Part shown: positions 1 to 64,000 of the stretch, one piece after another
Numbering within the stretch: position 1 is the first letter of the stretch
Layout: every line of letters starts with the position of its first letter
IMG/VR virus record: IMGVR_UViG_3300043256_000274
Coordinates: 12,411 to 76,410 of that record
DNA: 64,000 bases
Direction: 5' to 3' (one strand)
DNA from: a virus
Program-made: the position numbers and the translations under genes
Notes under the pieces: model-generated
The model's input: the letters and a program-made list of their open reading frames with translations, nothing else
Database searches by the model: none
What the model was told of the DNA's origin: nothing

Positions 1-96
1 GCCCGCTTGCGCGGGCTCCAGCCGTGTTTCCACAGCGAATTTCATGGCATCTCTCCAGAAGAGAGGGGCCTGTTGGTTCACTCCTATCCTACCACC

Positions 97-672
97 CTAC
101 AGGAGTGGTTGCAACCACTCCTGTAGGTCAGCCATCGGGACGACGTAGGCGTGGTGGCAGGCGGGGCCGCTGCCCAGCATCATCGCGACAAGCTCGCCGG
201 CCGTGTTGAAGATCCCCCCACCCGAGTCGCCGGGGGAGATACCTGACGAGACTCGGTCCATATCGGACACGAGTCCCGTCGTGAGCCACAGGCCGTAGCC
301 CCCGCCCCAACCGGCGCCGTAGACCTGCTCCCCGAGGGTGAGGGGGGAGTAGTCGATCGCGTGGAGGGGGATCGCCTTCTCAGGGGCCGAGAAGGCGATG
401 AGCATGGCATCCTCGGTTGGATGGCTCGAGAGGGCCTTGCCTCCGGTGAGCGTTCGGCCGTCCCGCGTCTTCACGGTCCATTCGCCTCCCCAGGCCTGGC
501 CCATGTGCCCCGCTGTCAGGAACAGGATCTCGTCGTCAGTCACCGCTACCGGGAGGGCCGAGCCGTTGCCGATCGGACAGATGAGTTGCCAGACGTTGGC
601 CGCGGCCTGGATCCGCGGTGACGGTGCTGAAGTGCAGGACGCCAGCACCGCGGTGATGGCCAGGATCTTCAC
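97..672 (-). CDS. Trypsin-like serine protease, possible lipoprotein
   Basis: Triad motifs LTAGH, DAML and GDSGG; N-terminal MKILAITAVLASC resembles a lipobox signal. Confidence 0.8.
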   Translation of the reverse strand: MKILAITAVLASCTSAPSPRIQAAANVWQLICPIGNGSALPVAVTDDEILFLTAGHMGQAWGGEWTVKTRDGRTLTGGKALSSHPTEDAMLIAFSAPEKAIPLHAIDYSPLTLGEQVYGAGWGGGYGLWLTTGLVSDMDRVSSGISPGDSGGGIFNTAGELVAMMLGSGPACHHAYVVPMADLQEWLQPLL

Positions 673-1112
673 GCCAGTCGACCGAGAACGTGAACGACCA
701 TCGTGTCAGACGCATCCTGGTTGTCAGCCTCCGAGATCAGGAGCGACTGGCCTGGCAGGAGGAAGAAGTCGGGCGGTAGTGTCACATGGTCCGCATCAGC
801 ACCGGTGCGTTCAACTTGACCCGGCGCAGCTTCCCACACATTCGAGTTTGACGCTGTCGAGAACGTGGGGATGAATTCAAATTGACGTACGACATCGGCG
901 GCTGAGTCCTGAACCTCGAGCTGGATGCGGCGCGCGGTCGCAGCGATGTCAGTCGTGAGCTCGACGCGCACGGAGAGAATCTCCAGCTTGCTGCCTTCCG
1001 CAACATCGGTGTCGTAGGCCAGAGTCTTGTCTCGCGAGGCAGTCTCGTCGGAGAGGAGAATGACGTTGCGGGGACGTCCTTGGGCTGAGTTGTCGATCCG
1101 TGCGAACACCAT
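669..1112 (-). CDS. Hypothetical protein (beta-rich)
   Basis: 147 aa ORF with AAGGAG RBS; overlaps the next gene by 4 nt. Confidence 0.6.
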   Translation of the reverse strand: MVFARIDNSAQGRPRNVILLSDETASRDKTLAYDTDVAEGSKLEILSVRVELTTDIAATARRIQLEVQDSAADVVRQFEFIPTFSTASNSNVWEAAPGQVERTGADADHVTLPPDFFLLPGQSLLISEADNQDASDTMVVHVLGRLA

Positions 1113-1167
1113 GGTGGCTCCTTGAGTTGGGAGCAGATCGTAGCACGCCGAGCGTGGAAGCGCGAGG

Positions 1168-1923
1168 CTACTTAGGATGTTGCAAGTAGCAGTCTAGCAC
1201 AAAGCGCTCGACACGTTCGACGTCGGGGGGCCCAAGGGAGGTCACGGATTCGAGCGTCTTGAGACGCTGCTCGAGATCGGCAGCTTCACGCAAGACTTCG
1301 TCCTGCGTGACCTTCCCGGTGCGGATGTCGATGATATGCTGTCGCACCGGCTCTGCCATAGGCAGCGTCAGCTTGCCGGTCGTGGCGAGCTCGATTCCCT
1401 GGTGGCCGAGGCGAATGATGTGGCCGGCGTACTTGGTGTCGAACCCGTAGCGTTCGATCAACTCGGGCCGGTTCGGCATCTTGACCTTATCGGTGAGGCG
1501 CTTACGCTGCTGGATCATGTAGCCGAGGTACGGGCCGAAGAGGTTGTGGCTCACGAAGGCCTCCCGCATGGCGACGAGCTCTTGGCCGCGGTCGTCCATA
1601 CTCACGACGAACTCAGGTGGCAGGAAGAGCAGGGTCAGGACCGTTGGGTTCCCCTTGAGCGCGAGCCTGCACCACTTGGCGAGGCTGTAGATCGTCAAGT
1701 CGAGGTCTCCGGGTCCAGAACGCGCCCCTTCGGGTTGCGTTCTGTACGTCCACTGCTCGAATTTCGGGCGCAGGCCGAAGAAGTGTTCGAACGGCTCCAC
1801 ACAGATCCCCATTTCGTCGCGGTCGTCCTGGTCGGCGACCGACAGGCCGTGGACGGTGGAGCCGACCACGCCGCGGAGGATCGTGTTGGGTTCAGCGAGT
1901 TCTTGGGCGTTGGGGTGGATCAT
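1168..1923 (-). CDS. Pol-beta superfamily nucleotidyltransferase (RlaP/YcgL-like)
   Basis: GS-x-x-x-G...D-x-D motif (VGSTVHGL..DDRDEMG), KGNP, YDTKYA-like segment. Confidence 0.8.
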   Translation of the reverse strand: MIHPNAQELAEPNTILRGVVGSTVHGLSVADQDDRDEMGICVEPFEHFFGLRPKFEQWTYRTQPEGARSGPGDLDLTIYSLAKWCRLALKGNPTVLTLLFLPPEFVVSMDDRGQELVAMREAFVSHNLFGPYLGYMIQQRKRLTDKVKMPNRPELIERYGFDTKYAGHIIRLGHQGIELATTGKLTLPMAEPVRQHIIDIRTGKVTQDEVLREAADLEQRLKTLESVTSLGPPDVERVERFVLDCYLQHPK

Positions 1924-2117
1924 GATGTATGAATTCTCCGCTCGATCGGCCGGTCGGTGGGTAGGAGGGGGCGGATGGTGAAGCGCCGGCGGTGGTCGTT
2001 TTCGGCAGTGTCCTGGGGCTGCGCGAATGCGGGCTCGAGACTCCAGTGGACGGCCGCGGCTGAGGTCATGGGGCCGTAGATTCGGCCGTCTGGGTGGGCG
2101 AGGACGTGGTCGTTCAT
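1920..2117 (-). CDS. Hypothetical protein
   Basis: ATGA-coupled to both neighbours; start MNDHVL. Confidence 0.5.
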   Translation of the reverse strand: MNDHVLAHPDGRIYGPMTSAAAVHWSLEPAFAQPQDTAENDHRRRFTIRPLLPTDRPIERRIHTS

Positions 2118-2359
2118 TGGGTGCGCTCGAAGTTGGCGCTGGTCAGGGTGATGGGCCGGACCATGGTGCCCAGGGGGTAGGTCCAGGGCTCGTCGTGCAT
2201 GTGCAGGAGTTGGCGCGCGTTGCAGAACGTGAGTTCTTCGCTGGGCATCTTGAGCATGACTAGGTCCGCATCGTCGAGGAACCAAGTGAAGTTGGCGAGC
2301 TCCTCGATTCGGCGTTCGGGGTAGGCGGGATCGCGGATGGTGATGGTGGGTTCAGGCAT
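2114..2359 (-). CDS. Hypothetical protein
   Basis: 81 aa ORF coupled to the next gene. Confidence 0.55.
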   Translation of the reverse strand: MPEPTITIRDPAYPERRIEELANFTWFLDDADLVMLKMPSEELTFCNARQLLHMHDEPWTYPLGTMVRPITLTSANFERTQ

Positions 2360-3145
2360 GGAGGTTTCTAGCGACGACAGACTCGAAAGACGCCGGCGAC
2401 GGCGACGATCAGAGCAACGACCACAAGGCCACAGGTGGTGAGAAGGATGATGTCGAACATGGGTGAAGGGTACCTGAGCTTGAGAATTTTTGGTGTAGGA
2501 AATTTTATTTGGGGGAGGGCTCGAGTGGCGCAGCTATTTTGGGTGTGGCCAGGGGTCTCGAATCGGGACACCGATCTTCACAATCCTGGTACATGGAAAT
2601 CCTTTCCATGGACCTAACCCCTTGCTATGCAACGACTTACGTCGACCGCCAAGATGGCAGCTCACCTGGCACGGCGATGCAACCCTATGTATACCAACAG
2701 GTTACAACATCGGCCATCTTTTCCACCCCACTTGGCACGGCCACGTCTTACCATACCCTTACCTTACACCCCCCTTACATAGGCCCCCTTCGCGTCCAGT
2801 CCCAATACGGGAATTCGCGTCCAGTCATCCAGTCTCCGTCCACCCTAGGGTGGATGCGCTAAGCCCATGCGGGGTAAGCACTTAGAGCGATTGTCCACTC
2901 TGTCCAGTCTCAGCGAGAAATTCGCAGGAGAGTACAGCGGAAGCCCAGTGGTGTCCACCTTACTCCTTTTCCTACTCTCCTCACAATATAGAGAGAGAGA
3001 GTGGATGAGTGGATGGGGTGGACGGAATCCCACGCTGGGCAACGGGTTAGGAGAATCCAGTCTCTGAGATCGAGAGTGGACGTATGGCCCTGGAGACTGG
3101 ACATCGGGCCGAGACTGGACGCTGGATGCTCCCAGGCCTCTTATA

Positions 3146-3186
3146 TGGACCCCCTTCGAGTGGACCCCCTTCGAGTGGACCCCCTT
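3146..3186. repeat. Tandem repeat TGGACCCCCTTCGAG x2.7
   Basis: 15-bp units at 3146 and 3161, partial unit at 3176. Confidence 0.9.
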
Positions 3187-3385
3187 GCGCTATGGAGGTT
3201 CCTATGGTGGACGCTGCAGGAGCTCCGCTCCCGCGTCCGCGGAGTGGATGGGTCATGGGTCAGGTTTCACGCGCGGAGACGGGAGAGAGCCGGGGGGCTT
3301 GCGACGGCGCCCGCTGCGCTCCACCCCACCCCACACCCCCACCACTCGGGGACAATGGCGCCGCCCTAACAGACCCCTAATCACG

Positions 3386-3418
3386 AAAAAGGCGCCCCGA
3401 GCCTATGCCCAGGGCGCC
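3386..3418 (-). terminator. Intrinsic terminator ending the early cassette
   Basis: GGCGCCC/GGGCGCC stem followed by TTTTT on the minus strand, just after the stop at 3441. Confidence 0.7.
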
Positions 3419-3440
3419 ATGCGGCTAGAACCAACGCCAG

Positions 3441-3971
3441 TCAGACAGCCGCGAACCCGTCGAAGTGGGCCAGCCCATCGTCCCCGATGTAGCCGTACGC
3501 ACCCTCTCCCAGGAGCTTGGCCGCGGCGCTGACAGCCTCGCCCACTGTGACCTCAGCATCCGTTAGCCCAACCAAGGCGGGCGCCAGCATTGACAGAGCG
3601 GACACGTCAAGTGATCGCCAATCCCACGCCCCAGTCCCATGTCCGACTTGCGACAACCAAACATCATGCCCGAGCAGCTCCCATCCGGTCCACTGGCGCC
3701 AGAGGTCACCGTCCCGTAGCTCCGCGGCACGATCGAGCAACGGCGCGAATCCACGCCACCACGCCAACAGCCGCAGCCCCATCGAGCGCTCCACCCCGGG
3801 AGCCAGTTCTACAGTATCTAGCTCAATGTCATCCTGCGAAGCGAGGCATGGATCCACGCAATACCCCGCCCCCCGATGGGCTTCCGTGCCACAAGTGCAG
3901 GCCCCGCGGCCCGTGCTCGACCATTGGGCAGCCTCGACGTACCCCGAGACGAATTCCCGTAGCCAGCTCAC
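3441..3971 (-). CDS. Hypothetical protein
   Basis: GTG start overlapping the upstream TGA (GTGA); LGHDVWLSQVGHGTGAWD segment. Confidence 0.6.
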   Translation of the reverse strand: MSWLREFVSGYVEAAQWSSTGRGACTCGTEAHRGAGYCVDPCLASQDDIELDTVELAPGVERSMGLRLLAWWRGFAPLLDRAAELRDGDLWRQWTGWELLGHDVWLSQVGHGTGAWDWRSLDVSALSMLAPALVGLTDAEVTVGEAVSAAAKLLGEGAYGYIGDDGLAHFDGFAAV

Positions 3972-4792
3972 GCGGCACCCCCGATCCGCTCGGACAATCG
4001 CTCCACCACATTCCCGGCCCACTTGGCCGCGATCTCGGCCGACTCGAGGCACGCCCCGAGAATCGCGAGGTCCCCATCGGAGACCCCGCGCCCCGCCATG
4101 TTCGGCAGTTCTGAGAAGTGCAACGGCGGCCGGAAGCCCAACACCAGGAAAGCGTGGCAGATTTCCCAGGACAGATCCATCCCGCCCCCGCTTAGCGCTA
4201 GGTGCGGTTCATCGTCGAGCATGACCACGACCACGCAACCAACCGACATAAGCTCAGCCTGAGCGGCTCCCGCGTCGAATCCGCTACCACTGGGCAACGG
4301 GTAGGCATAGTTCATCATCGGCTCGAATTCCTCCGGCGATTCCTGCGCCAGCTCCGATGCCCGTTCGTCGATCTCTTCCCGCACGTCCTCTTCCTCTTCC
4401 CGCGTCTCGTCCCGCTCCGCGCGCAGCTCCTTGTAGCGCAGCTCCTTGTAGCGCAGCTCGATTGTGTAGTGCAGCGCCGTGGGATTGTGTCGATGATCAT
4501 GACGGGTTTTTTTCAGTGATTCTAGCTCCGCGCCGTCGTCCGCATTGAGACCGGTCAGCCTCACCTTGAATTCGTCGGCCGCGTCACTGTCCCGTTCGTC
4601 GATGTACCCCAGCACAATATCCAGCTCCTCCCCCGAAAAGTCCGGGTACACCAGCTCTGCGCGTGGATCAAGTCCATCGGTATCGGTGAAAGCTTCCGAC
4701 CAGTCGACGTCAACCGGCGTGGTGGTCACAGTGTCACAGTCAAGTCGGCCGAATCTCTCAGCGGCCAGTTTCTTCGCTCGTTCGATGTTCAT
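3968..4792 (-). CDS. Highly acidic hypothetical protein (possible DNA mimic)
   Basis: Start follows the AGGAACCAACGCC leader; D/E-rich; internal ELRYK duplication. Confidence 0.6.
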   Translation of the reverse strand: MNIERAKKLAAERFGRLDCDTVTTTPVDVDWSEAFTDTDGLDPRAELVYPDFSGEELDIVLGYIDERDSDAADEFKVRLTGLNADDGAELESLKKTRHDHRHNPTALHYTIELRYKELRYKELRAERDETREEEEDVREEIDERASELAQESPEEFEPMMNYAYPLPSGSGFDAGAAQAELMSVGCVVVVMLDDEPHLALSGGGMDLSWEICHAFLVLGFRPPLHFSELPNMAGRGVSDGDLAILGACLESAEIAAKWAGNVVERLSERIGGAA

Positions 4793-4803
4793 GGCGTTGG
4801 TTC

Positions 4804-5145
4804 CTATTTCATCCGTCCGGTTTCGACCATGGTCCCAAGGTCCGAGACCCTGAATTGTCCATGATCCAGAAAAAGCGTGGCCGCGTAGGTGTCGCCCGTA
4901 TTGCAATAGGAAACACCGTCGCGCCCGTCATCGTCGGCGCAGCCTTCTACGCCGTAGGTCCCTAGCAGCTCATCCGCTGCGTATAGCACCTGTTCCGCAC
5001 GGGAAGGCTCATTGTAGCATTGTCGGACCCACCGGTCACACTGTTCTGACTCTTCGCGGGGATCCAGCTCCCCGCGAATCATGGCCAGAATACGTTGTGC
5101 AGTGAACACGCCCGTGATTCTTCTCAAGTGGTGCAGAGTGGTCAT
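4804..5145 (-). CDS. Hypothetical protein
   Basis: 113 aa ORF; YCNTGDTYAATL segment. Confidence 0.6.
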   Translation of the reverse strand: MTTLHHLRRITGVFTAQRILAMIRGELDPREESEQCDRWVRQCYNEPSRAEQVLYAADELLGTYGVEGCADDDGRDGVSYCNTGDTYAATLFLDHGQFRVSDLGTMVETGRMK

Positions 5146-5276
5146 TATTGTCCCAGCCCCATGCTCTGCAGCATGCCGTAGAGCTTGAAAAGGCCGAGGG
5201 CGAGGACGGACCCCATCCCGGCGATGAAGAGGACGTAGGTGGGCACGGTGCGGAGTGTGTTGGTTATGGCTTGCAT
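5145..5276 (-). CDS. Small membrane protein (43 aa, MQAITNTLRTVPTYVLFIAGMG...)
   Basis: Manual translation; preceded by the conserved leader; TAATG coupling to the next gene. Confidence 0.55.
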   Translation of the reverse strand: MQAITNTLRTVPTYVLFIAGMGSVLALGLFKLYGMLQSMGLGQ

Positions 5277-5384
5277 GGCGTTGGTTTCCTTTTCTACCCC
5301 TATTATCGGCGGATTGTCCCCAGCACTGTAGAGCCTAGCCCAGTTTCCAAGGCACTGTAAACCGAGCCAGGTTCTACACTTATG

Positions 5385-5477
5385 CTATTCTCCGCGAGCG
5401 CAGTGGGCAATCCACAAGAACAGGAGCGGGATTCCCACTACGATCCACAATAGGGCCGTGACAACCTTCTGAAACAT
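5385..5477 (-). CDS. Small membrane peptide (30 aa, MFQKVVTALLWIVVGIPLLFLWIAHCARGE)
   Basis: Manual translation; one hydrophobic helix; directly downstream of the clamp gene. Confidence 0.4.
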   Translation of the reverse strand: MFQKVVTALLWIVVGIPLLFLWIAHCARGE

Positions 5478-5481
5478 GGTT

Positions 5482-6678
5482 CTAGCCTATGGTAATGGGC
5501 ATCAGAATGCCCCGGAAACCTTGCGCGCGGAATTCGATGGGGCTTTGCGGGTTGTTCCACCGGACCTCAACTCGATCCGCCTGGGTCGCCTTGACGGTAT
5601 CGGCCAAGTAATCCGGGTTCACCGCGAAGCCGGCCCTATCTTGGACCTCGCCGTTATCATCCTCGAATGTAGGCCATGAATGGATGGAAGCTCCGCGCAG
5701 CTCCGCGCAGCTCTCCTTGCCCACACTCTTCCCGACAACCGACAGCGTATCACCGTCGCGGGTGATTCGAACGGTTGCAGTATCATCCGAGCATGCCGCC
5801 GATACGAGCTTGGTGCGCTTGAGGAGTTCGGTGCAATCCAGGAGCAGAATGCTCTCGACACCCTCGCCCGGAAGGATCGAACTGTATCGCGGAAACTCCC
5901 CGTCGATAGCGCGGACGGTGAGCGTCACACTATCTAGCACGAACCAGAATTTCCCCGTGCATTCGGAGTAGGACAGCGCCGCCACGCTCGACTTCTGGCC
6001 CTTTTTGTATTTTTTCGGCAGTAGCGCCGTCAATGCTTTGCACCCAGTATTCGGAAGTAGGCCAAGCCCTCTAGACTCACCGTCCACGAATTCCAGGCCG
6101 AATGTCTCGACCTCATCGAGGACCTCGACCACATGCAGACGGTGGCCGTCCGTCGTGACGATACGGACCGCATTGTCCTCGGGGAATTCGAATTGAGCCC
6201 CGTGCATAGCATAGCGCCCCGCGTCCCGCGCCATGGCAGGCACCGCACGAACTAGAGCCCGGGAGAGCTGTACGGCGTCCATCGTGGCGTGGCGTTCATC
6301 GGGTCCACGCTCAGGGAAACTCGGGAATTCGTCCACATCGAAGGTGCAGAGCTCGATCGACTCGCCGAGATCGGTTGTCGCACTGATAGGCGAGGTCGGG
6401 GACTCTTCCCCGCATGAAAGCGTAACGGTCTCACCCTCGGCCGCTTTGACGAAATCGAGCAGGTCCCGCAGGCCCACAACCATGGTGCCTACTTCGATGG
6501 TCGACGCGGCAAGCGTGGCGCGGACGTAGCATTCTAGGTCGGTTCCTTCGATGCTACTATCCCCGTCAGACGTGATGCGCACGGCCTCCAATATGGGCCG
6601 CGCGTCCCGCTTGGGGCTCACCTTCGCGCACGCTTCCAGGGCAGTCCGAAGGGCGCCCGTCGTGGTTTCGATTTTCAT
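5482..6678 (-). CDS. dnaN: DNA polymerase III beta sliding clamp homolog
   Basis: 398 aa; RPILEAV, GTDLE, DEFP, RYAMHG, VTTDGHRL, IDGEFPRY, NPDYLAD, ILMPI. Confidence 0.9.
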   Translation of the reverse strand: MKIETTTGALRTALEACAKVSPKRDARPILEAVRITSDGDSSIEGTDLECYVRATLAASTIEVGTMVVGLRDLLDFVKAAEGETVTLSCGEESPTSPISATTDLGESIELCTFDVDEFPSFPERGPDERHATMDAVQLSRALVRAVPAMARDAGRYAMHGAQFEFPEDNAVRIVTTDGHRLHVVEVLDEVETFGLEFVDGESRGLGLLPNTGCKALTALLPKKYKKGQKSSVAALSYSECTGKFWFVLDSVTLTVRAIDGEFPRYSSILPGEGVESILLLDCTELLKRTKLVSAACSDDTATVRITRDGDTLSVVGKSVGKESCAELRGASIHSWPTFEDDNGEVQDRAGFAVNPDYLADTVKATQADRVEVRWNNPQSPIEFRAQGFRGILMPITIG

Positions 6679-6908
6679 GGCGTTGGTTCCTCAATAGGCA
6701 GCCGAGGGAATCCCGGCGGCATGGCTACAGTATCGGCGACAATGCAGAGGAATCAAACCGAATTCGCCGATTTCCCACTGGAAACCTTTTCCTGCCGACC
6801 CATCTGGGAAGACTTTTCCTATGCGTCAACCTGAGACATGGGGAAATCTTCCAGTCTCGAGCGAGCGACGCCGGCACTGAGCTCGAGACACATGGAAAAA
6901 CCGATCTT

Positions 6909-7095
6909 CATTCGGCTGTTTTGCATTCGGCCCTCATTCGGCTGTCTCGGCTTTTTTTTCGACCTCCCCCGGGTCACTTTTTTTAGACCCCCCGGGTGCC
7001 GATTTTCATTCGGCTGTCCAGCCCTCCCCCGGCCGTGTCCTCAGCGTTCGCTATTCGCGAACAACGAACGAGCTAGATTCATTCGGCTGTCCGCG
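6909..7095. repeat. Non-coding cluster of five CATTCGGC copies plus T8/C-run/CCCGGG blocks
   Basis: Copies near 6909, 6925, 6935, 7007 and 7080. Confidence 0.8.
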
Positions 7096-7117
7096 AGTCA
7101 GGCTGCCTGACTCGCGT

Positions 7118-7210
7118 TCACAGGGAGATGAGGACTTCGAGGACCACCAGGGCGATGAAGCCCAGGCCCCACAGAATCCAGCGCTTCTTGACCTGTGGAT
7201 GGATGTTCAT
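7118..7210 (-). CDS. Small membrane peptide (30 aa, MNIHPQVKKRWILWGLG...)
   Basis: ATG lies within a GCCGAATGA junction; hydrophobic C-terminus. Confidence 0.5.
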   Translation of the reverse strand: MNIHPQVKKRWILWGLGFIALVVLEVLISL

Positions 7211-7296
7211 TCGGCTGTCTCCTTGAATCGTTGCCAAGCTGTCCAGATGGACAGTAACGCTTGGACGCTCACAATAGTCAGAATATACCAGATCAT
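7207..7296 (-). CDS. Small membrane peptide (29 aa, MIWYILTIVSVQALLSIWTAWQRFKETAE)
   Basis: Manual translation; starts and ends in GCCGAATGA junctions; AAGGAG precedes the next start. Confidence 0.55.
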   Translation of the reverse strand: MIWYILTIVSVQALLSIWTAWQRFKETAE

Positions 7297-7640
7297 TCGG
7301 CTTCTTCGTCGATCGGCCATCTCGGCATGTGCATGTAACCGATCGTGAGATCCAGCGCTTCGTCGCGAGAGACACCGTCCTGCACACAGAACTCACGGAA
7401 CACCGCTGCGATCAGTGGGACGTAGTGAGTGGTCACGGCCTTCTGCGCCTGGTCGAGCGCAGCAACATCTAGATGTCGTAGTTTCATCATGGTCGGCAAG
7501 GGGGTAAGGGGGGTCATGTAGATAGGTGTGGGTATCGGTCTCGGCACTCCAACCATGAGTGCCTCGGTCGCGTTGATCTTCTTCCAGGTGTGCCCTCGGT
7601 ACTCGAATTGGTCACCGACGATCAGGTCTTGGAAAATCAC
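7293..7640 (-). CDS. Hypothetical protein
   Basis: 115 aa coupled ORF. Confidence 0.55.
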   Translation of the reverse strand: MIFQDLIVGDQFEYRGHTWKKINATEALMVGVPRPIPTPIYMTPLTPLPTMMKLRHLDVAALDQAQKAVTTHYVPLIAAVFREFCVQDGVSRDEALDLTIGYMHMPRWPIDEEAE

Positions 7641-7900
7641 AGCGAGCTATAAAACCTTTCGATGATCGCAGCCACAGCGACCAAGCACTCGGAGTCCCCG
7701 TCCAAAGCCTGTTGTGCAACGTACGGATCCAACTGTGGTCCCTCCCGCTCTCCGCTTCGTAGAGCAAAACAGGTTGTCCGGTCTCCGCGGTCGATGTCCC
7801 CACGTTGTCTCTCGGTGCGCATGATGCGTGCGTAGATGGTGACGTTGTAAAGCCTGCCGACCTCACGCTCGCCGATACAAAACTCACGTCTCACGTCCAC
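7637..7900 (-). CDS. Hypothetical protein
   Basis: Coupled ORF. Confidence 0.5.
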   Translation of the reverse strand: MDVRREFCIGEREVGRLYNVTIYARIMRTERQRGDIDRGDRTTCFALRSGEREGPQLDPYVAQQALDGDSECLVAVAAIIERFYSSL

Positions 7901-8427
7901 ACCGCCAGCAGAGAGTCATTCGGCTTCCCGAAGAACGAGCACACGTCAACCCTTTCGGCTCCCATCTGACATAAGTCAAGCGTATCGAGCGGGAAGACGT
8001 GGGTGCGGTCGATCTCCTTCACGTAGTCGGCGCCTAGCTCACCAATGTTCGGTGTGGTGGCGATAAAGACTCCGGCCACATACGTCACGTCGACCACGAA
8101 CAAGTAGGGATCGTGCAGGTGCTCCAGCAATTCGATGGCCACGACGAAATCGAAGTTCACCCGAGGAAGCCATCTCTTCTCGAAGTCCGTTCCGTCGATC
8201 GACGCATCGACCGGCAGGTAGCGTCCCTTCCAGCCGCGCACGGTGCGCAGGTAGAAGTCGAAGTCACATGCTCCGGCGCCGAGATCCGCCAGGATCGAGG
8301 AATCGTCCATCCCCTGGGCAAAGAGCTCATCGGCCACCGCGGCGTATCGCAGGAACCGATACTCCAGCGTGCCTGTCCGCTCGCCCAGGTAGTCGAGAGC
8401 TTCCTGTCGTCTATTGGTCATTGTCAT
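7891..8427 (-). CDS. Class I SAM-dependent methyltransferase-like protein
   Basis: ILADLGAGACD (motif I), FDFVVAIELLEHL, TTPN. Confidence 0.75.
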   Translation of the reverse strand: MTMTNRRQEALDYLGERTGTLEYRFLRYAAVADELFAQGMDDSSILADLGAGACDFDFYLRTVRGWKGRYLPVDASIDGTDFEKRWLPRVNFDFVVAIELLEHLHDPYLFVVDVTYVAGVFIATTPNIGELGADYVKEIDRTHVFPLDTLDLCQMGAERVDVCSFFGKPNDSLLAVWT

Positions 8428-8642
8428 TCGGCTGGTCTTTCAGGTAGTGGCGCTCGTTCACCGTGGACGATGTAGTGAGCGCTGAATGCGGACATGAGCT
8501 CCTCGCCACCTTCGATCATTACAGCGAGTGTAGCCAGGCGGATCTTGTTCTGACAGCCGCGACGCCATACAGCGTTGTCGTCGCTCATCCGATAGTACCA
8601 GTCGAAGCACTTGAGTTGATCGTAGAACTGCGCGAGCGTCAT
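8424..8642 (-). CDS. Hypothetical protein
   Basis: DWYYRMSDD segment; coupled on both sides. Confidence 0.6.
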   Translation of the reverse strand: MTLAQFYDQLKCFDWYYRMSDDNAVWRRGCQNKIRLATLAVMIEGGEELMSAFSAHYIVHGERAPLPERPAE

Positions 8643-8968
8643 ATCAGCTCCAGCACTTCACCGACCACCACATCACGGTGGACGATGACTTTGAAGGGAG
8701 TCGGGTATTTCCCTCCACCGTTCATAGCGATGGCTTCCACGACCGTGTTCGCCACCCCGTTCTCAATGACCATGATGAGTGTCTGTGGACGAGCGTCCCT
8801 CGTCTGCGGATGGTTGGTCACCCCCATATACACCATCCGCTGTTCAGTGCCCCGGAGGATCGTCAACCGCCGGACGTCATCCTTCCACGTCTCGCCCGCG
8901 AGGATCACCCAGCCAACCAAGTCAGCCATCGAGTCAGCGACCCACTCACCTTGTTCTTTGCGCATCAT
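8639..8968 (-). CDS. Hypothetical protein
   Basis: Start placed just downstream of the repeated promoter motif. Confidence 0.55.
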   Translation of the reverse strand: MMRKEQGEWVADSMADLVGWVILAGETWKDDVRRLTILRGTEQRMVYMGVTNHPQTRDARPQTLIMVIENGVANTVVEAIAMNGGGKYPTPFKVIVHRDVVVGEVLELI

Positions 8969-8976
8969 GATGACAT

Positions 8977-9007
8977 AGTGTATCGGACAATGCAGCCCCA
9001 GGCTGGA
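8977..9007 (-). promoter_or_regulatory. Repeated promoter-like motif TCCAGCCTG-N6-CATTGTCCGATACACT
   Basis: Near-identical copy with the same spacing at 16597-16627; resembles a sigma28-type TCAAG...CCGATA promoter. Confidence 0.6.
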
Positions 9008-9058
9008 TCTTTTCTGAGATTTTGGTAGTAGGGAGGGAGACAGCTCCCTCCCCATTTC

Positions 9059-9478
9059 CTACGCCTTGTCGGCGCGTGACATCTCTGCGCAGCCGACCAT
9101 CACCACTCGCACGTCAGCGCCGGCCTGCATGAACAGCCGCGAGTCGTCGTTTTCAGACTGCAGGTTCCGAAACCCGAGGATGCCCAGGATCGGCCGTACC
9201 GCGAACACATCGGGCGCGTCGATGAACTCACCCAGAACGCGGTGCTTGGTGACGCCGCCGTCGTTCGAGAAGAAAACGACCAAGCTACGGTCTCCACCCG
9301 GCAATCCCGGATCTGGGCGAGACGAAGAGATCAATACCTGCTCGATGATGACTCTGTTATCGATGTCGGTTTTGATCGGAGTCGAGTAGTCTATCCACGA
9401 GAACTCAACCTCGACAGGATTGATCTCGTCTTTCGGAACTTCTGCGCGGAATGAAAGAATGACTTTCTGAAAGCTCAT
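9059..9478 (-). CDS. Hypothetical protein
   Basis: 139 aa, AAAGGA RBS. Confidence 0.6.
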   Translation of the reverse strand: MSFQKVILSFRAEVPKDEINPVEVEFSWIDYSTPIKTDIDNRVIIEQVLISSSRPDPGLPGGDRSLVVFFSNDGGVTKHRVLGEFIDAPDVFAVRPILGILGFRNLQSENDDSRLFMQAGADVRVVMVGCAEMSRADKA

Positions 9479-9535
9479 TGGTTTCCTTTTTCTGAGGTAT
9501 TAGAGATTCGGCCCTTTTGCCGAACCCCGTGCGAA

Positions 9536-9922
9536 TTATACCGGCCTCCGTCGCCGGCGTGACACCCAAACCGGGCCGAAGTAGAACGAATTGGCCTTCC
9601 AGCGCTTGTCGCGCTCATAGCCAAACAGCCACCGCCGCGGGTTCCACCCGCACGACCAGACTATCCGACTGAGCCCCTCAGTCGGATCACCGATGATGAC
9701 GCGCTGACTGCCCTCGATGCGAGCACAGCACCGCTTGTACTTTTGGCTGCTACCACAGGAGCACAGGCCATTCTGCCCACCGCTGCCTTTCTTCGTGCCC
9801 TTGTAGTGAGCACGTCCGCACCACGGCACACCAAGCGGGGTGGTCGTCCTTGCCACATGGCAGCACGCCAGGCCGGAGAAGGTCGGAAACTGACAAAGAG
9901 AGCCCATGTCACCCATACTCAT
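9536..9922 (-). CDS. SEC-C zinc-binding motif protein
   Basis: CSCGSSQKYKRCC. Confidence 0.65.
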   Translation of the reverse strand: MSMGDMGSLCQFPTFSGLACCHVARTTTPLGVPWCGRAHYKGTKKGSGGQNGLCSCGSSQKYKRCCARIEGSQRVIIGDPTEGLSRIVWSCGWNPRRWLFGYERDKRWKANSFYFGPVWVSRRRRRPV

Positions 9923-10257
9923 TCGGCTCCTCCCTTCGCGATGTGTGCGAGCTCCGTCGCCCACTTCGCGACGTAGGCCCACTGATCCGGCTTGACGTAG
10001 GCACAATCGCGTTCCGCTTGCTCCAGGATGCGAGCGATGGAGCCGGTGAGTTCCCAGCACCGACTCGAATCATGGAGGTTCCTGGGCGTGGCGCCCAGAG
10101 GTACATGCTCGGCTGTCTCGCCGCGGTCTCGAGGCGTGCCCATGAGGTTCTCGAACCGCGCCGCAAGCGTATCGCGACGGTCGGCCCATTCCAACACCGC
10201 TTCGGGTGTGTCGTTCTCCCGGAGTTGCTCCAGGGCTTCTCTGAGTGAACCGCTCAC
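9919..10257 (-). CDS. Hypothetical protein
   Basis: Coupled ORF. Confidence 0.55.
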   Translation of the reverse strand: MSGSLREALEQLRENDTPEAVLEWADRRDTLAARFENLMGTPRDRGETAEHVPLGATPRNLHDSSRCWELTGSIARILEQAERDCAYVKPDQWAYVAKWATELAHIAKGGAE

Positions 10258-10598
10258 GGTAGCTCCACGCCAAGGTACTTCGAGACAATCCGACGCATGT
10301 CGGCCAGGTGATCCTTGAGGCCGGCGACCTCGCCTTCATGGCCCCACTTCGACGGACGCGCGCCCTCGATCCACATTCGGCTCATGAGCTCTTCGGTCTG
10401 ATCGGGCTTGAGGAGCACGGTAGGTGAGCGGTACTCGCCCTGCGATGTTTCCGTCCAGCCCGTGTGCTCATTGAGGAATTGCTGTCGGTGAGTGCTGGGC
10501 GACCAACGGCTGATCCAGATGCCGTACCCGTTTGAGTCGTGCAGGTAGCCAGCCGAGACTCGGATCTCCCAGTCGTGCGGGTCAAGTTTGTCGATCAT
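10254..10598 (-). CDS. Hypothetical protein
   Basis: Start MIDKLD; HLADMRRIV C-terminus. Confidence 0.55.
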   Translation of the reverse strand: MIDKLDPHDWEIRVSAGYLHDSNGYGIWISRWSPSTHRQQFLNEHTGWTETSQGEYRSPTVLLKPDQTEELMSRMWIEGARPSKWGHEGEVAGLKDHLADMRRIVSKYLGVELP

Positions 10599-10731
10599 TT
10601 CCCAGTCCTCTTTCGGCCCATCTCCCAGGCTATTCGGCCCTTGAGCCAGCGCCGTAGCTTCTCGCTCGTACAGATGGTGAGCGCGAAGTGGGAGGTTATC
10701 TTGCCCTTGCGGACGTTGCGTTGAATGCCCA

Positions 10732-11430
10732 TTAGCAATCACATTCCTTTTCGTCGTTGCGCCAGTTTTCAAGGTAGTCGGCGCAGTAGTCGTCGAGCCA
10801 GACCAGTGACTCCTGCAGCGGGCCGATCTGTTTCTTCTCCAGGTTCGACCCTCGGAACTCATCATCCTCGGAGAAGCGCCCACCCACGGTGTTGTAGGTG
10901 CTGAGTTTACAGATGCGCTCTAAGAGCCAATGCAATCGTCTTTCGGCTTTGCACTTCTCGGCCTCAGCTTCCTTCACCATGGAGTCTTTCATGGTGTAGC
11001 GACTGATCGAGCGTAATTCCTCACGTTTCGGTTCCGCTTTGTCGAGGTTGGCGTTGGCAATTGCCACACGCCGGTCGGCGTGGGCAGTCGCATCCTCTTC
11101 GGTGTAGAAGAGCGTCTCTTCGCAGTACACGGAGCCTGACCCCACGCCAGTCTCGGTACACATATAGGCGACCTGCTCACTGGGCTTCCTCGCCGTGTCG
11201 GTTTGCACGGAACCGATAGTGAGCTCGCGAACGTAGGCTTGGTAGTTACGCAGGCCGAGAGTCTTTCGGCCGCGACATCGAGGACATTCGACGTCGCCTT
11301 CTTCGCCACCGGGCGACTGCCAGGACCAGACGCCGGTACCCAGGCAGTCGGGACATGGCATCTTCTCGGTGCCGTCTATGTTCGAGCGGCCAAGCCACAC
11401 TTTCTGTCCGATGTAGTAGATGGGGTTCAA
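10732..11430 (-). CDS. Protein with a DnaJ-type zinc finger
   Basis: CPDCLGTG and CPRCRGR; TTG start overlaps the ligase stop. Confidence 0.6.
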   Translation of the reverse strand: MNPIYYIGQKVWLGRSNIDGTEKMPCPDCLGTGVWSWQSPGGEEGDVECPRCRGRKTLGLRNYQAYVRELTIGSVQTDTARKPSEQVAYMCTETGVGSGSVYCEETLFYTEEDATAHADRRVAIANANLDKAEPKREELRSISRYTMKDSMVKEAEAEKCKAERRLHWLLERICKLSTYNTVGGRFSEDDEFRGSNLEKKQIGPLQESLVWLDDYCADYLENWRNDEKECDC

Positions 11431-12383
11431 AAGAGATCCTCCGCGAGTGCTTTCGTTGCCAGGACCACGCGGCCCTGTAGTCGTTTGAAGTCGATGGTAG
11501 CATTCTTGTGCTTCTTGAGGATGGCCCACATCTCCTCGTCGATGAGGTCGTGGAAGACGCGGCCGAGGAGTTGAGGAATGACCTTGTTGCGGTGTTCGGC
11601 TTCGATCTGCTGCTGCCAGTTGTTCTCCAGGCCGTCGATTCCATTGAAGACCTCGTTCGCGATATCAAGCACGACTTTCGCCCGCGTCTTCCCGACGAGC
11701 TCGGCCGTCACGAACTCCTCGGCGATGGCGACCTCGACTTGGAACTCGCCGTGCTTCTGCGCGTGCCCAAACGCACGCGCAGCCTCTTCCTTGAAGACGT
11801 TGCGAACGACCTTGGCCCATGGCGAACCAGCGGTTCGCCATGTGTAATTCTTCAGCACGACGCCCTCACCGAGGCCTGCGCCCTCCGCGATCAGGTAGGT
11901 GTTGGTCTCCACTTGCGCCTTCAACTGCTCCTCAGAGGGATCTTGGATGGTGCAGAGGGGCTCGATGATGTCCAGTCCCTCTAGGACTTGAGAGTAGTGA
12001 TCGTACGGGACGTAGGTCCCCTCGACTCGATCGTAGACGTCGAAGATCCAGAACTTCCGCCAGACCTCCTCGCGATAGGTCTTGAGCGTGTGCGGCACCA
12101 TCCACTTGCCGTAGATGATCCAGTTAGGGTTGGCCGCGCACTCATCCCGCAGGGCTGTCGCCACCAGATCGTCGCTCATGACCCACGCAGCGAAGCCGGC
12201 GTTATCGTCGTCGGGTGTAATCTGGCGCCTACGCGATGCGCAGCGCATCGCGTCGCCGTCCCACCAAACTGAGGAGTTCGTCCCGTCCAGCTTAGGAAAT
12301 ACATGGACGAGCCCCATGTCGATGCCCTGGACGTTGCGATGCCCGAGGCGCTCCAGGTGGTCGTACTTCCGGAACTTAGTCAT
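11427..12383 (-). CDS. ATP-dependent RNA ligase (Rnl2-like)
   Basis: KLDGTN (motif I), SRRR, FWIFDV, EGVVLK, WAKVV. Confidence 0.8.
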   Translation of the reverse strand: MTKFRKYDHLERLGHRNVQGIDMGLVHVFPKLDGTNSSVWWDGDAMRCASRRRQITPDDDNAGFAAWVMSDDLVATALRDECAANPNWIIYGKWMVPHTLKTYREEVWRKFWIFDVYDRVEGTYVPYDHYSQVLEGLDIIEPLCTIQDPSEEQLKAQVETNTYLIAEGAGLGEGVVLKNYTWRTAGSPWAKVVRNVFKEEAARAFGHAQKHGEFQVEVAIAEEFVTAELVGKTRAKVVLDIANEVFNGIDGLENNWQQQIEAEHRNKVIPQLLGRVFHDLIDEEMWAILKKHKNATIDFKRLQGRVVLATKALAEDLF

Positions 12384-12861
12384 TTCGGCTCTTTCGTCCA
12401 AGGATGTAGTCGGGGCGACGCTGGGCGTTGGGGGGACAGACGGCGAGGATGCGCCAGCCGTTCGATAGCTCATCCTGCAGCGTATCAGTGCAGGCGTCTT
12501 GCAGGTAGGTGACTTCGTCGATCAGCAGCAATCCAAGGTCCGGAATCGAAATCTGCACAGCGCAGTCCGCCGCCACTGCCTGCTCTGTGCTCTTATACTC
12601 GCTGAACTTATTGGACAACTGATCCTGCAGCCTGACGATCATCGTGCCCGTCTCACTGACCAGTGTGTCCTTGTCAATGGTGAATTCAATCTCCAACTTA
12701 TGGAGAGCCTGAATCTCTTCGATGCCACCCCAGAAAAGGCTGGCGTACTTCGGCTTGTCACCCTCGGGGAGTTGCGGAATGACCTCGCGCAGAGTGTCGT
12801 ACTTCTCCTGCGGGAGTTCCTCCCACTTCCCCCAGGAGTGAATGCTGATAGGTAGGTGCAT
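12376..12861 (-). CDS. Hypothetical protein
   Basis: LQDELSNGWRILAVC...QRRPDYILGR C-terminus. Confidence 0.6.
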   Translation of the reverse strand: MHLPISIHSWGKWEELPQEKYDTLREVIPQLPEGDKPKYASLFWGGIEEIQALHKLEIEFTIDKDTLVSETGTMIVRLQDQLSNKFSEYKSTEQAVAADCAVQISIPDLGLLLIDEVTYLQDACTDTLQDELSNGWRILAVCPPNAQRRPDYILGRKSRND

Positions 12862-13316
12862 TACTGAGTCAGGACTTTCAGTAGTTCGATCTTGGCTCGG
12901 GTGTGTTTCTTCCAAGTCTCACCACCGGACTGCATGGTGAGCAAGTTGTGTCGGATGTCGGCCAGCTTTACCCGCTGGGCTATGGTCGACGTTGCGATGA
13001 TTCGTGCGACGTACTCGGGGTACTCCTCGCCGGCATCCTTGCGCCGAGTCATCGCGACGAGGGCGACAGCTTCTTCCTCCATGAGAGTCATGCGTGCCTC
13101 ATGAAGGTAGAGCGAAGTTCCATGTAGCTCGGCTTCTGTGTCTTCCAGGACGTCGTGCAGCACTCCGACGATCTGTGTTGGCTCTCCGTACTCCTGTAGG
13201 GCAGCAGCCACAGCGAGCGGGTGTGTGATGTAAGGCTCGCCCTTCCATCGGAATTGATGCTCATGGGCAATAGCCGCGAATGCGATGGCCGAAGCAAGTC
13301 GTTGCTGGTTCTTCAT
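12861..13316 (-). CDS. HD-domain (p)ppGpp hydrolase-like protein (Mesh1/SAH type)
   Basis: AHEHQFR..GEPYITHP, LHDVLEDT, VKLADIRHN. Confidence 0.85.
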   Translation of the reverse strand: MKNQQRLASAIAFAAIAHEHQFRWKGEPYITHPLAVAAALQEYGEPTQIVGVLHDVLEDTEAELHGTSLYLHEARMTLMEEEAVALVAMTRRKDAGEEYPEYVARIIATSTIAQRVKLADIRHNLLTMQSGGETWKKHTRAKIELLKVLTQ

Positions 13317-14515
13317 CCCTTCACGCACACGATCTGCCTCAATTCAGTGACGATCTCGACCAGGTCTTCCTGGTTCTTCATCACCGTGTCGATGTCCTTG
13401 TACGCGGCCGGGATCTCATCGACCACGCCCGCGTCCTTGCGGCAGTCAACGCCGACGGTCTGCGCAGCCAGATCGTCGGCGGTAAACCGATGCTTCGCTT
13501 CCGTCCTACTCATTCGGCGGCCGGCCCCGTGGGAACAAGACTCGAACGAGTCCTTGTTCCCACGTCCCCTCACGATGAATGACCGGGTGCCCATGCTACC
13601 CGGGATGATCCCGAGCTCACCTTCGCGAGCCGAGATGGCACCTTTGCGCGTGAGAATCACATTCGCTCCGAAGTGGTTCTCACGCGAAACGTAATTGTGG
13701 TGGCAGTTGGTCCCTCCCGCGACGACCTTCATCTGGGGGAAATAGTGCTCGACTTCGGCGAGCACTATCTTCATCATCGCCTCGCGGTTCGCCAGCGCGT
13801 AGGACTGGGCCCAGGAAACAGCTTCGATGTAATCATCGAAGTCGCTCTCGCCTTCTGCAAAGAACGCGAGATCCTTGTCAGGCAGCGTGATGAAGTAGCG
13901 CTCCATGAGCTCCTTCGCCCGAGAGATGAAGTAGTCGGCGATGACCTTGCCAATGTTGCGCGATCCGCTGTGCAGCATGATCCACACCGACCCTTCGAGG
14001 TCGAGACAGATTTCGATGAAGTGATTCCCGCCCCCCAAGGTGCCAAGCTGCGAGTTCAGGTGTGCCGGCGACTTCCAGCGGATCTTCGGATGCTTCTGGA
14101 TGATCGGCTCCCAGGTGCGGTGGAGCGCGGCGAGATCGGCGAGCGGCTCGCCTCTCTTGCCGCGAGGCATATCCTCATGGCTGTTGAAGCCTACGGGGAC
14201 GCTGCGCTCGATAGCGCAGCGTACCCGTCCCATGTTGTCAGGGAGATCCATTGTGTTCAGGTTCGTCTTCACGGCCATCATCCCACAGCCGATGTCGACG
14301 CCAACCGCGGCGGGAATCACCGCACGCTTCGCGGCGATTACGCTCCCAACCGTCGCACCCATCCCCCAATGCACGTCGGGCATCGCCGCGATGTGCTTGT
14401 GAATGAACGGCATGGCAGCGAGGTTTCGGAGCTGCTGCAGCGCCGAATCCTCGATGTCCTCAGTCCAAATCTTGATGGCCGTACCATCGGTCGGCGGTAG
14501 AACAAGTGCAGGCAT
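13313..14515 (-). CDS. rtcB: RNA-splicing ligase RtcB
   Basis: MPDVHWG, VGVDIGCGM, GTLGGGNHF, HSGSR, HHNY, SHGAGR, DEIPAAYK. Confidence 0.95.
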   Translation of the reverse strand: MPALVLPPTDGTAIKIWTEDIEDSALQQLRNLAAMPFIHKHIAAMPDVHWGMGATVGSVIAAKRAVIPAAVGVDIGCGMMAVKTNLNTMDLPDNMGRVRCAIERSVPVGFNSHEDMPRGKRGEPLADLAALHRTWEPIIQKHPKIRWKSPAHLNSQLGTLGGGNHFIEICLDLEGSVWIMLHSGSRNIGKVIADYFISRAKELMERYFITLPDKDLAFFAEGESDFDDYIEAVSWAQSYALANREAMMKIVLAEVEHYFPQMKVVAGGTNCHHNYVSRENHFGANVILTRKGAISAREGELGIIPGSMGTRSFIVRGRGNKDSFESCSHGAGRRMSRTEAKHRFTADDLAAQTVGVDCRKDAGVVDEIPAAYKDIDTVMKNQEDLVEIVTELRQIVCVKG

Positions 14516-14892
14516 CAGGCTTTCTTTCCGTGCTTGAAGGGTCGGGTCTTGTTGTATTCGTGCTTGACCAGCGCCGCGGTACCGAGGTCAATGCCTCGAG
14601 CCCCGCAGTAGTCGGCCAGGCGCAGGAAGATGTCGGCGCACTCTTCCTCTTCGCAGGTCAAGTCGGGGCACTTTGCGGAGGGCTCATCCGGCCCTCTTCG
14701 AACACACTCGATGACCTCGGCGACCTCGCAGGTAATCAGACCCAGCTTGGCGACCAGGCCCATCGGGGTGTAGCACTCCTCACTCCAGAAACCATTCTTG
14801 ACCACGAGCTCATGGGCGTTGCTCACGACTCGCGCGATGGCGTCGATGAATTGCTTGCCCGATGCCTGTGGTTGTCCGGCTGGTCTTCTCAT
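14515..14892 (-). CDS. MazG-like nucleotide pyrophosphohydrolase
   Basis: EVAEVIE...EECADIFLRLAD...KHEYNKTRPFKHGKK. Confidence 0.8.
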   Translation of the reverse strand: MRRPAGQPQASGKQFIDAIARVVSNAHELVVKNGFWSEECYTPMGLVAKLGLITCEVAEVIECVRRGPDEPSAKCPDLTCEEEECADIFLRLADYCGARGIDLGTAALVKHEYNKTRPFKHGKKA

Positions 14893-16121
14893 GATACTTC
14901 GAGGGTGAAGGTTGCGTCGCACTGAGGATGCGCACATGGGATTCCGGAGAGGCCTTCAAGCGGCCATCCACTGACGGGCATGTCGACCGGGAAGAGCGTA
15001 TTGCACTTCATACACTGAATCTGAACGTACGATTCGGCTGGCTGCGGGAAGCTGCGACCGACGCGCATGTTCTTGGCCTTGCCGGTGCTCAGGTCGATGT
15101 CGCCGGTGATTGCCTCGCGGATCTTCCGGCCTTGCTCGCTATGTATGGGATGGTTCTGGAGATTCGGCTCCGCGCAACTGATTCGGCCGGTCACGGTCTG
15201 CCACTGCCTGCGAGCTTCGCCAGTGTCGACTGGCACTGTGTCGAGGAAGTCGCGCAGACTTTGGTCCTGTTCGATTGCTTCCTGTACGGCCTCGTCCATA
15301 TTGGAGCTGCCAATCGACACGTCCTTGTACTTGTCGTACTGACACTTCGGGTCGTCGAACTTGTTCTTGCACGTCTCAATCGTATGGTCGTCTGTGTTCG
15401 GGTCGGGCGGGCCGTGGTCGAAGCCAGGTAGCGACCTGTCGCGCTTCTCGCGGGTCTTGTGGCAGGTCCCGCAGGTTTCACTACCCAGAGGAGCGTAGCC
15501 GCTGATCGTGCCGGGGATGTTCTCCCAATCGTGCGAGTTCCCCCGCGCCTTCGCTCGGCACCGGAGTTCGTCGACCACACTCTGGACGTGGGCCGTCGAC
15601 CATTTGCCATCCACTCCCGATGGAAACCACACGTCGCGGCCGGTCTCTTCCTTGACGATGTCCATGGCCTCTTGGGCGGACCAGTTTCCCCTAATCGACC
15701 TGTTGACGGCATCCCTGCGAAGCCTGATCTCTTCCAGGATGGGATTAGTCGAGGCCGGCATCATCTTCTCGGCTGCACGCTCGATGTCGCCCAGGGGACG
15801 AGCATTCGGCTTGTTCCACGGGTGGTCGTGGCTTAGATCACCCGTAAAGATGTCCAGCCTCGGAGCCGGGTGCAGGTAACCGCTCGGGTCGACGTCCGTC
15901 TCGTCGATCGTGCCTGCCTCGGCAGTCCGCACGAACTCGTCGCCATAGCTCGAGGCTACGAGCTCACCGACCTCGACGCGGTAGCACTTGTCCGGATCGG
16001 CACCAGACGTGGCGAGCTCGCGCATCATGTCTTCCATGGCGCCACGATCCGATTCGGCTGTCACCACCCCACCTTTGAGGAAGCGACCTTCTTCGTACAC
16101 TTTCCAGCGTATGTTCTTCAT
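14889..16121 (-). CDS. Hypothetical mosaic protein containing a PolA-like peptide
   Basis: Long coupled ORF; contains TGRISCAEPNLQN and several CxxC pairs. Confidence 0.6.
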   Translation of the reverse strand: MKNIRWKVYEEGRFLKGGVVTAESDRGAMEDMMRELATSGADPDKCYRVEVGELVASSYGDEFVRTAEAGTIDETDVDPSGYLHPAPRLDIFTGDLSHDHPWNKPNARPLGDIERAAEKMMPASTNPILEEIRLRRDAVNRSIRGNWSAQEAMDIVKEETGRDVWFPSGVDGKWSTAHVQSVVDELRCRAKARGNSHDWENIPGTISGYAPLGSETCGTCHKTREKRDRSLPGFDHGPPDPNTDDHTIETCKNKFDDPKCQYDKYKDVSIGSSNMDEAVQEAIEQDQSLRDFLDTVPVDTGEARRQWQTVTGRISCAEPNLQNHPIHSEQGRKIREAITGDIDLSTGKAKNMRVGRSFPQPAESYVQIQCMKCNTLFPVDMPVSGWPLEGLSGIPCAHPQCDATFTLEVS

Positions 16122-16254
16122 AATCAGTCGGTGTGAATTCGTGCAACGCAGATTCCGAATATGAAATAGAACCGGTAGCTGTGGTGTCCTCCGTTTGCCG
16201 CAGGCACTTTGCGATGGCTCGTGGAAAACGGGAATCGCATGTGGCTCCAAATGA

Positions 16255-16590
16255 TCATTTGATCAGCTCCTTCTCTACGACCCAAAAGGTCGGGCCATCG
16301 TCGTAGGCGGCGCAGTAGAACACCCACGGAGAGTCACCAGCGACCATGGACTCATTCAGCCCAAAGCCTTCTTCGTTGATGTCTTGCACAAGTAGCTCGT
16401 CAGAGGTAGATGTGCCCAGGGAGACGATCTCTTCGACGGTCAGCTTCTTCTTGCCGTCGTCTTCTCGCCACCGATTCACGTCGCGTTCGATTCGGCTGGC
16501 TGCAGTCTGGATCGACTCGTCCTTGTCGGCGAACACGTCGACCTCGGTGCCGTAGTGGCGATCCTTTTGGATCAGGCAGTAGACTTTCAT
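16255..16590 (-). CDS. Hypothetical protein
   Basis: Directly downstream of the repeated promoter motif. Confidence 0.6.
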   Translation of the reverse strand: MKVYCLIQKDRHYGTEVDVFADKDESIQTAASRIERDVNRWREDDGKKKLTVEEIVSLGTSTSDELLVQDINEEGFGLNESMVAGDSPWVFYCAAYDDGPTFWVVEKELIK

Positions 16591-16596
16591 AATGAC

Positions 16597-16627
16597 AGTG
16601 TATCGGACAATGACGGGTCAGGCTTGA
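16597..16627 (-). promoter_or_regulatory. Repeated promoter-like motif TCAAGCCTG-N6-CATTGTCCGATACACT
   Basis: Second copy of the 8977-9007 motif; the ATG begins at 16590. Confidence 0.6.
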
Positions 16628-17388
16628 GAAAATTCGACTCCCATGCCCTCCAAGGTGGGGTGGATGAGTTCGAGCACGCCCTGAGCGTACTCGCGGATCT
16701 CGAATTGTGCATGGGAATCCAAGCGCTGCTCCAGGAAGTGGAGCACCGCTTGGAGCGACACCGTCCAGTAGCACTCGCTGTAGATGCTCGGCGGAAGGAC
16801 TAGCCTGGCTAGTTCTTTCGCCACTCCGTTGTCAAGCATCGCCTGGTAGGCGTTGGTGGCGGCGTATAGCGCGTGCTCCATCCACTGGTGCATTACGCCG
16901 GTCAACTCTCCGTCGTTGGCGCTGGCTTGTTTGTCTACGGCAGTATTACGTCGAGCCACATCAGGCATGTAAAATACCGGTTCCAGTACCTTGTAACGTC
17001 CCGACTGCTCATTCCAACTGCAGCCCTTGTCGGTGTCGGCCATGATGTCACTGGCCTCAACATGGCACCCGTCGTTGATCTCTGTTGCACCGATGACTCC
17101 AAGAGGGGTGCCATCGGTGAGGTTATATTCTCGCCAGTTGGAGTCAACTTGGTGCTTCCACATTTGTCTGAAAACAAACAATGGAGCTCTGATATGAAAG
17201 GTGAAATGCGCGTGCCGGAACGGGGAAGTGTGACCGTTGCCGAGAAGGAAGGCAATCAGCTTCCGGTCTCGCTCTCCAAGCGAGTCGGAATCTGAGCCAT
17301 AGCTGCAGCGAGCAGCGCGGACAACCGAGAGTCCTGGGTGACCGCTCTGATCGACGAGCTCAACGAACCCATGGTCAAGAATCTTCAT
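16618..17388 (-). CDS. thyX: Flavin-dependent thymidylate synthase
   Basis: VVRAARCSY, GHTSPF, PLFVFRQ, NEQSGRY, ARLVLP, HAQFEIR. Confidence 0.9.
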   Translation of the reverse strand: MKILDHGFVELVDQSGHPGLSVVRAARCSYGSDSDSLGERDRKLIAFLLGNGHTSPFRHAHFTFHIRAPLFVFRQMWKHQVDSNWREYNLTDGTPLGVIGATEINDGCHVEASDIMADTDKGCSWNEQSGRYKVLEPVFYMPDVARRNTAVDKQASANDGELTGVMHQWMEHALYAATNAYQAMLDNGVAKELARLVLPPSIYSECYWTVSLQAVLHFLEQRLDSHAQFEIREYAQGVLELIHPTLEGMGVEFSQA

Positions 17389-17716
17389 TCGGCTTCTTGT
17401 CCAGTTGGCCGACGACGTGGCTGAGGTATCTGACAGCCTGGATCCAGTCGTAGGCGTGGAAGTAGCGGGGTCCGTGGGTGATCCACTGCTCGGACTCTTC
17501 GGTGATTGGATTGGCGTCCGCCTGGGTCCAAGTGACACTCAGCACGCGCTTACGCCACCCAATCGTGAAGGTGCCTCCGTCGCAGACGAACAGGAACCAC
17601 GGATCCACCTTGCGTTCCTCCACGTACGATTCCGGCCAGTACCCGTTCGGCAGTTCGTGAACTTCGTTGGGCTCGATACCGGACAGCAGTGCCAGCGCCA
17701 TGATCTTGTCCTTCAT
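17375..17716 (-). CDS. Hypothetical protein
   Basis: LPNGYW, IGWRKRV. Confidence 0.6.
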   Translation of the reverse strand: MKDKIMALALLSGIEPNEVHELPNGYWPESYVEERKVDPWFLFVCDGGTFTIGWRKRVLSVTWTQADANPITEESEQWITHGPRYFHAYDWIQAVRYLSHVVGQLDKKPNEDS

Positions 17717-17718
17717 GG

Positions 17719-17964
17719 CTATTCGACCTCCTGGAGTTCGTTCTCATTCAGCCACTCAACGAGGCATGAGAAAATCACATTCTGCATGCTCTGTTCGGGC
17801 CGTCCGTCCATGCCGATGACCGACCAAAGGTTGATATCCGACTCCATCTGGACGATGAGCCACCTGTAGTGTTCGACGGCATCGGTGACAACCATGCCGC
17901 GCTGCGGGATGGCCTCTTTCAGTTCAGGAGGCGCAGACTTGAGTATCCAGCGTGTTTTGACCAT
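17719..17964 (-). CDS. Hypothetical protein
   Basis: ORF within the operon. Confidence 0.5.
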   Translation of the reverse strand: MVKTRWILKSAPPELKEAIPQRGMVVTDAVEHYRWLIVQMESDINLWSVIGMDGRPEQSMQNVIFSCLVEWLNENELQEVE

Positions 17965-18032
17965 TGTAGGAATTTCCAATTCTGGGAGCGGCAATTTTGG
18001 CGCGGTGGCGGAGTGGGTGGGTGTGGGTCAGC

Positions 18033-18413
18033 CTAGAACGGCGTGTCGTCGGTGTCGTTTTCTTCTCTCGAAGAAGCGACAGCAGATCCATTGCGCTTGC
18101 TACCGACGAACTCCCACGACTCGGCGACGACGCTCATCTTGTAGCGCTTGTCGCCGGTGTTGCGGTCGTTCCATGAGTCCATCTTCAAACGGCCTTCGAG
18201 GAAAGCGAGGCTGCCCTTGGAGTGGTACTTCGCGAACGCTTCCGCTCGCTTGCCCCACATGGCGAAGTCCACGAACGTGACTTCCTCTCTCCAGCCGTCG
18301 CCGTCCTTGACACGACGATTGAGTGCGATGGAGCAGTTGCCGTCGACTCCGAACTCCCTGAGCTCGGGATCCTTGGACAGGTGACCGAGTAGGGTGACTG
18401 TGTTGACGCTCAT
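18033..18413 (-). CDS. ssb: Single-stranded DNA-binding protein
   Basis: VNTVTLLGHLSKDPELR, EGRLKMDSW, acidic DDTPF tail. Confidence 0.9.
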   Translation of the reverse strand: MSVNTVTLLGHLSKDPELREFGVDGNCSIALNRRVKDGDGWREEVTFVDFAMWGKRAEAFAKYHSKGSLAFLEGRLKMDSWNDRNTGDKRYKMSVVAESWEFVGSKRNGSAVASSREENDTDDTPF

Positions 18414-18595
18414 GATCTGTTCCGCTGCCGCGCTTTGCGTGCAGACTTGTTCTTCCGTCGCCGGTCGGCGACGCGCTTATTGTAAGGTACCTTGGATTCG
18501 CTGATGCTGCTGCCAGGTGACTTCGACCAGATGTCCGGACTTTCGGCTCTCAGACCTCTAAGGGCCTCCATGATCTTCGTGAGGGGGTTTATCAT
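18410..18595 (-). CDS. Small basic protein
   Basis: Arg/Lys-rich C-terminus; coupled. Confidence 0.5.
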   Translation of the reverse strand: MINPLTKIMEALRGLRAESPDIWSKSPGSSISESKVPYNKRVADRRRKNKSARKARQRNRS

Positions 18596-18966
18596 GGGAG
18601 GATCAGTTGGGGCCGGAGGATTGAACCCATGTATTTCAACTCCAGGATAGTGACGATAGTCTCATACCCAACCTTGGCGTCTGGGTAACAGTTAGCAAGG
18701 ATCTGAGCGGCCCCGGACCATGTTCGCATGATCGGGTCATTCACACACTCCAGTAGGATCGCAGGCATATCGACCACTGATCCAACCCAGCAAGAGAGGG
18801 ACAGCGCCGTGCCCAGGGACTTCCCTTGGGCATCAACGAGCTCAACTGTAATCGGCTTGCCGTCCTCTAGTCGAGTCGTGCGCTCGGCCCATTTTTCACC
18901 GAGACGCACGGTCGAGAAGAGCTGGTTGGTCAGGTTGACCGGGTTGCGGAACGCCAGCTTGTGCAT
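18592..18966 (-). CDS. Hypothetical protein (possible ASCH/PUA fold)
   Basis: STVRLG motif and length consistent with ASCH-like domains. Confidence 0.45.
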   Translation of the reverse strand: MHKLAFRNPVNLTNQLFSTVRLGEKWAERTTRLEDGKPITVELVDAQGKSLGTALSLSCWVGSVVDMPAILLECVNDPIMRTWSGAAQILANCYPDAKVGYETIVTILELKYMGSILRPQLILP

Positions 18967-18969
18967 CTG

Positions 18970-19290
18970 CTAGAGAGGCGCCTCGTCCGCGTCCGCGCTT
19001 GCCGCGCGATTGGCGAGTTGCTGGGCGCCCAGCCAGAGAGCACCTTGGATGACTCCGAGGATGCGCTGACGCACCGCGTTGGCAGCGCCAGTCGCGTTCA
19101 TGGCAGCCATGAGGGCGACGCTGTCGCGCTCGGCGATGACAGCCAGGTCGAAGCCAGGCTGGCCGACGTGCATGGCAAGGACAGCCGTGCGTTCGGCTGC
19201 ATAGAGGGCGACCTCGTCGACCGAGGTTGCGAGATCGGCACCGGTCTCCGCGATGGCGGATTCGAGGAGTGCTTTGATTGATTCTTCCAT
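18970..19290 (-). CDS. Hypothetical helical protein
   Basis: Ala-rich ORF after the lipoprotein gene. Confidence 0.55.
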   Translation of the reverse strand: MEESIKALLESAIAETGADLATSVDEVALYAAERTAVLAMHVGQPGFDLAVIAERDSVALMAAMNATGAANAVRQRILGVIQGALWLGAQQLANRAASADADEAPL

Positions 19291-19294
19291 GGGA

Positions 19295-19801
19295 TCAGTC
19301 CACAGTCGTAAAGGTCGGAACGAGTTTGCCCGCGAGCGTGACGGTGCCCGTGGGTGTGACCTGGCTGCCGTTGGACAGCCAGCTTTCACGCGGACGTCTG
19401 TAGGTAACGGCGATGAGTTGCTCGAAGCCTGTACTGAAATTACGTAGGCGTTCGCGCAGAGATTCAGCGACTTGGTCGCTCATCTCGCCGTCATCGACAC
19501 GGTCCTGAATGCCGCGCTCTGCGTAGGGCAGGAGCATCGACGCCCAGGGGATACGGCGGAGGGCGCTTCGCTCTCCGCCGTCCGCCAGAGCGGCTTCCAG
19601 GTCCGCTACGAGGGAGTCGAGGGATGACCTGTCGGCCAGGTCTCCGTCTTCGACAGCGTCGGCGAGGCCACGCTCGAGGTCGGCTCGGACGCCGACCCAG
19701 GCGAGCTCCATCGCGGGTACCAGGGTGTTGTCTCTGACCGGAGTGGAGAGACAGGAGGTCGAAACGACAGCTAGAAGCGCTGCCAACAGTATGCTCTTCA
19801 T
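19295..19801 (-). CDS. Putative lipoprotein
   Basis: MKSILLAALLAVVSTSC signal peptide; AAGGA RBS. Confidence 0.6.
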   Translation of the reverse strand: MKSILLAALLAVVSTSCLSTPVRDNTLVPAMELAWVGVRADLERGLADAVEDGDLADRSSLDSLVADLEAALADGGERSALRRIPWASMLLPYAERGIQDRVDDGEMSDQVAESLRERLRNFSTGFEQLIAVTYRRPRESWLSNGSQVTPTGTVTLAGKLVPTFTTVD

Positions 19802-19864
19802 CTGATTGTCCTTCTGGGATGAGGGCCATTCGGCCCAAGAATTCTCTAATCGTACAGGTGTTTC

Positions 19865-20503
19865 CTACCAGCCGCCACCGGAATCTCGTTCCTCATCGGT
19901 GACATAGCAGGGAAGGTCGTCGAGCTCCGCAGGAAGCATCCCACGGGCGATCTGGTGCTCGACGTGCATCATGCAAGCGATGTTCCAGCGAGCAGCCGCT
20001 AGGTGGTCTTCGTCCCGGTAGCCCATGTGGTGCTTCTCCAGGTGACGCTTCGCACAATTCAAGGCAACCGACATCGGCTGGCCCTTCTCCCAATTGCGCT
20101 CCCCATACTTGACGGCTCCACGCTCAAGCAAGCCGGCGTCCCGCCGCGCCACCATGGGTGACATGAGATCGAAGCGGCCCTTGCCGGTGGCACCGTCGCG
20201 CACGGAGCCAGTGGGAAACTCACGGCGCGTGCCGCTGTCTTTGGTAACAGCGACGATGGACTCTTTCGCATAGTCGACAGCGATGCAGACGCTACATAGA
20301 CCCGTGTTCATATTGGCGATCGGGTCGTGATGACAGCGGGCGCAGAGTTCAGGTTCGGTGGACATCTTTGTGTGCTGGGGCTGGGGGTGATCCTCTAGTT
20401 CACGGACAGCGTCCGCGTACTCCAAGAGTAGCGCACGAAGCACGCGATTGCCAACGGTTGCCTTCATTGTCTTCGACAACGTCCTAAGTCCTTCTGAGAT
20501 CAT
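19865..20503 (-). CDS. dATP/dGTP diphosphohydrolase domain protein (DUF5664-like)
   Basis: KDSGTRREFPTGSVRD, KGRFDL, GAVKYGERNWEKG, EDHLAAARWN. Confidence 0.85.
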   Translation of the reverse strand: MISEGLRTLSKTMKATVGNRVLRALLLEYADAVRELEDHPQPQHTKMSTEPELCARCHHDPIANMNTGLCSVCIAVDYAKESIVAVTKDSGTRREFPTGSVRDGATGKGRFDLMSPMVARRDAGLLERGAVKYGERNWEKGQPMSVALNCAKRHLEKHHMGYRDEDHLAAARWNIACMMHVEHQIARGMLPAELDDLPCYVTDEERDSGGGW

Positions 20504-21003
20504 GCTTTCCTCTTCCTCTTGAACTCGGAGCAGTTGGCATCGGCGATGGCGAGCTCTCGGCCCATGCCGGCAGAGCAGGTAACCTCACCGTCCTGGCTGG
20601 CCCAGCCACGAATACGATTGCGGATGGCGGCAGAGCCTTTCTTATTGGAACACCACACCAGGAACTCGTCGCCGTGATGTCGGATGGCGATGGCGTCGCA
20701 CGGCAGAGCCGCGCGAGCAGCGCGTGTGTTCGACCGGAGCCACAGCCCGAACTCCTTGATGTACTCATCGACGACACCATGGCCCAGGATCTTGTTGAGG
20801 ATACCAAGGCCGTCCATGTCCGCGAAGACGTAGTAGCCCTCGTAGCGACTGCCTGCGATGTACTCTTCGAGTGCCTGCACGTTGAAGATGCCAGTCAGTC
20901 GGTCAGTCCTGACCTGCTGCCTCAGCAGGTCATTCTCTTCCGTGAGCCGGCGGAGTTCAGAGAGGAGTTCCTCGACGGCTGAGATGACTCTGGTTCCGTT
21001 CAT
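20500..21003 (-). CDS. GGDEF-domain protein (diguanylate cyclase-like)
   Basis: N-terminal coiled coil, DRLTGIFN, DMDGL..LN..LGH..VD, RHHGDEF, TCSAG. Confidence 0.8.
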   Translation of the reverse strand: MNGTRVISAVEELLSELRRLTEENDLLRQQVRTDRLTGIFNVQALEEYIAGSRYEGYYVFADMDGLGILNKILGHGVVDEYIKEFGLWLRSNTRAARAALPCDAIAIRHHGDEFLVWCSNKKGSAAIRNRIRGWASQDGEVTCSAGMGRELAIADANCSEFKRKRKA

Positions 21004-21005
21004 GC

Positions 21006-21590
21006 TCAGTCCTTCTCACTCCAGATGCCGTCGATCAGGCCCCACTCAAGGGCTTGGGCTGCATCAAAGTAAACGTCTGCCCTCTTTCTATAGAGGTTCA
21101 TCCAAAAGCGTTTCGGCTTCTTCGTGTAGCGACCCAGCAAGGTAGCGAATCTACCGCTTTGGAGTTGTTCGGCCTCAGCAAACGCCTTGACTTGATCAGG
21201 GCTGCCCTTCGTGTCCTCTAGGTAGGTGTCATGGAGCATGAAGATGGTATTCTCCGTTGACCAGCGCTCTCCCTGTTTGCCGCAGGCCACAAGCAGCGGA
21301 GCAGAGGAGCAACACTTACCGAGCGCGATGGTGTGGATAGGTGCCTTGACGATTCGGGTTACGTCATGCAATGCGAACGCTTCTTCTACCTCTCCACCAT
21401 CGGATGTGATGAGCAACTCAATCGGCTTCGTTGGACTTATCGCAGAGAGAAGATAGATGCCACGAATGGCGACGGCTGAGGAGGATTCTTCTATGTCTCC
21501 TTGCAGAAAGATCCTACGACCGAGGATGTCAACTCCGTGGGCGAGTGCAGCCTCAACGCTACCTCTGATGACTTCGGGGTCGTCCTTCAT
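21006..21590 (-). CDS. clpP: ClpP-family protease subunit
   Basis: RRIFLQGDI, ITSDGG, GKCCSS, FMLH, YFDAAQALEWGLID. Confidence 0.85.
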   Translation of the reverse strand: MKDDPEVIRGSVEAALAHGVDILGRRIFLQGDIEESSSAVAIRGIYLLSAISPTKPIELLITSDGGEVEEAFALHDVTRIVKAPIHTIALGKCCSSAPLLVACGKQGERWSTENTIFMLHDTYLEDTKGSPDQVKAFAEAEQLQSGRFATLLGRYTKKPKRFWMNLYRKRADVYFDAAQALEWGLIDGIWSEKD

Positions 21591-22894
21591 TTCGGCAGCC
21601 CCCAGCGCTTCTCCCAGAACTTCCGCACCGGCACGACGCCTTTCGGCAGTCGTCCCTTGTGTTCGTAGTAGAACCCGTTGACCATACACACGCCATCCGT
21701 AGTGATGGCGGGTGTCAACTGCAACCCTTTGCCCATGGACTCTGCGATGGCGAAGCCACGGGACCACGCGGGTGAGTTGCCCTTGACGTAATACTTCGCA
21801 GCCTGGTCGATGGTTGCGCCGGGAGTGGACAGCCAGCGGAAGCGTTTCAGTCCAGCCGACGATCCGATGACCTGCTGGTCTCGGTGGCAGTGACCTGACC
21901 AACCAGACATGCCCCAGTGCAGGAGTTCGCCCGACGCCTGCATCTTGCTCACGATCGTACCGTGCGTAGTCGCGAGCCTGTCCCACAGTTTGATCATGGG
22001 GCGCTTGTCCTCTTGCCCTTTGGGCGAGAGGAACGTCCCAGGCTGGATGATCTCAATGTCCAGGTCATCGAACTCCAGGATCTTGTCCATGCGGAGTGTC
22101 CGCATGGAGCTCAGGGTCTTCGCGTGTTGGGTGAGGAAGCGCACGAAGCGCGGCATGAAATGGTTGGACTCCAGCCATACGAAGCGCGCGTGCGGGCACC
22201 GCTCGCGCGCTTCTTTCCACATGCAGTTGAGGACGTCGAGTTCTACCTGGAACGGGAGCGTATGGCCAGGGACTTGAGGATGCGTGCTAATCTCAGAGCC
22301 GTCAACATGGTCTCCGCCCCACACGACAATGTCAGGTTGAGCGTCTTCGATGAAGGTAAGGAAGGCGAGCCAAGTGAACGGATCCATGAACATCGAGTGG
22401 GTATCAGAAATCCAGACTGCAAGTCTGGCTTTCTGAGTAGCTCGGCGAAGCTCGGGGAACTTGTCAACATGGGGAAGAATGTAGCGGTTGAAGTATCGTT
22501 CGTCATGCTGTCGCTTGGACTCGTACTCGCGAGCCAGTAGCAGAGCACGGTCGCCTTCGCCCTCGCGCAGACCAGCCATGGTCTTGAGATGTGCGAAGCG
22601 TCCATGCCGGAGTACCTCTTCCTTCGGGAAGTAGCCGTAGAGTTCGTAGCGTCGCAGGCTGATGGAGCGGAACTCATGGAAGGGGTTGGTCTCCTCGTCC
22701 TCAGCGACGCGCACCAGGTCGGCGAGCAGGTCTTCCAGCGACGGCTTGCCCTTGCGCTTGCCGAGACGTTCGCGTTCGAGGCGCGCGTCGTCACGCGCCT
22801 TGCGGTCTCTCAGCTTCGAGGCTTCTCGGGGATCAGAGACGACCTCGTCAGGAGCAGAGATGAATCGGTCGACGTCTTTCTCAGGAGAGCCCAA
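21587..22894 (-). CDS. Calcineurin-like metallophosphoesterase
   Basis: SDTH, GGDHVD, SNH, THG, GHCH. Confidence 0.8.
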   Translation of the reverse strand: MGSPEKDVDRFISAPDEVVSDPREASKLRDRKARDDARLERERLGKRKGKPSLEDLLADLVRVAEDEETNPFHEFRSISLRRYELYGYFPKEEVLRHGRFAHLKTMAGLREGEGDRALLLAREYESKRQHDERYFNRYILPHVDKFPELRRATQKARLAVWISDTHSMFMDPFTWLAFLTFIEDAQPDIVVWGGDHVDGSEISTHPQVPGHTLPFQVELDVLNCMWKEARERCPHARFVWLESNHFMPRFVRFLTQHAKTLSSMRTLRMDKILEFDDLDIEIIQPGTFLSPKGQEDKRPMIKLWDRLATTHGTIVSKMQASGELLHWGMSGWSGHCHRDQQVIGSSAGLKRFRWLSTPGATIDQAAKYYVKGNSPAWSRGFAIAESMGKGLQLTPAITTDGVCMVNGFYYEHKGRLPKGVVPVRKFWEKRWGLPK

Positions 22895-23147
22895 GGTGGT
22901 TCCTTGCGTGATGCAGAATGGAGTCAGACGTAACCTTGACGTCGAACTTGGGGACTAGGACGTGTCGATGCAGGTCCCTCCACGGCTGAGTTGTTTCGCC
23001 GGAAGTCTTGAGTTCATGGAACCGTCTGATCGCACGGTTCACATCATCGACATTCTCCATGGCACAGATACGGCACCGGGTAGGTCTACTGGGCTGGGTC
23101 TCGACCAAGTCATCGACCAGCGACTCCGGAGATTTTTCTTTCGGCAT
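22881..23147 (-). CDS. Small Cys/His protein
   Basis: CRIC...HARNH, possible Zn-binding DNA-binding domain. Confidence 0.55.
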   Translation of the reverse strand: MPKEKSPESLVDDLVETQPSRPTRCRICAMENVDDVNRAIRRFHELKTSGETTQPWRDLHRHVLVPKFDVKVTSDSILHHARNHLGLS

Positions 23148-23157
23148 GGTAGCAGAA

Positions 23158-23784
23158 TTACTCGCTTACGACGTGGATCATGAGCACGCCCCGACCGCCA
23201 TCGTTCTCCCGGATTGGGCGTACGTCGACAACCCCATGGGCCAGCCCAGCCGCGTCCGCGCGTCCAGATTCCTTGTCGACGAGGAAGCGTAGCCTAACAG
23301 CCTCGTTTGCGCCAATCGCCGCAGCGATTCCTGCGAGCCTCTGGGCGTCCAGACAGACCGTGACATACCTGTGGGTGGGGGGGGCTTGGGTCTCGGTGGT
23401 CTCGAGCACGGCCTGGAAGTTTGGAACCTGCCCCTGGGGGCCTGGGTTCTCGACCCTGAGCCATGCCTTCCCAGACGCCGCCTGAGCCTCTGTGCTGTGC
23501 TCTCCTGTCCTGAGTGTTCCGATGCCCGTTGTCCCCTTGGACGCCTCACGGACGGCCTGGAGGGGCAGAGGACCCAGCTTGAGTTCCTCGCCCGACTCGC
23601 GCCGCGGGAGGTCCGCTCCTGGGCGCTCATCAGGCCCCAGAATGGGCACTACAGCAGCCGAGACGCCGTCGCTGGCCAGGAGTTCGTAGTCTCCGATGTG
23701 GACCGTGTCCAGGTGCAGGCCCGTAGCGGGCTGCGGCTTCGGAGCCGCAGCCCGATGGAGCTCGAATCTCTTGGGTAGTTTCAT
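23158..23784 (-). CDS. Hypothetical protein, possible degenerate sliding-clamp fold
   Basis: LLASDG, GQVPNFQAVL, LDAQRLA, GVLM echo DnaN domain motifs. Confidence 0.5.
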   Translation of the reverse strand: MKLPKRFELHRAAAPKPQPATGLHLDTVHIGDYELLASDGVSAAVVPILGPDERPGADLPRRESGEELKLGPLPLQAVREASKGTTGIGTLRTGEHSTEAQAASGKAWLRVENPGPQGQVPNFQAVLETTETQAPPTHRYVTVCLDAQRLAGIAAAIGANEAVRLRFLVDKESGRADAAGLAHGVVDVRPIRENDGGRGVLMIHVVSE

Positions 23785-23969
23785 GAGTCGTCCGGGGGCC
23801 AGACATCCGGAGCAAGCCCAAAGTCAATCGGCTGCGGCGCGTTCCGCTGCCGAAGCTGTTCGGCTACCGCCCGCTGGGCAGTCTCCGTCTTGCCCAGGTG
23901 GTGTAGCCCGACCATCGTCAGGAGTACGCCCATGATGAACGATATGCCTGACCAGAGAAAGATCAACAC
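23781..23969 (-). CDS. Small membrane protein
   Basis: Hydrophobic N-terminus. Confidence 0.45.
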   Translation of the reverse strand: MLIFLWSGISFIMGVLLTMVGLHHLGKTETAQRAVAEQLRQRNAPQPIDFGLAPDVWPPDDS

Positions 23970-24090
23970 GACCGGCGGTCTTCGTGCATCTCGTCTCGGA
24001 CGAGCCGGATGCGCTCGGCGACACGACGTCGGTAGCGAGCGACCATGTCTAGCAAGATGGCACCGGCCACCATTCCCCAGAGGAATGTGA

Positions 24091-24327
24091 TCATGAGCGA
24101 CGGGATCCTTTGGGTGCGACCGCGATGACCAGCGCAGGCTCGGACTTGTAGGTCTTGACGTCGGTGAGAATGACGGATGTGACGGTGACCCGCACCTTGT
24201 TGTGCGGAGGTCGTGCGATGGCAGCCTGCACGCGACGGTGCGCGTCGGCTATGGTCTTGGCGTTCGTGCAGCGAGTGAAGGGCCAGACGTACTCGCCCTC
24301 TCCTCGCAGGATGTCAGGTAGCTTCAT
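24091..24327 (-). CDS. Hypothetical protein
   Basis: Coupled ORF. Confidence 0.5.
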   Translation of the reverse strand: MKLPDILRGEGEYVWPFTRCTNAKTIADAHRRVQAAIARPPHNKVRVTVTSVILTDVKTYKSEPALVIAVAPKGSRRS

Positions 24328-24638
24328 GATTTGACTCTGATTCCGTGATAGAAGGTGAATTGCTGCTCACCGGTGTACCCACCGAAGCCGTTGCGCGCGT
24401 TGACATAGACTGTGATAGTTCCCACGGTACTCAGCTTCGTGTCCCAGTGGAGACGAGCGGAGCCATAGTCGCGGAGATTATTGCGTAGCCAGGTGTCGGC
24501 AGCGATCATCTCGGCAGTGTAGTCTCCGACCGGAGCCGTTGACTCGGGCGTGCGGTGAATCGGCTCAGGTCGTTCCATCTGCAGCAGTCCTATGAAGAAC
24601 ATGAACACCAGCAGAGCGAACAAGATCATGACTCTCAT
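24324..24638 (-). CDS. Membrane-anchored hypothetical protein
   Basis: Signal anchor; VNARNGFGGYTG motif; GGAG RBS. Confidence 0.6.
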   Translation of the reverse strand: MRVMILFALLVFMFFIGLLQMERPEPIHRTPESTAPVGDYTAEMIAADTWLRNNLRDYGSARLHWDTKLSTVGTITVYVNARNGFGGYTGEQQFTFYHGIRVKS

Positions 24639-24742
24639 TTTTTTCTCTCCAGTAGATGTGAACCCCCCAAGGGGCTCTGAGTTAGTTGTACCCCCATATC
24701 GTGCAGTGTGCCGCTAACTCTTCAACATTGTTCCCGAAAATC

Positions 24743-25099
24743 TCACTGACGGTCTCTACGTAGCCTCACGTTCTGTAGGCCCATCTCCTTGAGCCGGGAC
24801 GGGTCCTTCTTGAGTCTGAGGTTGTGCGCCTTGGCCACGACCGACTTCACGGTGCGGCTGATCTGGCGTGCGATCTCCTCGTTAGGGGTCGTCGGATAGA
24901 GGTCCCGAAGGGCAGCCGACTCTAGGGCTGTCCAGCGGGGCATCGTCTTGACGGGAAATTTTTTCTTATCCTTGCCCAAGGCGAGCTGCGTGGCGAAGCG
25001 TCGGATTTCGGAGATGGATCGGCCGAGGGTCTCGGCTACTTCTTCGTCGGGGGTGGTGCCGTAGATCCGTTTCAGCACCTTGATTTCGTCGGGGGTCAT
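24743..25099 (-). CDS. Tandem HTH (Myb/SANT-like) DNA-binding protein
   Basis: Two repeats of the pattern T..E...L...Y.T.P.EE.A..L.R. Confidence 0.7.
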   Translation of the reverse strand: MTPDEIKVLKRIYGTTPDEEVAETLGRSISEIRRFATQLALGKDKKKFPVKTMPRWTALESAALRDLYPTTPNEEIARQISRTVKSVVAKAHNLRLKKDPSRLKEMGLQNVRLRRDRQ

Positions 25100-25614
25100 G
25101 GTGAGTTTTGCTCTGCCTGAATGCGCATGGCAGCTATGTGGTCTTCGAGGGACACGCCGCGGTCATGTGTCCATCCGAAGTAGGATGGGCCGCGGCCATT
25201 GTGGGGAGTTCCGTCCTCTGCGATCGGACCAACCTGGATGGTGCCGACCGTTATCTGACGGAGGTAGGGAGCGGGTGTGCCGGGTGTACTGCGATTGAAT
25301 TCGTCTGCGATTGCTTTGTTCGCGAAGCGGAGCGCGGCTTCGACTGCATCTACATGGCCAAGGCAGGAGAAGATCAGACGCCAGTCGAAGTCCTCTTGGT
25401 CTCTGTCGACGTGGTCGATCGAGATGAGAATGGTCATCTCGTACATGGCCATCTGCCGGAAGCCCAGCTTATGTAGCCGGCGCTCCGGGTCGGGCTCATC
25501 GCCGTCACGGACGCTTCCCAGGAAGACGGACACGAGTTTCGTGCCAGCCTTCGCGGTGAGTTTGCCAGCCTGGGTGGTCATCTGTCGGTTGAGAATTACG
25601 CTTCCGGACTTCAT
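25096..25614 (-). CDS. Hypothetical protein
   Basis: ATGA-coupled. Confidence 0.55.
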   Translation of the reverse strand: MKSGSVILNRQMTTQAGKLTAKAGTKLVSVFLGSVRDGDEPDPERRLHKLGFRQMAMYEMTILISIDHVDRDQEDFDWRLIFSCLGHVDAVEAALRFANKAIADEFNRSTPGTPAPYLRQITVGTIQVGPIAEDGTPHNGRGPSYFGWTHDRGVSLEDHIAAMRIQAEQNSP

Positions 25615-25835
25615 ATCTCTGTTGCCTCCAACATCTGTTCCCAGGTGGGCACACTTACTGAGCCGCCCTCGCACACGAAGCGCCAGAGGAAAGCCATCTC
25701 GAATCGGTCATAGACGTCGTCGTCCGTGGAGCCGGCGACCAGGTAGGCCGAGAGTTCGGAGCCAGCCTCGCGGCGGATGCGCTGATAGCGCTCCCACTTC
25801 TCTGAGTCGTCCATGTCTATGTATGCGATGAGCAC
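25611..25835 (-). CDS. Hypothetical protein
   Basis: Coupled to the primase stop. Confidence 0.5.
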   Translation of the reverse strand: MLIAYIDMDDSEKWERYQRIRREAGSELSAYLVAGSTDDDVYDRFEMAFLWRFVCEGGSVSVPTWEQMLEATEI

Positions 25836-28258
25836 TAGAAGACTTCCTCATGCAAGCCGAGACTGCTCTCGGCCGTTGTGCCGAGTGCTCCGTTCCACTT
25901 GAATGCACCGCCAAAGATCCTCTCCCAGTTTTTCCTGCAGACTTCGAGAGGCGGCAGCTTGTAGCCATTGGGCCGCGTGACCTGTTTCGGCTCACCATCT
26001 TCGTCGATGATGGTGTGGCTGCCTGACAGCTTACCGCTACCATGGCTCCAACCCTCCGGCAAGACTCGTTGCATGAACGATCCCAGGATCGTTGCGTTTG
26101 CCGCCAGTCGCGTACCGTACGCCTTGGTATAGGCCGTCAAGTTCTCCCGCAGGTTGGCTCGAGGGATCTGAGCTGGCCAACCCTGGCCATCGAAAATTTC
26201 TCCATCCTGTAGCTTCGAGTACCACCACTCTTCAATCGGCTTGAAGGTGTGTTCCTTCTGCGACTGCAACGCCTCGGTCTTCGGCACGTCGCGAACTTTG
26301 AAGCCCTTGAGGTCGTAGTGCATCAGGTAATGCAGCAGAGCCTCTCGGCCCCCGTTGTCCATCTCCTTGCCGATCGGTTCGAAGTAAGCACCCTTCTGGA
26401 GTTCGTTGTCGCTAACCCGTAGGATGAAGAAGCGTCGCTCATACTTACCGGCCGGCACAACCCACTCATCGTTCGATGCCATGATGAGATGGACATAGTT
26501 GCGGCCCTGGCCGACGTCTACTCCCTTGCCTTCGATAGCCAGCAATTTCTCAGTGATCAGCACCTTGAGCATCCCCTCATGCTTCTTGTCACCGGCGTAG
26601 AAGGCCTCGTCACCGAAGAGCACGACGCAGTCCCGAAGGTGAGCGTTGAACTTGCCGACCAGGTGGTCTGCCTGGGTGACCGGCATGAAGTGGCGACCGA
26701 ACAGTGAGCCAAACTCGCTGGCAAAGACGCCCTTGCCGACGCCTCGTTCACCCTGGAGAACTACAGCGGTGTGGCCCTGCTCTCCAGGCTTCTGCACCGC
26801 GCGGGCCATCCAGCCCAGGAGGTATCGGAAGTGCTCCTCGCTGCCACAGCAGATGTTGTCGCGAAGGTGCGTCAAGTAGAGTTCGCACTTACCTGGACGT
26901 GGGTCGACAGCGAAGCCAGTCCAAAGGTTGTAGCTACCGGAAACTTCTCGGCCGGGAGCGAAGATGACGCGCTCATAGCTGCGTCGCTGTGGATGTGTCA
27001 TCCACCACTTCCCCAGGGGTACCTCGACGATCTTCGGCTCGCCGTCCTTATTCGCGACGGTGATCTCCACCTTCCGATTCATGTAGAACGTGCCGAAATC
27101 GGTCGCTGTCTGGTAGTCCAGCGACATCCGGTCGAGTTCCTCGTCATACTCCTCCGAGATGATACGGCAGTGCCCGCCCACGCTGCGCACGACGGCGTGC
27201 TTTGAATTGAGTTCGTGAAGGAGAGGGGAAATTCCCCTCTCCTTCGCGTCGTTGATCTGTTTGCGTGCGTACTTGTCCGCGCCACGGCCCTTCTCGATGA
27301 TCGACTCGCTGATCTTGAAGCGCTCGTCCATGAGGACGGAGTAGATGACCTCGTCCGGCACGTTGTGGCGCACCATCTCGTTGCAGACGTACCAGAGCGG
27401 CTCGCTGCGGCTGGCCCAGCGGTCAGGCTCGTCCGGGTCGAAGCCCTGGACGATGACGACGAGCGCGTGCTGGGGGACGCTGTACTTCTTGAGGTCATCG
27501 ACGTCGGTGAGCGTGGGGATGTTACCACTGATGTTGACGAGGTCGCTCGACGATCCGAATAGCTCGCCGGTCTGGACGAGCGGTGCCGGGATGAAGTCGC
27601 TCAGGTTGTAGGCAAGATCGTTCTGTTCAACGATCAAGGCCAGGCAGACCACTCGGCCCTTCTCGACCTTCCTCTTGTCCGGACGGTTGATCGTGCCTGG
27701 TAGTCGTAGGATGCGGTCGATGTTGAACGTCGGAGGATCACCACCGAACTCGGTGATCATCTGGATGTTGTAGCGCTCGGCCTCAGTGTACTTCGCCGGC
27801 TGTCCGTCGATGTCGAACGGCTTGGTCAGCCTCCAGTAGCCGTGGTAACCAGCACCCGAGTCGATGATGAATGTGGGTTTCGGAACCCCCTTGGGAAGGT
27901 CCGTCGTCAGGAACTTGAGAAAACGAGCCTTCTCGGCTTCGAGCTCCTCCCCCGGCCGCGGGTCGAGATCGACATGGAGGTACTCCATCTTGGAGATGTC
28001 CTCCTTCTCGGCCTTCTTCGACATCATCCGCTCAATCGGGTTGACCGAGAAGTAGAGGTTGTAGGCCTGGGTCGGGTCCTTGCGCTCCGCCCCCATCTTC
28101 TTCAACCAGGCGCGCATCTCCTTGTCCTGCCCTTGGGCGAAGGGCAAGGTCTCGATGCTCTTCTTGTCGACGCGGATCGCGGTGAGGAGATAGAATCCCT
28201 TCGGCCGGAAGGTGTGGAGGAACTTGATCGTCTCGTCGTAGTTGGGGGTGAGGGTCAT
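25835..28258 (-). CDS. Primase-helicase (RepB-type primase plus DUF5906/SF3 helicase)
   Basis: HVDLD, DSGAGYHGYW, RILRLPGTIN; Walker A GERGVGKG, FGDEA, MASN. Confidence 0.9.
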   Translation of the reverse strand: MTLTPNYDETIKFLHTFRPKGFYLLTAIRVDKKSIETLPFAQGQDKEMRAWLKKMGAERKDPTQAYNLYFSVNPIERMMSKKAEKEDISKMEYLHVDLDPRPGEELEAEKARFLKFLTTDLPKGVPKPTFIIDSGAGYHGYWRLTKPFDIDGQPAKYTEAERYNIQMITEFGGDPPTFNIDRILRLPGTINRPDKRKVEKGRVVCLALIVEQNDLAYNLSDFIPAPLVQTGELFGSSSDLVNISGNIPTLTDVDDLKKYSVPQHALVVIVQGFDPDEPDRWASRSEPLWYVCNEMVRHNVPDEVIYSVLMDERFKISESIIEKGRGADKYARKQINDAKERGISPLLHELNSKHAVVRSVGGHCRIISEEYDEELDRMSLDYQTATDFGTFYMNRKVEITVANKDGEPKIVEVPLGKWWMTHPQRRSYERVIFAPGREVSGSYNLWTGFAVDPRPGKCELYLTHLRDNICCGSEEHFRYLLGWMARAVQKPGEQGHTAVVLQGERGVGKGVFASEFGSLFGRHFMPVTQADHLVGKFNAHLRDCVVLFGDEAFYAGDKKHEGMLKVLITEKLLAIEGKGVDVGQGRNYVHLIMASNDEWVVPAGKYERRFFILRVSDNELQKGAYFEPIGKEMDNGGREALLHYLMHYDLKGFKVRDVPKTEALQSQKEHTFKPIEEWWYSKLQDGEIFDGQGWPAQIPRANLRENLTAYTKAYGTRLAANATILGSFMQRVLPEGWSHGSGKLSGSHTIIDEDGEPKQVTRPNGYKLPPLEVCRKNWERIFGGAFKWNGALGTTAESSLGLHEEVF

Positions 28259-28653
28259 CGACTCAACTCGGGGGGCAGGTCTTCGGCAAGGTTGGGGCTG
28301 TGCCACTGAGCCTGGGCCGAAGCCTCCAACTCAGCGCGCGTGGCCTGCCCCACTATCTTTGCAGCTTCCTCTCCAGTGAACAAGAGCCAATCCTGATCAA
28401 CTTGCAGGAGAAGGTAGGCGTTGCCTCCCTTGTGCCAGCGTCGGGCTAGGTGGAGTTTCTGCTGCGGGGTGAAGTGGGGCAAGCGGACTGGCGTGCCGGG
28501 ACGGCTCGGCCAGCCCGCTTTCCACTTCAACTCGATCCACCCCTCGATGTAGTTCACGTCGGGCGTACCTGGACGGCACGGGTTCTCGACGCTCCATGCG
28601 TCGTATGGCCTGAGCGCCTTGACGACGCGCTGCCTCATGTGCTGCTCGCTCAT
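28255..28653 (-). CDS. PD-(D/E)xK nuclease (resolvase/VRR-NUC-like)
   Basis: VEN..PGTPDV...WIELK...TPQQ. Confidence 0.75.
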   Translation of the reverse strand: MSEQHMRQRVVKALRPYDAWSVENPCRPGTPDVNYIEGWIELKWKAGWPSRPGTPVRLPHFTPQQKLHLARRWHKGGNAYLLLQVDQDWLLFTGEEAAKIVGQATRAELEASAQAQWHSPNLAEDLPPELSR

Positions 28654-28871
28654 AGTCGACCGCTCCAGTATTCTTTCCACTGGTCTTCCATAGCAGTCGT
28701 ATATTCCTCAGAGCATTCATCACAGAGCCGACGATCACGGTTCGGGTCCATGCCCTTGCCGTCCCAATCATATTGTGTCTGAGACGGGGTGAGGATCAGA
28801 GTAGTGCGTCTCTCACATTGTCCTTCACAGATTCCGAAGGTACCATCAATGATGTCGTCAAGACGACTCAT
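28650..28871 (-). CDS. Small Cys-rich protein
   Basis: CEGQC, LCDEC. Confidence 0.55.
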   Translation of the reverse strand: MSRLDDIIDGTFGICEGQCERRTTLILTPSQTQYDWDGKGMDPNRDRRLCDECSEEYTTAMEDQWKEYWSGRL

Positions 28872-29044
28872 CCTTTGTCCTCAAGAACCTCGAGCGCCTT
28901 CTTCCATTGATCGAGTGTCAGGCACTTGTGGTCGTCGTGGACTTGCTTGGCTATGCCCTCGACGAAATCGACCTCCCATTCGGTGAGGCCTTCTTCGATG
29001 TCGCACAGCGCGTCGACGATCTCGCGGTCTTTGCGAATGCCCAT
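28868..29044 (-). CDS. Hypothetical protein (58 aa, MGIRKDREIVD...LTEWEVDFVE)
   Basis: Manual translation; fills the gap and is ATGA-coupled to the next gene. Confidence 0.55.
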   Translation of the reverse strand: MGIRKDREIVDALCDIEEGLTEWEVDFVEGIAKQVHDDHKCLTLDQWKKALEVLEDKG

Positions 29045-29045
29045 A

Positions 29046-29477
29046 TCACATTTCGTGGACGTAGTGAATCTCTATGCCGACTTCTTCGAACATCTCGGCT
29101 GCGGCACGCTGCTCATCTGCCCAGGTGGCGACCTCGTTGTCGATGTAGGGGACGAACATGACTCGGATGCCAGCCTGGATGATCAGCTTCGCACAGCCCG
29201 TGCAGGGGAAGTGCGTACAGTATATCGTCGCACCGTCGATGGACGTGGTCGCGTTGAGAATCGAGTTCGCCTCAGCGTGGACGACAAGACGGTACTTGGT
29301 GGGTCGATCATGAAGACGCTCGATGCTGTCTTCTATACCGCGGGGGAAGCCATTGTACCCGGTACCCACGACCCGACGCTTGTCATCGACGATGACGGCG
29401 CCGACCTTGGTGGATGGGTCCTTGCTCCACTCGGATATGTGGAGGGCGAGTTCGAGGAATCGTTGATGCCACTTCAT
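29046..29477 (-). CDS. dCMP deaminase
   Basis: SKDPSTKVGA, GYNGFPRG, HAEAN, PCTGC. Confidence 0.92.
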   Translation of the reverse strand: MKWHQRFLELALHISEWSKDPSTKVGAVIVDDKRRVVGTGYNGFPRGIEDSIERLHDRPTKYRLVVHAEANSILNATTSIDGATIYCTHFPCTGCAKLIIQAGIRVMFVPYIDNEVATWADEQRAAAEMFEEVGIEIHYVHEM

Positions 29478-29809
29478 TCGGCTGCCACCGTGGTCACGCC
29501 GGCGTCGGCCGCTTGCTTGCGCATGTTGGCGGTGCCAGCACCGCCGGGGAAGGATAGACAGAGGTCCGGCGCACCGTACTTCAACATCCACCCGTTGCGG
29601 ATGTGGCCAGCGCTCTTGCCGAGTTGCTGCCAAGCTGCATGGATGGTCATGCACGGGATCCCGCGGGACAGAGCCCAGTAGCGGGCTTGTCGGTCCGCAC
29701 CGTTCGCGCCACCTTCGATGATGAGTTCGATGGGCTGACGAGCGTCGAGCTCCTGGAAGACACGTTCTTGGTCGCGATAGTTCCGACCGCCACAGACTAG
29801 GACTCTCAT
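29474..29809 (-). CDS. YspA/SLOG family protein (DUF2493)
   Basis: RVLVCGGR, GGANGAD, AGHIRN, FPGGAGT. Confidence 0.85.
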   Translation of the reverse strand: MRVLVCGGRNYRDQERVFQELDARQPIELIIEGGANGADRQARYWALSRGIPCMTIHAAWQQLGKSAGHIRNGWMLKYGAPDLCLSFPGGAGTANMRKQAADAGVTTVAAE

Positions 29810-31185
29810 GACAGCCTCCGGTTGATGATCTCTGTGTATTCTTCGGACTGCTCAATCAGAATGCAGTCTACGCCCTCTTCACGACAGGCAACTCCAGTCG
29901 TTCCCGAACCTGCGAACGGATCAAGAATCACTGTCCCCTCGGGCATCGTGACGAGCCGCACTAGGTATCGCATGAGTGAGAGCGGCTTCACAGTCGGGTG
30001 AGTATTGTCCTGTCCTCGATCCTTCTTCGAAGCCTTGGCACAGTAGAAGAAGCGGGAGGCGCCGCCGGTCGATGCCGGTACATCAGAGGGGTACGCCTGT
30101 TCCCCATCACCGGCCCAGCCCTTCTCGTAGGTGTGACGATTCTTTTCTGAGTGTCGCTTTGACTTCGAGCTACGGGCTCCGCTCTTGAGTTCTCCACTTT
30201 GCGCGTTGAGCAGCGCCCCCGCCTTCTCGTCGAGTACGAGGTTCGCGGGCCAGCGCCCCTTCGATTGATCGAACTCTCGGGGCTTCGCGTTTGCGTGAAA
30301 TGGCCGCGAGTTTTCTCCGCCGAACTGAAGCGGCGGCTGTCCGCTTCCGCCCGCTTTGGGGCCTTCAATCCGACACCCGTCCACGTTCAACCCCGCGACA
30401 CCGTGCGCGAGCGCGTTCGCGGCGAAGGTGCCGTCGAGCGGCTTCATGGCGAGCACGATCGGCTCCCACGCAGGCTTTAGCGCGGTGCCCCAGCCATTCC
30501 AGAGTTGGGCGGCTTCGGTTGTGTGTTCGTACGACTTGCCAGGCAAGCCCATACCGTAGACTGTCCCATCTCCGCGACGATCTGTTCCATCGCTCGACAC
30601 CAGTAGCCGTAGATCGGCTGCTCGTACTTTCTCACGCCATTGAGGATTAACACCTAGCTCAGAAACCAGACGGTTGTAAGCGTCTAGTGAAGGTACGCGG
30701 AAGCCGTGATCTACACGCTCCCAATTCTCCGTGACAAAACCATATTCAGGAAACAGCGCGGCTAGGGATTTTCGTGACATGCCCTTCGCAATACGGCACG
30801 TCCTGATATTCCTCGCCATTGATACTCTAGCTTCTCTATGAAGACCATCTGAGCCTCCAGCCTTGTCGATCGCCTTCGACACGTCGAGCGACTTTGGGAA
30901 GCCCGACCCATACAGCCACATCATGCAGTCGCGTATCTGGAATCCTGCGTCTTCGAGCGAACACGTCAGTCGGTGATACGTCCTCGTCCCACCGAACACC
31001 AGTGCGATGCCTCCGGGTTTGAGAACACGAAGCGCTTCTTCCCACACCGCTGGTGCGGGAAGAACCTTGTCCCAGCCCTTACCCATGAACTCCAGAGCGT
31101 AGGGAGGATCGGTTACGATAGCGGTGACAGAGTTATCCTCCATGTCGCGCATGGCTTCGAGACAATCGGCGTTGATGATGTTCAT
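29806..31185 (-). CDS. N6-adenine/N4-cytosine DNA methyltransferase (beta class) with HTH insertion
   Basis: TDPPY, HPTVKP, LDPFAGSGTT. Confidence 0.9.
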   Translation of the reverse strand: MNIINADCLEAMRDMEDNSVTAIVTDPPYALEFMGKGWDKVLPAPAVWEEALRVLKPGGIALVFGGTRTYHRLTCSLEDAGFQIRDCMMWLYGSGFPKSLDVSKAIDKAGGSDGLHREARVSMARNIRTCRIAKGMSRKSLAALFPEYGFVTENWERVDHGFRVPSLDAYNRLVSELGVNPQWREKVRAADLRLLVSSDGTDRRGDGTVYGMGLPGKSYEHTTEAAQLWNGWGTALKPAWEPIVLAMKPLDGTFAANALAHGVAGLNVDGCRIEGPKAGGSGQPPLQFGGENSRPFHANAKPREFDQSKGRWPANLVLDEKAGALLNAQSGELKSGARSSKSKRHSEKNRHTYEKGWAGDGEQAYPSDVPASTGGASRFFYCAKASKKDRGQDNTHPTVKPLSLMRYLVRLVTMPEGTVILDPFAGSGTTGVACREEGVDCILIEQSEEYTEIINRRLS

Positions 31186-33158
31186 GATATTTCGCCCCAG
31201 TTGGGGCCGGTTTCCTTGTCGACTTTGTGAGGTACGTTGCAGGGCACGGCGTTGACCATGATCTCAGCCAGGTGGTCGATCTCATGTTGATGCCAGAAGG
31301 AGAGGTCGAGCTCGTCGTGTACCTGTAGCTGGAGTCGGATGCCGGCGTCGTCGGCGTCGACCATGGCCTTCTTCATCTGGTCCGCGCTGGAGCCTTGGAT
31401 CAGTTTGTTGAGAGCCAGGTGTGTCCAGTCGTAGCTTCCGCTGCCATCTTTCTTGAGAGGGAATCGTCCGTGACGACCGAGGACAGTCTTGATAAAGCCG
31501 CGGGCCTTCGCACGGTTCTCTGCACGACGCGCGAGTTCAGACAGGAACGGCACGCGCTCCTTGAAGAGTGTCAGTAGCTTCTGGCCTTCTTCGCCAGCAA
31601 CCTCCAGGTCCCGCCCTCGAAGTGTGATCCACTTCGTCGGCAGGCCGAGGCTACGGCACAGCTTGGCGCCGCCCATGGCGTAGCACAGACCGAGGTAGAT
31701 GATCTTTGCGGCGTCGCGATGCTTCTTGCGTTCCGACTTGTCCCAGGAGTTCCACGCATCATCCCCATGGATAAGCTGGGTCATCATGTTGTGGTTGTCG
31801 GTGGACGGATCGCTGCGGTAGCGTTCGGCTGCTTCGTGAGCGCCGATGCAGTTGGAGAGTTCGGCGAAGTGGACGAGCCATCTCGGCTCCTGCTGCGAGT
31901 AGTCCAGGCACGCCCATTCGGCTCCCTCATCCGGGAGGTAGATCGCGCGCCACAGCTTGCCGATCTCAGGATCACGGGCAGGTTGTTGTTGCAGATTGGG
32001 GTCCCCGGAGGAGAGTCGGCCGGTAATGGTACCGGCCGACCCTCCGTCTTCCTTCTGTCGGCGTAGCTGGTGGAATGTGCAGTGGATCCGATCGCCGATA
32101 GCATGTGTGCGGATGGATTCGATGAAAGTGGTACGCAGCTTGTTGAAGCGACGAGCTCGGAGGAAATGGTTGACGACCGGGTGGTCTCCCAAGGCTTCGA
32201 GGACTTCCTTCTTGATGCTCGGCTTCCCACTCTTGGGCGTCAACGGCAGCTTGCATCCGGTCGCAGCCTCGATCGCCTTGGCGACGACAGTCGGACGGTT
32301 GATGTCGGCGGTCGTCACGGTTACACCGCTGAGTCGCGTGACCTCCGCGAGCGAGGCCTTCTCCTCCTGGAACGTCTTGCCCTCGACGATGTCGAGATGG
32401 TCGAAGTCCACGCGCACACCGCGGCGACGCATCTTGATCAACACCGGCATCAGACGTGACTCCAGGTCATACAGGTCCCAGAGCCGTGCGCCTCGGTCGT
32501 CGGCGTCGTCGACCGCTTGGATACGCCTTTCCTGTTTCTGAATAAGGGGCAGAAGCCGACTAGCGTCGGCTTCTGCGTAAGGCCCCACATGACGCGCCGG
32601 CAGCTTCCACATCTCGGACTTCGCATTGATGCCGAACATCGCTGCGGCCTGAACTAGGTGGCTCTCGTTCTTCCCCTCGAACCCGTTGCGAGTGAGCACT
32701 GCGTCCAGACTGTACTTCATCTGGTTCTCGTCCAGCAGCGGCTCCGCGATCTGGATGTCACGGAAGAAGCGCACAGCTCGGAATACAATTCCGAGCTGGG
32801 CCATGTAGTCGTAGTCGTACGACCCGTTCGCGGTGACCATATCTCCCTTGAATACCTGCGCCTGCTGGCGCAGGTATTCAAGTGCTGCCTTCGCGTCGAC
32901 ATTGTCCCCGCCCTCATGGTCGATGGGCACGTAGAAGCACGGGGCATTGGCCAGATTCTTCGAATCTGGCCACTCGATCGCGAACGAGAAGCCCACCACT
33001 CGGCCCTTGCGACGCACGCCCGGCCCGGTCTTCGTGAGGTCCGGGTCACACGTCTCGATGTCGAAGGCTACGCGCCTTGCCCCCTCCCAACTTGGCAAGT
33101 CTGCCAAGTTGGGAGGTCTCCAGTCTGTAACCGGCGCAAACAGAGGAAGTTGAACCAC
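31182..33158 (-). CDS. polA: DNA polymerase family A with 3'-5' exonuclease
   Basis: DIET, YAEAD, TGRLSSGDPNLQQ, DYSQQE, R..AK...LG..Y, IQGSSAD, VHDE. Confidence 0.95.
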   Translation of the reverse strand: MVQLPLFAPVTDWRPPNLADLPSWEGARRVAFDIETCDPDLTKTGPGVRRKGRVVGFSFAIEWPDSKNLANAPCFYVPIDHEGGDNVDAKAALEYLRQQAQVFKGDMVTANGSYDYDYMAQLGIVFRAVRFFRDIQIAEPLLDENQMKYSLDAVLTRNGFEGKNESHLVQAAAMFGINAKSEMWKLPARHVGPYAEADASRLLPLIQKQERRIQAVDDADDRGARLWDLYDLESRLMPVLIKMRRRGVRVDFDHLDIVEGKTFQEEKASLAEVTRLSGVTVTTADINRPTVVAKAIEAATGCKLPLTPKSGKPSIKKEVLEALGDHPVVNHFLRARRFNKLRTTFIESIRTHAIGDRIHCTFHQLRRQKEDGGSAGTITGRLSSGDPNLQQQPARDPEIGKLWRAIYLPDEGAEWACLDYSQQEPRWLVHFAELSNCIGAHEAAERYRSDPSTDNHNMMTQLIHGDDAWNSWDKSERKKHRDAAKIIYLGLCYAMGGAKLCRSLGLPTKWITLRGRDLEVAGEEGQKLLTLFKERVPFLSELARRAENRAKARGFIKTVLGRHGRFPLKKDGSGSYDWTHLALNKLIQGSSADQMKKAMVDADDAGIRLQLQVHDELDLSFWHQHEIDHLAEIMVNAVPCNVPHKVDKETGPNWGEIS

Positions 33159-33415
33159 TAGAAGCCTTGCATCCCTACAAACGCTTCCTTGGTCCTGGCT
33201 CGCCACTCTGCTTGGGGGAACGAGTGTGCGTAGAGGAAGGCGATGATCTCGGTCGCTCCAAAGCCACCACGACAGCCCCGACCTTCCAAGTCCATCATCG
33301 CGGGCTGAGGTCCGTGTAGGTGGCAATAGACCTCGTAGGCACGCTCGGTCACCTTGGTGTTGACGCGAGGATGTTCGTGAGGGTGGGTATGTATTTGAAT
33401 TGGATGAAGGATCAT
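33158..33415 (-). CDS. Hypothetical protein
   Basis: Coupled; RGGFG motif. Confidence 0.55.
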   Translation of the reverse strand: MILHPIQIHTHPHEHPRVNTKVTERAYEVYCHLHGPQPAMMDLEGRGCRGGFGATEIIAFLYAHSFPQAEWRARTKEAFVGMQGF

Positions 33416-34173
33416 TGAGCGCACATAATTTCCATGTATGACTTCACGAACTCCGTCGCGAGCGGCGCGACGATCGCGTTACCGTAGCCGCGCAGTCGTC
33501 CCACTCGGAGGGGAGTCCCATCAGCCAGCGACAGAGACTCGGGTTCACCACTTTTCCAATCGCATACTTGCCATGTATCCGAGCCACTACAACTTCCAGG
33601 TTGGGTGGACGCTTCCAACATTTGCTCACTGCGTCTGCGGTTATCGTCGCAGCTATTGAGCTGCATGTGCGCGGAGTCGGCCACGAAGTAGAGTCGCTGT
33701 CGGAGGTGTGGAGCACCGACCCCACACGCGCTAAGATCCGCCGCCCCAACGGCGTAACCCGCTCCTTCCAAGTCAGCCGATACAGCGTCGAACCAAGTGA
33801 ATCCAGCCTTTCGCGCAACCTGCTCTCCAAAGATGACTGGAGGACGGCACTGTTAGATGAGCCGAAAGAAGTGGGGCCAGAGATGTCGTTCGTCATCGGT
33901 TCCTTTTCCTTTACCTGCAACTGAGAAGGGTTGGCATGGGCATGAGCCGGTCCAAACAGGCCGGGTGTCTTCCCACCCGGCCTGTTTGAGTGCGTGGGAC
34001 CACACTCCAATGCCAGCGAAGAAGTGGCACTGGGCGAAGTCGCACAAGTCCTCTGGCGCGACTTCGACTATACTCCGCTCATCCACAACTCCGTCAGCGA
34101 TGTGCCCTGCCTTGATCAGATTGCGTAGCCACTCGGCTGCGAACGGGTCGATTTCGTTGTAGTACGCAGTCAT
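33412..34173 (-). pseudogene. C5-cytosine DNA methyltransferase alpha chain interrupted by an in-frame TAA at 33853-33855
   Basis: FFAGIG and SCPCQPFS, then FRLI*QCRPPVIFGEQV...APHLRQRLYFVA...LRGYGNAIV in the same frame. Confidence 0.8.
33444..33896 (-). CDS. Alternative-frame beta chain of the C5 methyltransferase
   Basis: Nested ORF MTNDISG...WPTP...VNPSLCRWLMGLPSEW supplies a motif IX-like segment missing from the alpha frame. Confidence 0.65.
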   Translation of the reverse strand: MTNDISGPTSFGSSNSAVLQSSLESRLRERLDSLGSTLYRLTWKERVTPLGRRILARVGSVLHTSDSDSTSWPTPRTCSSIAATITADAVSKCWKRPPNLEVVVARIHGKYAIGKVVNPSLCRWLMGLPSEWDDCAATVTRSSRRSRRSS

Positions 34174-34700
34174 TTCGGGAAGACGTCAGGGGTGCGAGTC
34201 CACCGGTACTGATTGAGGAAGGCCGCGATCGGATCGGGAAGCATGGTGCGATTGAACCAAGCAGCTAGGTTTCCGATCATGGCGTTGGCGTTGGCGTTGC
34301 CCATGCGAAGCTGATCGTTCGCCCAGAGGAAGAGTTCGAGCTTGTCGAGAGCCTGTACCCAGGTACGCTCGTCGTCGGTGAGTTCGACCTTCCAGCCCAT
34401 CTTCTTCTCGATGCGTGCCTCTATCTGTGCCATGCGCTTCGCCAGCATCGGCTCCCCCAGCTTGGTCGGTCCAGGCATGTCGCCTGTCCAGCGCTCGGGG
34501 AAGTCGTGGAACATGATCGCCAGCATGACGTTGCGCGTCACCACGGGCATCAGGAGCCACGCCAGCGTCATCATGTCGAGGGAGTGTTGGCCCACGGTGT
34601 ACGAGCCGTGGTGAGGCATGGTGTGGGCACGCTCGACGTAGCTACACTCCCGCAGGATGGCAACCTGAATGTTGAGGTCCATGGCACTAGTCGGATCCAC
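34170..34700 (-). CDS. HD-domain 5'-deoxynucleotidase (YfbR/DatZ-like)
   Basis: VER.H, VGQHS, FHDFPE..TGD.P, DKLE. Confidence 0.8.
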   Translation of the reverse strand: MDPTSAMDLNIQVAILRECSYVERAHTMPHHGSYTVGQHSLDMMTLAWLLMPVVTRNVMLAIMFHDFPERWTGDMPGPTKLGEPMLAKRMAQIEARIEKKMGWKVELTDDERTWVQALDKLELFLWANDQLRMGNANANAMIGNLAAWFNRTMLPDPIAAFLNQYRWTRTPDVFPK

Positions 34701-34959
34701 CGATGGAGTCCTCCGCTAGTATGCGCTGTAGCTCGGCTTGTTCGGCTGCCTCTTCCGCTTCACCCGCCTGCGCCTCGCGCATCCTCTCGGCTGCCTGCTG
34801 GAGCATGAGTCCAGCGTTCGCTAGGGCGCACGGCAGGCAGGGCTCGTACTTCACGATCGGACCGACCTCGGTCCGCGTTCCCTGGCTGATGACGGGGTAG
34901 GTAATCGTCCTGCAGCCACACGGCTCTTCTTCGACAGTCGGTTCTCCGGTGAAGGTCAT
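34687..34959 (-). CDS. Hypothetical protein
   Basis: PCGC and CLPC; ATGA-coupled. Confidence 0.5.
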   Translation of the reverse strand: MTFTGEPTVEEEPCGCRTITYPVISQGTRTEVGPIVKYEPCLPCALANAGLMLQQAAERMREAQAGEAEEAAEQAELQRILAEDSIGGSD

Positions 34960-35771
34960 GATTGATCGAACCCAAACGTTGGGCGTTCTTCTCCTGGTGA
35001 GATGATGACGGTGAGCGGGGAGATGTTGGGGGACTGGTCGCCGGCGTACTCGCATCCGGTTCCTTCGCTCATCTCGAAAGCATCGACGCAGCCGAGAGGA
35101 TCCAGCCAGCGACCGATACAACTGTACCCTAGTCGCATGTCGACTTGGCGTGGGTTCATGCCAAGGGCCATCCAGTCTCTTCGAGACTGGATGTACCCAC
35201 ACGATGGACACACGAACCGCCAGTCGTTGACATCAGGCCCGAACAAAGTTCGGCCCTGCTGTTGCCATTCGGCCATTGTGACCTCGGGCCACTCGTCGCT
35301 CCACGGCTTCGGCCCGTAGATGTACGTCTCCCAGTTGACCCAGCCGTTCTCGGTGTGGAAGCCCCACTTCCTGGTCTTTCGGCCGTGGATCACAAGCGTC
35401 GTGCAGGTCGGCGAAACGTAGATGATCCTGTGGGCTCCCTCGGCTCGGCAGAAGTTGAACCAGCGACGGTCTTTCAGCCAGATACCTTCTTCACCTTCGA
35501 TTGGCCTGATCTCCTGATACCAGCCGCGCAGTACGAACGAGATGAAGTTCCACGGGTGGTCGTGCATGTGTCGATCAGGGTCCGGACACTTGATGCGGTG
35601 GACGAACACGGAGAACCACGGGCAGCGGAAGACGATGAGTCGCCGTAGGTAGACCGGTACAGCAGGGCCAGTCGTCTGGCCCTGCTGGCTCGTAATGTCC
35701 CACCAGCGCCAGAGGACCCACCGTTGCTTTTCGAGTGGGTCCTGTTTCCTGTGGAAGAAGGGCTTGATCAT
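34956..35771 (-). CDS. Cupin-like domain fused to a Cys-rich (VVA0879-like) domain
   Basis: DRHMHDHPWNF...GWY.E...HRI; then LFG.D...FVCPSCG...CIGR...GC.Y. Confidence 0.6.
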   Translation of the reverse strand: MIKPFFHRKQDPLEKQRWVLWRWWDITSQQGQTTGPAVPVYLRRLIVFRCPWFSVFVHRIKCPDPDRHMHDHPWNFISFVLRGWYQEIRPIEGEEGIWLKDRRWFNFCRAEGAHRIIYVSPTCTTLVIHGRKTRKWGFHTENGWVNWETYIYGPKPWSDEWPEVTMAEWQQQGRTLFGPDVNDWRFVCPSCGYIQSRRDWMALGMNPRQVDMRLGYSCIGRWLDPLGCVDAFEMSEGTGCEYAGDQSPNISPLTVIISPGEERPTFGFDQS

Positions 35772-38398
35772 TCGCAGTCTCCGGTGATGGCGCAGGAGAT
35801 CACCGCGCCTCGCTTGCCGTCCTTGTTGTACGTGGTACAGCCTTTACATCCGAGCTCCCAAGCTCGGATGTAAATACCCTTGAAGTCGTCCCAGGACATC
35901 GAGCCATCGACGTTGCAGGTCTTGGATACGGCGCTGTCCACGTAGGACTGCGCCGTAGCCAGCACCGCCAGATGTTCGTTTGCTGTGACCTCACCCGCTG
36001 TCTTGCCGCGGACGCCGAGGAACCGGGACCCGTAGTCCTCGAAGCGATATGTCCGCGCGACCTGATCGCTGTCGATGATCTCGCGGTCGACCTCATAGGC
36101 GAACACCGGCTCGATGCCGCTGCTGATGTTGTCAGCGCACAGGCTGATCGTCCCTGTGGGCGCGATGGAGAGTAGGTGAGAGTTGCGGGTACCGTACCGG
36201 CCGATGTCCGCACGGACGTCGGCCGGTAGAGTCTGGATGAACTCCCCCGCCTGGTAGCGCGCGTCGAACAGCGGGAACGGACCCTTCTCTCGGGCCAGCG
36301 CAACGCTGGCCCGATACGACTCGTCCCGCAAGACAGTCAGGATGGTCGCCAAGGTACTGACGAACATCTCGCTGCCGTACTCGAAGCCCATGGCTTCCAG
36401 TGCGTTCGCTACGCCCGTCACACCCAGACCCATTCGGCGCTTCGACTTGGCCTCGCGCTCCTGCTCAGGCAGTGGATAGGTGGCGACGTCGATGACATTG
36501 TCCATGGCCCGTACGACCAGGGGGATGTCGGCCTGGAAGAGGTCGTAGTCGAACTCCCAATGGAACTCCTCGCCGGTCATGCCCCCGCCGTCGTAGCCGA
36601 GATGTCGACCCTGTTTCAGATACATCGTCAGGTTGAACGACCCCAACAGACACGCACCGTAGGGCGAGAGCGGCTGCTCTCCACATGGGTTCGTGGCCGC
36701 GATGGTCTCGCAGTACCACAGATTGTTCGCGGCGTTGATGCGGTCAATGAAGAGGACACCGGGCTCACCCCAATCCCACGTTGACCGCATGATGGTCTCC
36801 CACAACGCACGGGCGTTGATCTGCCGGACGTTCTGCCCCTCGAAGCGTAGCCAGAAGAGTGCATCGTCACGGACAGCTTCCATGAACTCATCCGTCACCG
36901 CGACCGAGATGTTGAAGGCCGTCAGCGCGTTCGTGTTCTGTTTCGCATGGACGAACTCCTCAATGTCGGGGTGGTCGACGCGCAGAACCCCCATCTGGGC
37001 ACCGCGACGATGGCTCGCGGCCGAGATGCAGACGCAGCCGGCGTTGAAGATGCCCATGAAGGGAAGCGGCCCCGCGGAGTGGGTCTGTAGCTTCTTGATC
37101 AGCGCACCCCTGGGCCTCAGCGTCGAGAAGTCGTAGCCGATCCCGCCTCCCATCTGGAGGGTGGCGAGGGCCTCGTCGAGGCGTTGGGTGATGGAGCCAT
37201 CGCCGACTCGCAGCGAGTCGGCGATAGTCCCCGACACAAAACACTGACCAGTGTGAATTCCACCCTCCAAAACAAACGAGTCGGTGGACTTGACGCGCGG
37301 ACAATACGTCATGCCTTTGCGTATTGATCCGATCTCAGCTACGCGCCAACCAGCTTTTCGAGGCACGAACCGATCACGGTGATGCTCCATCAGGAAGTCA
37401 GCGTTCGTCAGTGATGCGCGGTCGAAACGGAGGTTTCCGGACTCCTTGTTGCGCTCTCCAAAATTCGTAGTGGCCTTGAGTTTTGACCAACCTAGCGGGT
37501 GGAAGCCAGCGACAGGAGCCCAGCGTCGGCACCACTGGACCTCGTCCGGGGCCATGCAGATTGTAACTTCTGGCTGCGTAGATACGCAGCCGTCTGTAGC
37601 TATCCATCCGCGCATGAACCCACGCAAGTATGCAGGAGAGACGTCGAGCGGTAGCACTTTGAGATTACTGTCAGACTCAATCACCACGAACGGATCACCA
37701 CCACAGGAGTTTGGGTGGGTCACTGAAAGTGCTGGAAGGAATCGTTCGAGAGTTGCCTTTGCACCACAGAGGCGAATCTGGAATCGACCTGCGCGTCGGA
37801 ATGAGCCATCGCCATAGATGATGCCGTGGGCAAGACCATCCAAATAGTTGATGGGGCATTCTCCGCGGTCTTGTTCTGTTTTTAGTCCAGGCGCGTGAAG
37901 GTATGCAATCGACAAACCTCGACGCAAGTTACCAGTTACGCACTCCGACCCATCTGCAAGGATCCAGCGATGGTCTGGTGTTGCCCAGACGGTTTGGGAG
38001 ATGCGTCCTGACGTGAGTCTAACCTCTCGTAGATCGCGGATGCCGAACTCATTGATCTTTGCTCGTTGCCACTCGCCGTTGCCGTCGAGCAACGTAACCT
38101 CTCCATATTCATAGGCTGTTGAGAGATCAATCACACCATGCTCTCTCGTAATGAACCGGGTGCCTGCCTCTAGACAGTTGTACGGCGTGATGTTGCGCGT
38201 GCTACCGATGGCCAACTGTATTCGGCCTCCAGCCAAGAAGCGCTGTTCGAGCAGGATCTCCCGGTAGGGTTTGTAGTGCTCGCCGGGAGCGAGCACTACA
38301 GCCTGCCGGTTGCATGCCTCTTCGAAGCTCTCCCCCGGGCCGCGGTACTTTGCGGCGTGCTGCAGGTCACACTCGGGAACTTGCGGTCCGTAGGTCAT
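35768..38398 (-). CDS. nrdJ: Class II (B12-dependent) ribonucleotide reductase with intein
   Basis: GGGIGYDFS, RRGAQM, HPDIEEF, TNPCGEQ, CLLGS, IAPTGTIS, SSGIEP; no NrdB seen. Confidence 0.9.
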   Translation of the reverse strand: MTYGPQVPECDLQHAAKYRGPGESFEEACNRQAVVLAPGEHYKPYREILLEQRFLAGGRIQLAIGSTRNITPYNCLEAGTRFITREHGVIDLSTAYEYGEVTLLDGNGEWQRAKINEFGIRDLREVRLTSGRISQTVWATPDHRWILADGSECVTGNLRRGLSIAYLHAPGLKTEQDRGECPINYLDGLAHGIIYGDGSFRRAGRFQIRLCGAKATLERFLPALSVTHPNSCGGDPFVVIESDSNLKVLPLDVSPAYLRGFMRGWIATDGCVSTQPEVTICMAPDEVQWCRRWAPVAGFHPLGWSKLKATTNFGERNKESGNLRFDRASLTNADFLMEHHRDRFVPRKAGWRVAEIGSIRKGMTYCPRVKSTDSFVLEGGIHTGQCFVSGTIADSLRVGDGSITQRLDEALATLQMGGGIGYDFSTLRPRGALIKKLQTHSAGPLPFMGIFNAGCVCISAASHRRGAQMGVLRVDHPDIEEFVHAKQNTNALTAFNISVAVTDEFMEAVRDDALFWLRFEGQNVRQINARALWETIMRSTWDWGEPGVLFIDRINAANNLWYCETIAATNPCGEQPLSPYGACLLGSFNLTMYLKQGRHLGYDGGGMTGEEFHWEFDYDLFQADIPLVVRAMDNVIDVATYPLPEQEREAKSKRRMGLGVTGVANALEAMGFEYGSEMFVSTLATILTVLRDESYRASVALAREKGPFPLFDARYQAGEFIQTLPADVRADIGRYGTRNSHLLSIAPTGTISLCADNISSGIEPVFAYEVDREIIDSDQVARTYRFEDYGSRFLGVRGKTAGEVTANEHLAVLATAQSYVDSAVSKTCNVDGSMSWDDFKGIYIRAWELGCKGCTTYNKDGKRGAVISCAITGDCE
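37244..38176 (-). mobile_element. Intein (311 aa) with LAGLIDADG homing endonuclease
   Basis: N|CLEAGTRF...GIIYGDGS...RGWIATDG...GIHTGQ|CFV; removal restores YNCFV. Confidence 0.9.
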
Positions 38399-38679
38399 TC
38401 GGGAAATCGTCCGATGACGACGTAGAAGATGGCAGCGAGGATGCGCTCACGGTCGGCAGTGGACGCACCTTCGGGAAGAAGACTAGAGAGGGGCTCGTAC
38501 TGAGATCGTAGTTCCGCCATGCGCTCTTTGATCGATGCCAATTCCAGACGGGAACTGGCAGTTTCAACGTTCGCACGCGCAAGACGGGTCTTGTCTTGCG
38601 CGTGGAAGTAGTCAGCGAGATCACTCACCAGCCAAGCCTTATGCGCAGGCGCTCTAGGAACGAGCGACGCAGAGGCCAC
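38395..38679 (-). CDS. Hypothetical protein
   Basis: Coupled to the nrdJ start; its own start is uncertain. Confidence 0.5.
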   Translation of the reverse strand: MASASLVPRAPAHKAWLVSDLADYFHAQDKTRLARANVETASSRLELASIKERMAELRSQYEPLSSLLPEGASTADRERILAAIFYVVIGRFPE

Positions 38680-38891
38680 TCTTCGACCCGCAGCACGACT
38701 TCATCAGTGAGGATCTCGACCCCATCGGCATATATATCGAGTGTGACATGCAGCAGTCCATCGTCGGCACCCGCTTTCATTTCGACGGACTTTACCGAGA
38801 GTTTCTCAGTCACGTCCTCATCTCCAAGAAAGACCTGGAAGTCTTTGTTGATGTTGGGACCAATTTTGATTCGTAGCTGGTTATTCTTCAT
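38625..38891 (-). CDS. Hypothetical protein
   Basis: GAGG RBS, ATGA coupling. Confidence 0.55.
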   Translation of the reverse strand: MKNNQLRIKIGPNINKDFQVFLGDEDVTEKLSVKSVEMKAGADDGLLHVTLDIYADGVEILTDEVVLRVEEWPLRRSFLERLRIRLGW

Positions 38892-39034
38892 TTCGTTTCC
38901 TCAAGAATGTCCTGCACTCGACAGAACGAGCACAAGATTGTGGATTCATCATTTTGCACCACGCGACAACCGACAGGTCGGCCACAGCGTTCGCAGCTAG
39001 GTGCGTCTTCCTCTTGGCTGCAGATGAGTTTCAC
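38888..39034 (-). CDS. Small zinc-ribbon protein
   Basis: CERC and CSFC; GTGA coupling. Confidence 0.45.
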   Translation of the reverse strand: MKLICSQEEDAPSCERCGRPVGCRVVQNDESTILCSFCRVQDILEETK

Positions 39035-40245
39035 TGGATCACCGTCACAGTCTTGGCGGCACGGGTCAAAGCCGTGTACATCCAACGAGACGCATCTTGT
39101 CGGAAGCACGAACTCTCATCTATGATACAGACCGAGTCATACTGACTGCCTTGGCTCTTATGACAGGTGATCGCGTAGGCGAAGTCGAAGCACTGAGCGC
39201 CGCGGATCTCGTAGTGGGGGATCTCGTCCTCGGTGCCCAGGAAGTATTGCTTGTGGGCTGTGACCGTGAACGAGTAAGCATCCTCCTCACCGGATGCAGC
39301 GATGGTGAGGAGCAGCTTGTCGCCTGTGGGGTCGTCCTCGACTCCGACGACATCCCACTGGCTGCCGTTGAGCAGGCCCGTGTCGGCGTCGTTGCGGAGG
39401 CAGATTAGCCGATCCCCTACCACAGGTAGGGGATCGTCTATCCCCATGACGCGCTCTCGGATGCGGCTATTGATTCGGCGCCGCGTCACGTTCCGGCCGC
39501 AGATGACTTGATCGAACGCCGCGAGGTCGGCCGTTGTCAGGCTGTTCTTCTTCACCACCTTCGCATCCCCCTCGGGCCGTAGGTTGAGCGAGCGCCCAGC
39601 ACGGACCGCTGTGGCCATGGCGAGGATAGGAGATCCAGCGGCTTGCCGGTGGATCTCCGTCAAAAGGCAATCTGCCTTTTGACATGTAAAGTAGCCGGTG
39701 CCGCGGACGGGCGGAAGCTGGGCGGGGTCTCCAAGTGCCAGGATTGGGCAACCGAAGCTCTCCAGGTCTTGGCCGATCTGCATGTCGACCATGGAGACCT
39801 CGTCGAGGATCAGGAGCGACGCCTCACGTAGCTCGGACTCAAGGTTCAGGTTGAACGCCGGCTTCTTGAGGTTCTTACTCTCCTCGCGAAAGAGGAGTTG
39901 GAGTTCTCGGAGACGAACTTCGTCCTTCTCGGCTTCCATCTGCTCTCGGATCTTCGTCAACTTCTGAGCGCACTTGGCGCGAGGGATGTAGATGAGCGAG
40001 TGAATCGTGCGGGCACCGTAGCAGCCCTTGGAGTTGAGCACAAGCGCAGCCTTGCCAGTGAAGGCCGCGAAGATGACGTTGCCACCGATCGCTTCGGCGA
40101 TGGCCTTGGCGATCGTCGTCTTGCCGGTGCCGGCGTAGCCGAAGAGCCGGAAGACCGGAGGCTGGTGAATGTCACCATGCGACAGCGCTTCGTGCCACTT
40201 GAGCACAGCGTCGATCGCGCCTTGCTGTTCGGGTGTCCATTCCAT
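39031..40245 (-). CDS. Dda/RecD-like SF1B helicase
   Basis: GYAGTGKT, DEVSM, GDPAQLPPV, HRQ, AITCHKSQGS, YTALTRA. Confidence 0.92.
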   Translation of the reverse strand: MEWTPEQQGAIDAVLKWHEALSHGDIHQPPVFRLFGYAGTGKTTIAKAIAEAIGGNVIFAAFTGKAALVLNSKGCYGARTIHSLIYIPRAKCAQKLTKIREQMEAEKDEVRLRELQLLFREESKNLKKPAFNLNLESELREASLLILDEVSMVDMQIGQDLESFGCPILALGDPAQLPPVRGTGYFTCQKADCLLTEIHRQAAGSPILAMATAVRAGRSLNLRPEGDAKVVKKNSLTTADLAAFDQVICGRNVTRRRINSRIRERVMGIDDPLPVVGDRLICLRNDADTGLLNGSQWDVVGVEDDPTGDKLLLTIAASGEEDAYSFTVTAHKQYFLGTEDEIPHYEIRGAQCFDFAYAITCHKSQGSQYDSVCIIDESSCFRQDASRWMYTALTRAAKTVTVIQ

Positions 40246-40541
40246 CAGTTGTTACCCAAGCATTCAGTACAAACAATCCACTTTCCAGCACGACTAGGAC
40301 CGTAACCTTTCTGATTACAGAAAGTGCAGATGCCAAGGTAGGCGGCTCGCGGATCTTTCGCAAGCTGTTCGACCCGCGCTCGATCGTCTTTGTCACGCTG
40401 GATCTTGTCCGCCGCCAGGCCGGATTCTGATATCCAGGCTGCGCACGCAAGGACACCGGTCGCACTAGCGGCCCAGTATTCGCCCATGCACAGGAACATA
40501 AGGGTGAAGGCAGCGAAGAGTACAGGAAAGACGTTCTTCAT
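40245..40541 (-). CDS. Membrane protein with zinc finger
   Basis: Two hydrophobic segments; CTFC/CTEC. Confidence 0.5.
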   Translation of the reverse strand: MKNVFPVLFAAFTLMFLCMGEYWAASATGVLACAAWISESGLAADKIQRDKDDRARVEQLAKDPRAAYLGICTFCNQKGYGPSRAGKWIVCTECLGNN

Positions 40542-40684
40542 AAGGTCTCGCAGTATTCTCGTAGATTCTCGCGTGCGATCTCTTCGGTATCGTAGGGTCC
40601 ATAACTCTCAGACCAAGTCTCGTTCCAAAAGAACCATCCCTGGACGTCAATTCTCTGAAAGATCGGATCGTTGCTTTGTTCCAT
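40538..40684 (-). CDS. Hypothetical protein
   Basis: WFFWNETW...GPYDTEEIA. Confidence 0.5.
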   Translation of the reverse strand: MEQSNDPIFQRIDVQGWFFWNETWSESYGPYDTEEIARENLREYCETL

Positions 40685-40911
40685 CAGGATATCCCGAAGA
40701 GTTGGAGGATTCGCTGTAGCCCACGCGCAGCCTCTTTGCAGTCGACTTTGGTCTTGCCCCAACTCACAGCATGTGTTTTCCCATCGGGTCCGAAAGACAA
40801 GACGAGCACTTGTGTCTGACCATACTGTTCGCCGTAGCGTTTTGCAGCGGCCACTGGGATTCGTTTCGGGGGTTTCTTCATGGGGGGAGGTTGGGCAGTT
40901 TTCATTCTCAT
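40684..40911 (-). CDS. Hypothetical protein
   Basis: IPVAAAKR...THAVSWG. Confidence 0.5.
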   Translation of the reverse strand: MRMKTAQPPPMKKPPKRIPVAAAKRYGEQYGQTQVLVLSFGPDGKTHAVSWGKTKVDCKEAARGLQRILQLFGIS

Positions 40912-41053
40912 GCCCAGGAGGGAGGTTTAGACCAGCGCGAGCTCGGCCTCGTCGAAGACGGGGCAGAAGTCGGGCACGGTCACGTTGCGTTTGGCTGGTA
41001 AAGGCCGTAGGCAACCCCTTGCGCACAACTTTTCTCTAGGTGCGTGCTCTAGT

Positions 41054-41257
41054 TGTAAGGTGGAGGGTTGCTACGTGTGGTCCCCCTCCGGAGACCAAAC
41101 TGACGGGCGTAGCTCCTAGGCAGGGCCGGTGGTCGGTGATCCCTTCCCTGCCTGGACCCGTTCATACAGTCACCGTGGGTCCGTGTAAGGTGGGGGTAGC
41201 TCCCGTGCGGTTCCATCCACACAACCGCCGCCCCCTGGGTCCAAGATAGCTACTTGG
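41054..41257 (-). ncRNA. Candidate structured RNA (five closely spaced hairpins)
   Basis: Stems visible by eye in an intergenic gap; strand assumed from flanking transcription. Confidence 0.35.
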
Positions 41258-41258
41258 T

Positions 41259-42101
41259 CTAGTAGGGCTCGTTCTCGCCGCCCGTGCCGCCTTCGCCGGC
41301 GCCTTCAGTGTCGAAGGCGATGTTGGCCACGCCGTTGTCGAAGTCATCCGCCAGGGCCTTGCCCAGGGGGTAGATGACCTTGGCGACGTCGCTGGCCGGA
41401 AGGATCACACTGGCCGCGATGCCGTCCTTGAAGACGTTGCCGTCATACCCGAGGGGCATGAGGCGGAAGTTGAAGCTCGTACCCTTCGCGGCCGGGTTCA
41501 CGACGGACGTGATACGGAGCGGGAAGGCGTACAGCGGAGCGTCGCCGGGGATCTTTCGGATCTCGCCGATCGACTCCTTGTAGGCCTTGATCTTCGTGGA
41601 CGTGAACGAGATGATCGCCATGCCAGTCGGCTCGGCGAGGCTCTCGGCTGACGTCAGAAAACCGATGACGTAGAACGTCTCGATCAGGCGATCACCGTCC
41701 GGTGTCACCATCTCGTTGAAGGCGAACCTCCGTGCTGCGGCCTTGACGACCTCGTCGCTCGGGCTGAATTTCCCGACGATGGTCCCGCTTCCCGGCTCGC
41801 CCCTCCACGCCACGTAGACGCGGGCGGTGTTGCAGGGAATGAAGACGACGCCTTCGGTGCCGTCGTACAGTTGCTTGGACACGGAGTCCATCAGCATCCC
41901 CGGCTCGGCGCCTTCGACCTTCTTGGAAGGATCGGAGATGACCTTGCTCAGGGCTTGGAGAAGAGACAGGAACGGAATCGCCTGGTCGGCGCTCGTCATG
42001 TTCTTCGTTCCGGTTCCGGCGTGCTCGCCGAAGTCGACTGTTGCGAGAGCGCCGGCGTCGGCGATCGTGGTGAGGGCTTTCGTAGCTTTCTTGGTGGCCA
42101 T
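41259..42101 (-). CDS. Phage ssDNA-binding/annealing-type protein
   Basis: IPFLSLLQALS; acidic Gly-rich tail ending ENEPY; located in the replication module. Confidence 0.55.
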   Translation of the reverse strand: MATKKATKALTTIADAGALATVDFGEHAGTGTKNMTSADQAIPFLSLLQALSKVISDPSKKVEGAEPGMLMDSVSKQLYDGTEGVVFIPCNTARVYVAWRGEPGSGTIVGKFSPSDEVVKAAARRFAFNEMVTPDGDRLIETFYVIGFLTSAESLAEPTGMAIISFTSTKIKAYKESIGEIRKIPGDAPLYAFPLRITSVVNPAAKGTSFNFRLMPLGYDGNVFKDGIAASVILPASDVAKVIYPLGKALADDFDNGVANIAFDTEGAGEGGTGGENEPY

Positions 42102-42166
42102 GGTTGGCTTACCTCTTCGTAGTTGACAGTTTGTTGACTCGCGGGATTGAAGGCTCCCGCCGTGGC

Positions 42167-42751
42167 CTATTTCTTCGAGACCTTCGCGTGTTTGAACTCG
42201 CGGATCTGGAAGATGTCTCTCGGCAGTGCTTCACCCTCGAAGCCTTCCTCGGCTTCGGCTACGAGGCGCTTCTTCACGAAGGCCGTCAGGGTAGACGACT
42301 CGACCTTCATGGTCTGGCGTGCGTTGGCACCGAACTCAGTCTCCAGGTTGTCGAGCAGGTCGTTGGCTCGCTTTCCTTCGGAGGCGGCGAACGCTACCTC
42401 GACGGTGCGCTTGATGTTGCCGCCGTGGCCGTGCTCCATCATCCACGCATGTCCTTTCGGCCGGCTCGCTTCGGGCAGACTGGCACGGACGACGTCCTTG
42501 ACCTGGATCTTTCGGCCGTCCGACGTGTGCAGGATCGGCTGTTTGAGTTCGAGCATGAGCTCAGGGAGTTCGTGCTCGACGATGCCTTGCATCCGTGCCG
42601 ACCTCTGGGCAAGCACGGCTGCAGCCTCCGAGACTGCAACTTCGGCGATCTCGAGTTCCCGCACAAGGGCGGTCAGTTGCTCCAGCTTGTCGGACGAGGG
42701 GGCGACAGCGTGGTCACCGAAATCGACTCCGGTGAGGTCGGGACTGGTCAT
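42167..42751 (-). CDS. Conserved phage replication-module protein
   Basis: LPELM...W..EHGHG..IK...TLTAFVK; AGGAG RBS. Confidence 0.6.
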   Translation of the reverse strand: MTSPDLTGVDFGDHAVAPSSDKLEQLTALVRELEIAEVAVSEAAAVLAQRSARMQGIVEHELPELMLELKQPILHTSDGRKIQVKDVVRASLPEASRPKGHAWMMEHGHGGNIKRTVEVAFAASEGKRANDLLDNLETEFGANARQTMKVESSTLTAFVKKRLVAEAEEGFEGEALPRDIFQIREFKHAKVSKK

Positions 42752-42798
42752 AGGTTCTCCTGAGAGGGGTGTGAGTATGCAGAATCCTACCACATGGT

Positions 42799-44274
42799 TC
42801 AGATCCAGGCGCGTATTTCGTCACCTTGGACGAAGGCAGCCATTTCGTGCTTCTTGCGAAGGACGTCGATGATCGCGGTGTCCACGGTGTCGACGGCTGC
42901 GAGGTCGATGATGTGGACCGGATCGGTCTGGCCGATCCGGTGGAACCTGTCTTCGCTCTGAATCCGTCGAGACAAGCGGTAACCATTGTTGTAGTAGATC
43001 ATCGTCTTCGCGCACGTCAGGGTGAGTCCTTCGCTTCCCTTCGCAGGGTTCGCGACGAACACCTGAGCATCGCCCGCTTTGAAAGAATCAACGGCTTCGC
43101 CCATCTGGGTTTCGTTGCACTGGCCATCATAGCGGACTGCAGCGATTTTCGCGTCCCGAAGGGCCGCGAGAATCGCTGTAATATCCTGCCTGTACTTCGC
43201 CCACACGATGACCTGATGTCCGGCTTCTTCCACACACTCCAGGAGTAGTTCCACGCGTAGGTTACGGTCTCCCAGCGGGATGAGACTCTCGTCATCGTCG
43301 GACGGAAGATACCCCGAGGTTATCTGTTGCAGTCTGAGTATCCGTGTGATAGCCAGATCGGTCGACAACATTTCGCCGGAGTCCAGGATCGTGAAGTGCT
43401 GCGCCTGGAGATCCTTGTACGCTCGCCACTGCGCCGGTGTCATATCGAAGTAGCGCTTCGAGTACAGCTTCGGCGGCAGGTCAAGTACGTCCTCCTTGCG
43501 CAGCCGGGATCCGTAGCGAGCGACGATCCTCTTGAGCAGGTCAAGATTCCGGTACTCGACGAGCATAGGGAACTCACGCTCCTTGACCTTGCCTTCCTTG
43601 TCCGTGTAAAGCATGCTCTGTTTCTTCCAGATGCCGAACGTGTTCTTGAATGCACCGAAGTCGCTACAGCCGATCTCGAACCACACGGTAGGATCAAGGA
43701 ACCTAATCTGGTTGTAGACGTCGAACGGCTTGTCATCAACGATGGTGCCAGTAAGGATGCGGCGGTACGGGCACGCCTTACTGGAGCCAGAGATCCGCAT
43801 GGACCTCTTCGAGCCAGGGGTCTTGATCCTGGGCGACTCGTCAAGCGCGTACATGCACGGTCGGCTATCCATGTAGGCCTTCCAGAACGACCGGCCCAGC
43901 TTCGTCATGACCGCGTCGTAGCTCATGCACACGATGGAGAAGCCGTCGTAGTCAAGGACTGCCTGCGCAGCCGCCCTGTGAGCGAGCGTGCTGGCCTTTG
44001 ACGTCTGCCACAGGAAGACCTTCGTGCGCTCTTGGAGCTCGTCAGGGAGGTGCTGAGGAATTTGATCAACGACCCAATTTCTGTGGACCCCATTGGGCGC
44101 CAGCACCATCAGGCCGCGGATCGCACCAGTCTGCTCGAGATGCGCCGCCTCGTTGAGGATCGGCCACGTCTTGCCCACGCCTGGCTCCCACAGCAGGCCC
44201 CAGGCAGGGGTCTCCTTGTGGGCGTTGAACTCTTCTAGCTGGTGGGCGAACGGACTCGTTTTGAACTCAATCAT
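42799..44274 (-). CDS. SNF2/DEAD-like SF2 helicase
   Basis: PGVGKT, DES, LTGT, GLTLT, QSEDRFHRIGQ. Confidence 0.92.
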   Translation of the reverse strand: MIEFKTSPFAHQLEEFNAHKETPAWGLLWEPGVGKTWPILNEAAHLEQTGAIRGLMVLAPNGVHRNWVVDQIPQHLPDELQERTKVFLWQTSKASTLAHRAAAQAVLDYDGFSIVCMSYDAVMTKLGRSFWKAYMDSRPCMYALDESPRIKTPGSKRSMRISGSSKACPYRRILTGTIVDDKPFDVYNQIRFLDPTVWFEIGCSDFGAFKNTFGIWKKQSMLYTDKEGKVKEREFPMLVEYRNLDLLKRIVARYGSRLRKEDVLDLPPKLYSKRYFDMTPAQWRAYKDLQAQHFTILDSGEMLSTDLAITRILRLQQITSGYLPSDDDESLIPLGDRNLRVELLLECVEEAGHQVIVWAKYRQDITAILAALRDAKIAAVRYDGQCNETQMGEAVDSFKAGDAQVFVANPAKGSEGLTLTCAKTMIYYNNGYRLSRRIQSEDRFHRIGQTDPVHIIDLAAVDTVDTAIIDVLRKKHEMAAFVQGDEIRAWI

Positions 44275-44275
44275 T

Positions 44276-44431
44276 CTACGAGAATGATACACTCACTTGA
44301 GGACGAGTTCCTCCACAGCCCTTACAGACAACTCCATCATGACCCGCGAGCGGCGGCTCTACGTCATCAGGGTCATTCTTGTAGGGGCAATCGGGACTAT
44401 GACGAACGGACGAGGGTGATTCAGTAGTCAT
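44276..44431 (-). CDS. Small Cys/His protein
   Basis: Leaderless ATG after the promoter; HSPDC and CKGC. Confidence 0.4.
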   Translation of the reverse strand: MTTESPSSVRHSPDCPYKNDPDDVEPPLAGHDGVVCKGCGGTRPQVSVSFS

Positions 44432-44437
44432 GCACTC

Positions 44438-44466
44438 ACCATAAAGGAAGATCCTGGAGGGGTCAA
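44438..44466 (-). promoter_or_regulatory. Sigma70-type promoter heading the replication module
   Basis: TTGACC-N17-TATGGT immediately after the terminator. Confidence 0.65.
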
Positions 44467-44469
44467 GGC

Positions 44470-44503
44470 AAAAAGAAAGGTCCCCGTCCGGAGACGGGGA
44501 CCT
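44470..44503 (-). terminator. Intrinsic terminator ending the structural operon
   Basis: 11-bp stem AGGTCCCCGTC/GACGGGGACCT followed by TTCTTTTT. Confidence 0.85.
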
Positions 44504-44566
44504 AGTCACCCCATGAAGAACGAGGAGTCGGCTCGTCCCGCAAGGCCTGATCGTAGCAGGAGGGCG

Positions 44567-44869
44567 CTAGGAGAGCAAGGACTTGACCCCAAGCCACGCG
44601 ACGCCCAGGAGGGCAGCGACCAAGAGGCCGACCATGGTGAGCAGGGTCTTCTTCTTGACGGACTCGGACATGAGCCGCAACTCGCGGACGAACTGCATGT
44701 CCCGCTGCACGTCCATCGGGTTCCGGGCGTCGATGCCCAGGGTGGACATCGCCTCCACGACCGCGTCGTGCATCAGCTCGCGCAGCTCCTCTCGGCCGAG
44801 GACGTCCCCGTTCGCGATAGAATCGCTCACGGCTTCGCGAATCAGGTCTTTCAGCTCTTCCGGTTCCAT
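44567..44869 (-). CDS. Membrane protein, possible holin
   Basis: Single C-terminal TM helix; last gene of the tail operon. Confidence 0.45.
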   Translation of the reverse strand: MEPEELKDLIREAVSDSIANGDVLGREELRELMHDAVVEAMSTLGIDARNPMDVQRDMQFVRELRLMSESVKKKTLLTMVGLLVAALLGVAWLGVKSLLS

Positions 44870-47841
44870 CAGACGAATAGGATCCCCCAGGCATCGGTGC
44901 CCGCTCCTGGTGCCAGCATCTCAATGTGAGTGACGTGGTTGGAGTCGGTGCTGGTGTGCTGGATCCTAATGGTATCAGAAACGGACAGGCTTCCGGTAGA
45001 CCCTGTGGTTCCTCCCTGCGCGATGAGAGTGGTGAAGCCGGCCCCGTTGATGCTGATTTCCACATCGCCGGTCGTGGCGAAGGCCGTCCCAATCGTGAAG
45101 TTGTGGACGCCGGCCGCGTCGACCGTGTAGGTGGCCGAAATCTCGGGCGTGCCGTCCAGGTCCCCGAACTCGAAGTCGCCCGTCAGTGAGCTCGTCACGT
45201 CATAGTCGTGGATGAGCTGCTGTCGAGACAACAAGCCGGTGTCGCCACTCTCATCGTGGACCGCATCGAACACGACCCGGAGCCTGGTCGGCAGGGTGCC
45301 GACGTTCTCATGCAGGATCGTGGTTCGGTTCTGATCGTTGGACGCGCCGGTGAGACCGTCATCGCTGTGCAGGAGCATGTTGCTGCCCTGCGGGTCCTCG
45401 CGTAGCTCCATGTCGTGCGTCGTGTTGTTCGCCGCGGGGAAGCTGGCGTCGAGAGTCTCAGCGTCTACGGTCAACGGAGGGATCTCGTCCTCTCCGTTGC
45501 CTATCCGGTAGTCCCGGCGAATGAAGTCGATCGCGAAGCCCACGCCGTCGAGGCCGGAGCCCTGTTGCTCCAGGGCGACCGTCGTGGCGAAGCGTGTCAC
45601 TCCGATGGTGGTCTCGCTGGGGCAGTATGGACGCCGGTTGCGGCGGTCCATGGTGAACGCGATCTGCGTCGCCGTGGACTCCAAGACCTGGTCGGTCAGA
45701 GAGAACGGCAGCATCTTGAGATGGACGTTGTTCGTCTCGGGGATCGGACCGCCCCCACCACCCTCGATGAGGAAGACCTGGTCGCCGGCAGCGAACGCCT
45801 GTTGCGCCGTGTCGAGCACGCCTCGGTACACGGTCTGCATGTCCACGTTGGATCCGCCGTTGACGACAGCCGACGTGACGAGCATGAATTCGCCGTCGTT
45901 CGTACCATCCCACACGTAGATCAGGTTGAGGAGATCCGTGCCGATGCGATCGGCTGACGGCGGGTCACCCGTGACGTCATCATCGAACTGCTCGAACCGG
46001 CTGATCAGATCAGCCTGGGCGTCCGGCGTGTTCGTGATCGTGATGGTCGTCGTCGGGCTGGTCTGGCCTTCGATCAGGGCAGCGTTGAGTTCGCCGATCA
46101 GGGAGAATCCAAACGACTCTCCTGCGATGGCGAAGTTGCCCGAGGGGGTGCCCGAGGAGTGGCGCTCAACGATCTTGTAGCCGACCTCTACGCTGCGGTG
46201 TCGGCCGGAGCCGTGGATCAGGGCCGGGAACCCGACATGGTCCGGGTTGCGAGCCACGAAGCCTCTCGGCGCCTCGAAGCCGACCTGTTCGGCTGCTAGG
46301 AACGGCAGCAGGTTGTCATCATCGTCGGTCCAGCCGGTGCCCCCGTCCGCGCCGCCACTGCCGACTTGGAAGAAGAACACGTCCTGGACGCAGTCGAGTG
46401 TGATCTGGTTATTCTCCAAGTCGCCCAGATCCACGCGCGTCACGCGCATGGGTAGCTTGGTCAGGCCGAACTTCGCACTGGTGAACGCGAACACGTCGAC
46501 CGGATTCGTGTCCCAGAAGGTCCGGTCCACGATGAACGTAGCCTTCGCCAGCGGATAGCTCAGAGTGCGCAGAATACGCCAAGCGATGTCGTTCGCTATG
46601 GCTGCGTCCTTCACACCAGGCACATTGACAGTCGTCGAGACGTTGACCCCATCCTGCAGACGAATGTTCGCCGAGTCTTGAGCAAGCCCGAAGGTACCCT
46701 GGTACTCGTTCGCACGGTTGAAGAACTTGGTCCGAACAATGTTGGTCGTGTCGTCCCAGGAGCCTCTTGTGAATTCTTTGATCTTTATGATGTTGGACTC
46801 GGAGAGGACTGTCAGGTCGTTGAGGGTATAGTCGGCTCGAGCTAGGGCTATCTCCCACTGAGATGTGGTCTGGTTGAAAAAGACCTTGCCGCTCATCTGT
46901 TGCTCAATCAACTCGATCAGGTCAAGCGCCTTCATCTGACGATCTAGGAGAAAGCTGAATCCATTGTTCTCGGTCGCAAGGGTCGCTGCAGCATCTTTGA
47001 ACGACGTTATATTGATCTTCGCGACCGGCTGGCCCAGACCCCAATCCGTATCCGTGAAGATTTCGTAGAGGACGTTCGCTAGGTTGGCATCGTTGCCTCC
47101 ATTGAGCTCGGCCTCACCTACGACTAGGCCGAGACCGTTCGGGAGACGCCGTAGCTCGAACTTCCAAGGCTTGATCGACGCGCTATTGCCAACGTAGACC
47201 GGACTGGTGTTACTTGTCAGATAGCAAGTTCCGCGGTAGGCCGGCGTCTCGCCGCCCTCTTTCTGAAACTTAGACAGGTACGTCGACGCGGTCTGCGTCT
47301 CGCTACCCTCAAAGAAGCGTAGTGTGCCTTGAACGCCACCGTTGCCTAGGTCATCTCCTCCGAAGAGATTCGGCTTATTGATAGTCAGTGTAGTGTCATG
47401 GGTAACGCTACCACTGAAAACTTGATCATCACCGATCCAGATGCGCAGAAGTTCGTCCACCACGCCGCGGCAGAAGGCAAACTGGATGCCGACCTTGTAT
47501 TTGAATCCCTTGGTGATCGTCTCGCTCGACCAGAGGCCAGTTTTGATCTTCTCGCGAATGGCCTCTTGGCGAAGGTCACCATACCAAACGACGTTCGGCC
47601 CCTTGACCTGTACCGTGCCCCACAGCAAAGGTACGATTCGGTCCTGGGTCGCAGTCGGGAACTGGAAGTCACCCAACCCCGCGGGCTTGGCGTTCTCCAG
47701 ATCCGGCTTCGGGCGCAGCAGCTCGCTCAAGACGAAAAGCACTATGTAGATCAGCAGTGTGATCCAGAACCCACCCCTGGCTTTTGCCTCGGGGTCGTGC
47801 TGCCAACGGATTTGTGCTTTCTGAAACTTAGTGAGCTTCAT
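44869..47841 (-). CDS. Tail tip / host specificity protein (J-like)
   Basis: FQFPTA..RIVPLLWGT..GPNVVWYGD, PAYRG, MRVTRVD. Confidence 0.85.
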   Translation of the reverse strand: MKLTKFQKAQIRWQHDPEAKARGGFWITLLIYIVLFVLSELLRPKPDLENAKPAGLGDFQFPTATQDRIVPLLWGTVQVKGPNVVWYGDLRQEAIREKIKTGLWSSETITKGFKYKVGIQFAFCRGVVDELLRIWIGDDQVFSGSVTHDTTLTINKPNLFGGDDLGNGGVQGTLRFFEGSETQTASTYLSKFQKEGGETPAYRGTCYLTSNTSPVYVGNSASIKPWKFELRRLPNGLGLVVGEAELNGGNDANLANVLYEIFTDTDWGLGQPVAKINITSFKDAAATLATENNGFSFLLDRQMKALDLIELIEQQMSGKVFFNQTTSQWEIALARADYTLNDLTVLSESNIIKIKEFTRGSWDDTTNIVRTKFFNRANEYQGTFGLAQDSANIRLQDGVNVSTTVNVPGVKDAAIANDIAWRILRTLSYPLAKATFIVDRTFWDTNPVDVFAFTSAKFGLTKLPMRVTRVDLGDLENNQITLDCVQDVFFFQVGSGGADGGTGWTDDDDNLLPFLAAEQVGFEAPRGFVARNPDHVGFPALIHGSGRHRSVEVGYKIVERHSSGTPSGNFAIAGESFGFSLIGELNAALIEGQTSPTTTITITNTPDAQADLISRFEQFDDDVTGDPPSADRIGTDLLNLIYVWDGTNDGEFMLVTSAVVNGGSNVDMQTVYRGVLDTAQQAFAAGDQVFLIEGGGGGPIPETNNVHLKMLPFSLTDQVLESTATQIAFTMDRRNRRPYCPSETTIGVTRFATTVALEQQGSGLDGVGFAIDFIRRDYRIGNGEDEIPPLTVDAETLDASFPAANNTTHDMELREDPQGSNMLLHSDDGLTGASNDQNRTTILHENVGTLPTRLRVVFDAVHDESGDTGLLSRQQLIHDYDVTSSLTGDFEFGDLDGTPEISATYTVDAAGVHNFTIGTAFATTGDVEISINGAGFTTLIAQGGTTGSTGSLSVSDTIRIQHTSTDSNHVTHIEMLAPGAGTDAWGILFV

Positions 47842-47842
47842 T

Positions 47843-48685
47843 TCAGATCAGTCCGTTCTCGAAGATGTTCCGGTTGGGGACGAAGAAGAAGCCACCGTAG
47901 TTGATCACATTCGACGTCACGACTTCCGGCGTGAAGAACTTGGTGTCGCAGGTCGCGATGGTGTGGTCACAGCCAGCCAGAACTACGACCGTCTCGCCTA
48001 CGAGGTCGAATGGGAATGGTAGCAAAAGCTGGAGAGACGTGCCCGTGTGGGACAGAATCAATCGCGCATCAGCGCCACCTTGGGCCTCAACGAATCCCTG
48101 TGTCCAGAAGCCATCGACTTCACCATCTGCCCCCTGGACCGTAATCGTTTCGTCCACGACCGTGAGGACCGTGCCACTGAGTCGGAACGTGGTGTCCGTG
48201 TCGTCAACCTTGCAGCCCGAGTCGTAGAGGACATGGTTGCACAGGCCTTGGTAGGTGAATCGTGGGATCGACCGCGACGTGGCCGAAGAGATTGGCTGCG
48301 TGGCGATTCGCGCAATATGGCCGTCTTCTTCGAACTTGACACTGACAACAAAGCCTTCGTACAGGGTAATTACCTCCGGCCCAGGGAAGTCAGGACGTTG
48401 CACGCGCTTGACCACGATTCGAGCACGGCTCCCAGGCACCACCGCAATATAGCGACGCGCGAACTCGTTCTCGCCGTCCGTTGTGAAGATGACCAGGTTC
48501 TCGCGATCTTCTGGGCTCTGGCTGATCTTGCTACGGATCATCGGCTCCGGGTCATAGGTGACGGTCTCGACTACCTGTTGATCCTCAGACGGCGTGTATT
48601 CGAACGTCTCGGCTCCTAGGAAGAAACGGAAGACCTCGATCGGTTGTGAGCTCTCGATGCTCTCTTCGAACTGTGCGAAGGTCAT
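47843..48685 (-). CDS. Tail hub protein, BR0599 family
   Basis: CNHVLYDSGC, AGCDHTIATC..KF, NYGGF..VP..N.F. Confidence 0.85.
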   Translation of the reverse strand: MTFAQFEESIESSQPIEVFRFFLGAETFEYTPSEDQQVVETVTYDPEPMIRSKISQSPEDRENLVIFTTDGENEFARRYIAVVPGSRARIVVKRVQRPDFPGPEVITLYEGFVVSVKFEEDGHIARIATQPISSATSRSIPRFTYQGLCNHVLYDSGCKVDDTDTTFRLSGTVLTVVDETITVQGADGEVDGFWTQGFVEAQGGADARLILSHTGTSLQLLLPFPFDLVGETVVVLAGCDHTIATCDTKFFTPEVVTSNVINYGGFFFVPNRNIFENGLI

Positions 48686-50424
48686 TCGAGCACCGTCTTG
48701 ACCGGGCCGGTTACGCGCGTCATGGTTCCACGCTCATGTCGAATGGTGATCTCGTCAGAATCCCAACGGACTTTCTCGACGAACATGATCCGTTCCACGG
48801 TAGCTTGGGTGTGGACGCCCAGGGCAGAGTCGAGTGTCAGCGTTTCGCGAGTGCTGTCCACGACAGCCGCGCTCACGACATCGCGGAGGTCATCTGGACT
48901 GCCATCATTGTAGACAATCCGGATGCTGTCCCTGGGCTGTCGGGCCTGGACGAACTGTGCGTAGCCGGCATTGGCCACGTTGAGGATGACACCCGCAGCG
49001 ATGTCCGAGTCGATGACCATGTCATCGCAGAACGTCGAAGAATAGAAGCTGATCTGTTTGCCGCGGAGAGCGTGCAATAGGCCGCGGACTTCCCAGAGTG
49101 CTTGCTTGCCCTTCGCCAAGAGAGCAAGCTGCGAGATGCGCTTGCTCACATCCCACGGGGACGACTGCGCGGTCAAGCCAATCGGGTTATCCATCAGGAC
49201 AATATCCCGTTCGGACTGTTCGGCCGTCGAGCCCCGCACATTGTTGCAGCCGTCGATCAGCACCTTACTTTTGTAGGTACTGAATGCGCTCGTATCAGCC
49301 AGGTCCACGTCGTTGTCCCCAACCCGGAACTCCAGCTTGGCTCGAGCCACACCAGAAACGAATCGGCTACCTTGGATCACACGCCTGGCGAACCCGGTGC
49401 GCAGCGGCATGACCAACGTGCCAGCGGCATAGGTGCTAAGTACGCCCGAGGCACATACAAGGGACGTCGGTGTGGTGCTGGACAGCTCCAGCACATCGAA
49501 GGTGTTCCGGTTGCTGAACACTAGAACTAGACCGCCGATTCGGTAGTCCGCGAAATCCGTGGACTGCACGATCAGCGTGGAGTCATTGACTGCCAGCGGG
49601 GTCGTTAGCCGGGTGAGCTCGTCCCAGATGGGAAGGCCGAAGGTCCGTGCCTGCCAGTCGAAGAGGATGTTGTGGAAGAAGGACCGCTCGATGCCATCGT
49701 CCTCCCAGATGAAGTCCCAAGAGAAAAGTTGACGAGGGTTCTTTCTCGCACTGATGCGCAACTCCGTTCCGTCGACGTGAGGTTCGACTTCGGTGAGCCA
49801 CTGCAGACGTTCCGTGAAGGGAAGCTCCGGCTGAATCGAGAAGAGGACGACTCGGTTCAGCTCAATCGGTACATTGATCGTCTTGGGGATCGTGCCAAAG
49901 ACGAAGTCTAGGGTCGAGTCAACCACTGGCTGCCCGTTGGTCGAGACCTCAAGCGTCAGAGTCAGACCACCATCTGATTGTGGCACGAAGGTGTGATCAA
50001 ACGTCGGTAGGCCGAGAAGAGTCACGCCGGCACCGGCGTTGTTGACGAAGGCTGTCCAGTCGTGATCGGTTCGCCGGAACGCGCTGTAGACTTCGAGCGG
50101 AGCGCTCTGATTCGACAGGATGTTACCGAAGTCGAAGTCACGCGGGATAATCGTGAAACATTCCCACCAGGTCTCGAACCCGACTGCCGCTTGCTCTCCC
50201 AAGAGGCCGTTGCTGCGCTCGATGATCGGCGGAGTGACCTTGCCCACACCGCCGACGATCGTAGATTCGACGAACGGATGGTCCTGACTCACCGCCAATG
50301 GATCGTCAACAGTCAGAGTGTTCACGGGTCGCAAGTTGGCGTAGACAGCAGCCCTACGCCCCGGCGTACCACCGAAGATCACGGTGGGGGGCGCGAACAC
50401 CAAACCATTGTCCCTTACGACCAT
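48682..50424 (-). CDS. Minor tail protein (distal-tail-like)
   Basis: ERLQWLTEV...E.R.S.R.NPR; position after the tape measure. Confidence 0.7.
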   Translation of the reverse strand: MVVRDNGLVFAPPTVIFGGTPGRRAAVYANLRPVNTLTVDDPLAVSQDHPFVESTIVGGVGKVTPPIIERSNGLLGEQAAVGFETWWECFTIIPRDFDFGNILSNQSAPLEVYSAFRRTDHDWTAFVNNAGAGVTLLGLPTFDHTFVPQSDGGLTLTLEVSTNGQPVVDSTLDFVFGTIPKTINVPIELNRVVLFSIQPELPFTERLQWLTEVEPHVDGTELRISARKNPRQLFSWDFIWEDDGIERSFFHNILFDWQARTFGLPIWDELTRLTTPLAVNDSTLIVQSTDFADYRIGGLVLVFSNRNTFDVLELSSTTPTSLVCASGVLSTYAAGTLVMPLRTGFARRVIQGSRFVSGVARAKLEFRVGDNDVDLADTSAFSTYKSKVLIDGCNNVRGSTAEQSERDIVLMDNPIGLTAQSSPWDVSKRISQLALLAKGKQALWEVRGLLHALRGKQISFYSSTFCDDMVIDSDIAAGVILNVANAGYAQFVQARQPRDSIRIVYNDGSPDDLRDVVSAAVVDSTRETLTLDSALGVHTQATVERIMFVEKVRWDSDEITIRHERGTMTRVTGPVKTVLE

Positions 50425-51434
50425 CAGGCAGAGACTTGCTTGTAGGCGATACCGTTGAACGCGGTAGTCGCAACGCCCCCACCGATGTCGCGTTGCCTCG
50501 CCGGGTAGACCACCCAGGTGTCTGAGCCGATGACGATTTCCTCCTTGGGCGCGATGCTTCGGATGTTCACGCCTCGCACATCAGCTTGCCAGCCCAGGAA
50601 GTAAGCATGGTTGTTGGTGTTGTCGAAGTAGAAACAAGCGATGGAGTACATCGGGATGAGTCCCCTCGTCTTGTCAGCGGAGAACACTCCCCATGGAGTT
50701 GCGAACGGCCCGCCTCGGAAGCCGCCTTGGATAGCAACCTTCGCGTTGGCTGCGCTGTCGTCCGGCTGCACTCCATCGGTTCGGCTGTTGCCCCAGACGT
50801 TGCCCCAGATTGTGCCGCCAGGTTGGTTCGGCATCCCGGTAATACGCATGGTCGCTTGCTGACGTTCGTCTGTACTCACAACTGACTGAGCGAGTCCATC
50901 GAGCAACCAGTTGGAAGTCGTGGCGAGTTCGGTGCCGGAGTCATGAGTGTTGCCGTACAGGTATTCACCGCCGGTCCAGCCGTCGCCGGCCTTGTTGAGT
51001 TCGCCGAAACCGAAGTGGACGAAGATGTCCGTGCTCGTCTCGACGACGATGTGGACATAGGTGGGACCGGAGTCATTCTCGAAGATCGCGTAGTGAGGGA
51101 ATGGTCCGTCGCCCAGCTCGACGAAGCGCTCCAACCTCAAGCTCGCATTCGCATGAGATGAACTGGTATTGAATCCGTTGCCAGAGTCACCGGTGGCGTC
51201 GCCGGGTTCAGTACCAGACGCGGGAAGGAGCACAGTCGCTTGGTGCAAAGACAGCGCCGCGGGTGGCCCACCAACCTCCCACCGGCCAGAGACGAAGACA
51301 CTGTTCTTGCTCCAGCCAATGATCCCATTGACGTTATCACGTCGATTCTCGACCCAGCCGTTGGCCGTCACGAAAGTGCTGATTGCAGCGATCAAACCTT
51401 CGAGGTCGATCGCGGTTCCGGTTGTGAACGCCAT
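50424..51434 (-). CDS. Virion structural protein
   Basis: HIVVE...HFGFG; position in the tail module. Confidence 0.7.
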   Translation of the reverse strand: MAFTTGTAIDLEGLIAAISTFVTANGWVENRRDNVNGIIGWSKNSVFVSGRWEVGGPPAALSLHQATVLLPASGTEPGDATGDSGNGFNTSSSHANASLRLERFVELGDGPFPHYAIFENDSGPTYVHIVVETSTDIFVHFGFGELNKAGDGWTGGEYLYGNTHDSGTELATTSNWLLDGLAQSVVSTDERQQATMRITGMPNQPGGTIWGNVWGNSRTDGVQPDDSAANAKVAIQGGFRGGPFATPWGVFSADKTRGLIPMYSIACFYFDNTNNHAYFLGWQADVRGVNIRSIAPKEEIVIGSDTWVVYPARQRDIGGGVATTAFNGIAYKQVSA

Positions 51435-51435
51435 G

Positions 51436-53100
51436 CTATTCGCCTGCCTTGATGCAGAAGAAGCTGAACACTTCGTCTTGGTTACCATTCTGGAAGACGA
51501 TGTAGCGAACGTCACCGATCTTCTGTACGTCCTCCGACGTGAGATTCGTGGTAGCGTCTGACGCTGAGATCCAGAAACAGTTGTCGAGCTCACCGTGCGG
51601 GATGTAGAAGGTCTGGCCCGAGGGGTTGTCTGTGACCATGGGGCTGATCGGAACCAGCAGTCGGATGTCGTCACCTGTATTGGGCGTCGGCCTCAGCAGC
51701 ATATCCGGAACACCAGGCACACCCAAGTTGGGGTAAAACTCCTGGAAGTCTCCTCCCAGCGCTGGGGTGGCACAGATGACGTCATCTATCTGAGGAGTCA
51801 ACGCCGGATCACCGCAAGGGAAGATCGTGAAGTCTTGGTCGAAAGTCCGACTAGGGGCCCCACTATCATTGACAGAGTAGTTCAAGGCCGAGAACCATAG
51901 GCCGTTGTAGGCACGGTACTGTGCCGGACCATTCAGCTTGACGTTGATGGCGAAGGCATCCGAGAGACCAGTGATTCGGCCGATGACGGTGTCACCCCAC
52001 CAAGCGTTCTCACGCGAAGACGAACCCTGGATCCACAGCGGGTACGGGTTCTCGGCCGTCGTCGCGTAGGGATTCAAGAAGCCGACGTACATCGAGGAGT
52101 AGTATGCCGTCGTCGCTGTCTCGATCTTGCAGATGAGAATGATTCGGCGGTTGTTCTTGCTCACCCAGAACGTGATGTCCGGATCAGCGTCGTCCTCTTT
52201 GAGGACCATGAAGCAACCACCGGTGGTTTCGATCGCTCCGTCCGAAGGATCGGCCCCGAAGCTGATGTTGCCCTGCTGATGCAACGCGAGGCCGGCATTG
52301 AAGTCCACCATGCCGAAGAGCTGCCAGTTGAAAGCCGTGTTGAACGTGTCCACGCTCTCACGCTGGTAGGTGCGGATGCCCACAAGGATCTGCTCGGAGC
52401 CACCCGCGCCGGGGGCCGAAAGGATCACGACATCCTCCTGAGCAGCGGCCACGTCCTGGTAGGTGACCGTGAGGACCGCGTTGTTGCCGGTGCCGCCCGT
52501 GACGTCAGCTTGGAGGCCAGCGGTGCCACTGACGTCGGGGACCTCCTCCAGATGCCCAGCGGTAACGAGCGAGACCGCGGTGATCACGCCGCCCGAGACC
52601 GTGTCCACGTTGAAGACCGGAGCGACGGCGTAGGCTGGGGACTCGCCCGTGGCGCCTAGGACTCCACCACCGTTCATCAGAAGAGTGACATCATCGCCCA
52701 CGGTATAGCCTGTGCCGCCGGCGTCGATGGTAGCGCTCACGGCCTCCTGGGCACGACGCTCGACCGTCCAGGGCTCCGAGTTCATGGTGAGGTTGAACGT
52801 CGCATTGATGCCACTGCCCGAGGACGTGTGGCTTGTGGTAGCCGTCAGGTCAGGATCGACCGTGTAGGCGCCGCCCTGCTCCATCTGGATGCCGTCGATC
52901 ACACCGCCGGAGACCGACGTCACGCGGAAGACCGCGCTATGCGTTCGCGTGCCGTCCGTGAGCGTGATGAGTTCATCTACGACGTAGAGCGTGCCGCCGG
53001 CTACGATCGCGACGATGTCGACGTGGTCAGACGTCGCGATCTCGATGAGCTGATCGAGCATGTCGCGATAATCAGAGGCAATTCCTTCTACCCAAGCCAT
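51436..53100 (-). CDS. Virion structural protein
   Basis: Repeated GG.GY.V.D / VSGGVI motifs; PYAT..E.PYPL. Confidence 0.7.
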   Translation of the reverse strand: MAWVEGIASDYRDMLDQLIEIATSDHVDIVAIVAGGTLYVVDELITLTDGTRTHSAVFRVTSVSGGVIDGIQMEQGGAYTVDPDLTATTSHTSSGSGINATFNLTMNSEPWTVERRAQEAVSATIDAGGTGYTVGDDVTLLMNGGGVLGATGESPAYAVAPVFNVDTVSGGVITAVSLVTAGHLEEVPDVSGTAGLQADVTGGTGNNAVLTVTYQDVAAAQEDVVILSAPGAGGSEQILVGIRTYQRESVDTFNTAFNWQLFGMVDFNAGLALHQQGNISFGADPSDGAIETTGGCFMVLKEDDADPDITFWVSKNNRRIILICKIETATTAYYSSMYVGFLNPYATTAENPYPLWIQGSSSRENAWWGDTVIGRITGLSDAFAINVKLNGPAQYRAYNGLWFSALNYSVNDSGAPSRTFDQDFTIFPCGDPALTPQIDDVICATPALGGDFQEFYPNLGVPGVPDMLLRPTPNTGDDIRLLVPISPMVTDNPSGQTFYIPHGELDNCFWISASDATTNLTSEDVQKIGDVRYIVFQNGNQDEVFSFFCIKAGE

Positions 53101-56100
53101 TATGAGATGTTCCTCTTTATTGCCGAACGGTTCTGGTTGATGACATTCAGGACCGCTTGTTGTCCATCAGGTGACTCGATCCCGGTCGGGATCTTCGACG
53201 GGTCGTCGACCACGATCGTGTTGACGTTGACTTCCGGAGCTGGCGCCTGAATGACCACTGTTTCTCCACCACTTCCCGCGCCGTTGCTGAGGGCCTCGAT
53301 GGTCTGGTCCGTGGGCGTGATACTGCCCGTCTGCCCAGGGGTGAAGATTTCCGGCCCCTCTTCGCCGACCAGGAAGGGCTTGTTCGCTCGAGCCGCACCG
53401 CTACCATGAGCTGCTGTGTCGGGAACGGGAGCCGGGATGCCGCCGGTACCCGTCGCGGCCTGGATGGCCTTGAGGACCAGCAGCTTCGTGATGATCCGAA
53501 TGATGTCGTCGATCAGGCTCTTGGCGAACTCCTTGAAGTTCAACTGGCCAGTTATGGCGAAGTCGGCCAGCGCGTCACTCACCGCGTTGAAGGAAGCACC
53601 GAGGACATCCTCCATGACGGAGGCGAGGTCTTCGGCCTCTTCCTTCATCTTGGCCATGGTCCGTGTGAACCCATCGCCGAGAGAGTTGCCGGCATTGGCC
53701 GCGGCCAGGTCGATGTTGCGGAGCTCCTCAGCGAATTGCGCAGCGCTGATCGCGCCAGCGTCGAAGGCCTGGTTCGCGATGCGAGTGCGTTCGGCTAGTT
53801 GCTCTTCGACCGGAACCAGGCGCTTTTGCAGAGCAAGGTTCTCGCCTCGCGCGACGTTCTGTCGGATGATTCCTTCGGTGAAGAGGGCCTGGAGCAGATT
53901 CAGCTTGATGCCGTCGTCGAGCAACTTCTTACGGACCTGCGCGAGCTTCTGTTGGATGTCGGCCTCGCGCTGACCTTGGTCGATGGCGATGCCCAGGAGA
54001 CGGTTCTCCTCGGCGAGGGGGACGAGAACTTTCTGAATCGCCTCGGCTCGCGCCAGAGCTTCGGTGGATGCTTTCCTGTCGGCTTCCGCCTTCGCTTCGG
54101 TTGCGTCCGCGGCAGCGCGGTCTGCGCCACGTTGGTTCGCACCTTTGAGCAGGCCCTCGACGAAGTCCCGGACTCCGGAGAAGTCTGCACTGTCTGAGAA
54201 GGCGTTGAGCGCCGTTGAGCCAAGTTCGCTAAAGGCATTCTTGAACGGATTCTCCAACCGCTTGATCAGTTCGTTGTCCAGCTCCTTCTTGATGTTCTGC
54301 GCGAAGCGGTCACCTACTCCAGTCGTCGCGCGCTCGAAGGCACGCGCCGATTCCTCGCCCGCCTCGGCAGCAAGACTAGCGGCTAGACCGGGACGAAGTT
54401 GGAGACTGGCCTGAGCAGCTTGAGCGAGCAGCTCCAACGCACGGATCTGGCCAGTGATGAAGATACCGAGGATCTGGCCGATAGTCTTGACCACACCGAT
54501 GAAGACATCGGGCAGGAACTCGATAGAGTCAATGATCCCATTGACTGTGATGATGAAGGCACTGCCGAGGACTTTCGGCAGTGACTTGAAGATGGAAACG
54601 ATCGAGCTAAACAGGCCAAGGAACAAGCCGATGGTGCGGTCAACGAACAGAGCCGGGACGCGGATAAGGTCTGCGAATTCGAAGTCGATGATATTGAGAG
54701 CGTCCTTGACCGCCACAACGAGAGGCTCGAAAGCATCGGAGAAGAAGTCACCGAGGACACCCAGCGCGATCTTGAGTTGATCAAAGAACTCAGCGAAGAA
54801 GTCACCCAGCGTGCCTAGGCCATCCTTCGTGAGCTTGATGTCGTTACGGAAGATGATGAGCGCCGCGACTGCGGCAGCTATGGCTACAACGAAAATGCCG
54901 ATCAGGTTGGCAGCGATGGCTTTGTTCAGTGAAAGTATGGCTACCTTGAGACGCACAAGCGTCCGAGTGAGGATATTGGCCTGGGCGTTCGCAGTCGCGG
55001 TCGCCGCGGCAGACCTGAGTTGCGCAGCAGCGTAGGCGTTTTCCTCAACGATCAGCCTCTTTTTGAGTGCGGACAGTTGCTTCTCAATCGCAGCCTGAGC
55101 GAGCATCGCTTGGCTCGAACCGGCGATGACAACGGCTCGAGCCCTTTCGGCCTGGATCTGAGTGATGACTGCCTGAGTCTTGAAGGCCGTTGCCCGTGCG
55201 GACGCAGCCTCGGCTACGGCCTGTTCGGCGAGGAAAGCTGTCTGAGCTTTTATCGCCGTGACAGAGCCGAGGATCGTGAGCGTTCCCTTCTTGGCGGCAG
55301 CCTGGAGAGCGAAGAAGCCTTGGATCGCCGGCGCGAACTTGATCGCAGCCAGCGTGACACCCAAGAGGGCGAGGCTCTTGGTGATGATTGCCAGGTTCGT
55401 GCCGATGCCTCGAATCACATTACCGAACCCGCGAAGGATGCCAGTGCCTTCGTTGATTCGGCCGATGAACGCTACGACGTTGTTACGCAGCACCACGAAA
55501 GACTGACTGAGAGTCGGGACAGTCTTCGCGAACTTGGCTTCGAGTTCCGCTTCCGCATTCTGGAAGGCGCGAATGATCTTGATGGACGTAATCTTACCCT
55601 CGGCGCCCAAGGCACGCAGCTCACCCCGCGTGACACCAAGTTGTTTGGCGATGACGTCAGCCACAATCGGGAGCTGCTCCAACGTCGAACGAAGTTCGTC
55701 GCCGGTCAGCCGTCCACTGGCCAAGCCCTGGCTCAACTGGATAAGGCCGTTGTTCGCTTCCTTCGCGCTCGCACCAGAGAGAATGATCGCCTTGTTGATC
55801 GACTCCGTAATGGTGATCAGGTTCGCACCCTCTAGGTTGAGCTCGCGCGTGGCGAGCGCCATCCTGGAGTACAGCTCCGCTGTCGACTGGAAGCTAGAAC
55901 GGCTGCGGTTCGCAACCTGCAGCAGATCCTCCGTGACCGTGACCAGCTCACGCTGGCTGGTGGTGACGACTCGCAGACGGTTCTGCAGGTTCGTGAAGGC
56001 GTCGCCAAGTGCAGCGAGTTCCTTGACGACGAAGGCGATGCCGATGAACGCGAAGGCCTTCTTGAGCTGGCTCTCCAGGCTCCGGGCCTTCTTCTTGGTC

Positions 56101-56183
56101 CTGTCTAGTTCCTTACCGACTCGTTTCGTACCCGAGACTGCCTTCTTCGGGGAAATCAAAACGTCGATACGAAAAACGGTCAT
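53100..56183 (-). CDS. Tape measure protein
   Basis: 1027 aa, Ala-rich; QLSQGLASGRL.GDELRS; VGEEGPEIFTP. Confidence 0.92.
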   Translation of the reverse strand: MTVFRIDVLISPKKAVSGTKRVGKELDRTKKKARSLESQLKKAFAFIGIAFVVKELAALGDAFTNLQNRLRVVTTSQRELVTVTEDLLQVANRSRSSFQSTAELYSRMALATRELNLEGANLITITESINKAIILSGASAKEANNGLIQLSQGLASGRLTGDELRSTLEQLPIVADVIAKQLGVTRGELRALGAEGKITSIKIIRAFQNAEAELEAKFAKTVPTLSQSFVVLRNNVVAFIGRINEGTGILRGFGNVIRGIGTNLAIITKSLALLGVTLAAIKFAPAIQGFFALQAAAKKGTLTILGSVTAIKAQTAFLAEQAVAEAASARATAFKTQAVITQIQAERARAVVIAGSSQAMLAQAAIEKQLSALKKRLIVEENAYAAAQLRSAAATATANAQANILTRTLVRLKVAILSLNKAIAANLIGIFVVAIAAAVAALIIFRNDIKLTKDGLGTLGDFFAEFFDQLKIALGVLGDFFSDAFEPLVVAVKDALNIIDFEFADLIRVPALFVDRTIGLFLGLFSSIVSIFKSLPKVLGSAFIITVNGIIDSIEFLPDVFIGVVKTIGQILGIFITGQIRALELLAQAAQASLQLRPGLAASLAAEAGEESARAFERATTGVGDRFAQNIKKELDNELIKRLENPFKNAFSELGSTALNAFSDSADFSGVRDFVEGLLKGANQRGADRAAADATEAKAEADRKASTEALARAEAIQKVLVPLAEENRLLGIAIDQGQREADIQQKLAQVRKKLLDDGIKLNLLQALFTEGIIRQNVARGENLALQKRLVPVEEQLAERTRIANQAFDAGAISAAQFAEELRNIDLAAANAGNSLGDGFTRTMAKMKEEAEDLASVMEDVLGASFNAVSDALADFAITGQLNFKEFAKSLIDDIIRIITKLLVLKAIQAATGTGGIPAPVPDTAAHGSGAARANKPFLVGEEGPEIFTPGQTGSITPTDQTIEALSNGAGSGGETVVIQAPAPEVNVNTIVVDDPSKIPTGIESPDGQQAVLNVINQNRSAIKRNIS

Positions 56184-56581
56184 GTCTTGGCCTTACGCTC
56201 GCGGGTGTCGCCGATATAGCTCTGGGCTGCACCGCGCTTGTTCTTGGCTGACTTCTTCCGTGCCTTTTCGGCCTCTTCCATATAGGTCGAGTCCATGGCT
56301 CGAATGACAGCCTCGAACACCTTCATCATAGACGAAGATAGCTCGCAAGCGCAAGCGTAGGCCTGGATGCGAGTCCAGGGAATCGGACCCGCAGTCATGC
56401 CTAGCTGCCTCTCAGTTGAAAGGTCCCAGAACGCCTTCATGTAGAAGTCGTCCCCGAGGAACGGCTGGGGCTCATCTTGCATCCACTTAGGGATGGGAGC
56501 CCCTCGTTCGATCAGTACCTCAGCAGCCCACCCATCCTTCTGCCATTGAAGGATGTAGATGAGCTGCTCTTTCAGTTTCCC
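56180..56581 (-). CDS. Tail assembly chaperone, frameshifted (T) segment
   Basis: The -1 frame is open from the slippery site through FWDLSTER...GPIPW. Confidence 0.8.
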   Translation of the reverse strand, partial: GKLKEQLIYILQWQKDGWAAEVLIERGAPIPKWMQDEPQPFLGDDFYMKAFWDLSTERQLGMTAGPIPWTRIQAYACACELSSSMMKVFEAVIRAMDSTYMEEAEKARKKSAKNKRGAAQSYIGDTRERKAKT

Positions 56582-57045
56582 GAGAGAGCCTCGATGTCGT
56601 CCTCGTCCGGATCTTCCTCGTCCCGGTAGTTCGCCGGCTCGTTGCAGAAGCCCCGGAGCTCGTCGAAGAGGTCGGCCGGAAGCTGCTCGCAGAGTTCACG
56701 GAAGCCTTCGGCCGAGTAGGGAACCTCACGGAACTCCGGCTTCGCGTCCGGATCCTCGTTCGGGATTGCTTCCTGCCAGCCGCCCCACTCACCGCCGTCG
56801 AGATACTTCGGGTAGAGCTCACGGTCAAGTTGCCGGTTCTCGTCCAGCATCGAGGCGTCGATCTTGCCCTTCATGAGCCGCTTACGATTCTTGGCGCTCT
56901 TTGCAAGGATCGCACCGAAGTAGGGGCGGTTGAGGTCGCCTCCGGCCCTCACGCGCACCCAGGGCTCGCCAGGGAGGTCGTAGAAGATGAAGACAGCGGT
57001 CGAGTCGCCGGTCACTTGGGCGCCGGCCAGATTGGAGAATCTCAT
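56572..57045 (-). CDS. Tail assembly chaperone (G)
   Basis: Between the tail tube and tape measure genes; GAGG RBS. Confidence 0.8.
   Translation of the reverse strand: MRFSNLAGAQVTGDSTAVFIFYDLPGEPWVRVRAGGDLNRPYFGAILAKSAKNRKRLMKGKIDASMLDENRQLDRELYPKYLDGGEWGGWQEAIPNEDPDAKPEFREVPYSAEGFRELCEQLPADLFDELRGFCNEPANYRDEEDPDEDDIEALSGN
56575..56581 (-). other. -1 ribosomal frameshift site G GGA AAC
   Basis: X XXY YYZ heptamer directly before the G-gene TGA. Confidence 0.85.
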
Positions 57046-57125
57046 GGTTCCTCTTGGGGTCAGGGGGATACGGAAACGGGCGGCTCTGAGCCGCCCGTCC
57101 ATTACAGCAGTCCTAGCTCAGTCCG

Positions 57126-58622
57126 TCAAGCGGCAGCCGGCACGACGGGGAAGAGGGAGATCCCGATGCTGGTGTCCAAGGTGGGATCCCCGAACGCCTC
57201 TCCTGTGAGGTTCATCAGGACGCTCTCGTTGACCGGGAACTCCTTGTCACCACCACCCAAGGTCATAGCCGGGATGTCGATGCTGAGGGCACCGTCCTCG
57301 TTCCGCAGGAGGATGTCCATGCTCACGGTCTCATTGTCACGGACCGCGGTGGCGACAGCCTCATCCGTGAAGAGGATCTGCCCCTCCAGGTCGACGAGGA
57401 AGTTGCCTGTGTTCATGAACAGTGCCCCAAGGGTCGCCAGGCACTTCTCAGGAGTGACCTCATTGCCCAGGGTCAGGGTCACGTCCTTGAAGCAAGTCGT
57501 GATGCCGGTCTCGTCAAGCTGCAGGATGCGCAACCGGAGGATGTCGGCGGATGTATTGTAGGCAGCCGTTTGACGGGTCACCGTGGGCGTGGCCGCGTTG
57601 GTGGCTCGCACTGCGGTCGGGACGTCGGTGTCCGTACCAATGAAGCCGAAGGTCACCAGCGCCTTGTCCGCGAGCGGCAGGGCGAGAGCCATGGTGTTCG
57701 CGAAGTTGCCCAGACTGTACTCGAAACGCGGCGTGTCGCCGGCACCGAGGGTCGTGTAGGCAGCCTCGAACTGGTAGGAGCGCTCGACGAAGTCGCCATC
57801 GTCGGTCGCGACGTTCTTGAGGAAGCGGCCGAACAGAATGTCGACCGTGTCGCCAACGCCGTCGTCGGTTGACAACGTGGAGCTCACCTTGTCACCCACA
57901 AGTACCAGAGCCGAGATCGAAGTCAGGCGCATGTAGCCCTGCATCCCAGCGCCAGCGCTATCGAACTGGTTGGCCTGCAGGACACCGCCGATGTGGATGA
58001 GCTGCCCGAGCTCAAGGCCCATGGTCGTGAAGTCTTCGGCCACGGCGCTTGTGAGCGTCGCGACGGTACCCGTCACATCCAGGTCCAGGTCACTCAGCGT
58101 TCCGCGTCGACCACAGACCTCGAGCGTCGCGTTCTCCTCCGTCGCGATGACTGCGTCAGCCACCAGCGTAGTCACCACAGGCACGCTAGTCGCGGACGGC
58201 ACAGCGTTCACGACATGCAGGCCGTTGTTGACTGCGTCAGCGAAACCCACCGCGAAGACGAGGTCGTCGACTACCAGCGTCGGACCCGCGGGCACGGTGA
58301 AGGCGAGCGTGGTTGTCGCGGTCGGTCGTTCGAGCTGGACCCCCAGGAAGTTCGCGAAGACGAAGCCCTCGGCGAAGTTGATGAAGACCTCCTTGGTGAG
58401 GTCGTGCTCGAACTCGGCCGCGGAGTCCAGGTCCACGACGGTGCCCTTTCGGCGCTGTCGTGTCCGGGAGATCGGGTTGCGCGAGACCGTGGTGATCGTC
58501 GCGCCGAAAGTGCTGATGTCGTTCGGCTCCAGGAGAATCCACTCTCCCGAGGGGTTGAGGACACCAAAGGTCGCCTCTACGCTGTAGGCGAGGCTGATGT
58601 TGTTGGTCAATTGCCTACTCAT
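57126..58622 (-). CDS. Major tail tube protein
   Basis: LEPNDI..FG......RNPI...RQRRKG..VDLD; GGAGG RBS. Confidence 0.85.
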   Translation of the reverse strand: MSRQLTNNISLAYSVEATFGVLNPSGEWILLEPNDISTFGATITTVSRNPISRTRQRRKGTVVDLDSAAEFEHDLTKEVFINFAEGFVFANFLGVQLERPTATTTLAFTVPAGPTLVVDDLVFAVGFADAVNNGLHVVNAVPSATSVPVVTTLVADAVIATEENATLEVCGRRGTLSDLDLDVTGTVATLTSAVAEDFTTMGLELGQLIHIGGVLQANQFDSAGAGMQGYMRLTSISALVLVGDKVSSTLSTDDGVGDTVDILFGRFLKNVATDDGDFVERSYQFEAAYTTLGAGDTPRFEYSLGNFANTMALALPLADKALVTFGFIGTDTDVPTAVRATNAATPTVTRQTAAYNTSADILRLRILQLDETGITTCFKDVTLTLGNEVTPEKCLATLGALFMNTGNFLVDLEGQILFTDEAVATAVRDNETVSMDILLRNEDGALSIDIPAMTLGGGDKEFPVNESVLMNLTGEAFGDPTLDTSIGISLFPVVPAAA

Positions 58623-58635
58623 GGTGGCACCTCCG

Positions 58636-59067
58636 TTACTTGGTCTGTGTGTAGTCGAAGGGGACTTCGACTTCGGTCATGCGGGACTTGTCATCTTCGT
58701 CCAGCGGGATTTCTCGAACGTCTCCTGCGATGAAGTCGAGTCTCTCACTGCCACCAGGGACAGTGACATTCTTGCTCTCGAAGATGTCTAGCGCGAATTG
58801 CGCGTGCTCGGCCGCTGATTTCATGCCTTGTTCTGCAGGAGTGAAGACTGACATGAGGACTAGGGCGTTCCGGCGATGCTTCTTCTGGTCAACATCGCCC
58901 ATGGTTTCAGTTGTTCCGGTGAGATTGCGGACAACGACACGGATCCATTCGACATCTACTCCGGGCTCATCGAACTTGACACCTTCCAACTGCCGGAGTG
59001 TTCGGCTACCCCAGCCTGCATCGAAGGCCTGGTAGACGGCCTCGCGTGCTTCGTCGATGGTGGTCAT
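58636..59067 (-). CDS. Tail terminator protein
   Basis: Size and synteny; VFTP...G, VPF.Y. Confidence 0.65.
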   Translation of the reverse strand: MTTIDEAREAVYQAFDAGWGSRTLRQLEGVKFDEPGVDVEWIRVVVRNLTGTTETMGDVDQKKHRRNALVLMSVFTPAEQGMKSAAEHAQFALDIFESKNVTVPGGSERLDFIAGDVREIPLDEDDKSRMTEVEVPFDYTQTK

Positions 59068-59468
59068 CGGGATCGGCTCACGGTTGCTTTCACGGCTCGC
59101 AGGATCGCGCTCTGGATGAAGGCAGCCGGCGCTTTCCGGCTCGAACCTGCATTCAGCTTCTTGATGTACGGGACGTTGTTGCTGATGAAGATGGAAGGGC
59201 CCAAACGGTAGCCTGCGATGGCGACTTGACCTGCTGCCTGGGGTGCGGAATCTAGCCCAGGGGCGCCCCTGCTGGTGGGGCGAACGCCTGCAGGCTTTTT
59301 ACGTGGGCTACCGATATTCGGCACCCAGTTGGATCGCGCCCAGCCCGTGTCGACCGGCGTGTCCTCGATGAGGTTCGCAGTGACGTTGAGCGCAAGACGT
59401 TGCACCAACCTCTCTGTGAAGCCCCGGAGGTCTTGCACGACGACGCGGACGGACGTGGTGACAACCAT
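59064..59468 (-). CDS. Tail completion/neck protein (HK97 gp10-like)
   Basis: TPVDTGWARSNW, ISNNVPYI..LN.GSS.KAP. Confidence 0.8.
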   Translation of the reverse strand: MVVTTSVRVVVQDLRGFTERLVQRLALNVTANLIEDTPVDTGWARSNWVPNIGSPRKKPAGVRPTSRGAPGLDSAPQAAGQVAIAGYRLGPSIFISNNVPYIKKLNAGSSRKAPAAFIQSAILRAVKATVSRSR

Positions 59469-59470
59469 GG

Positions 59471-59779
59471 CTACTCCTCGAAGTCCTCGTCCTCGTCGGG
59501 CAGGTCTTCGAGCTGCTCCCCTTCGGGATCACTGGCACCGTTGGCCTCAGCCAGCGACTCAAGAGCGGCGAGTTGGGACTCAGAAGGCTTGCGGTCTTCG
59601 GATTCCGGCTTCGGCTTTTCACTCAGAGGGCCAAGAACGCCTTCGGCACACCACTGACGGAGCCGACCCATTCGGGGATCGGCCCGACGCGCGTTGAACA
59701 CGTCTCCGGGCTCATAGCCCCGTCCGGAGTACCGAAAGGGCTTGAGCACGGAGTACGAGAGCTGGCGGCTGACGAGCAT
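59471..59779 (-). CDS. Hypothetical protein after the capsid gene
   Basis: Acidic tail; PGDVF. Confidence 0.5.
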   Translation of the reverse strand: MLVSRQLSYSVLKPFRYSGRGYEPGDVFNARRADPRMGRLRQWCAEGVLGPLSEKPKPESEDRKPSESQLAALESLAEANGASDPEGEQLEDLPDEDEDFEE

Positions 59780-59781
59780 AT

Positions 59782-60777
59782 CTAGCTCGTCAGGTCGAGA
59801 AGCATGGTTCCGAGGGTGTCGGAAATCTGTTCCTGGACGTACGAGGATTCGATCTCGATGCGACGGCTACGGGTCTTGGGATCCTCGAAGCGCGACATAC
59901 GGGTGCCGGCAACGCTGGAGCCCGAGAGGCCACGCCAGGAGAAGGTGTAGCCCGCGGACGGCGTGTAACGGCCGGGACGCGGAGCAACGTACAGCAAGAG
60001 GACGTGGTCGTCGTAGATGAAGCCCGGAGAGTTCGCGGCACCTTCCGCTGCAGAGTTGAAGATCGACTCAGCAACGAGGATACGCGGGATCTCGGTCAAG
60101 GCAGCAAACGTCCCACGCATGACCTCGGCAGGACCGGTCGTCTGGCCGCGGTTGACGCGGTCGATGATGTCTGAGTGTTGCTTGACCTGAGACCAGACAG
60201 CCGCACCCATGACCATCGTGTTCGGGCGGTAGCCCGAGCGAGCCAGCATCGCGAGCGATGCGACTTCGACGTCACCGATGGGATCGCCAGTCGAGGTTGG
60301 ACCACCGACCCAGTTGGTCGGACTCGATTCGTTCGTCCACGCACCAGCCTGGAAGAACTTCAACGCCCACTGTCGCTCACGGTTGATAAGAGCTTGGTAG
60401 GTCAGGAGAGTCGTAGCCTCAAAGTCGAGATCGACTTCATCGTCCGCATTCTCTTCAGTCTGTTCGTCAATGTCGTGGTGAAGACCCCACACATCAGCGA
60501 AGTACGGACGAGTCGACGTTTCGTAGCCGACGCCTTGGGTTTCCGTGCCGGGGGCACGCTTCTTCATCTGGTCGCGGTTGAAGTGCTCTTCCGCGTAGGT
60601 GCGGTAGAGGTCCGACTGCTTCGAGACGGGAATCATCGGGAAGACCTGGTCCGCAAGGAACTTGGACTCTTCCTGGAAAATCGCCAAGCTCATGTTGGTG
60701 AGCGGGCGATCGACGTGAACAGCCGATTGAGTCGGCTGTGCTTTTCGGACCATGCGGTCCGCTTCGTGAATGGCCAT
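59782..60777 (-). CDS. Major capsid protein
   Basis: HVDRPLTNMS, ADQVFP.IPV, RAPGT, PNTMVMG, PSAGYTF. Confidence 0.85.
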   Translation of the reverse strand: MAIHEADRMVRKAQPTQSAVHVDRPLTNMSLAIFQEESKFLADQVFPMIPVSKQSDLYRTYAEEHFNRDQMKKRAPGTETQGVGYETSTRPYFADVWGLHHDIDEQTEENADDEVDLDFEATTLLTYQALINRERQWALKFFQAGAWTNESSPTNWVGGPTSTGDPIGDVEVASLAMLARSGYRPNTMVMGAAVWSQVKQHSDIIDRVNRGQTTGPAEVMRGTFAALTEIPRILVAESIFNSAAEGAANSPGFIYDDHVLLLYVAPRPGRYTPSAGYTFSWRGLSGSSVAGTRMSRFEDPKTRSRRIEIESSYVQEQISDTLGTMLLDLTS

Positions 60778-60796
60778 GGTAGTAGCTCCTTACGCC

Positions 60797-61168
60797 CTAC
60801 AGGATGCCGCGGGGATTGAACAGCATCTCACAGAGTTCGCCAGCGGCGCCCCCGACGAGGCACTTGCCCAAGATGTGGTCGCCCGTGGTGCCGAGGATCG
60901 CGAGACCCAAGGCGTCGGACTGAACGAGGTCGCCAGCGACAATGTCGCCGACACCGATGACCACCTTCGCACGACCGGCGTACTGCATCGTGGCAGCCTG
61001 ACCAACAGCGGAGGGATCATTGAGGAGCACGCCATCGACGTCACCGCCGGCCGCGCCGACAAGGTCGATCTGACCGTCAGCCGCGACGAGGACGAACTTG
61101 AATTGATCGGCGCTGAGGTCAGCGCCGGCTTCCAGAGTGACACTCTGGACTTGTTCTTGTGCAGACAT
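60797..61168 (-). CDS. Capsid decoration/cement protein
   Basis: AGADLS..QFKFV, GVLLNDP; located before the capsid gene. Confidence 0.75.
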   Translation of the reverse strand: MSAQEQVQSVTLEAGADLSADQFKFVLVAADGQIDLVGAAGGDVDGVLLNDPSAVGQAATMQYAGRAKVVIGVGDIVAGDLVQSDALGLAILGTTGDHILGKCLVGGAAGELCEMLFNPRGIL

Positions 61169-61180
61169 TGGATAGTCCTC

Positions 61181-62284
61181 CTAGCTGCGCTTGGACTGAA
61201 TGTAGAGTTCGCGGCCGGCCGGCGTCTGGAGGACGTCGGAGTAAGCCTTTTCGAACGTGACGCCGTTTTTCTCAGCACGGGCCTCGGCGAGCTTGGAGAG
61301 CTTCGCTTCGGCTTCGGTCGGTCCACCTTCTTCGCCGGTAATGCTACCGGCAACCTGGAAGCCCTTGGAAATGCCCTCGTTGGCCGCGGCGAGCATCTCG
61401 CCTACGGCCTTGCGATCGGCTTCACCGGGAATACCGGCTACGGCCTTGAGCAGAGCTACCTGCGCGGACTCGTCGCCCGGAAGGTTGCCAAGCTCTTCTT
61501 TGGCCCGCTTGGCGAAGGTCTCACGCTCGCGCGCAACCTTCTCCACCGCGAGGTCCGCTTCGTTCTTGTCCGCGCGCTTGGCGAGGGAGAGTACGAGGGA
61601 ACCGTTGGACTTGCGGATCTCCTGACCGTCGAGCGTGGTGTAAACCACCGGGTCGTCGCCTGCGGCCTTTTCGACCTGGGCTTGACGCTCTTCGGGGGAG
61701 GCTTTCAGGAACCCGTCCTGATCGTCGGAGGGCAGAGCCCCGTAATGTGCCTTCTGCACATCGGTGAGGCTGGCGAGAGCACTGGCCTTGGCCAGGTCAC
61801 CCTCCAGCTTCTCGATGCGCTTTTCAACCGCGGCGTTGGCTTCAGCGGCGGCGATCTCTTCATCAGTCTTGGTCTTCATCAGAATATCCTCTGTGGTTTG
61901 ACCGCCGCCGGAACTGGCGGGTTCGCCTGACAACGTCGTCAGGTCTTTTTCCGTGAGTCGCTTCTCGATCACGGTGTGCGTGTGCCCATCAGATAGGCCG
62001 ATGGTGATGCTGTTGTCGTCGTTCCGCACCCAGGGGTGCGAGTGGTTGAACTCGTTGCCTTCGGCCATGTCCCAGGACGTCTCGCCGTGATCACCGGAGA
62101 GATCAATGAGATGCTGGTGGCCATCTGCAACACTGACGAGTCGAACTCGCTTGGCGATCTCGCTGTCCTCTAGCGCTTTCATGAGGAGCGCTCGGGCGGG
62201 GAGTTGCGCCGGAAGATCGACGGAGCTGACCTCGTTGATCTCGAACTCATCCATACGGTTGATTTTGCGCGCCTTGGTCTTCAC
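61181..62284 (-). CDS. Scaffold-like protein with protease-like N-terminus
   Basis: INEVSSVDLPAQ; His motifs; long Ala/Glu/Lys helical region. Confidence 0.7.
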   Translation of the reverse strand: MKTKARKINRMDEFEINEVSSVDLPAQLPARALLMKALEDSEIAKRVRLVSVADGHQHLIDLSGDHGETSWDMAEGNEFNHSHPWVRNDDNSITIGLSDGHTHTVIEKRLTEKDLTTLSGEPASSGGGQTTEDILMKTKTDEEIAAAEANAAVEKRIEKLEGDLAKASALASLTDVQKAHYGALPSDDQDGFLKASPEERQAQVEKAAGDDPVVYTTLDGQEIRKSNGSLVLSLAKRADKNEADLAVEKVARERETFAKRAKEELGNLPGDESAQVALLKAVAGIPGEADRKAVGEMLAAANEGISKGFQVAGSITGEEGGPTEAEAKLSKLAEARAEKNGVTFEKAYSDVLQTPAGRELYIQSKRS

Positions 62285-62835
62285 AGTGTTACCTCAGTGT
62301 CTCTGATCCGCGAGCCACCAATGCTGAATCCAGTCCGTTCTCCGGAACTGAATTTCGCAAGCGTCTCCTGGTTGTTAGGCTCCATCGCGATCATCCAGCC
62401 AGTCTTGTCGCATTCGATCTCGAACGCTTTGGCGATCTCGGCTGTGAGTGGCATGGTGTGTACGACCTGACCGTCTTCGCAGCGGTGCATATCACCGCCC
62501 TGGCGATTGCCCTTCGCGAACTTGGTCGAGGCCTTGAGCATGGCCTCATCGGGAATCCAGTCGTCTTGTGTGTCAACGTAAGGCTGACCGCCCTCGCTAC
62601 AGATGATCGCCCATCCGAAGACGAGGCCGAGACTCTCGTCGACTTTCGCGACCTTGCATTCCAGACGCTTCAACATAGGTACTGTTTTCGCGGATTTTTC
62701 ATCCGACGTCAAGATGATAGCAGAATCCTCCGCCTTCGCGCTACCCCTAGGTTTTGCGGTTTTGTACGTGGAGCCTCCGCGTTTACCCCGACGCTTTCGA
62801 CGGCGCCGATCCTTGGACCTCTTGTGGCTAGTCAT
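62281..62835 (-). CDS. XkdF-like prohead serine protease
   Basis: LVFGWA, YVDTQDD, DMH, GFSIGG. Confidence 0.8.
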   Translation of the reverse strand: MTSHKRSKDRRRRKRRGKRGGSTYKTAKPRGSAKAEDSAIILTSDEKSAKTVPMLKRLECKVAKVDESLGLVFGWAIICSEGGQPYVDTQDDWIPDEAMLKASTKFAKGNRQGGDMHRCEDGQVVHTMPLTAEIAKAFEIECDKTGWMIAMEPNNQETLAKFSSGERTGFSIGGSRIRDTEVTL

Positions 62836-63806
62836 GCGGGCACAGCATCAGGGATGTCGGACGTGAATCGAGTTGACTTGGCGCATCGGCACTGGACGGT
62901 GTCTGCGGCTGACGCGCGACTATCGCCAGGATACCGAAGTAGGCCCCCAATGCCCGAGACGAAGGGTTGCCCAAAGGGGCGAACTTGTCCGTTCATGAAC
63001 GTGTGGGCAGGATGTCGCACTCGGCCGTCGCCCGCGGTGTGCCAGGTTTGGCTCAGATCCGGGTCAATCAGCCCTGCCTCGATCGCCTGGGCGAACCCCG
63101 CATCGCTGCCAAGGTGGACGGCCCCCAGGGATTCGGTGCGCGCGATGACCCGGGCGCGGTGAGCGATAGAATTCTCGTAGTACCGCTGCACCATCCGGTC
63201 GATCTGAGCTTGCGAGAGCGGCTCCCCGGCGTTGAGCGCACGCTGAATGGCCGGGTCGAATCGGCGGTCGCGCAGAACACGTTGCAGCGCGATGGCACTG
63301 TTGGATTCCAGAGCACGCCGGAAGTTGGCGACCGCTCGCATCTGATTGACCGTGAGGCCGATGCTCTGTCGGAACAGCTCCGCCTGAGCGCGAGGATTCA
63401 GGCCGGCTCGGATACCCTCCACAAGCGCGGCGCGCGTGGTGGCACGTTGCCCAGAAGTGAACTCACGGATCAGACGCAGCGTGTTCTCGCGCATCTCGTT
63501 GACGGCGCGGACGTTGACCTGGTCAAAACGAATCGTGATGCCAAGTGAGCTTGAAATGAAGCCCATGACGTCTTCGGCTGCAAGGACGTAGGCCGTGACG
63601 TAGGCATTGGCGATGTTCGTCGCAGCGACCTCCGCCTCGATGAGTGCCTCTTCGAACTGGCCGAAACTCAGAAGCTCTTCCAGACGCGCCACGCTCACAC
63701 TGTTACGAATCTGAGCGATAGCAGCCAAGAAGCGCTGACGAAAGATGTCCTCTGCTCGAGACAGTAGGGCTTCGATCCGCGCTTCGCTGTAATTGAACTC
63801 GGCCAT
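62832..63806 (-). CDS. Minor head protein (Mu gpF/SPP1 gp7-like)
   Basis: RARVIARTE, W.TAGDGRVR..H, LRYPGD, QCRC. Confidence 0.88.
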   Translation of the reverse strand: MAEFNYSEARIEALLSRAEDIFRQRFLAAIAQIRNSVSVARLEELLSFGQFEEALIEAEVAATNIANAYVTAYVLAAEDVMGFISSSLGITIRFDQVNVRAVNEMRENTLRLIREFTSGQRATTRAALVEGIRAGLNPRAQAELFRQSIGLTVNQMRAVANFRRALESNSAIALQRVLRDRRFDPAIQRALNAGEPLSQAQIDRMVQRYYENSIAHRARVIARTESLGAVHLGSDAGFAQAIEAGLIDPDLSQTWHTAGDGRVRHPAHTFMNGQVRPFGQPFVSGIGGLLRYPGDSRASAADTVQCRCAKSTRFTSDIPDAVPA

Positions 63807-64000
63807 CAGACGCGGATTTCACAGACGTAGGTAGCAGCAGCCGGGTCACGCACGATAGGGCCGGTGAGATGGAAGGTCGACCCTTCGGCGATGACGCGGT
63901 CTTCGGTCTCAGGGATGATTCCCGAGGGGAGCGAATCGCCCAGGAAGACAATCACGCGCGTCCCTTGTGCGATCTCAGTACCGCCGAACCGCTTCGCGTC
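63806..64000 (-). CDS. Head closure-like protein (partial)
   Basis: Open to the window edge; P...DRV...G.TF...RDPAAATY. Confidence 0.5.
   Translation of the reverse strand, partial: DAKRFGGTEIAQGTRVIVFLGDSLPSGIIPETEDRVIAEGSTFHLTGPIVRDPAAATYVCEIRV

Follow-up and report, generated by a model that had tools for sequence, protein, structure and literature searches.

Regulation by bacterial 3' untranslated regions (3' UTRs) and by long-range pairing with ribosome-binding sites (RBS) has been recognised only recently, and to our knowledge no case in a phage operon has been described. Small RNAs derived from 3' UTRs, such as CpxQ, SroC and DapZ, share the terminator of their parent mRNA; they usually act on targets from other operons, depend on Hfq or ProQ and have conserved seeds. 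In hok mRNA, fold-back inhibition (fbi/tac) keeps the toxin message silent, and activation occurs by 3' trimming. The c4 RNA of phages P1 and P7 is a processed antisense RNA that is co-transcribed with its icd-ant target; it is encoded upstream of this target and blocks its ribosome site. Phage T4 uses a protein, RegA, which binds an operator at the start codons of replication-gene mRNAs, including gene 45 (the T4 clamp). Stoperators, the repressor sites of Cluster A mycobacteriophages, are asymmetric, occur many times and have one orientation relative to transcription.

[quoted passage not shown] In vivo, repression is also exerted by anti-RBS sequences located hundreds of nucleotides downstream, and genes are depleted of such sequences (PMC12697547). 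The start-associated sequence (SAS) of Cluster K mycobacteriophages, GGGATAGGAGCCC, is found in 11–19 copies per genome and is conserved across the cluster. It is asymmetric, contains an SD core and lies a fixed few bases before the ATG of non-structural genes; its conserved positions exceed those pairing with 16S rRNA (PMC3203893). The locus described here, which comprises a repeated leader and its inverted copies, belongs to an uncultured phage from marine sediment with a genome of 76,410 bp (76.4 kb). The window, i.e. the whole stretch of DNA analysed, has a length of 64,000 nucleotides. Among the sequencing runs listed for this stretch, only the probable source DNA run matched and no RNA run did; in the DNA run the stretch is covered by one contig, with no variants and no joints.

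The clamp operon and its shared leader

Whole-genome gene prediction yielded approximately 97 genes, all of them on the minus strand; plus-strand genes are lacking. The features of the operon are listed in Table 1. The clamp ORF was assigned to the DnaN type on the basis of its Pfam DNA_pol3_beta domains and a phrog_947 match at 3.8e-43. For the 43-, 113-, 274- and 176-aa ORFs, Pfam, PHROGs and NCBIfam yielded no function and the ESM Atlas no usable match. IMG/VR was searched with the clamp (as single sequence and as alignment), the 176-aa and the 274-aa ORF, and no close relatives were found. The 274-aa ORF alone gave a match, a distant one through its C-terminal domain, which is 43–52% identical to ORFs of five large IMG/VR phage contigs. 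The last ORF, which ends with the TGA at 3441–3443, has an alternative length of 203 aa if it is read from a GTG at 4052. The two promoter-like sites possess an identical -10-like box. Iteron-like noncoding stretches were noted near the operon, at 2470–3386 and 6900–7300.

Table 1. Features of the clamp operon in the order of transcription (window coordinates).
Feature	Position	Strand	Remarks
Promoter-like site 5' of clamp gene, TTGATT-N13-GCCGATACT	6729..6756	-	Read from sequence
Leader copy 1, AGGAACCAACGCCATG, at sliding-clamp translation start	6676..6691	-	Exact match
Sliding clamp (DNA polymerase III beta-like), 398 aa	5482..6678	-	PF00712, PF02767, PF02768
Promoter-like site 5' of 43-aa ORF, TACAGTG-N13-GCCGATAAT	5302..5331	-	Kept in L028
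Leader copy 2, AGGAAACCAACGCCATG (one extra A), at 43-aa ORF start	5274..5290	-	Exact match
Hydrophobic membrane-type ORF, 43 aa	5145..5276	-	Kept in L028 (62%) and L206 (38%)
113-aa ORF	4804..5145	-	No family matches
Leader copy 3, AGGAACCAACGCCATG, at 274-aa ORF start	4790..4805	-	Exact match
274-aa ORF	3968..4792	-	C-terminal domain comprises residues 158-268
Last operon ORF, 176 aa	3441..3971	-	GTG start overlapping upstream TGA; phrog_1915 (function unknown)
Hairpin 1, 7-bp outer stem GCGGCUG/UAGCCGC	3421..3452	-	RNA folds, -13.7 kcal/mol alone
Anti-leader, mRNA UGGCGUUGGUUC (plus strand GAACCAACGCCA)	3428..3439	-	Exact inverted 12-mer (pairs I18, I19)
Intrinsic terminator, 12-bp GC-rich stem (10 GC), 4-nt loop, U5 tail	3386..3418	-	

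The original prediction had claimed one leader for three genes, and the three copies were recovered as exact matches, each ending in the ATG of its ORF. In the leader, the Shine-Dalgarno sequence AGGA is separated from the ATG by the fixed 9-nt spacer ACCAACGCC; in copy 3, AGGA overlaps the TAG stop of the 113-aa ORF. Ribosome sites of the AGGAACC type are also present at other genes of the phage. The starts of the clamp and the 274-aa ORF are alike over about 27 nt, that is to codon 4 (ATGAA[A/C]ATCGAA). Antisense pairing offers no explanation for the likeness of these two starts at positions +4 to +12, which counts against a role of the leader in pairing. The phage has a second repeated start motif, GCCGAATG, with 20 sense copies versus 1 antisense copy; a general anti-leader habit of this phage is thus not seen. 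The genes had also been termed an early cassette. This label is unsupported, because nothing in the analysis shows early expression.

The single close relative among metagenome contigs (L028, 2378 bp) ends short of the 3' end of the operon. The start of its 43-aa orthologue reads AGGAACCAACGCCATG exactly; the leader is unchanged here despite a diverged surrounding 5' UTR and coding sequence, and gene content past this ORF differs. The distant relative L206 lacks the leader, and a search of genome contigs gave no relative of more than 28% identity. A 75-kb relative contig encodes a clamp with 57% and a large terminase (TerL) with 78% identity. Other relatives of 66–73 kb were also detected.

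The leader was further compared with IMG/VR. Exact 16-mer matches were found in 27 contigs, at one ordinary gene start each, and blastn and tblastx related none of these to the phage. In contigs L005 and L019 the leader is accompanied by an inverted near-copy at a distance of about 3.5 kb; these contigs are unrelated to the phage, however, and the near-copy contains a mismatch. The promoter-plus-leader pattern had a lone match inside a coding region, which was dismissed as chance, and the conserved segment 5' of the promoter-like site of the 43-aa gene had 0 matches.

Inverted copies and predicted pairing

The original prediction had placed an inverted 12-mer between the final stop codon of the operon and its terminator, and an exact copy is present there. 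Since all genes are located on the minus strand, every inverted leader copy is transcribed in sense RNA as an anti-leader. The first of these starts 1 nt past the stop codon and ends 9 nt ahead of the terminator stem, within a stop codon-to-terminator gap of 22 nt. The terminator stem (3418–3391) is followed by TTTTT, and convincing terminators between the three leaders and position 3418 were not detected. Hairpin 1 encloses both the stop codon and the anti-leader. According to the fold, the anti-leader occupies the apical half and is partly sequestered: pairing probabilities exceed 0.8 for 5 of its 12 bases. Rfam 15 identified no family at gathering score in the region 2300–7400; a sub-threshold match to blv_FSE elsewhere in this region (25.5 bits compared to a cut-off of 34 bits) is due to chance. 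In noncoding RNA regions, further anti-leader copies of at least 8 nt did not exceed chance.

A whole-genome scan identified a second inverted copy, GAACCAACGCCATG, which comprises 14 nt including the ATG. It is located at genome positions 7057–7070 (plus strand) within the TerL gene, 5.3 kb before the start of the window. Both inverted copies have a common 13th base, an A before GAACC, and TG continues the motif in four of the five copies. All five leader and anti-leader copies cluster in genome 7.0–19.1 kb of 76.4 kb. The TerL copy sits in a hypervariable patch of the terminase. It is missing from the ten nearest terminases (73–84% identity), which in a protein-level comparison contain other residues there. 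The TerL copy is therefore lineage-specific and may be a chance match.

The number of copies is not random: at up to one mismatch the 12-mer was observed 5 times versus 0.33 expected, and 0 of 100 shuffles reached 5. Genome-wide, the expectation for an antisense match is 0.015–0.037 for any leader 12-mer and about 0.001 for any 14-mer; observed were two independent loci, one of 14 nt. Two independent antisense copies of one motif are thus unlikely to arise by chance (about 1e-3 to 1e-4), although the joint p-value is only about 0.01–0.06 once corrected for approximately 95 distinct gene starts. Among the 97 gene starts, this leader is the only one with an antisense match of more than 12 nt, and 12-nt antisense matches exist at three others. 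The same 5.1 kb contain perfect 12-nt inverted pairs that are unrelated to the leader (I13, I16 and I21), and a lone 12-nt inverted match is unremarkable for this reason. The locus illustrates that such a match by itself is weak evidence. The matches between leader and anti-leader are sharply bounded and their flanks are unrelated, as would be expected of a short functional core rather than of a duplication that has decayed.

RNA duplex prediction, which had been suggested as a check, yielded strong leader/anti-leader duplexes of -24.9 to -29.4 kcal/mol. As predicted, the complementarity is perfect over 12 nt for the leaders of the clamp and the 274-aa ORF and extends over 11 bp for the leader of the 43-aa ORF. 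A G-U pair on the second G of AGGA brings the former two to 13 bp. Trans cofolding gave a net gain of -12.7 to -14.2 kcal/mol after melting of hairpin 1 or opening of local structure, and in a fold of 1450 nt the minimum-energy structure includes a long-range cis helix whose base pairs have probabilities of 0.83–1.0. Pairing is thus thermodynamically feasible.

These findings make the 3' anti-leader a plausible translation brake, which would operate through icaR-like pairing of 5' and 3' UTRs or as a 3'UTR-derived sRNA. Based on sequence and folding models, a probability of about 0.4 is assigned to this reading. Three genes share one translation-initiation cassette, and the mRNA of their operon ends in the exact complement of it. 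By pairing with the leaders, the 3' element would mask the spacer together with a portion of the ribosome-binding site; this would lower translation initiation and would probably create a target for double-stranded RNase. In cis, the transcript could fold back onto the start of the 274-aa gene, 1.35 kb upstream, as in icaR. In trans, a 3' fragment protected by the terminator might persist longer than the rest of the mRNA, in the manner of a 3'UTR-derived sRNA. By either route, the clamp operon would dampen its own output as its transcripts build up. We infer that the RNAs could meet in vivo, that their pairing could repress, and that this timing would result. Same-strand RNA, terminator adjacency, strong predicted duplexes and the independent second anti-leader copy lend partial support to the original prediction, in which the shut-off role itself is putative. 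Against pairing, terminating ribosomes would cover the anti-leader. If the brake is real, one short 3' element would govern three leaders, including that of the replication clamp, and would represent a compact device for translational feedback that is easy to engineer.

Alternative explanations of the repeat

The sequence might be associated with translation starts only, with inert inverted copies. It could then be a copied or selected efficient start, or the RNA operator of a protein, comparable to the RegA targets of T4. A start of this kind could have spread by short-homology recombination, the inverted copies being chance matches or scars of templated patch mutation. This reading is only slightly less probable than the brake. 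The likeness of the clamp and 274-aa starts, which includes four codons, resembles a duplicated joint, and the second repeated-start family, GCCGAATG(A), indicates that reused starts are habitual in this phage. The recurrence of AGGAACC-type ribosome sites, the local frequency of 12-nt inverted matches and the lack of conservation of the TerL copy point in the same direction. Among the SAS of Cluster K mycobacteriophages, too, there are single copies in the opposite orientation to which no role has been assigned (PMC3203893). Against inert copies stand the low expectation for two antisense matches given above and the fact that one of them falls in the 22-nt gap between stop codon and terminator of the same operon. 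Moreover, a perfect 12–13-nt complement of a ribosome site in the same mRNA is normally selected against (PMC12697547). If the inverted copies are non-functional, the locus would still be a clean example of translation-start reuse in a mosaic phage region.

It is unlikely that GAACCAACGCCA(TG) acts as an asymmetric DNA site, with five copies in 12 kb and in both orientations, that is bound by a DNA-binding protein of phage or host origin, for example a repressor, a roadblock or a factor of replication or partition. The clustering of the copies, the 13th base common to both inverted ones, the frequent TG continuation and the iteron-like noncoding regions nearby would be in agreement with binding to DNA. 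A DNA site would have no need for the identical register of three copies with start codon and SD. Furthermore, one copy lies within a conserved enzyme gene, dyad symmetry is lacking and no candidate binding protein was identified. Slightly less probable still is a direct regulation between mRNAs, which would make use of the 13-nt anti-leader word UGGCGUUGGUUCU occurring twice in sense transcripts, namely once at the 3' end of the clamp-operon mRNA and once in the late terminase mRNA. The clamp-operon leaders would then be silenced by their own 3' end plus accumulating terminase mRNA, and abundant leaders could conversely mark terminase mRNA for cleavage. If true, this would constitute a timer that is encoded in RNA, needs no protein and connects DNA replication with packaging. 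Even more improbable is a mobile or recombined cassette, in which the 12-bp inverted repeats at 3428–3439 and 4792–4803 bound a 1376-bp module of the 274-aa and 176-aa genes that was inserted between the TAG of the 113-aa gene and the terminator, with duplication of the TAG. The repeats bracket exactly two ORFs, with limits 12 nt ahead of the ATG and 1 nt beyond the stop codon, CTA (plus strand) flanks both ends, and the differing gene content of L028 beyond the 43-aa ORF marks a mosaic spot. A 3-nt flank match is, however, expected with a chance of about 1/64, and CTA belongs to a CTAG palindrome that can equally be read as an extension of the inverted repeat. Neither ORF encodes a transposase or recombinase, genome scans revealed no second copy of the module, and this reading does not account for the copies at the starts of the clamp and 43-aa genes and within TerL. 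An invertible-segment switch was rejected, as inversion would strip the leader of its start codon and no recombinase is encoded nearby. The anti-leader had alternatively been regarded as a possible leftover leader of a lost plus-strand gene, which is unlikely in a genome without plus-strand genes.

Comparison with known systems

In contrast to stoperators, the phage has five copies in a 3 versus 2 orientation within a unidirectionally transcribed genome; they do not have the single orientation relative to transcription that is typical of those sites. Similar to SAS, an asymmetric SD-containing repeat directly precedes three start codons in identical register. Unlike SAS, it is a different 14–16-mer with 3 sense and 2 inverted copies, and it is conserved at one site of L028 only. 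If the brake is real, it would offer a hypothesis for the unexplained opposite-orientation copies of SAS in mycobacteriophages. As in the T4 RegA regulon, the motif is found at the start codons of several genes including the clamp; the T4 operator is bound by a protein and does not involve an antisense copy, and family searches of the operon ORFs found no RegA-like protein.

Like in hok, a distal part of the transcript is complementary to its own translation start, and like in P1 c4, a short antisense element from the same operon faces a ribosome site; c4 lies upstream, whereas the phage element is located at the 3' end. Homology or shared structure with hok or c4 was not found (no Rfam match). 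Situated at the 3' end of a coding mRNA, the anti-leader is bounded by the intrinsic terminator of this transcript. It thus resembles the seed of 3'UTR-derived sRNAs, which is situated just 5' of a Rho-independent terminator, and could likewise act in trans on translation-initiation regions. In contrast to these sRNAs, its putative targets, deduced from sequence alone, belong to the parent operon.

The icaR mRNA is monocistronic and has a 3' UTR of more than 100 nt with a 7-nt anti-SD, UCCCCUG (PMC3868564). The phage transcript likewise contains a 3' UTR motif complementary to a ribosome-binding region of the same mRNA, here a perfect 12-nt complement plus a G-U pair. It differs from icaR in that about 22 nt of 3' UTR precede the terminator, that the 12–13-nt complement mostly covers the spacer, and that the operon offers three possible targets, 1.35–3.25 kb upstream.

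Copies of the leader in the clamp operon

The 64-kb window comprises bases 12,411-76,410 of a single virus record of 76,410 bp, whose sequence is contained in one listed run only, a marine-sediment metagenome. A gene call by codon usage across the whole genome predicted about 97 genes, 100% of them on the minus strand, and this orientation is backed by family matches of the clamp, large terminase, portal and DUF1353 genes. Any plus-strand copy of the leader therefore appears in mRNA as the complement. The original prediction had considered that the inverted copy might be left over from a lost plus-strand gene, which is unlikely because every gene sits on the minus strand. Its description of the leaders, the inverted copy, the stop and the terminator was correct in position and wording, with exact matches and a terminator stem; nothing was found to indicate that the operon is "early".

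Leader copies and associated features of the clamp operon (window coordinates)
Feature	Position	Strand	Observation
Leader AGGAACCAACGCCATG, ending in clamp start codon	6676-6691	minus	exact match
Sliding-clamp ORF	5482-6678	minus	three DNA_pol3_beta Pfam domains; phrog_947 at 3.8e-43
Leader variant, one A more, before 43-aa hydrophobic ORF	5274-5290	minus	match
Leader AGGAACCAACGCCATG, ending in start codon of 274-aa ORF	4790-4805	minus	exact match
TGA stop of last operon ORF	3441-3443	minus	one base separates TGA from anti-leader
Inverted leader copy GAACCAACGCCA (anti-leader)	3428-3439	plus	exact match
Terminator, 12-bp stem, 10 GC pairs, T5 tail	3418-3391	minus	nine bases past anti-leader

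With at most one mismatch, the leader 12-mer was seen five times, compared to 0.33 expected from shuffles. The likeness of the clamp and 274-aa starts continues past the ATG (ATGAA[A/C]ATCGAA; about 27 nt with two differences, direct-repeat family D2). Two promoter-like sites with a common -10-like box seem to be present in the operon, GCCGATACT (6729-6737) and GCCGATAAT (5302-5310); from these to position 3418 no convincing terminator was found. The 274-aa ORF further contains a perfect 15-bp tandem duplication at 4421-4450 (GCGCAGCTCCTTGTA twice), so that the protein repeats ELRYK. Its codons 1-6 (4776-4790) are 93% complementary over 15 nt to the intergenic array that precedes the clamp promoter (7059-7073), probably by chance, because such matches are expected about once per 5 kb.

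Close relatives of this phage were found in none of the phage, IMG/VR and GTDB-genome collections. Relatives of the clamp occur on a 2378-bp metagenome contig, L028 (77-78%), and on a 75-kb contig (57%). L028 keeps the promoter-like TCTACAGTG-N13-GCCGATAA, and its 43-aa gene (protein identity 62%), which has gained a hairpin in the 5' UTR, starts with exactly AGGAACCAACGCCATG. This copy lends mild support to a constraint on the leader; its chance probability is about 0.07 at a background nucleotide identity of about 80%, a rough estimate from the aligned stretch rather than a computed value. L028 has no clamp start and the genes after its 43-aa ORF differ, and thus it is uninformative on the 3' element. 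In L206, a 69.6-kb record and distant terminase relative, a 43-aa homologue is preceded by a similar CCGATAG box; the leader differs, and there is no clamp.

The promoter-like sites at window 5302-5331 and 6729-6756, L028:1335-1368 and L206:20-42 were compared. The box TACAGTG/TACACTG ... (G)CCGATA(A/C/G) before the 43-aa gene is kept in both relatives, and its -10-like part is similar to the sigma-28/FliA consensus GCCGATAA. In L028 (1-110), the only close relative, a TAG interrupts the clamp reading frame where the alignment places residue 24, and the initial ~50 nt fail to match the N-terminus of the clamp. Either this end of the contig is chimeric, or its clamp gene lacks the 5' part.

Inverted copies and other repeats

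One 12-nt inverted match alone is unremarkable. Unrelated perfect 12-nt inverted pairs (I13, I16, I21) are present in the same 5.1 kb, and for 3 of the 94 other gene starts the sense strand contains a 12-nt antisense match. For the 16-nt leader, however, two independent antisense loci were observed, the second of them outside the window, in sequence on which the original prediction did not draw. This copy is longer (14 nt, ATG included): GAACCAACGCCATG at genome 7057-7070 (window -5353 to -5340), in the 12.4 kb preceding the window. Genome-wide, 0.015-0.037 antisense 12-mers and about 0.001 14-mers are expected (Markov orders 0-5). By chance, both loci together have an a priori probability of about 1e-3 to 1e-4, which becomes about 0.01-0.06 after correction for ~95 distinct starts. 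The inverted matches end sharply, and their flanking sequences are unrelated. The inverted copies are thus probably not accidental, with statistics short of overwhelming. Anti-leaders are no general feature of this genome, because another start motif that is used repeatedly, GCCGAATG, occurs genome-wide 20 times in sense and once in antisense orientation; it represents a second, larger start-associated family of repeats.

The 14-nt copy lies inside the large-terminase gene (TerL; genome 6797-8302, minus; Terminase_6C), in frame as ...CAC ATG GCG TTG GTT CTC..., coding H-M-A-L-V-L. At the protein level it is not present in the ten nearest TerL homologues (73-84% identity), which contain HHTAEIL, HLAILL, HLAKLL, HMAQLL etc. 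in a patch H x A x x L; more distant homologues are also variable here. Because these residues differ while the flanks are nearly invariant among the ten, the 14-mer falls within a hypervariable patch and is specific to this lineage. Two of its codons are rare, TTG (9% of Leu) and GTT (12% of Val), which is consistent with nucleotide-level selection, though circular as evidence. Some TerL homologues of this lineage (P0082, P0188, P0191) have 830-860 aa and intein or homing-endonuclease Pfam domains (PF14528, PF05204, PF14890); these are variants with an intein.

The operon terminator is followed by ~900 nt of noncoding sequence (2470-3386) packed with short direct repeats, among them three copies of TGGACCCCCTT spaced 15 nt apart (3146-3186) and GTCCA/TGGAC-type words of switching polarity; this region resembles an origin or some other array of protein-binding sites. 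At 6908-7307, TCATTCGGCTGT (minus strand ACAGCCGAATGA) occurs six times, both in the gap that precedes the promoter-like site of the clamp and where small ORFs start; these copies go with the second start-associated family. On the plus strand, 6940-6985 contains two tandem terminator-like hairpins with T-runs, although no gene of this phage is encoded on that strand. One possible role is to block antisense transcription of the clamp operon, or the stretch may simply be A/T-rich unwinding sequence adjoining the repeat array.

Predicted pairing and alternative explanations

Folding of the transcript's last 90 nt predicted two hairpins. The first (3452-3421, -13.7 kcal/mol) has an outer stem of 7 bp around the stop codon and holds the anti-leader in its apical half, with 4 bases in the loop, 5 in a weak G-U-rich inner stem and 3 in a bulge; the second is the terminator. 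The duplex prediction proposed as a check was favourable, with -24.9 to -29.4 kcal/mol for the leaders and the 3' UTR anti-leader; for the leaders and the terminase segment it yielded -29 to -35 kcal/mol. In a 1450-nt fold that begins shortly before the 274-aa start and runs to the terminator, the minimum-energy structure contains a 13-bp leader/anti-leader helix (pair probabilities 0.83-1.0). When the 90-nt 3' fragment was cofolded with the three starts individually, the net gain was -12.7 to -14.2 kcal/mol once local structure was melted, and the expected helix was obtained for the clamp and 274-aa starts. These energies indicate feasibility only, as any perfect 12-mer complement would give the same.

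We assign a probability of about 0.4 to the reading that the 3' element is an anti-leader, which would base-pair with the shared initiation cassette and limit ribosome loading; the duplex would probably be cleaved by a nuclease. Pairing in cis, on the same transcript, would be easiest at the 274-aa start. In trans, the clamp and 43-aa starts might be targeted by a terminator-protected decay fragment. Overall, the clamp operon would be subject to negative feedback or be shut off late. Such pairing would be consistent with a recent report in which anti-RBS sequences at a distance of hundreds of nucleotides base-paired with the RBS in vivo and were otherwise underrepresented in genes (PMC12697547). 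It is quite improbable that the terminase copy, on the same principle, links the messages for replication and packaging by crosstalk.

It is also conceivable, at somewhat less than even odds, that the leader is only a reused or duplicated start or a protein operator, and that its inverted copies are inert. The 27-nt identity continuing into the coding region, the habitual reuse of starts in this genome and the lack of conservation of the terminase copy argue for this, as does the Start-Associated Sequence (SAS) of Cluster K mycobacteriophages, which likewise has unexplained single copies in opposite orientation (PMC3203893). A DNA-binding site would account for both orientations and for five copies all clustered within 12 kb, but leaves the exact register with Shine-Dalgarno sequence and ATG unaccounted for and is unlikely. 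Least probable is a two-gene cassette delimited by inverted repeats of 12 bp and flanked by TAG/CTA: it suits the mosaic character of the spot, but contains no transposase, has a weak flank match and leaves the other leader copies unaccounted for.

The locus does not fit a stoperator, it has neither the transposase nor the further copies expected of an insertion sequence, and no Rfam family matched it. With the Cluster K SAS the leader shares the concept, whereas sequence, copy number and breadth differ. By position, the anti-leader would qualify both as a 3'UTR-derived sRNA and as icaR-type pairing, and the proposed mechanism would work like such sRNAs and like the 5'-3' UTR pairing of the S. 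aureus icaR mRNA (PMC3868564). If functional, it would be a variant of this already known regulation; if not, an ordinary reused translation start.

Follow-up and report, generated by a model that had tools for sequence, protein, structure and literature searches.

A strand-specific word that builds up towards a non-coding array

The phage DNA analysed here, a stretch of 64,000 nucleotides (the window), carries a short strand-specific genome word, AGCCGAA/T, of which GCCGAATGA is the longest form and which extends over three quarters of the genome. Selection for the word acts at the nucleic-acid level and on the sense strand, synonymous sites included; the density of the word climbs towards one locus, where the word ends in an array of five copies and beyond which it stays at background for 19 kb. 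By analogy with the Chi clusters of the lambdoid phages LLS and MD8, we tentatively propose that the word may be a polar signal in the DNA, read by an enzyme that translocates along it.

GCCGAATGA is present 12 times in exact form and only on the minus (gene) strand. Dinucleotide shuffles predict 0.97 copies, and none of 100 such shuffles reaches 12. Under a codon-shuffle null in which the four exact non-coding array copies were held fixed, 4.6 copies are expected; inside genes, about 0.6 copies are expected and roughly 8 observed. The word has the consensus RGCCGAD and the core AGCCGAA(T), with a strict centre, GCCGA, and tolerance of changes at the outer positions only. The core AGCCGAA is found 43 times on the gene strand and three times on the other, compared with about 4.6 per strand expected in the window from dinucleotide shuffles and 11.3 from codon shuffles (z about 12–13), which makes it the top outlier across all 6-mers, 7-mers and 8-mers. 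Similarly, AGCCGAAT ranks first (tied) among 35,364 gene-strand octamers, with a strand ratio of 20:0. This excess does not depend on the reading frame: AGCCGA is seen 11, 30 and 47 times in the three frames, where 3.9, 10.1 and 12.7 occurrences are expected, an enrichment of about three-fold in each. The base that precedes in-frame GCC-GAA is A in 51% of the cases versus 11.7% at third positions overall (P=6e-10), and genes hold 32 copies of AGCCGAA, all frames taken together, for about 6 expected. The earlier note had proposed a protein-binding site controlling translational coupling. The data support a selected nucleic-acid signal, as opposed to a by-product of codon choice; they do not support the specific role in translational coupling, because the core is equally enriched inside genes, in three frames and far from starts, so that a start-site function cannot account for it.

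Density along the window and the array

Copies of the word cluster towards the array (KS test, p=3.7e-9; the cut point was picked after the data had been seen), which divides the window into zones of distinct density (Table 1). Five of the copies in the dense zone lie inside a 453-aa PolA-like ORF and one in a 111-aa ORF just upstream, and in the sparse zone, which spans replication, tail and head genes, AGCCGAA occurs at 5.6 times the dinucleotide null. On the other side of the array, the word-free zone and the 12.4 kb of contig before the window together hold two copies in 19.3 kb, i.e. 0.10/kb, which matches the background of 0.11/kb in 56 unrelated phage loci. Every gene lies on the same strand, the word being carried by a co-directional block of roughly 58 kb, and for this reason a DNA-level and an RNA-level reading are not separable from sequence.

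Table 1. Positions in the window of the zones, array elements and exact or near-exact copies of the word
Feature	Positions	Strand	Remarks
Word-free zone	1..6900	-	Clamp operon, two tRNA genes, large terminase, portal
Non-coding stretch (about 430 bp)	6679..7117	-	From last accessory gene to sliding-clamp gene; holds array
Array copy 5, ACAGCCGAATGA	6908..6919	-	Last copy; background density beyond
Array copy 4, variant GGGCCGAATGC, core GCCGAATG	6924..6931	-	
Array copy 3, ACAGCCGAATGA	6934..6945	-	
Two terminator-like hairpins, T8 and T7 runs	6940..6985	+	Antisense strand of array
Array copy 2, ACAGCCGAATGA	7006..7017	-	Followed by AAATCGGC
Array copy 1, ACAGCCGAATGA	7079..7090	-	ATG opens 13-codon mini-ORF
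Perfect palindrome, 12-bp stem	7092..7116	-	Directly 3' of 30-aa gene stop; no U run after
Dense zone	7121..19300	-	19 AGCCGAA, 1.56/kb, all frames, over about 12 kb
ACAGCCGAATGA	7207..7218	-	Stop of 29-aa ORF / start of 30-aa membrane peptide gene
AGCCGAATGA	7293..7302	-	Stop of 115-aa gene (...EEAE) / start of 29-aa ORF
AGCCGAATGA, not a start	7916..7925	-	Inside methyltransferase-like gene, read K-P-N-D
AGCCGAATGA	8424..8433	-	Stop of 72-aa gene (...RPAE) / start of 178-aa methyltransferase-like gene
AGCCGAATGA	9919..9928	-	Stop of 112-aa gene / start of 128-aa SEC-C-motif gene
AGCCGAAATGA, one-A-longer form	12380..12390	-	Candidate start of Rnl2-like RNA ligase gene
GCCGAATGA, not a start	13510..13518	-	Inside RtcB, read R-R-M-S
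AGCCGAATGA	17385..17394	-	ATG at 17388 starts ThyX
Sparse zone	19301..64000	-	18 AGCCGAA, 0.40/kb over about 45 kb
GCCGAAATGA	21587..21596	-	Phosphoesterase stop / start of 194-aa gene
AGCCGAATGA	29474..29483	-	Stop of YspA/SLOG gene (...VAAE) / start of dCMP-deaminase-like gene

The stretch that holds the array is non-coding, its ORFs scoring 0.03, -0.31 and -0.12 per codon as compared with 0.22 +/- 0.09 for genes. Five copies are indeed packed there, as the earlier note had it: four exact copies of GCCGAATGA and the variant GGGCCGAATGC. They have 12–14 nt in common (GACAGCCGAATGAA), including ATGA though nothing is translated; this ATGA, often extended to ATGAARATC, gives them a resemblance to real gene starts. 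The same stretch contains a second repeat, CCCGGGGG(A)GG, an A7 and an A8 tract, and several hairpins, and the AAATCGGC segment after array copy 2 can fold back on GCCGA into a hairpin whose loop contains the AUG. Altogether, the copies of the word are perfect and their flanks have no sequence in common, identity stopping after 10–14 nt, and no consistent RNA hairpin was found around them.

Such an arrangement recalls a replication origin, in which the 823-aa primase-helicase would recognise the five copies as iterons and, on the lagging-strand template, the scattered core copies would be secondary sites of binding or priming. A P4-alpha-like primase-helicase combined with octamer iterons is a known arrangement. 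Here, the direct repeats (five, where an iteron origin has at least three) lie with A/T tracts and hairpins in non-coding DNA adjoining the clamp gene, and copies of the core are on average 1.8 kb apart, which is about as long as an Okazaki fragment. We nevertheless consider an origin unlikely: cumulative GC skew turns near 2.6 kb and at 15–16 kb, and not at the array; neither a gradient nor an abrupt stop is expected of priming sites; known primase recognition sites measure 3–5 nt; and the junction copies, placed in exact ATG register, would go unexplained.

It is less probable still that the array encodes an antisense RNA, transcribed from the opposite strand over roughly 6880–6985 and ending at the two hairpins with T runs, which are the only hint of an antisense transcript with UCAUUCGGCU copies. 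Its three to five UCAUUCGGCU seeds would be complementary to the AGCCGAAUGA starts of at least nine phage genes, and also to dozens of core sites inside mRNAs; a single small multi-seed RNA would then silence a whole temporal message class, or mark it for cleavage. An RNA of this kind is the RNA counterpart of a proposal in the earlier note, namely a possible titration by the array.

The word at gene starts and stop/start overlaps

The ATG of the word is a real start codon in six exact 10-mers, which open the genes for ThyX, the dCMP-deaminase-like protein (so labelled from HAE and PCxxC motifs seen by eye in the translation), the methyltransferase-like protein, the SEC-C protein and two peptides; three one-A-longer forms lie at further starts, and all nine are on one strand between 6.9 and 29.5 kb. 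The coordinates given previously for these sites hold throughout: the junctions at 7207, 7293, 8424, 9919 and 29474 are all ATGA overlaps, the ATG at 17388 begins a product (MKILDHG...) with a Pfam Thy1 match, the variants at 12383, 21590, 34173, 35771, 38398, 38891 and 48685 are present as described, and the 29-aa ORF at 7207–7296 has a copy of the word at each boundary. Two internal copies, at 7916 and 13510, had been overlooked. The ThyX start overlaps the upstream 113-aa gene by 14 nt, and this gene reads the word as K-P-N-E.

Two comparisons suggested in the earlier note, the codon-shuffled count reported above and a contrast between word-bearing junctions and ATGA overlaps at large, bear on the idea that the pattern arises by chance or from codon usage, i.e. 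from Ala-Glu codons meeting frequent ATGA overlaps. GAA is the most frequent last codon (13 genes), other phages also have many GAATGA overlaps, and 15 of 80 SLOG homologues end in Glu. However, GCC-GAA precedes five of the 28 ATGA stop/start overlaps for 0.025 expected (P=5.5e-11), two of these five counting only if the 29-aa ORF is a real gene, and even among the nine ATGA junctions whose last codon is GAA, five carry GCC-GAA (P=6e-6). Neither type of shuffle approaches the observed counts. Taken together, the dinucleotide and codon shuffles and the junction test refute chance and codon usage, to which we attach practically no probability. The junction use of the word tracks the same gradient as the core, with four of eight ATGA overlaps carrying it in the dense zone versus one of about 17 in the sparse zone.

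The earlier note had also raised the possibility of a short recombination site. The word would then be a joint of the PeSL kind, accessory genes being gained, lost and swapped between copies, with exchange regenerating perfect copies between unrelated flanks and the array consisting of empty joints. PeSL (promoter-early stem-loop) cassettes of T4-type phages, composites of promoter and stem-loop 50–70 bp in size, are the precedent: there as here, a repeated motif flanks small accessory genes of a variable region, and it is proposed to mediate their shuffling (PMC2839356, PMC4122927). Perfect copies between flanks that share nothing fit this scheme, and so do the placement of four junction copies, along with the array, in a block of small genes without known relatives, and the 29-aa ORF framed by two copies. 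Yet the word, at 10–12 nt, is far below PeSL size, with no stem-loop and no promoter-like site attached to the unit; no recombinase or homing-endonuclease gene lies nearby; the flanks offer no homology; and the genes downstream of the word are ordinary in GC and codon usage. Furthermore, the C-terminus encoded by the 72-aa gene is unchanged in the orthologue of a relative, as suits a stable junction, and exchange would leave unexplained the copies in RtcB, in the PolA-like ORF and in structural genes as well as the selection on synonymous sites. A recombination joint is thus improbable, about as much so as a replication origin.

A possible docking site for a regulator of gene expression

It is possible, if doubtful, and nearly as likely as a Chi-like role, that some phage regulator of gene expression docks on the word, which would then belong with sites such as start-associated sequences (SAS) and stoperators. 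Either (a) a protein or antisense RNA would bind ACAGCCGAAUGA on the mRNA at start codons, in the manner of SAS or of T4 RegA, or (b) a DNA-binding protein would gate transcription, as with Cluster A stoperators; the array would be a high-affinity operator or a titrating cluster. RegA illustrates how one factor can serve AUG-overlapping sites of several unrelated early and middle genes, although its sites are A/U-rich and degenerate, with no genome-wide one-strand excess and no array.

The SAS of Cluster K mycobacteriophages have the consensus GGGATAGGAGCCC, which contains the Shine-Dalgarno core, and are located 3–7 bp before the start and almost never inside ORFs (Pope et al. 2011, PMC3203893). 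Like them, the word is short, asymmetric and repeated in a single orientation; its dozen or so copies occupy the non-structural part of the genome (the exact 10–12-mers are found only between 6.9 and 29.5 kb), are tied to ATG starts and sometimes include the stop of the upstream gene. Unlike them, it has no Shine-Dalgarno core (no AGGAG), includes the ATG and the overlapping TGA, is enriched as a core within ORFs in all frames (two exact and about 30 core copies) and forms a non-coding array, which is absent in SAS. Stoperators and operators of Cluster A mycobacteriophages (L5 gp71 type) are asymmetric 13-bp sites, more than 20 in number (PMC9283540, PMC6550527). They too have an orientation locked to the direction of transcription and sit mostly at short gene junctions, but they require the immunity repressor of a temperate phage, whereas no repressor or integrase was found among the proteins scanned here (many ORFs being without known relatives), and they are intergenic, with neither gradient nor array, whereas the present word is written through coding sequence.

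Besides the copies at starts and their confinement to the non-structural region, several observations speak for a regulator. The array copies keep ATGA; opposite the array, the antisense strand has two T-run hairpins; of the 13 closest SLOG homologues, five also end in Ala-Glu-stop, with differing preceding residues; and the next transcription unit uses its own conserved start leader, GGAACCAACGCCATG, three times, which is kept exactly in a relative with 78% clamp identity, so that class-specific start words seem to be a habit of the lineage. In addition, the 12–14 nt shared by the array copies are longer than any known Chi, which counts against a Chi-like role, and look more like a protein or RNA docking site. 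On the other hand, a role at starts cannot explain the in-gene copies or the enrichment in head and tail genes, 7-nt half-sites should be bound too weakly by a reader of 12–14 nt to be selected, and both the absence from the word of the Shine-Dalgarno core seen in SAS and that of a consistent RNA hairpin around the copies argue against this reading.

A proposed Chi-like polar signal

The earlier note knew of no described system that matches the motif. SAS, stoperators and PeSL cassettes are close precedents, and the closest above all, in the analogy that we draw, would be the end-clustered one-strand Chi octamers of LLS (E. coli) and MD8 (P. aeruginosa), two lambdoid phages (Genome Res 2025, PMC12315714). 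Chi has a strand count of 20:3 in LLS and of 32:0 in MD8, of which it is the commonest octamer, and in LLS and lambda it is oriented on the strand whose 3' end points towards the right end (PMC12315714). A top octamer, a single strand and clustering at one end are the three features by which that study describes Chi, and the word resembles it: it includes the commonest octamer, its strand bias is near-total, its density rises towards one side of the map and its strand has its 3' end towards the dense, array side. As in LLS and MD8, no recombination module was recognised; more precisely, no recombinase or anti-RecBCD family was found among about 60 proteins scanned, many ORFs having no known relatives.

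In the Chi-like reading, an enzyme travelling along the DNA would enter at a DNA end (a packaging cut or a rolling-circle tail) just beyond the array, at 6.7–6.9 kb of the window, and would meet the word from its 3' side, the array first and then copies of falling density. Like Chi, the word may turn such a helicase-nuclease away from degradation and towards protection or recombination. The NNA-TGA/ATG stop/start overlaps would be the cheapest sites at which to write the 10-nt form: since the word contains TGA, one of its three frames confines it to gene ends, and turning an existing ATGA overlap into the word would cost only two C-terminal residues (Ala-Glu). This low cost would explain the junction use of the word without a role in translational coupling.

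Several differences from LLS and MD8 temper the proposal. The reading enzyme and the physical ends are putative here, the densest copies form a non-coding array, and five copies are written into ATGA overlaps. The word is unrelated in sequence to any known Chi; it equals none of six known Chi words, and none of those six has a polar distribution in this phage. Nor is the word G-rich, as known Chi words are, which counts against a Chi-like role. The packaging and head genes include a Terminase_6C large terminase, a Mu-like portal and a Mu F-like protein, which suggests headful packaging (rather than cos) with no fixed end and likewise goes against this reading; the large terminase gene lies 10 kb away from the array. 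Finally, no bacterial genome out of 406 (401 of which were sampled evenly within a single phylum) is rich in the word: the density of AGCCGAAT stays at or below about 0.05/kb, as compared with 0.26/kb in the phage. This is weak evidence against a Chi-like signal because the host may be outside the set. The phage itself is uncultured and comes from marine sediment.

Implications

The junction motif described here is a reminder that a position at gene junctions does not imply an effect on translation; whole-genome one-strand word statistics should be consulted before motifs of this kind are classed as start signals or cassette joints. A compact genome can store a DNA word at nearly no cost by using ATGA overlaps and synonymous sites. 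If the word is a regulator site, it would provide a second, unrelated example of SAS, the function of which is still unexplained 15 years after their description. If it is Chi-like, an uncultured sediment bacterium would have in AGCCGAA(T) a candidate word for recombination or nuclease control, a host word read off a phage before the host itself is identified, and the loading of one phage end with host Chi (PMC12315714) would reach beyond the lambdoid phages of enteric bacteria and Pseudomonas.

Genome organization around the array

The window covers most of one 76,410-bp contig, and its minus strand carries all the genes of the crude gene model made for this analysis. In transcription order, i.e. 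with falling window coordinates, the head genes come first, followed by the tail (major head protein, tail proteins), by helicases, ribonucleotide reductase, DNA polymerase, DNA methyltransferases and a primase-helicase, then by ThyX, a PolA-like ORF, RtcB and an RNA ligase, and by a block of small genes without known relatives. A non-coding stretch containing five motif copies (the array) separates this block from the sliding-clamp gene and a few small genes past the array. The 12.4 kb preceding the window hold two tRNA genes, the large terminase (Terminase_6C) and a Mu-like portal. A comparison of the small genes beside the array with Pfam and PHROGs gave no DNA-binding or RNA-binding candidate. 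Note that four genes for single-helix membrane peptides of 29–43 aa are found to either side of the array and clamp gene; L120, a 2.4-kb piece of a relative, retains two of these peptide genes.

The array also contains a second repeat, CCCGGGGG(A)GG, with an A7 or A8 tract after each of two copies. Read on the opposite strand, these units resemble a terminator hairpin with its T-run; no gene is read that way. An Rfam search of the array returned no match, and no consistent RNA hairpin is shared around the motif copies.

Coordinates of the junction motif, the array and other features (window positions unless another contig is named)
Feature	Position	Description
ATGA stop/start overlaps formed by GCCGAATGA	7207, 7293, 8424, 9919, 29474	Five overlaps
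Gene-internal GCCGAATGA	7916; 13510	The second in RtcB
Non-coding stretch with array	6679–7117	~430 bp; minus strand; its ORFs score as non-coding
CCCGGGGG(A)GG	6953–6984 and 6960–7040	Three copies, minus strand
Membrane-peptide genes	5385–5477, 5145–5276, 7118–7210, 7207–7296	
GGAACCAACGCCATG start leader	6675–6690, 5273–5288, 4789–4804	Ahead of three genes that closely follow the array, one being the clamp gene
GGAACCAACGCCATG in L120	1396–1410 of L120	Exact; before the same small membrane-protein gene
Canonical terminator	3391–3418	End of the clamp-gene group
PolA-like ORF (453 aa) and preceding 111-aa ORF	14889–16590	Six AGCCGAA, in three frames
AGCCGAAT in these two ORFs	15033, 15163, 15805, 16053, 16491	Five copies
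YspA/SLOG gene	29474–29809	Upstream of a dCMP-deaminase-like gene
GC-skew turning points	Near 2.6 kb; 15–16 kb	
Past the array	6900 down to contig start (19.3 kb in transcription order)	2 AGCCGAA; 0.10/kb, i.e. background
Array		4 AGCCGAA and one variant in 220 bp
Dense zone	7.1–19.3 kb	19 AGCCGAA; 1.56/kb
Sparse zone	19.3–64 kb	18 AGCCGAA; 0.40/kb; replication, tail and head genes
Array in contig L296	780–1030 of L296	Five irregularly spaced GTGCCGAATGAG; non-coding; beside a small membrane-protein gene

A stop/start junction motif on the gene strand

The coordinates of the earlier note all hold. The 10-nt motif GCCGAATGA occurs in 12 exact copies where 0.97 are expected, every one on the gene strand. 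It forms the five stop/start overlaps reported in that note and supplies the start of ThyX, the product of which begins MKILDHG; the non-coding array is made of four exact copies and one variant, and shorter or one-A-longer variants are present at the other starts to which they had been assigned. Two gene-internal copies were absent from its list. We ran the two enrichment checks that the note had outlined. GCC-GAA precedes 5 of the 28 ATGA junctions against 0.025 expected (P = 5.5e-11) and 5 of the 9 whose last codon is GAA (P = 6e-6), two of these five junctions resting on a 29-aa ORF whose coding score is low. When codons were shuffled within genes, about 0.6 genic copies were expected, compared to 8 observed. 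The junction motif is genuine and far above chance, and an origin in chance or codon usage is refuted.

The earlier note had also considered a short recombination site that makes genes exchangeable cassettes, a close known system being the PeSL cassettes (PMC2839356, PMC4122927). Perfect copies lying in unrelated flanks speak for such joints, with no other support here, and we consider recombination joints improbable. Among the sequencing runs searched, the probable source run alone contained the stretch, and none of the runs listed with it was an RNA data set. A single contig of this run spans the region, the others being foreign RtcB fragments only, and no variants or joints were found at the motif among them. 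The apparent foreignness and odd codon usage of genes downstream of the motif was an artefact of the crude gene caller, their GC3 and codon scores being ordinary.

The core word is selected as nucleic acid

Over the whole contig, the core octamer AGCCGAAT is the commonest octamer of the gene strand, with 20 copies and none on the other strand, and the core 7-mer AGCCGAA (both referred to as the word) is distributed 43 to 3 between the same strands. Under the codon-shuffle null, no words of the same length deviate more than AGCCGA, AGCCGAA or AGCCGAAT (z 10–13). All three reading frames show an excess of about 3-fold, so a dipeptide or codon-pair effect is excluded. More specifically, 51% of the codons before in-frame GCC-GAA end in A, against 11.7% A at third positions overall (P = 6e-10), and the codon before GCC-GAC displays no such excess. 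In a single-change scan, the centre GCCGA is strict and changes are tolerated at the outer positions only, giving RGCCGAD. By comparison, in 56 phage loci that are unrelated but similar in GC content, the sense strand carries 0.11 copies of the word per kb and the strand ratio is 1.4:1. Therefore, from the counts, frames, third positions, change scan and unrelated-phage background, the word is selected as nucleic acid in both coding and non-coding DNA.

Within coding sequence, the word is most densely clustered in the PolA-like ORF, in which the match to Pfam DNA_pol_A is limited to residues 348–382, and in the 111-aa ORF before it. A second skewed word on the gene strand of the contig, CACCTAC (18:2, z ~5), was rejected as a comparable signal: since 13 of its 18 copies fall in one frame (x-Thr-Tyr), it probably reflects the protein, a dipeptide or codon(-pair) usage.

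Word density rises towards the array

When the circle is cut just past the array, a position picked after the data were seen, the final fifth of the map accounts for 16 of the 20 octamers (KS p = 3.7e-9). The junction copies follow the gradient of the gene-internal ones: the word is carried by 4 of the 8 ATGA overlaps in the dense zone and by 1 of about 17 in the sparse zone. Because the 10-nt form includes TGA, it is possible in one frame only at a gene end, where its ATG becomes the next start. The word could be placed in an ATGA overlap that is already present, at the price that the upstream protein ends in Ala-Glu instead of its own two C-terminal residues; such overlaps would be pre-adapted landing pads. 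Whatever reads the word, cheap writing of this kind accounts for its place at junctions, and the translational coupling proposed in the earlier note is not needed.

Cumulative GC skew is reversed between ~2.6 and 16 kb relative to the rest of the contig, despite the uniform gene direction; the reversed segment overlaps the dense zone, with different borders. The architecture of the array fits origin iterons, but the skew turns elsewhere than at the array, and we regard an origin there as improbable, like the recombination joints.

Possible readers of the word

Among known systems, the distribution of the word seems most like that of Chi clusters. In phages LLS (20:3) and MD8 (32:0, commonest octamer), Chi is the top octamer, lies on one strand and clusters to one end (PMC12315714); the same holds here, and the orientation agrees, the strand of the word pointing its 3' end to the array. 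We tentatively propose that the word is possibly a Chi-like polar DNA signal read by a translocating enzyme, which would enter just beyond the array and meet the word from its 3' side, array first. A short, fully functional word would explain why 7–8-mers are selected inside genes. The word matches none of the known Chi sequences, and no polarity is seen in this phage for known Chi or KOPS words. None of 406 bacterial genomes screened as candidate hosts by word abundance is rich in the word, and neither are bacterial dnaN loci. Two further observations count against a Chi-like role: the packaging genes suggest a headful mechanism without a fixed end, and the array copies are alike over 12–14 nt, including an untranslated ATGA. 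Note that a DNA signal and an RNA signal are inseparable from sequence alone because all genes lie on one strand.

Alternatively, the word could be a docking site for an expression regulator, similar to the start-associated sequences (SAS) of Cluster K mycobacteriophages (PMC3203893), the function of which a 2025 survey (PMC12699233) still lists as untested, or to the stoperators of Cluster A (PMC9283540). Six to nine real start codons stand in exact register with the word, the exact copies, like SAS, occur in non-structural genes only, and the antisense strand of the array holds the terminator-like hairpins. Moreover, the next operon has another conserved start leader, GGAACCAACGCCATG, present three times and exact in L120 (78% clamp identity), where the conserved GGGCTAGGYTCTACAGTG box upstream of it is also kept; sub-words of this leader (GGAACCAACGCC) show no genome-wide enrichment. 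However, a regulator would account poorly for the genome-wide 7-mer excess in all frames, and the word lacks a Shine-Dalgarno core. We rate this reading as only slightly less likely than the Chi-like one. Failing one defining feature of each, the word is assigned to none of the sequence-defined families.

The word and its carriers in other genomes

Single matches in IMG/VR motif scans were at chance level. A few unrelated IMG/VR contigs hold arrays with the same 9-mer, e.g. L296 (70% GC) with five copies of GCCGAATGAG; we draw no conclusion from them, their number being close to what chance would give in a collection with millions of iteron arrays. A 12-kb Megablast query had no match among phage records, viral contig scans with the clamp, the clamp alignment and the primase found no relative, and a scan with the conserved promoter-plus-leader pattern gave no match either. 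The metagenome contig search yielded L120 alone, which does not include the array side, and the genome contig search only bacterial clamps of at most 28% identity.

Protein homologues do show relatives, on contigs of 36–75 kb, e.g. of 75,040, 71,138, 56,377, 45,090 and 36,236 bp. The SLOG protein ending at the 29474 junction shares its Ala-Glu-stop with 5 of its 13 closest homologues (60–69% identical in the alignment), the preceding residues varying among them, and more distant IMG/VR homologues have diverse C-terminal endings. Likewise, the 78%-identical orthologue of a 72-aa gene retains a C-terminal PAE. At the protein level only, these C-termini fit a junction word conserved within the lineage. 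Finally, the many YspA/SLOG homologues at 60–69% identity (P0072–P0089 among the homologous proteins), found in Logan and ENA on phage-sized contigs (36–75 kb), mark an unsampled clade of related phages.
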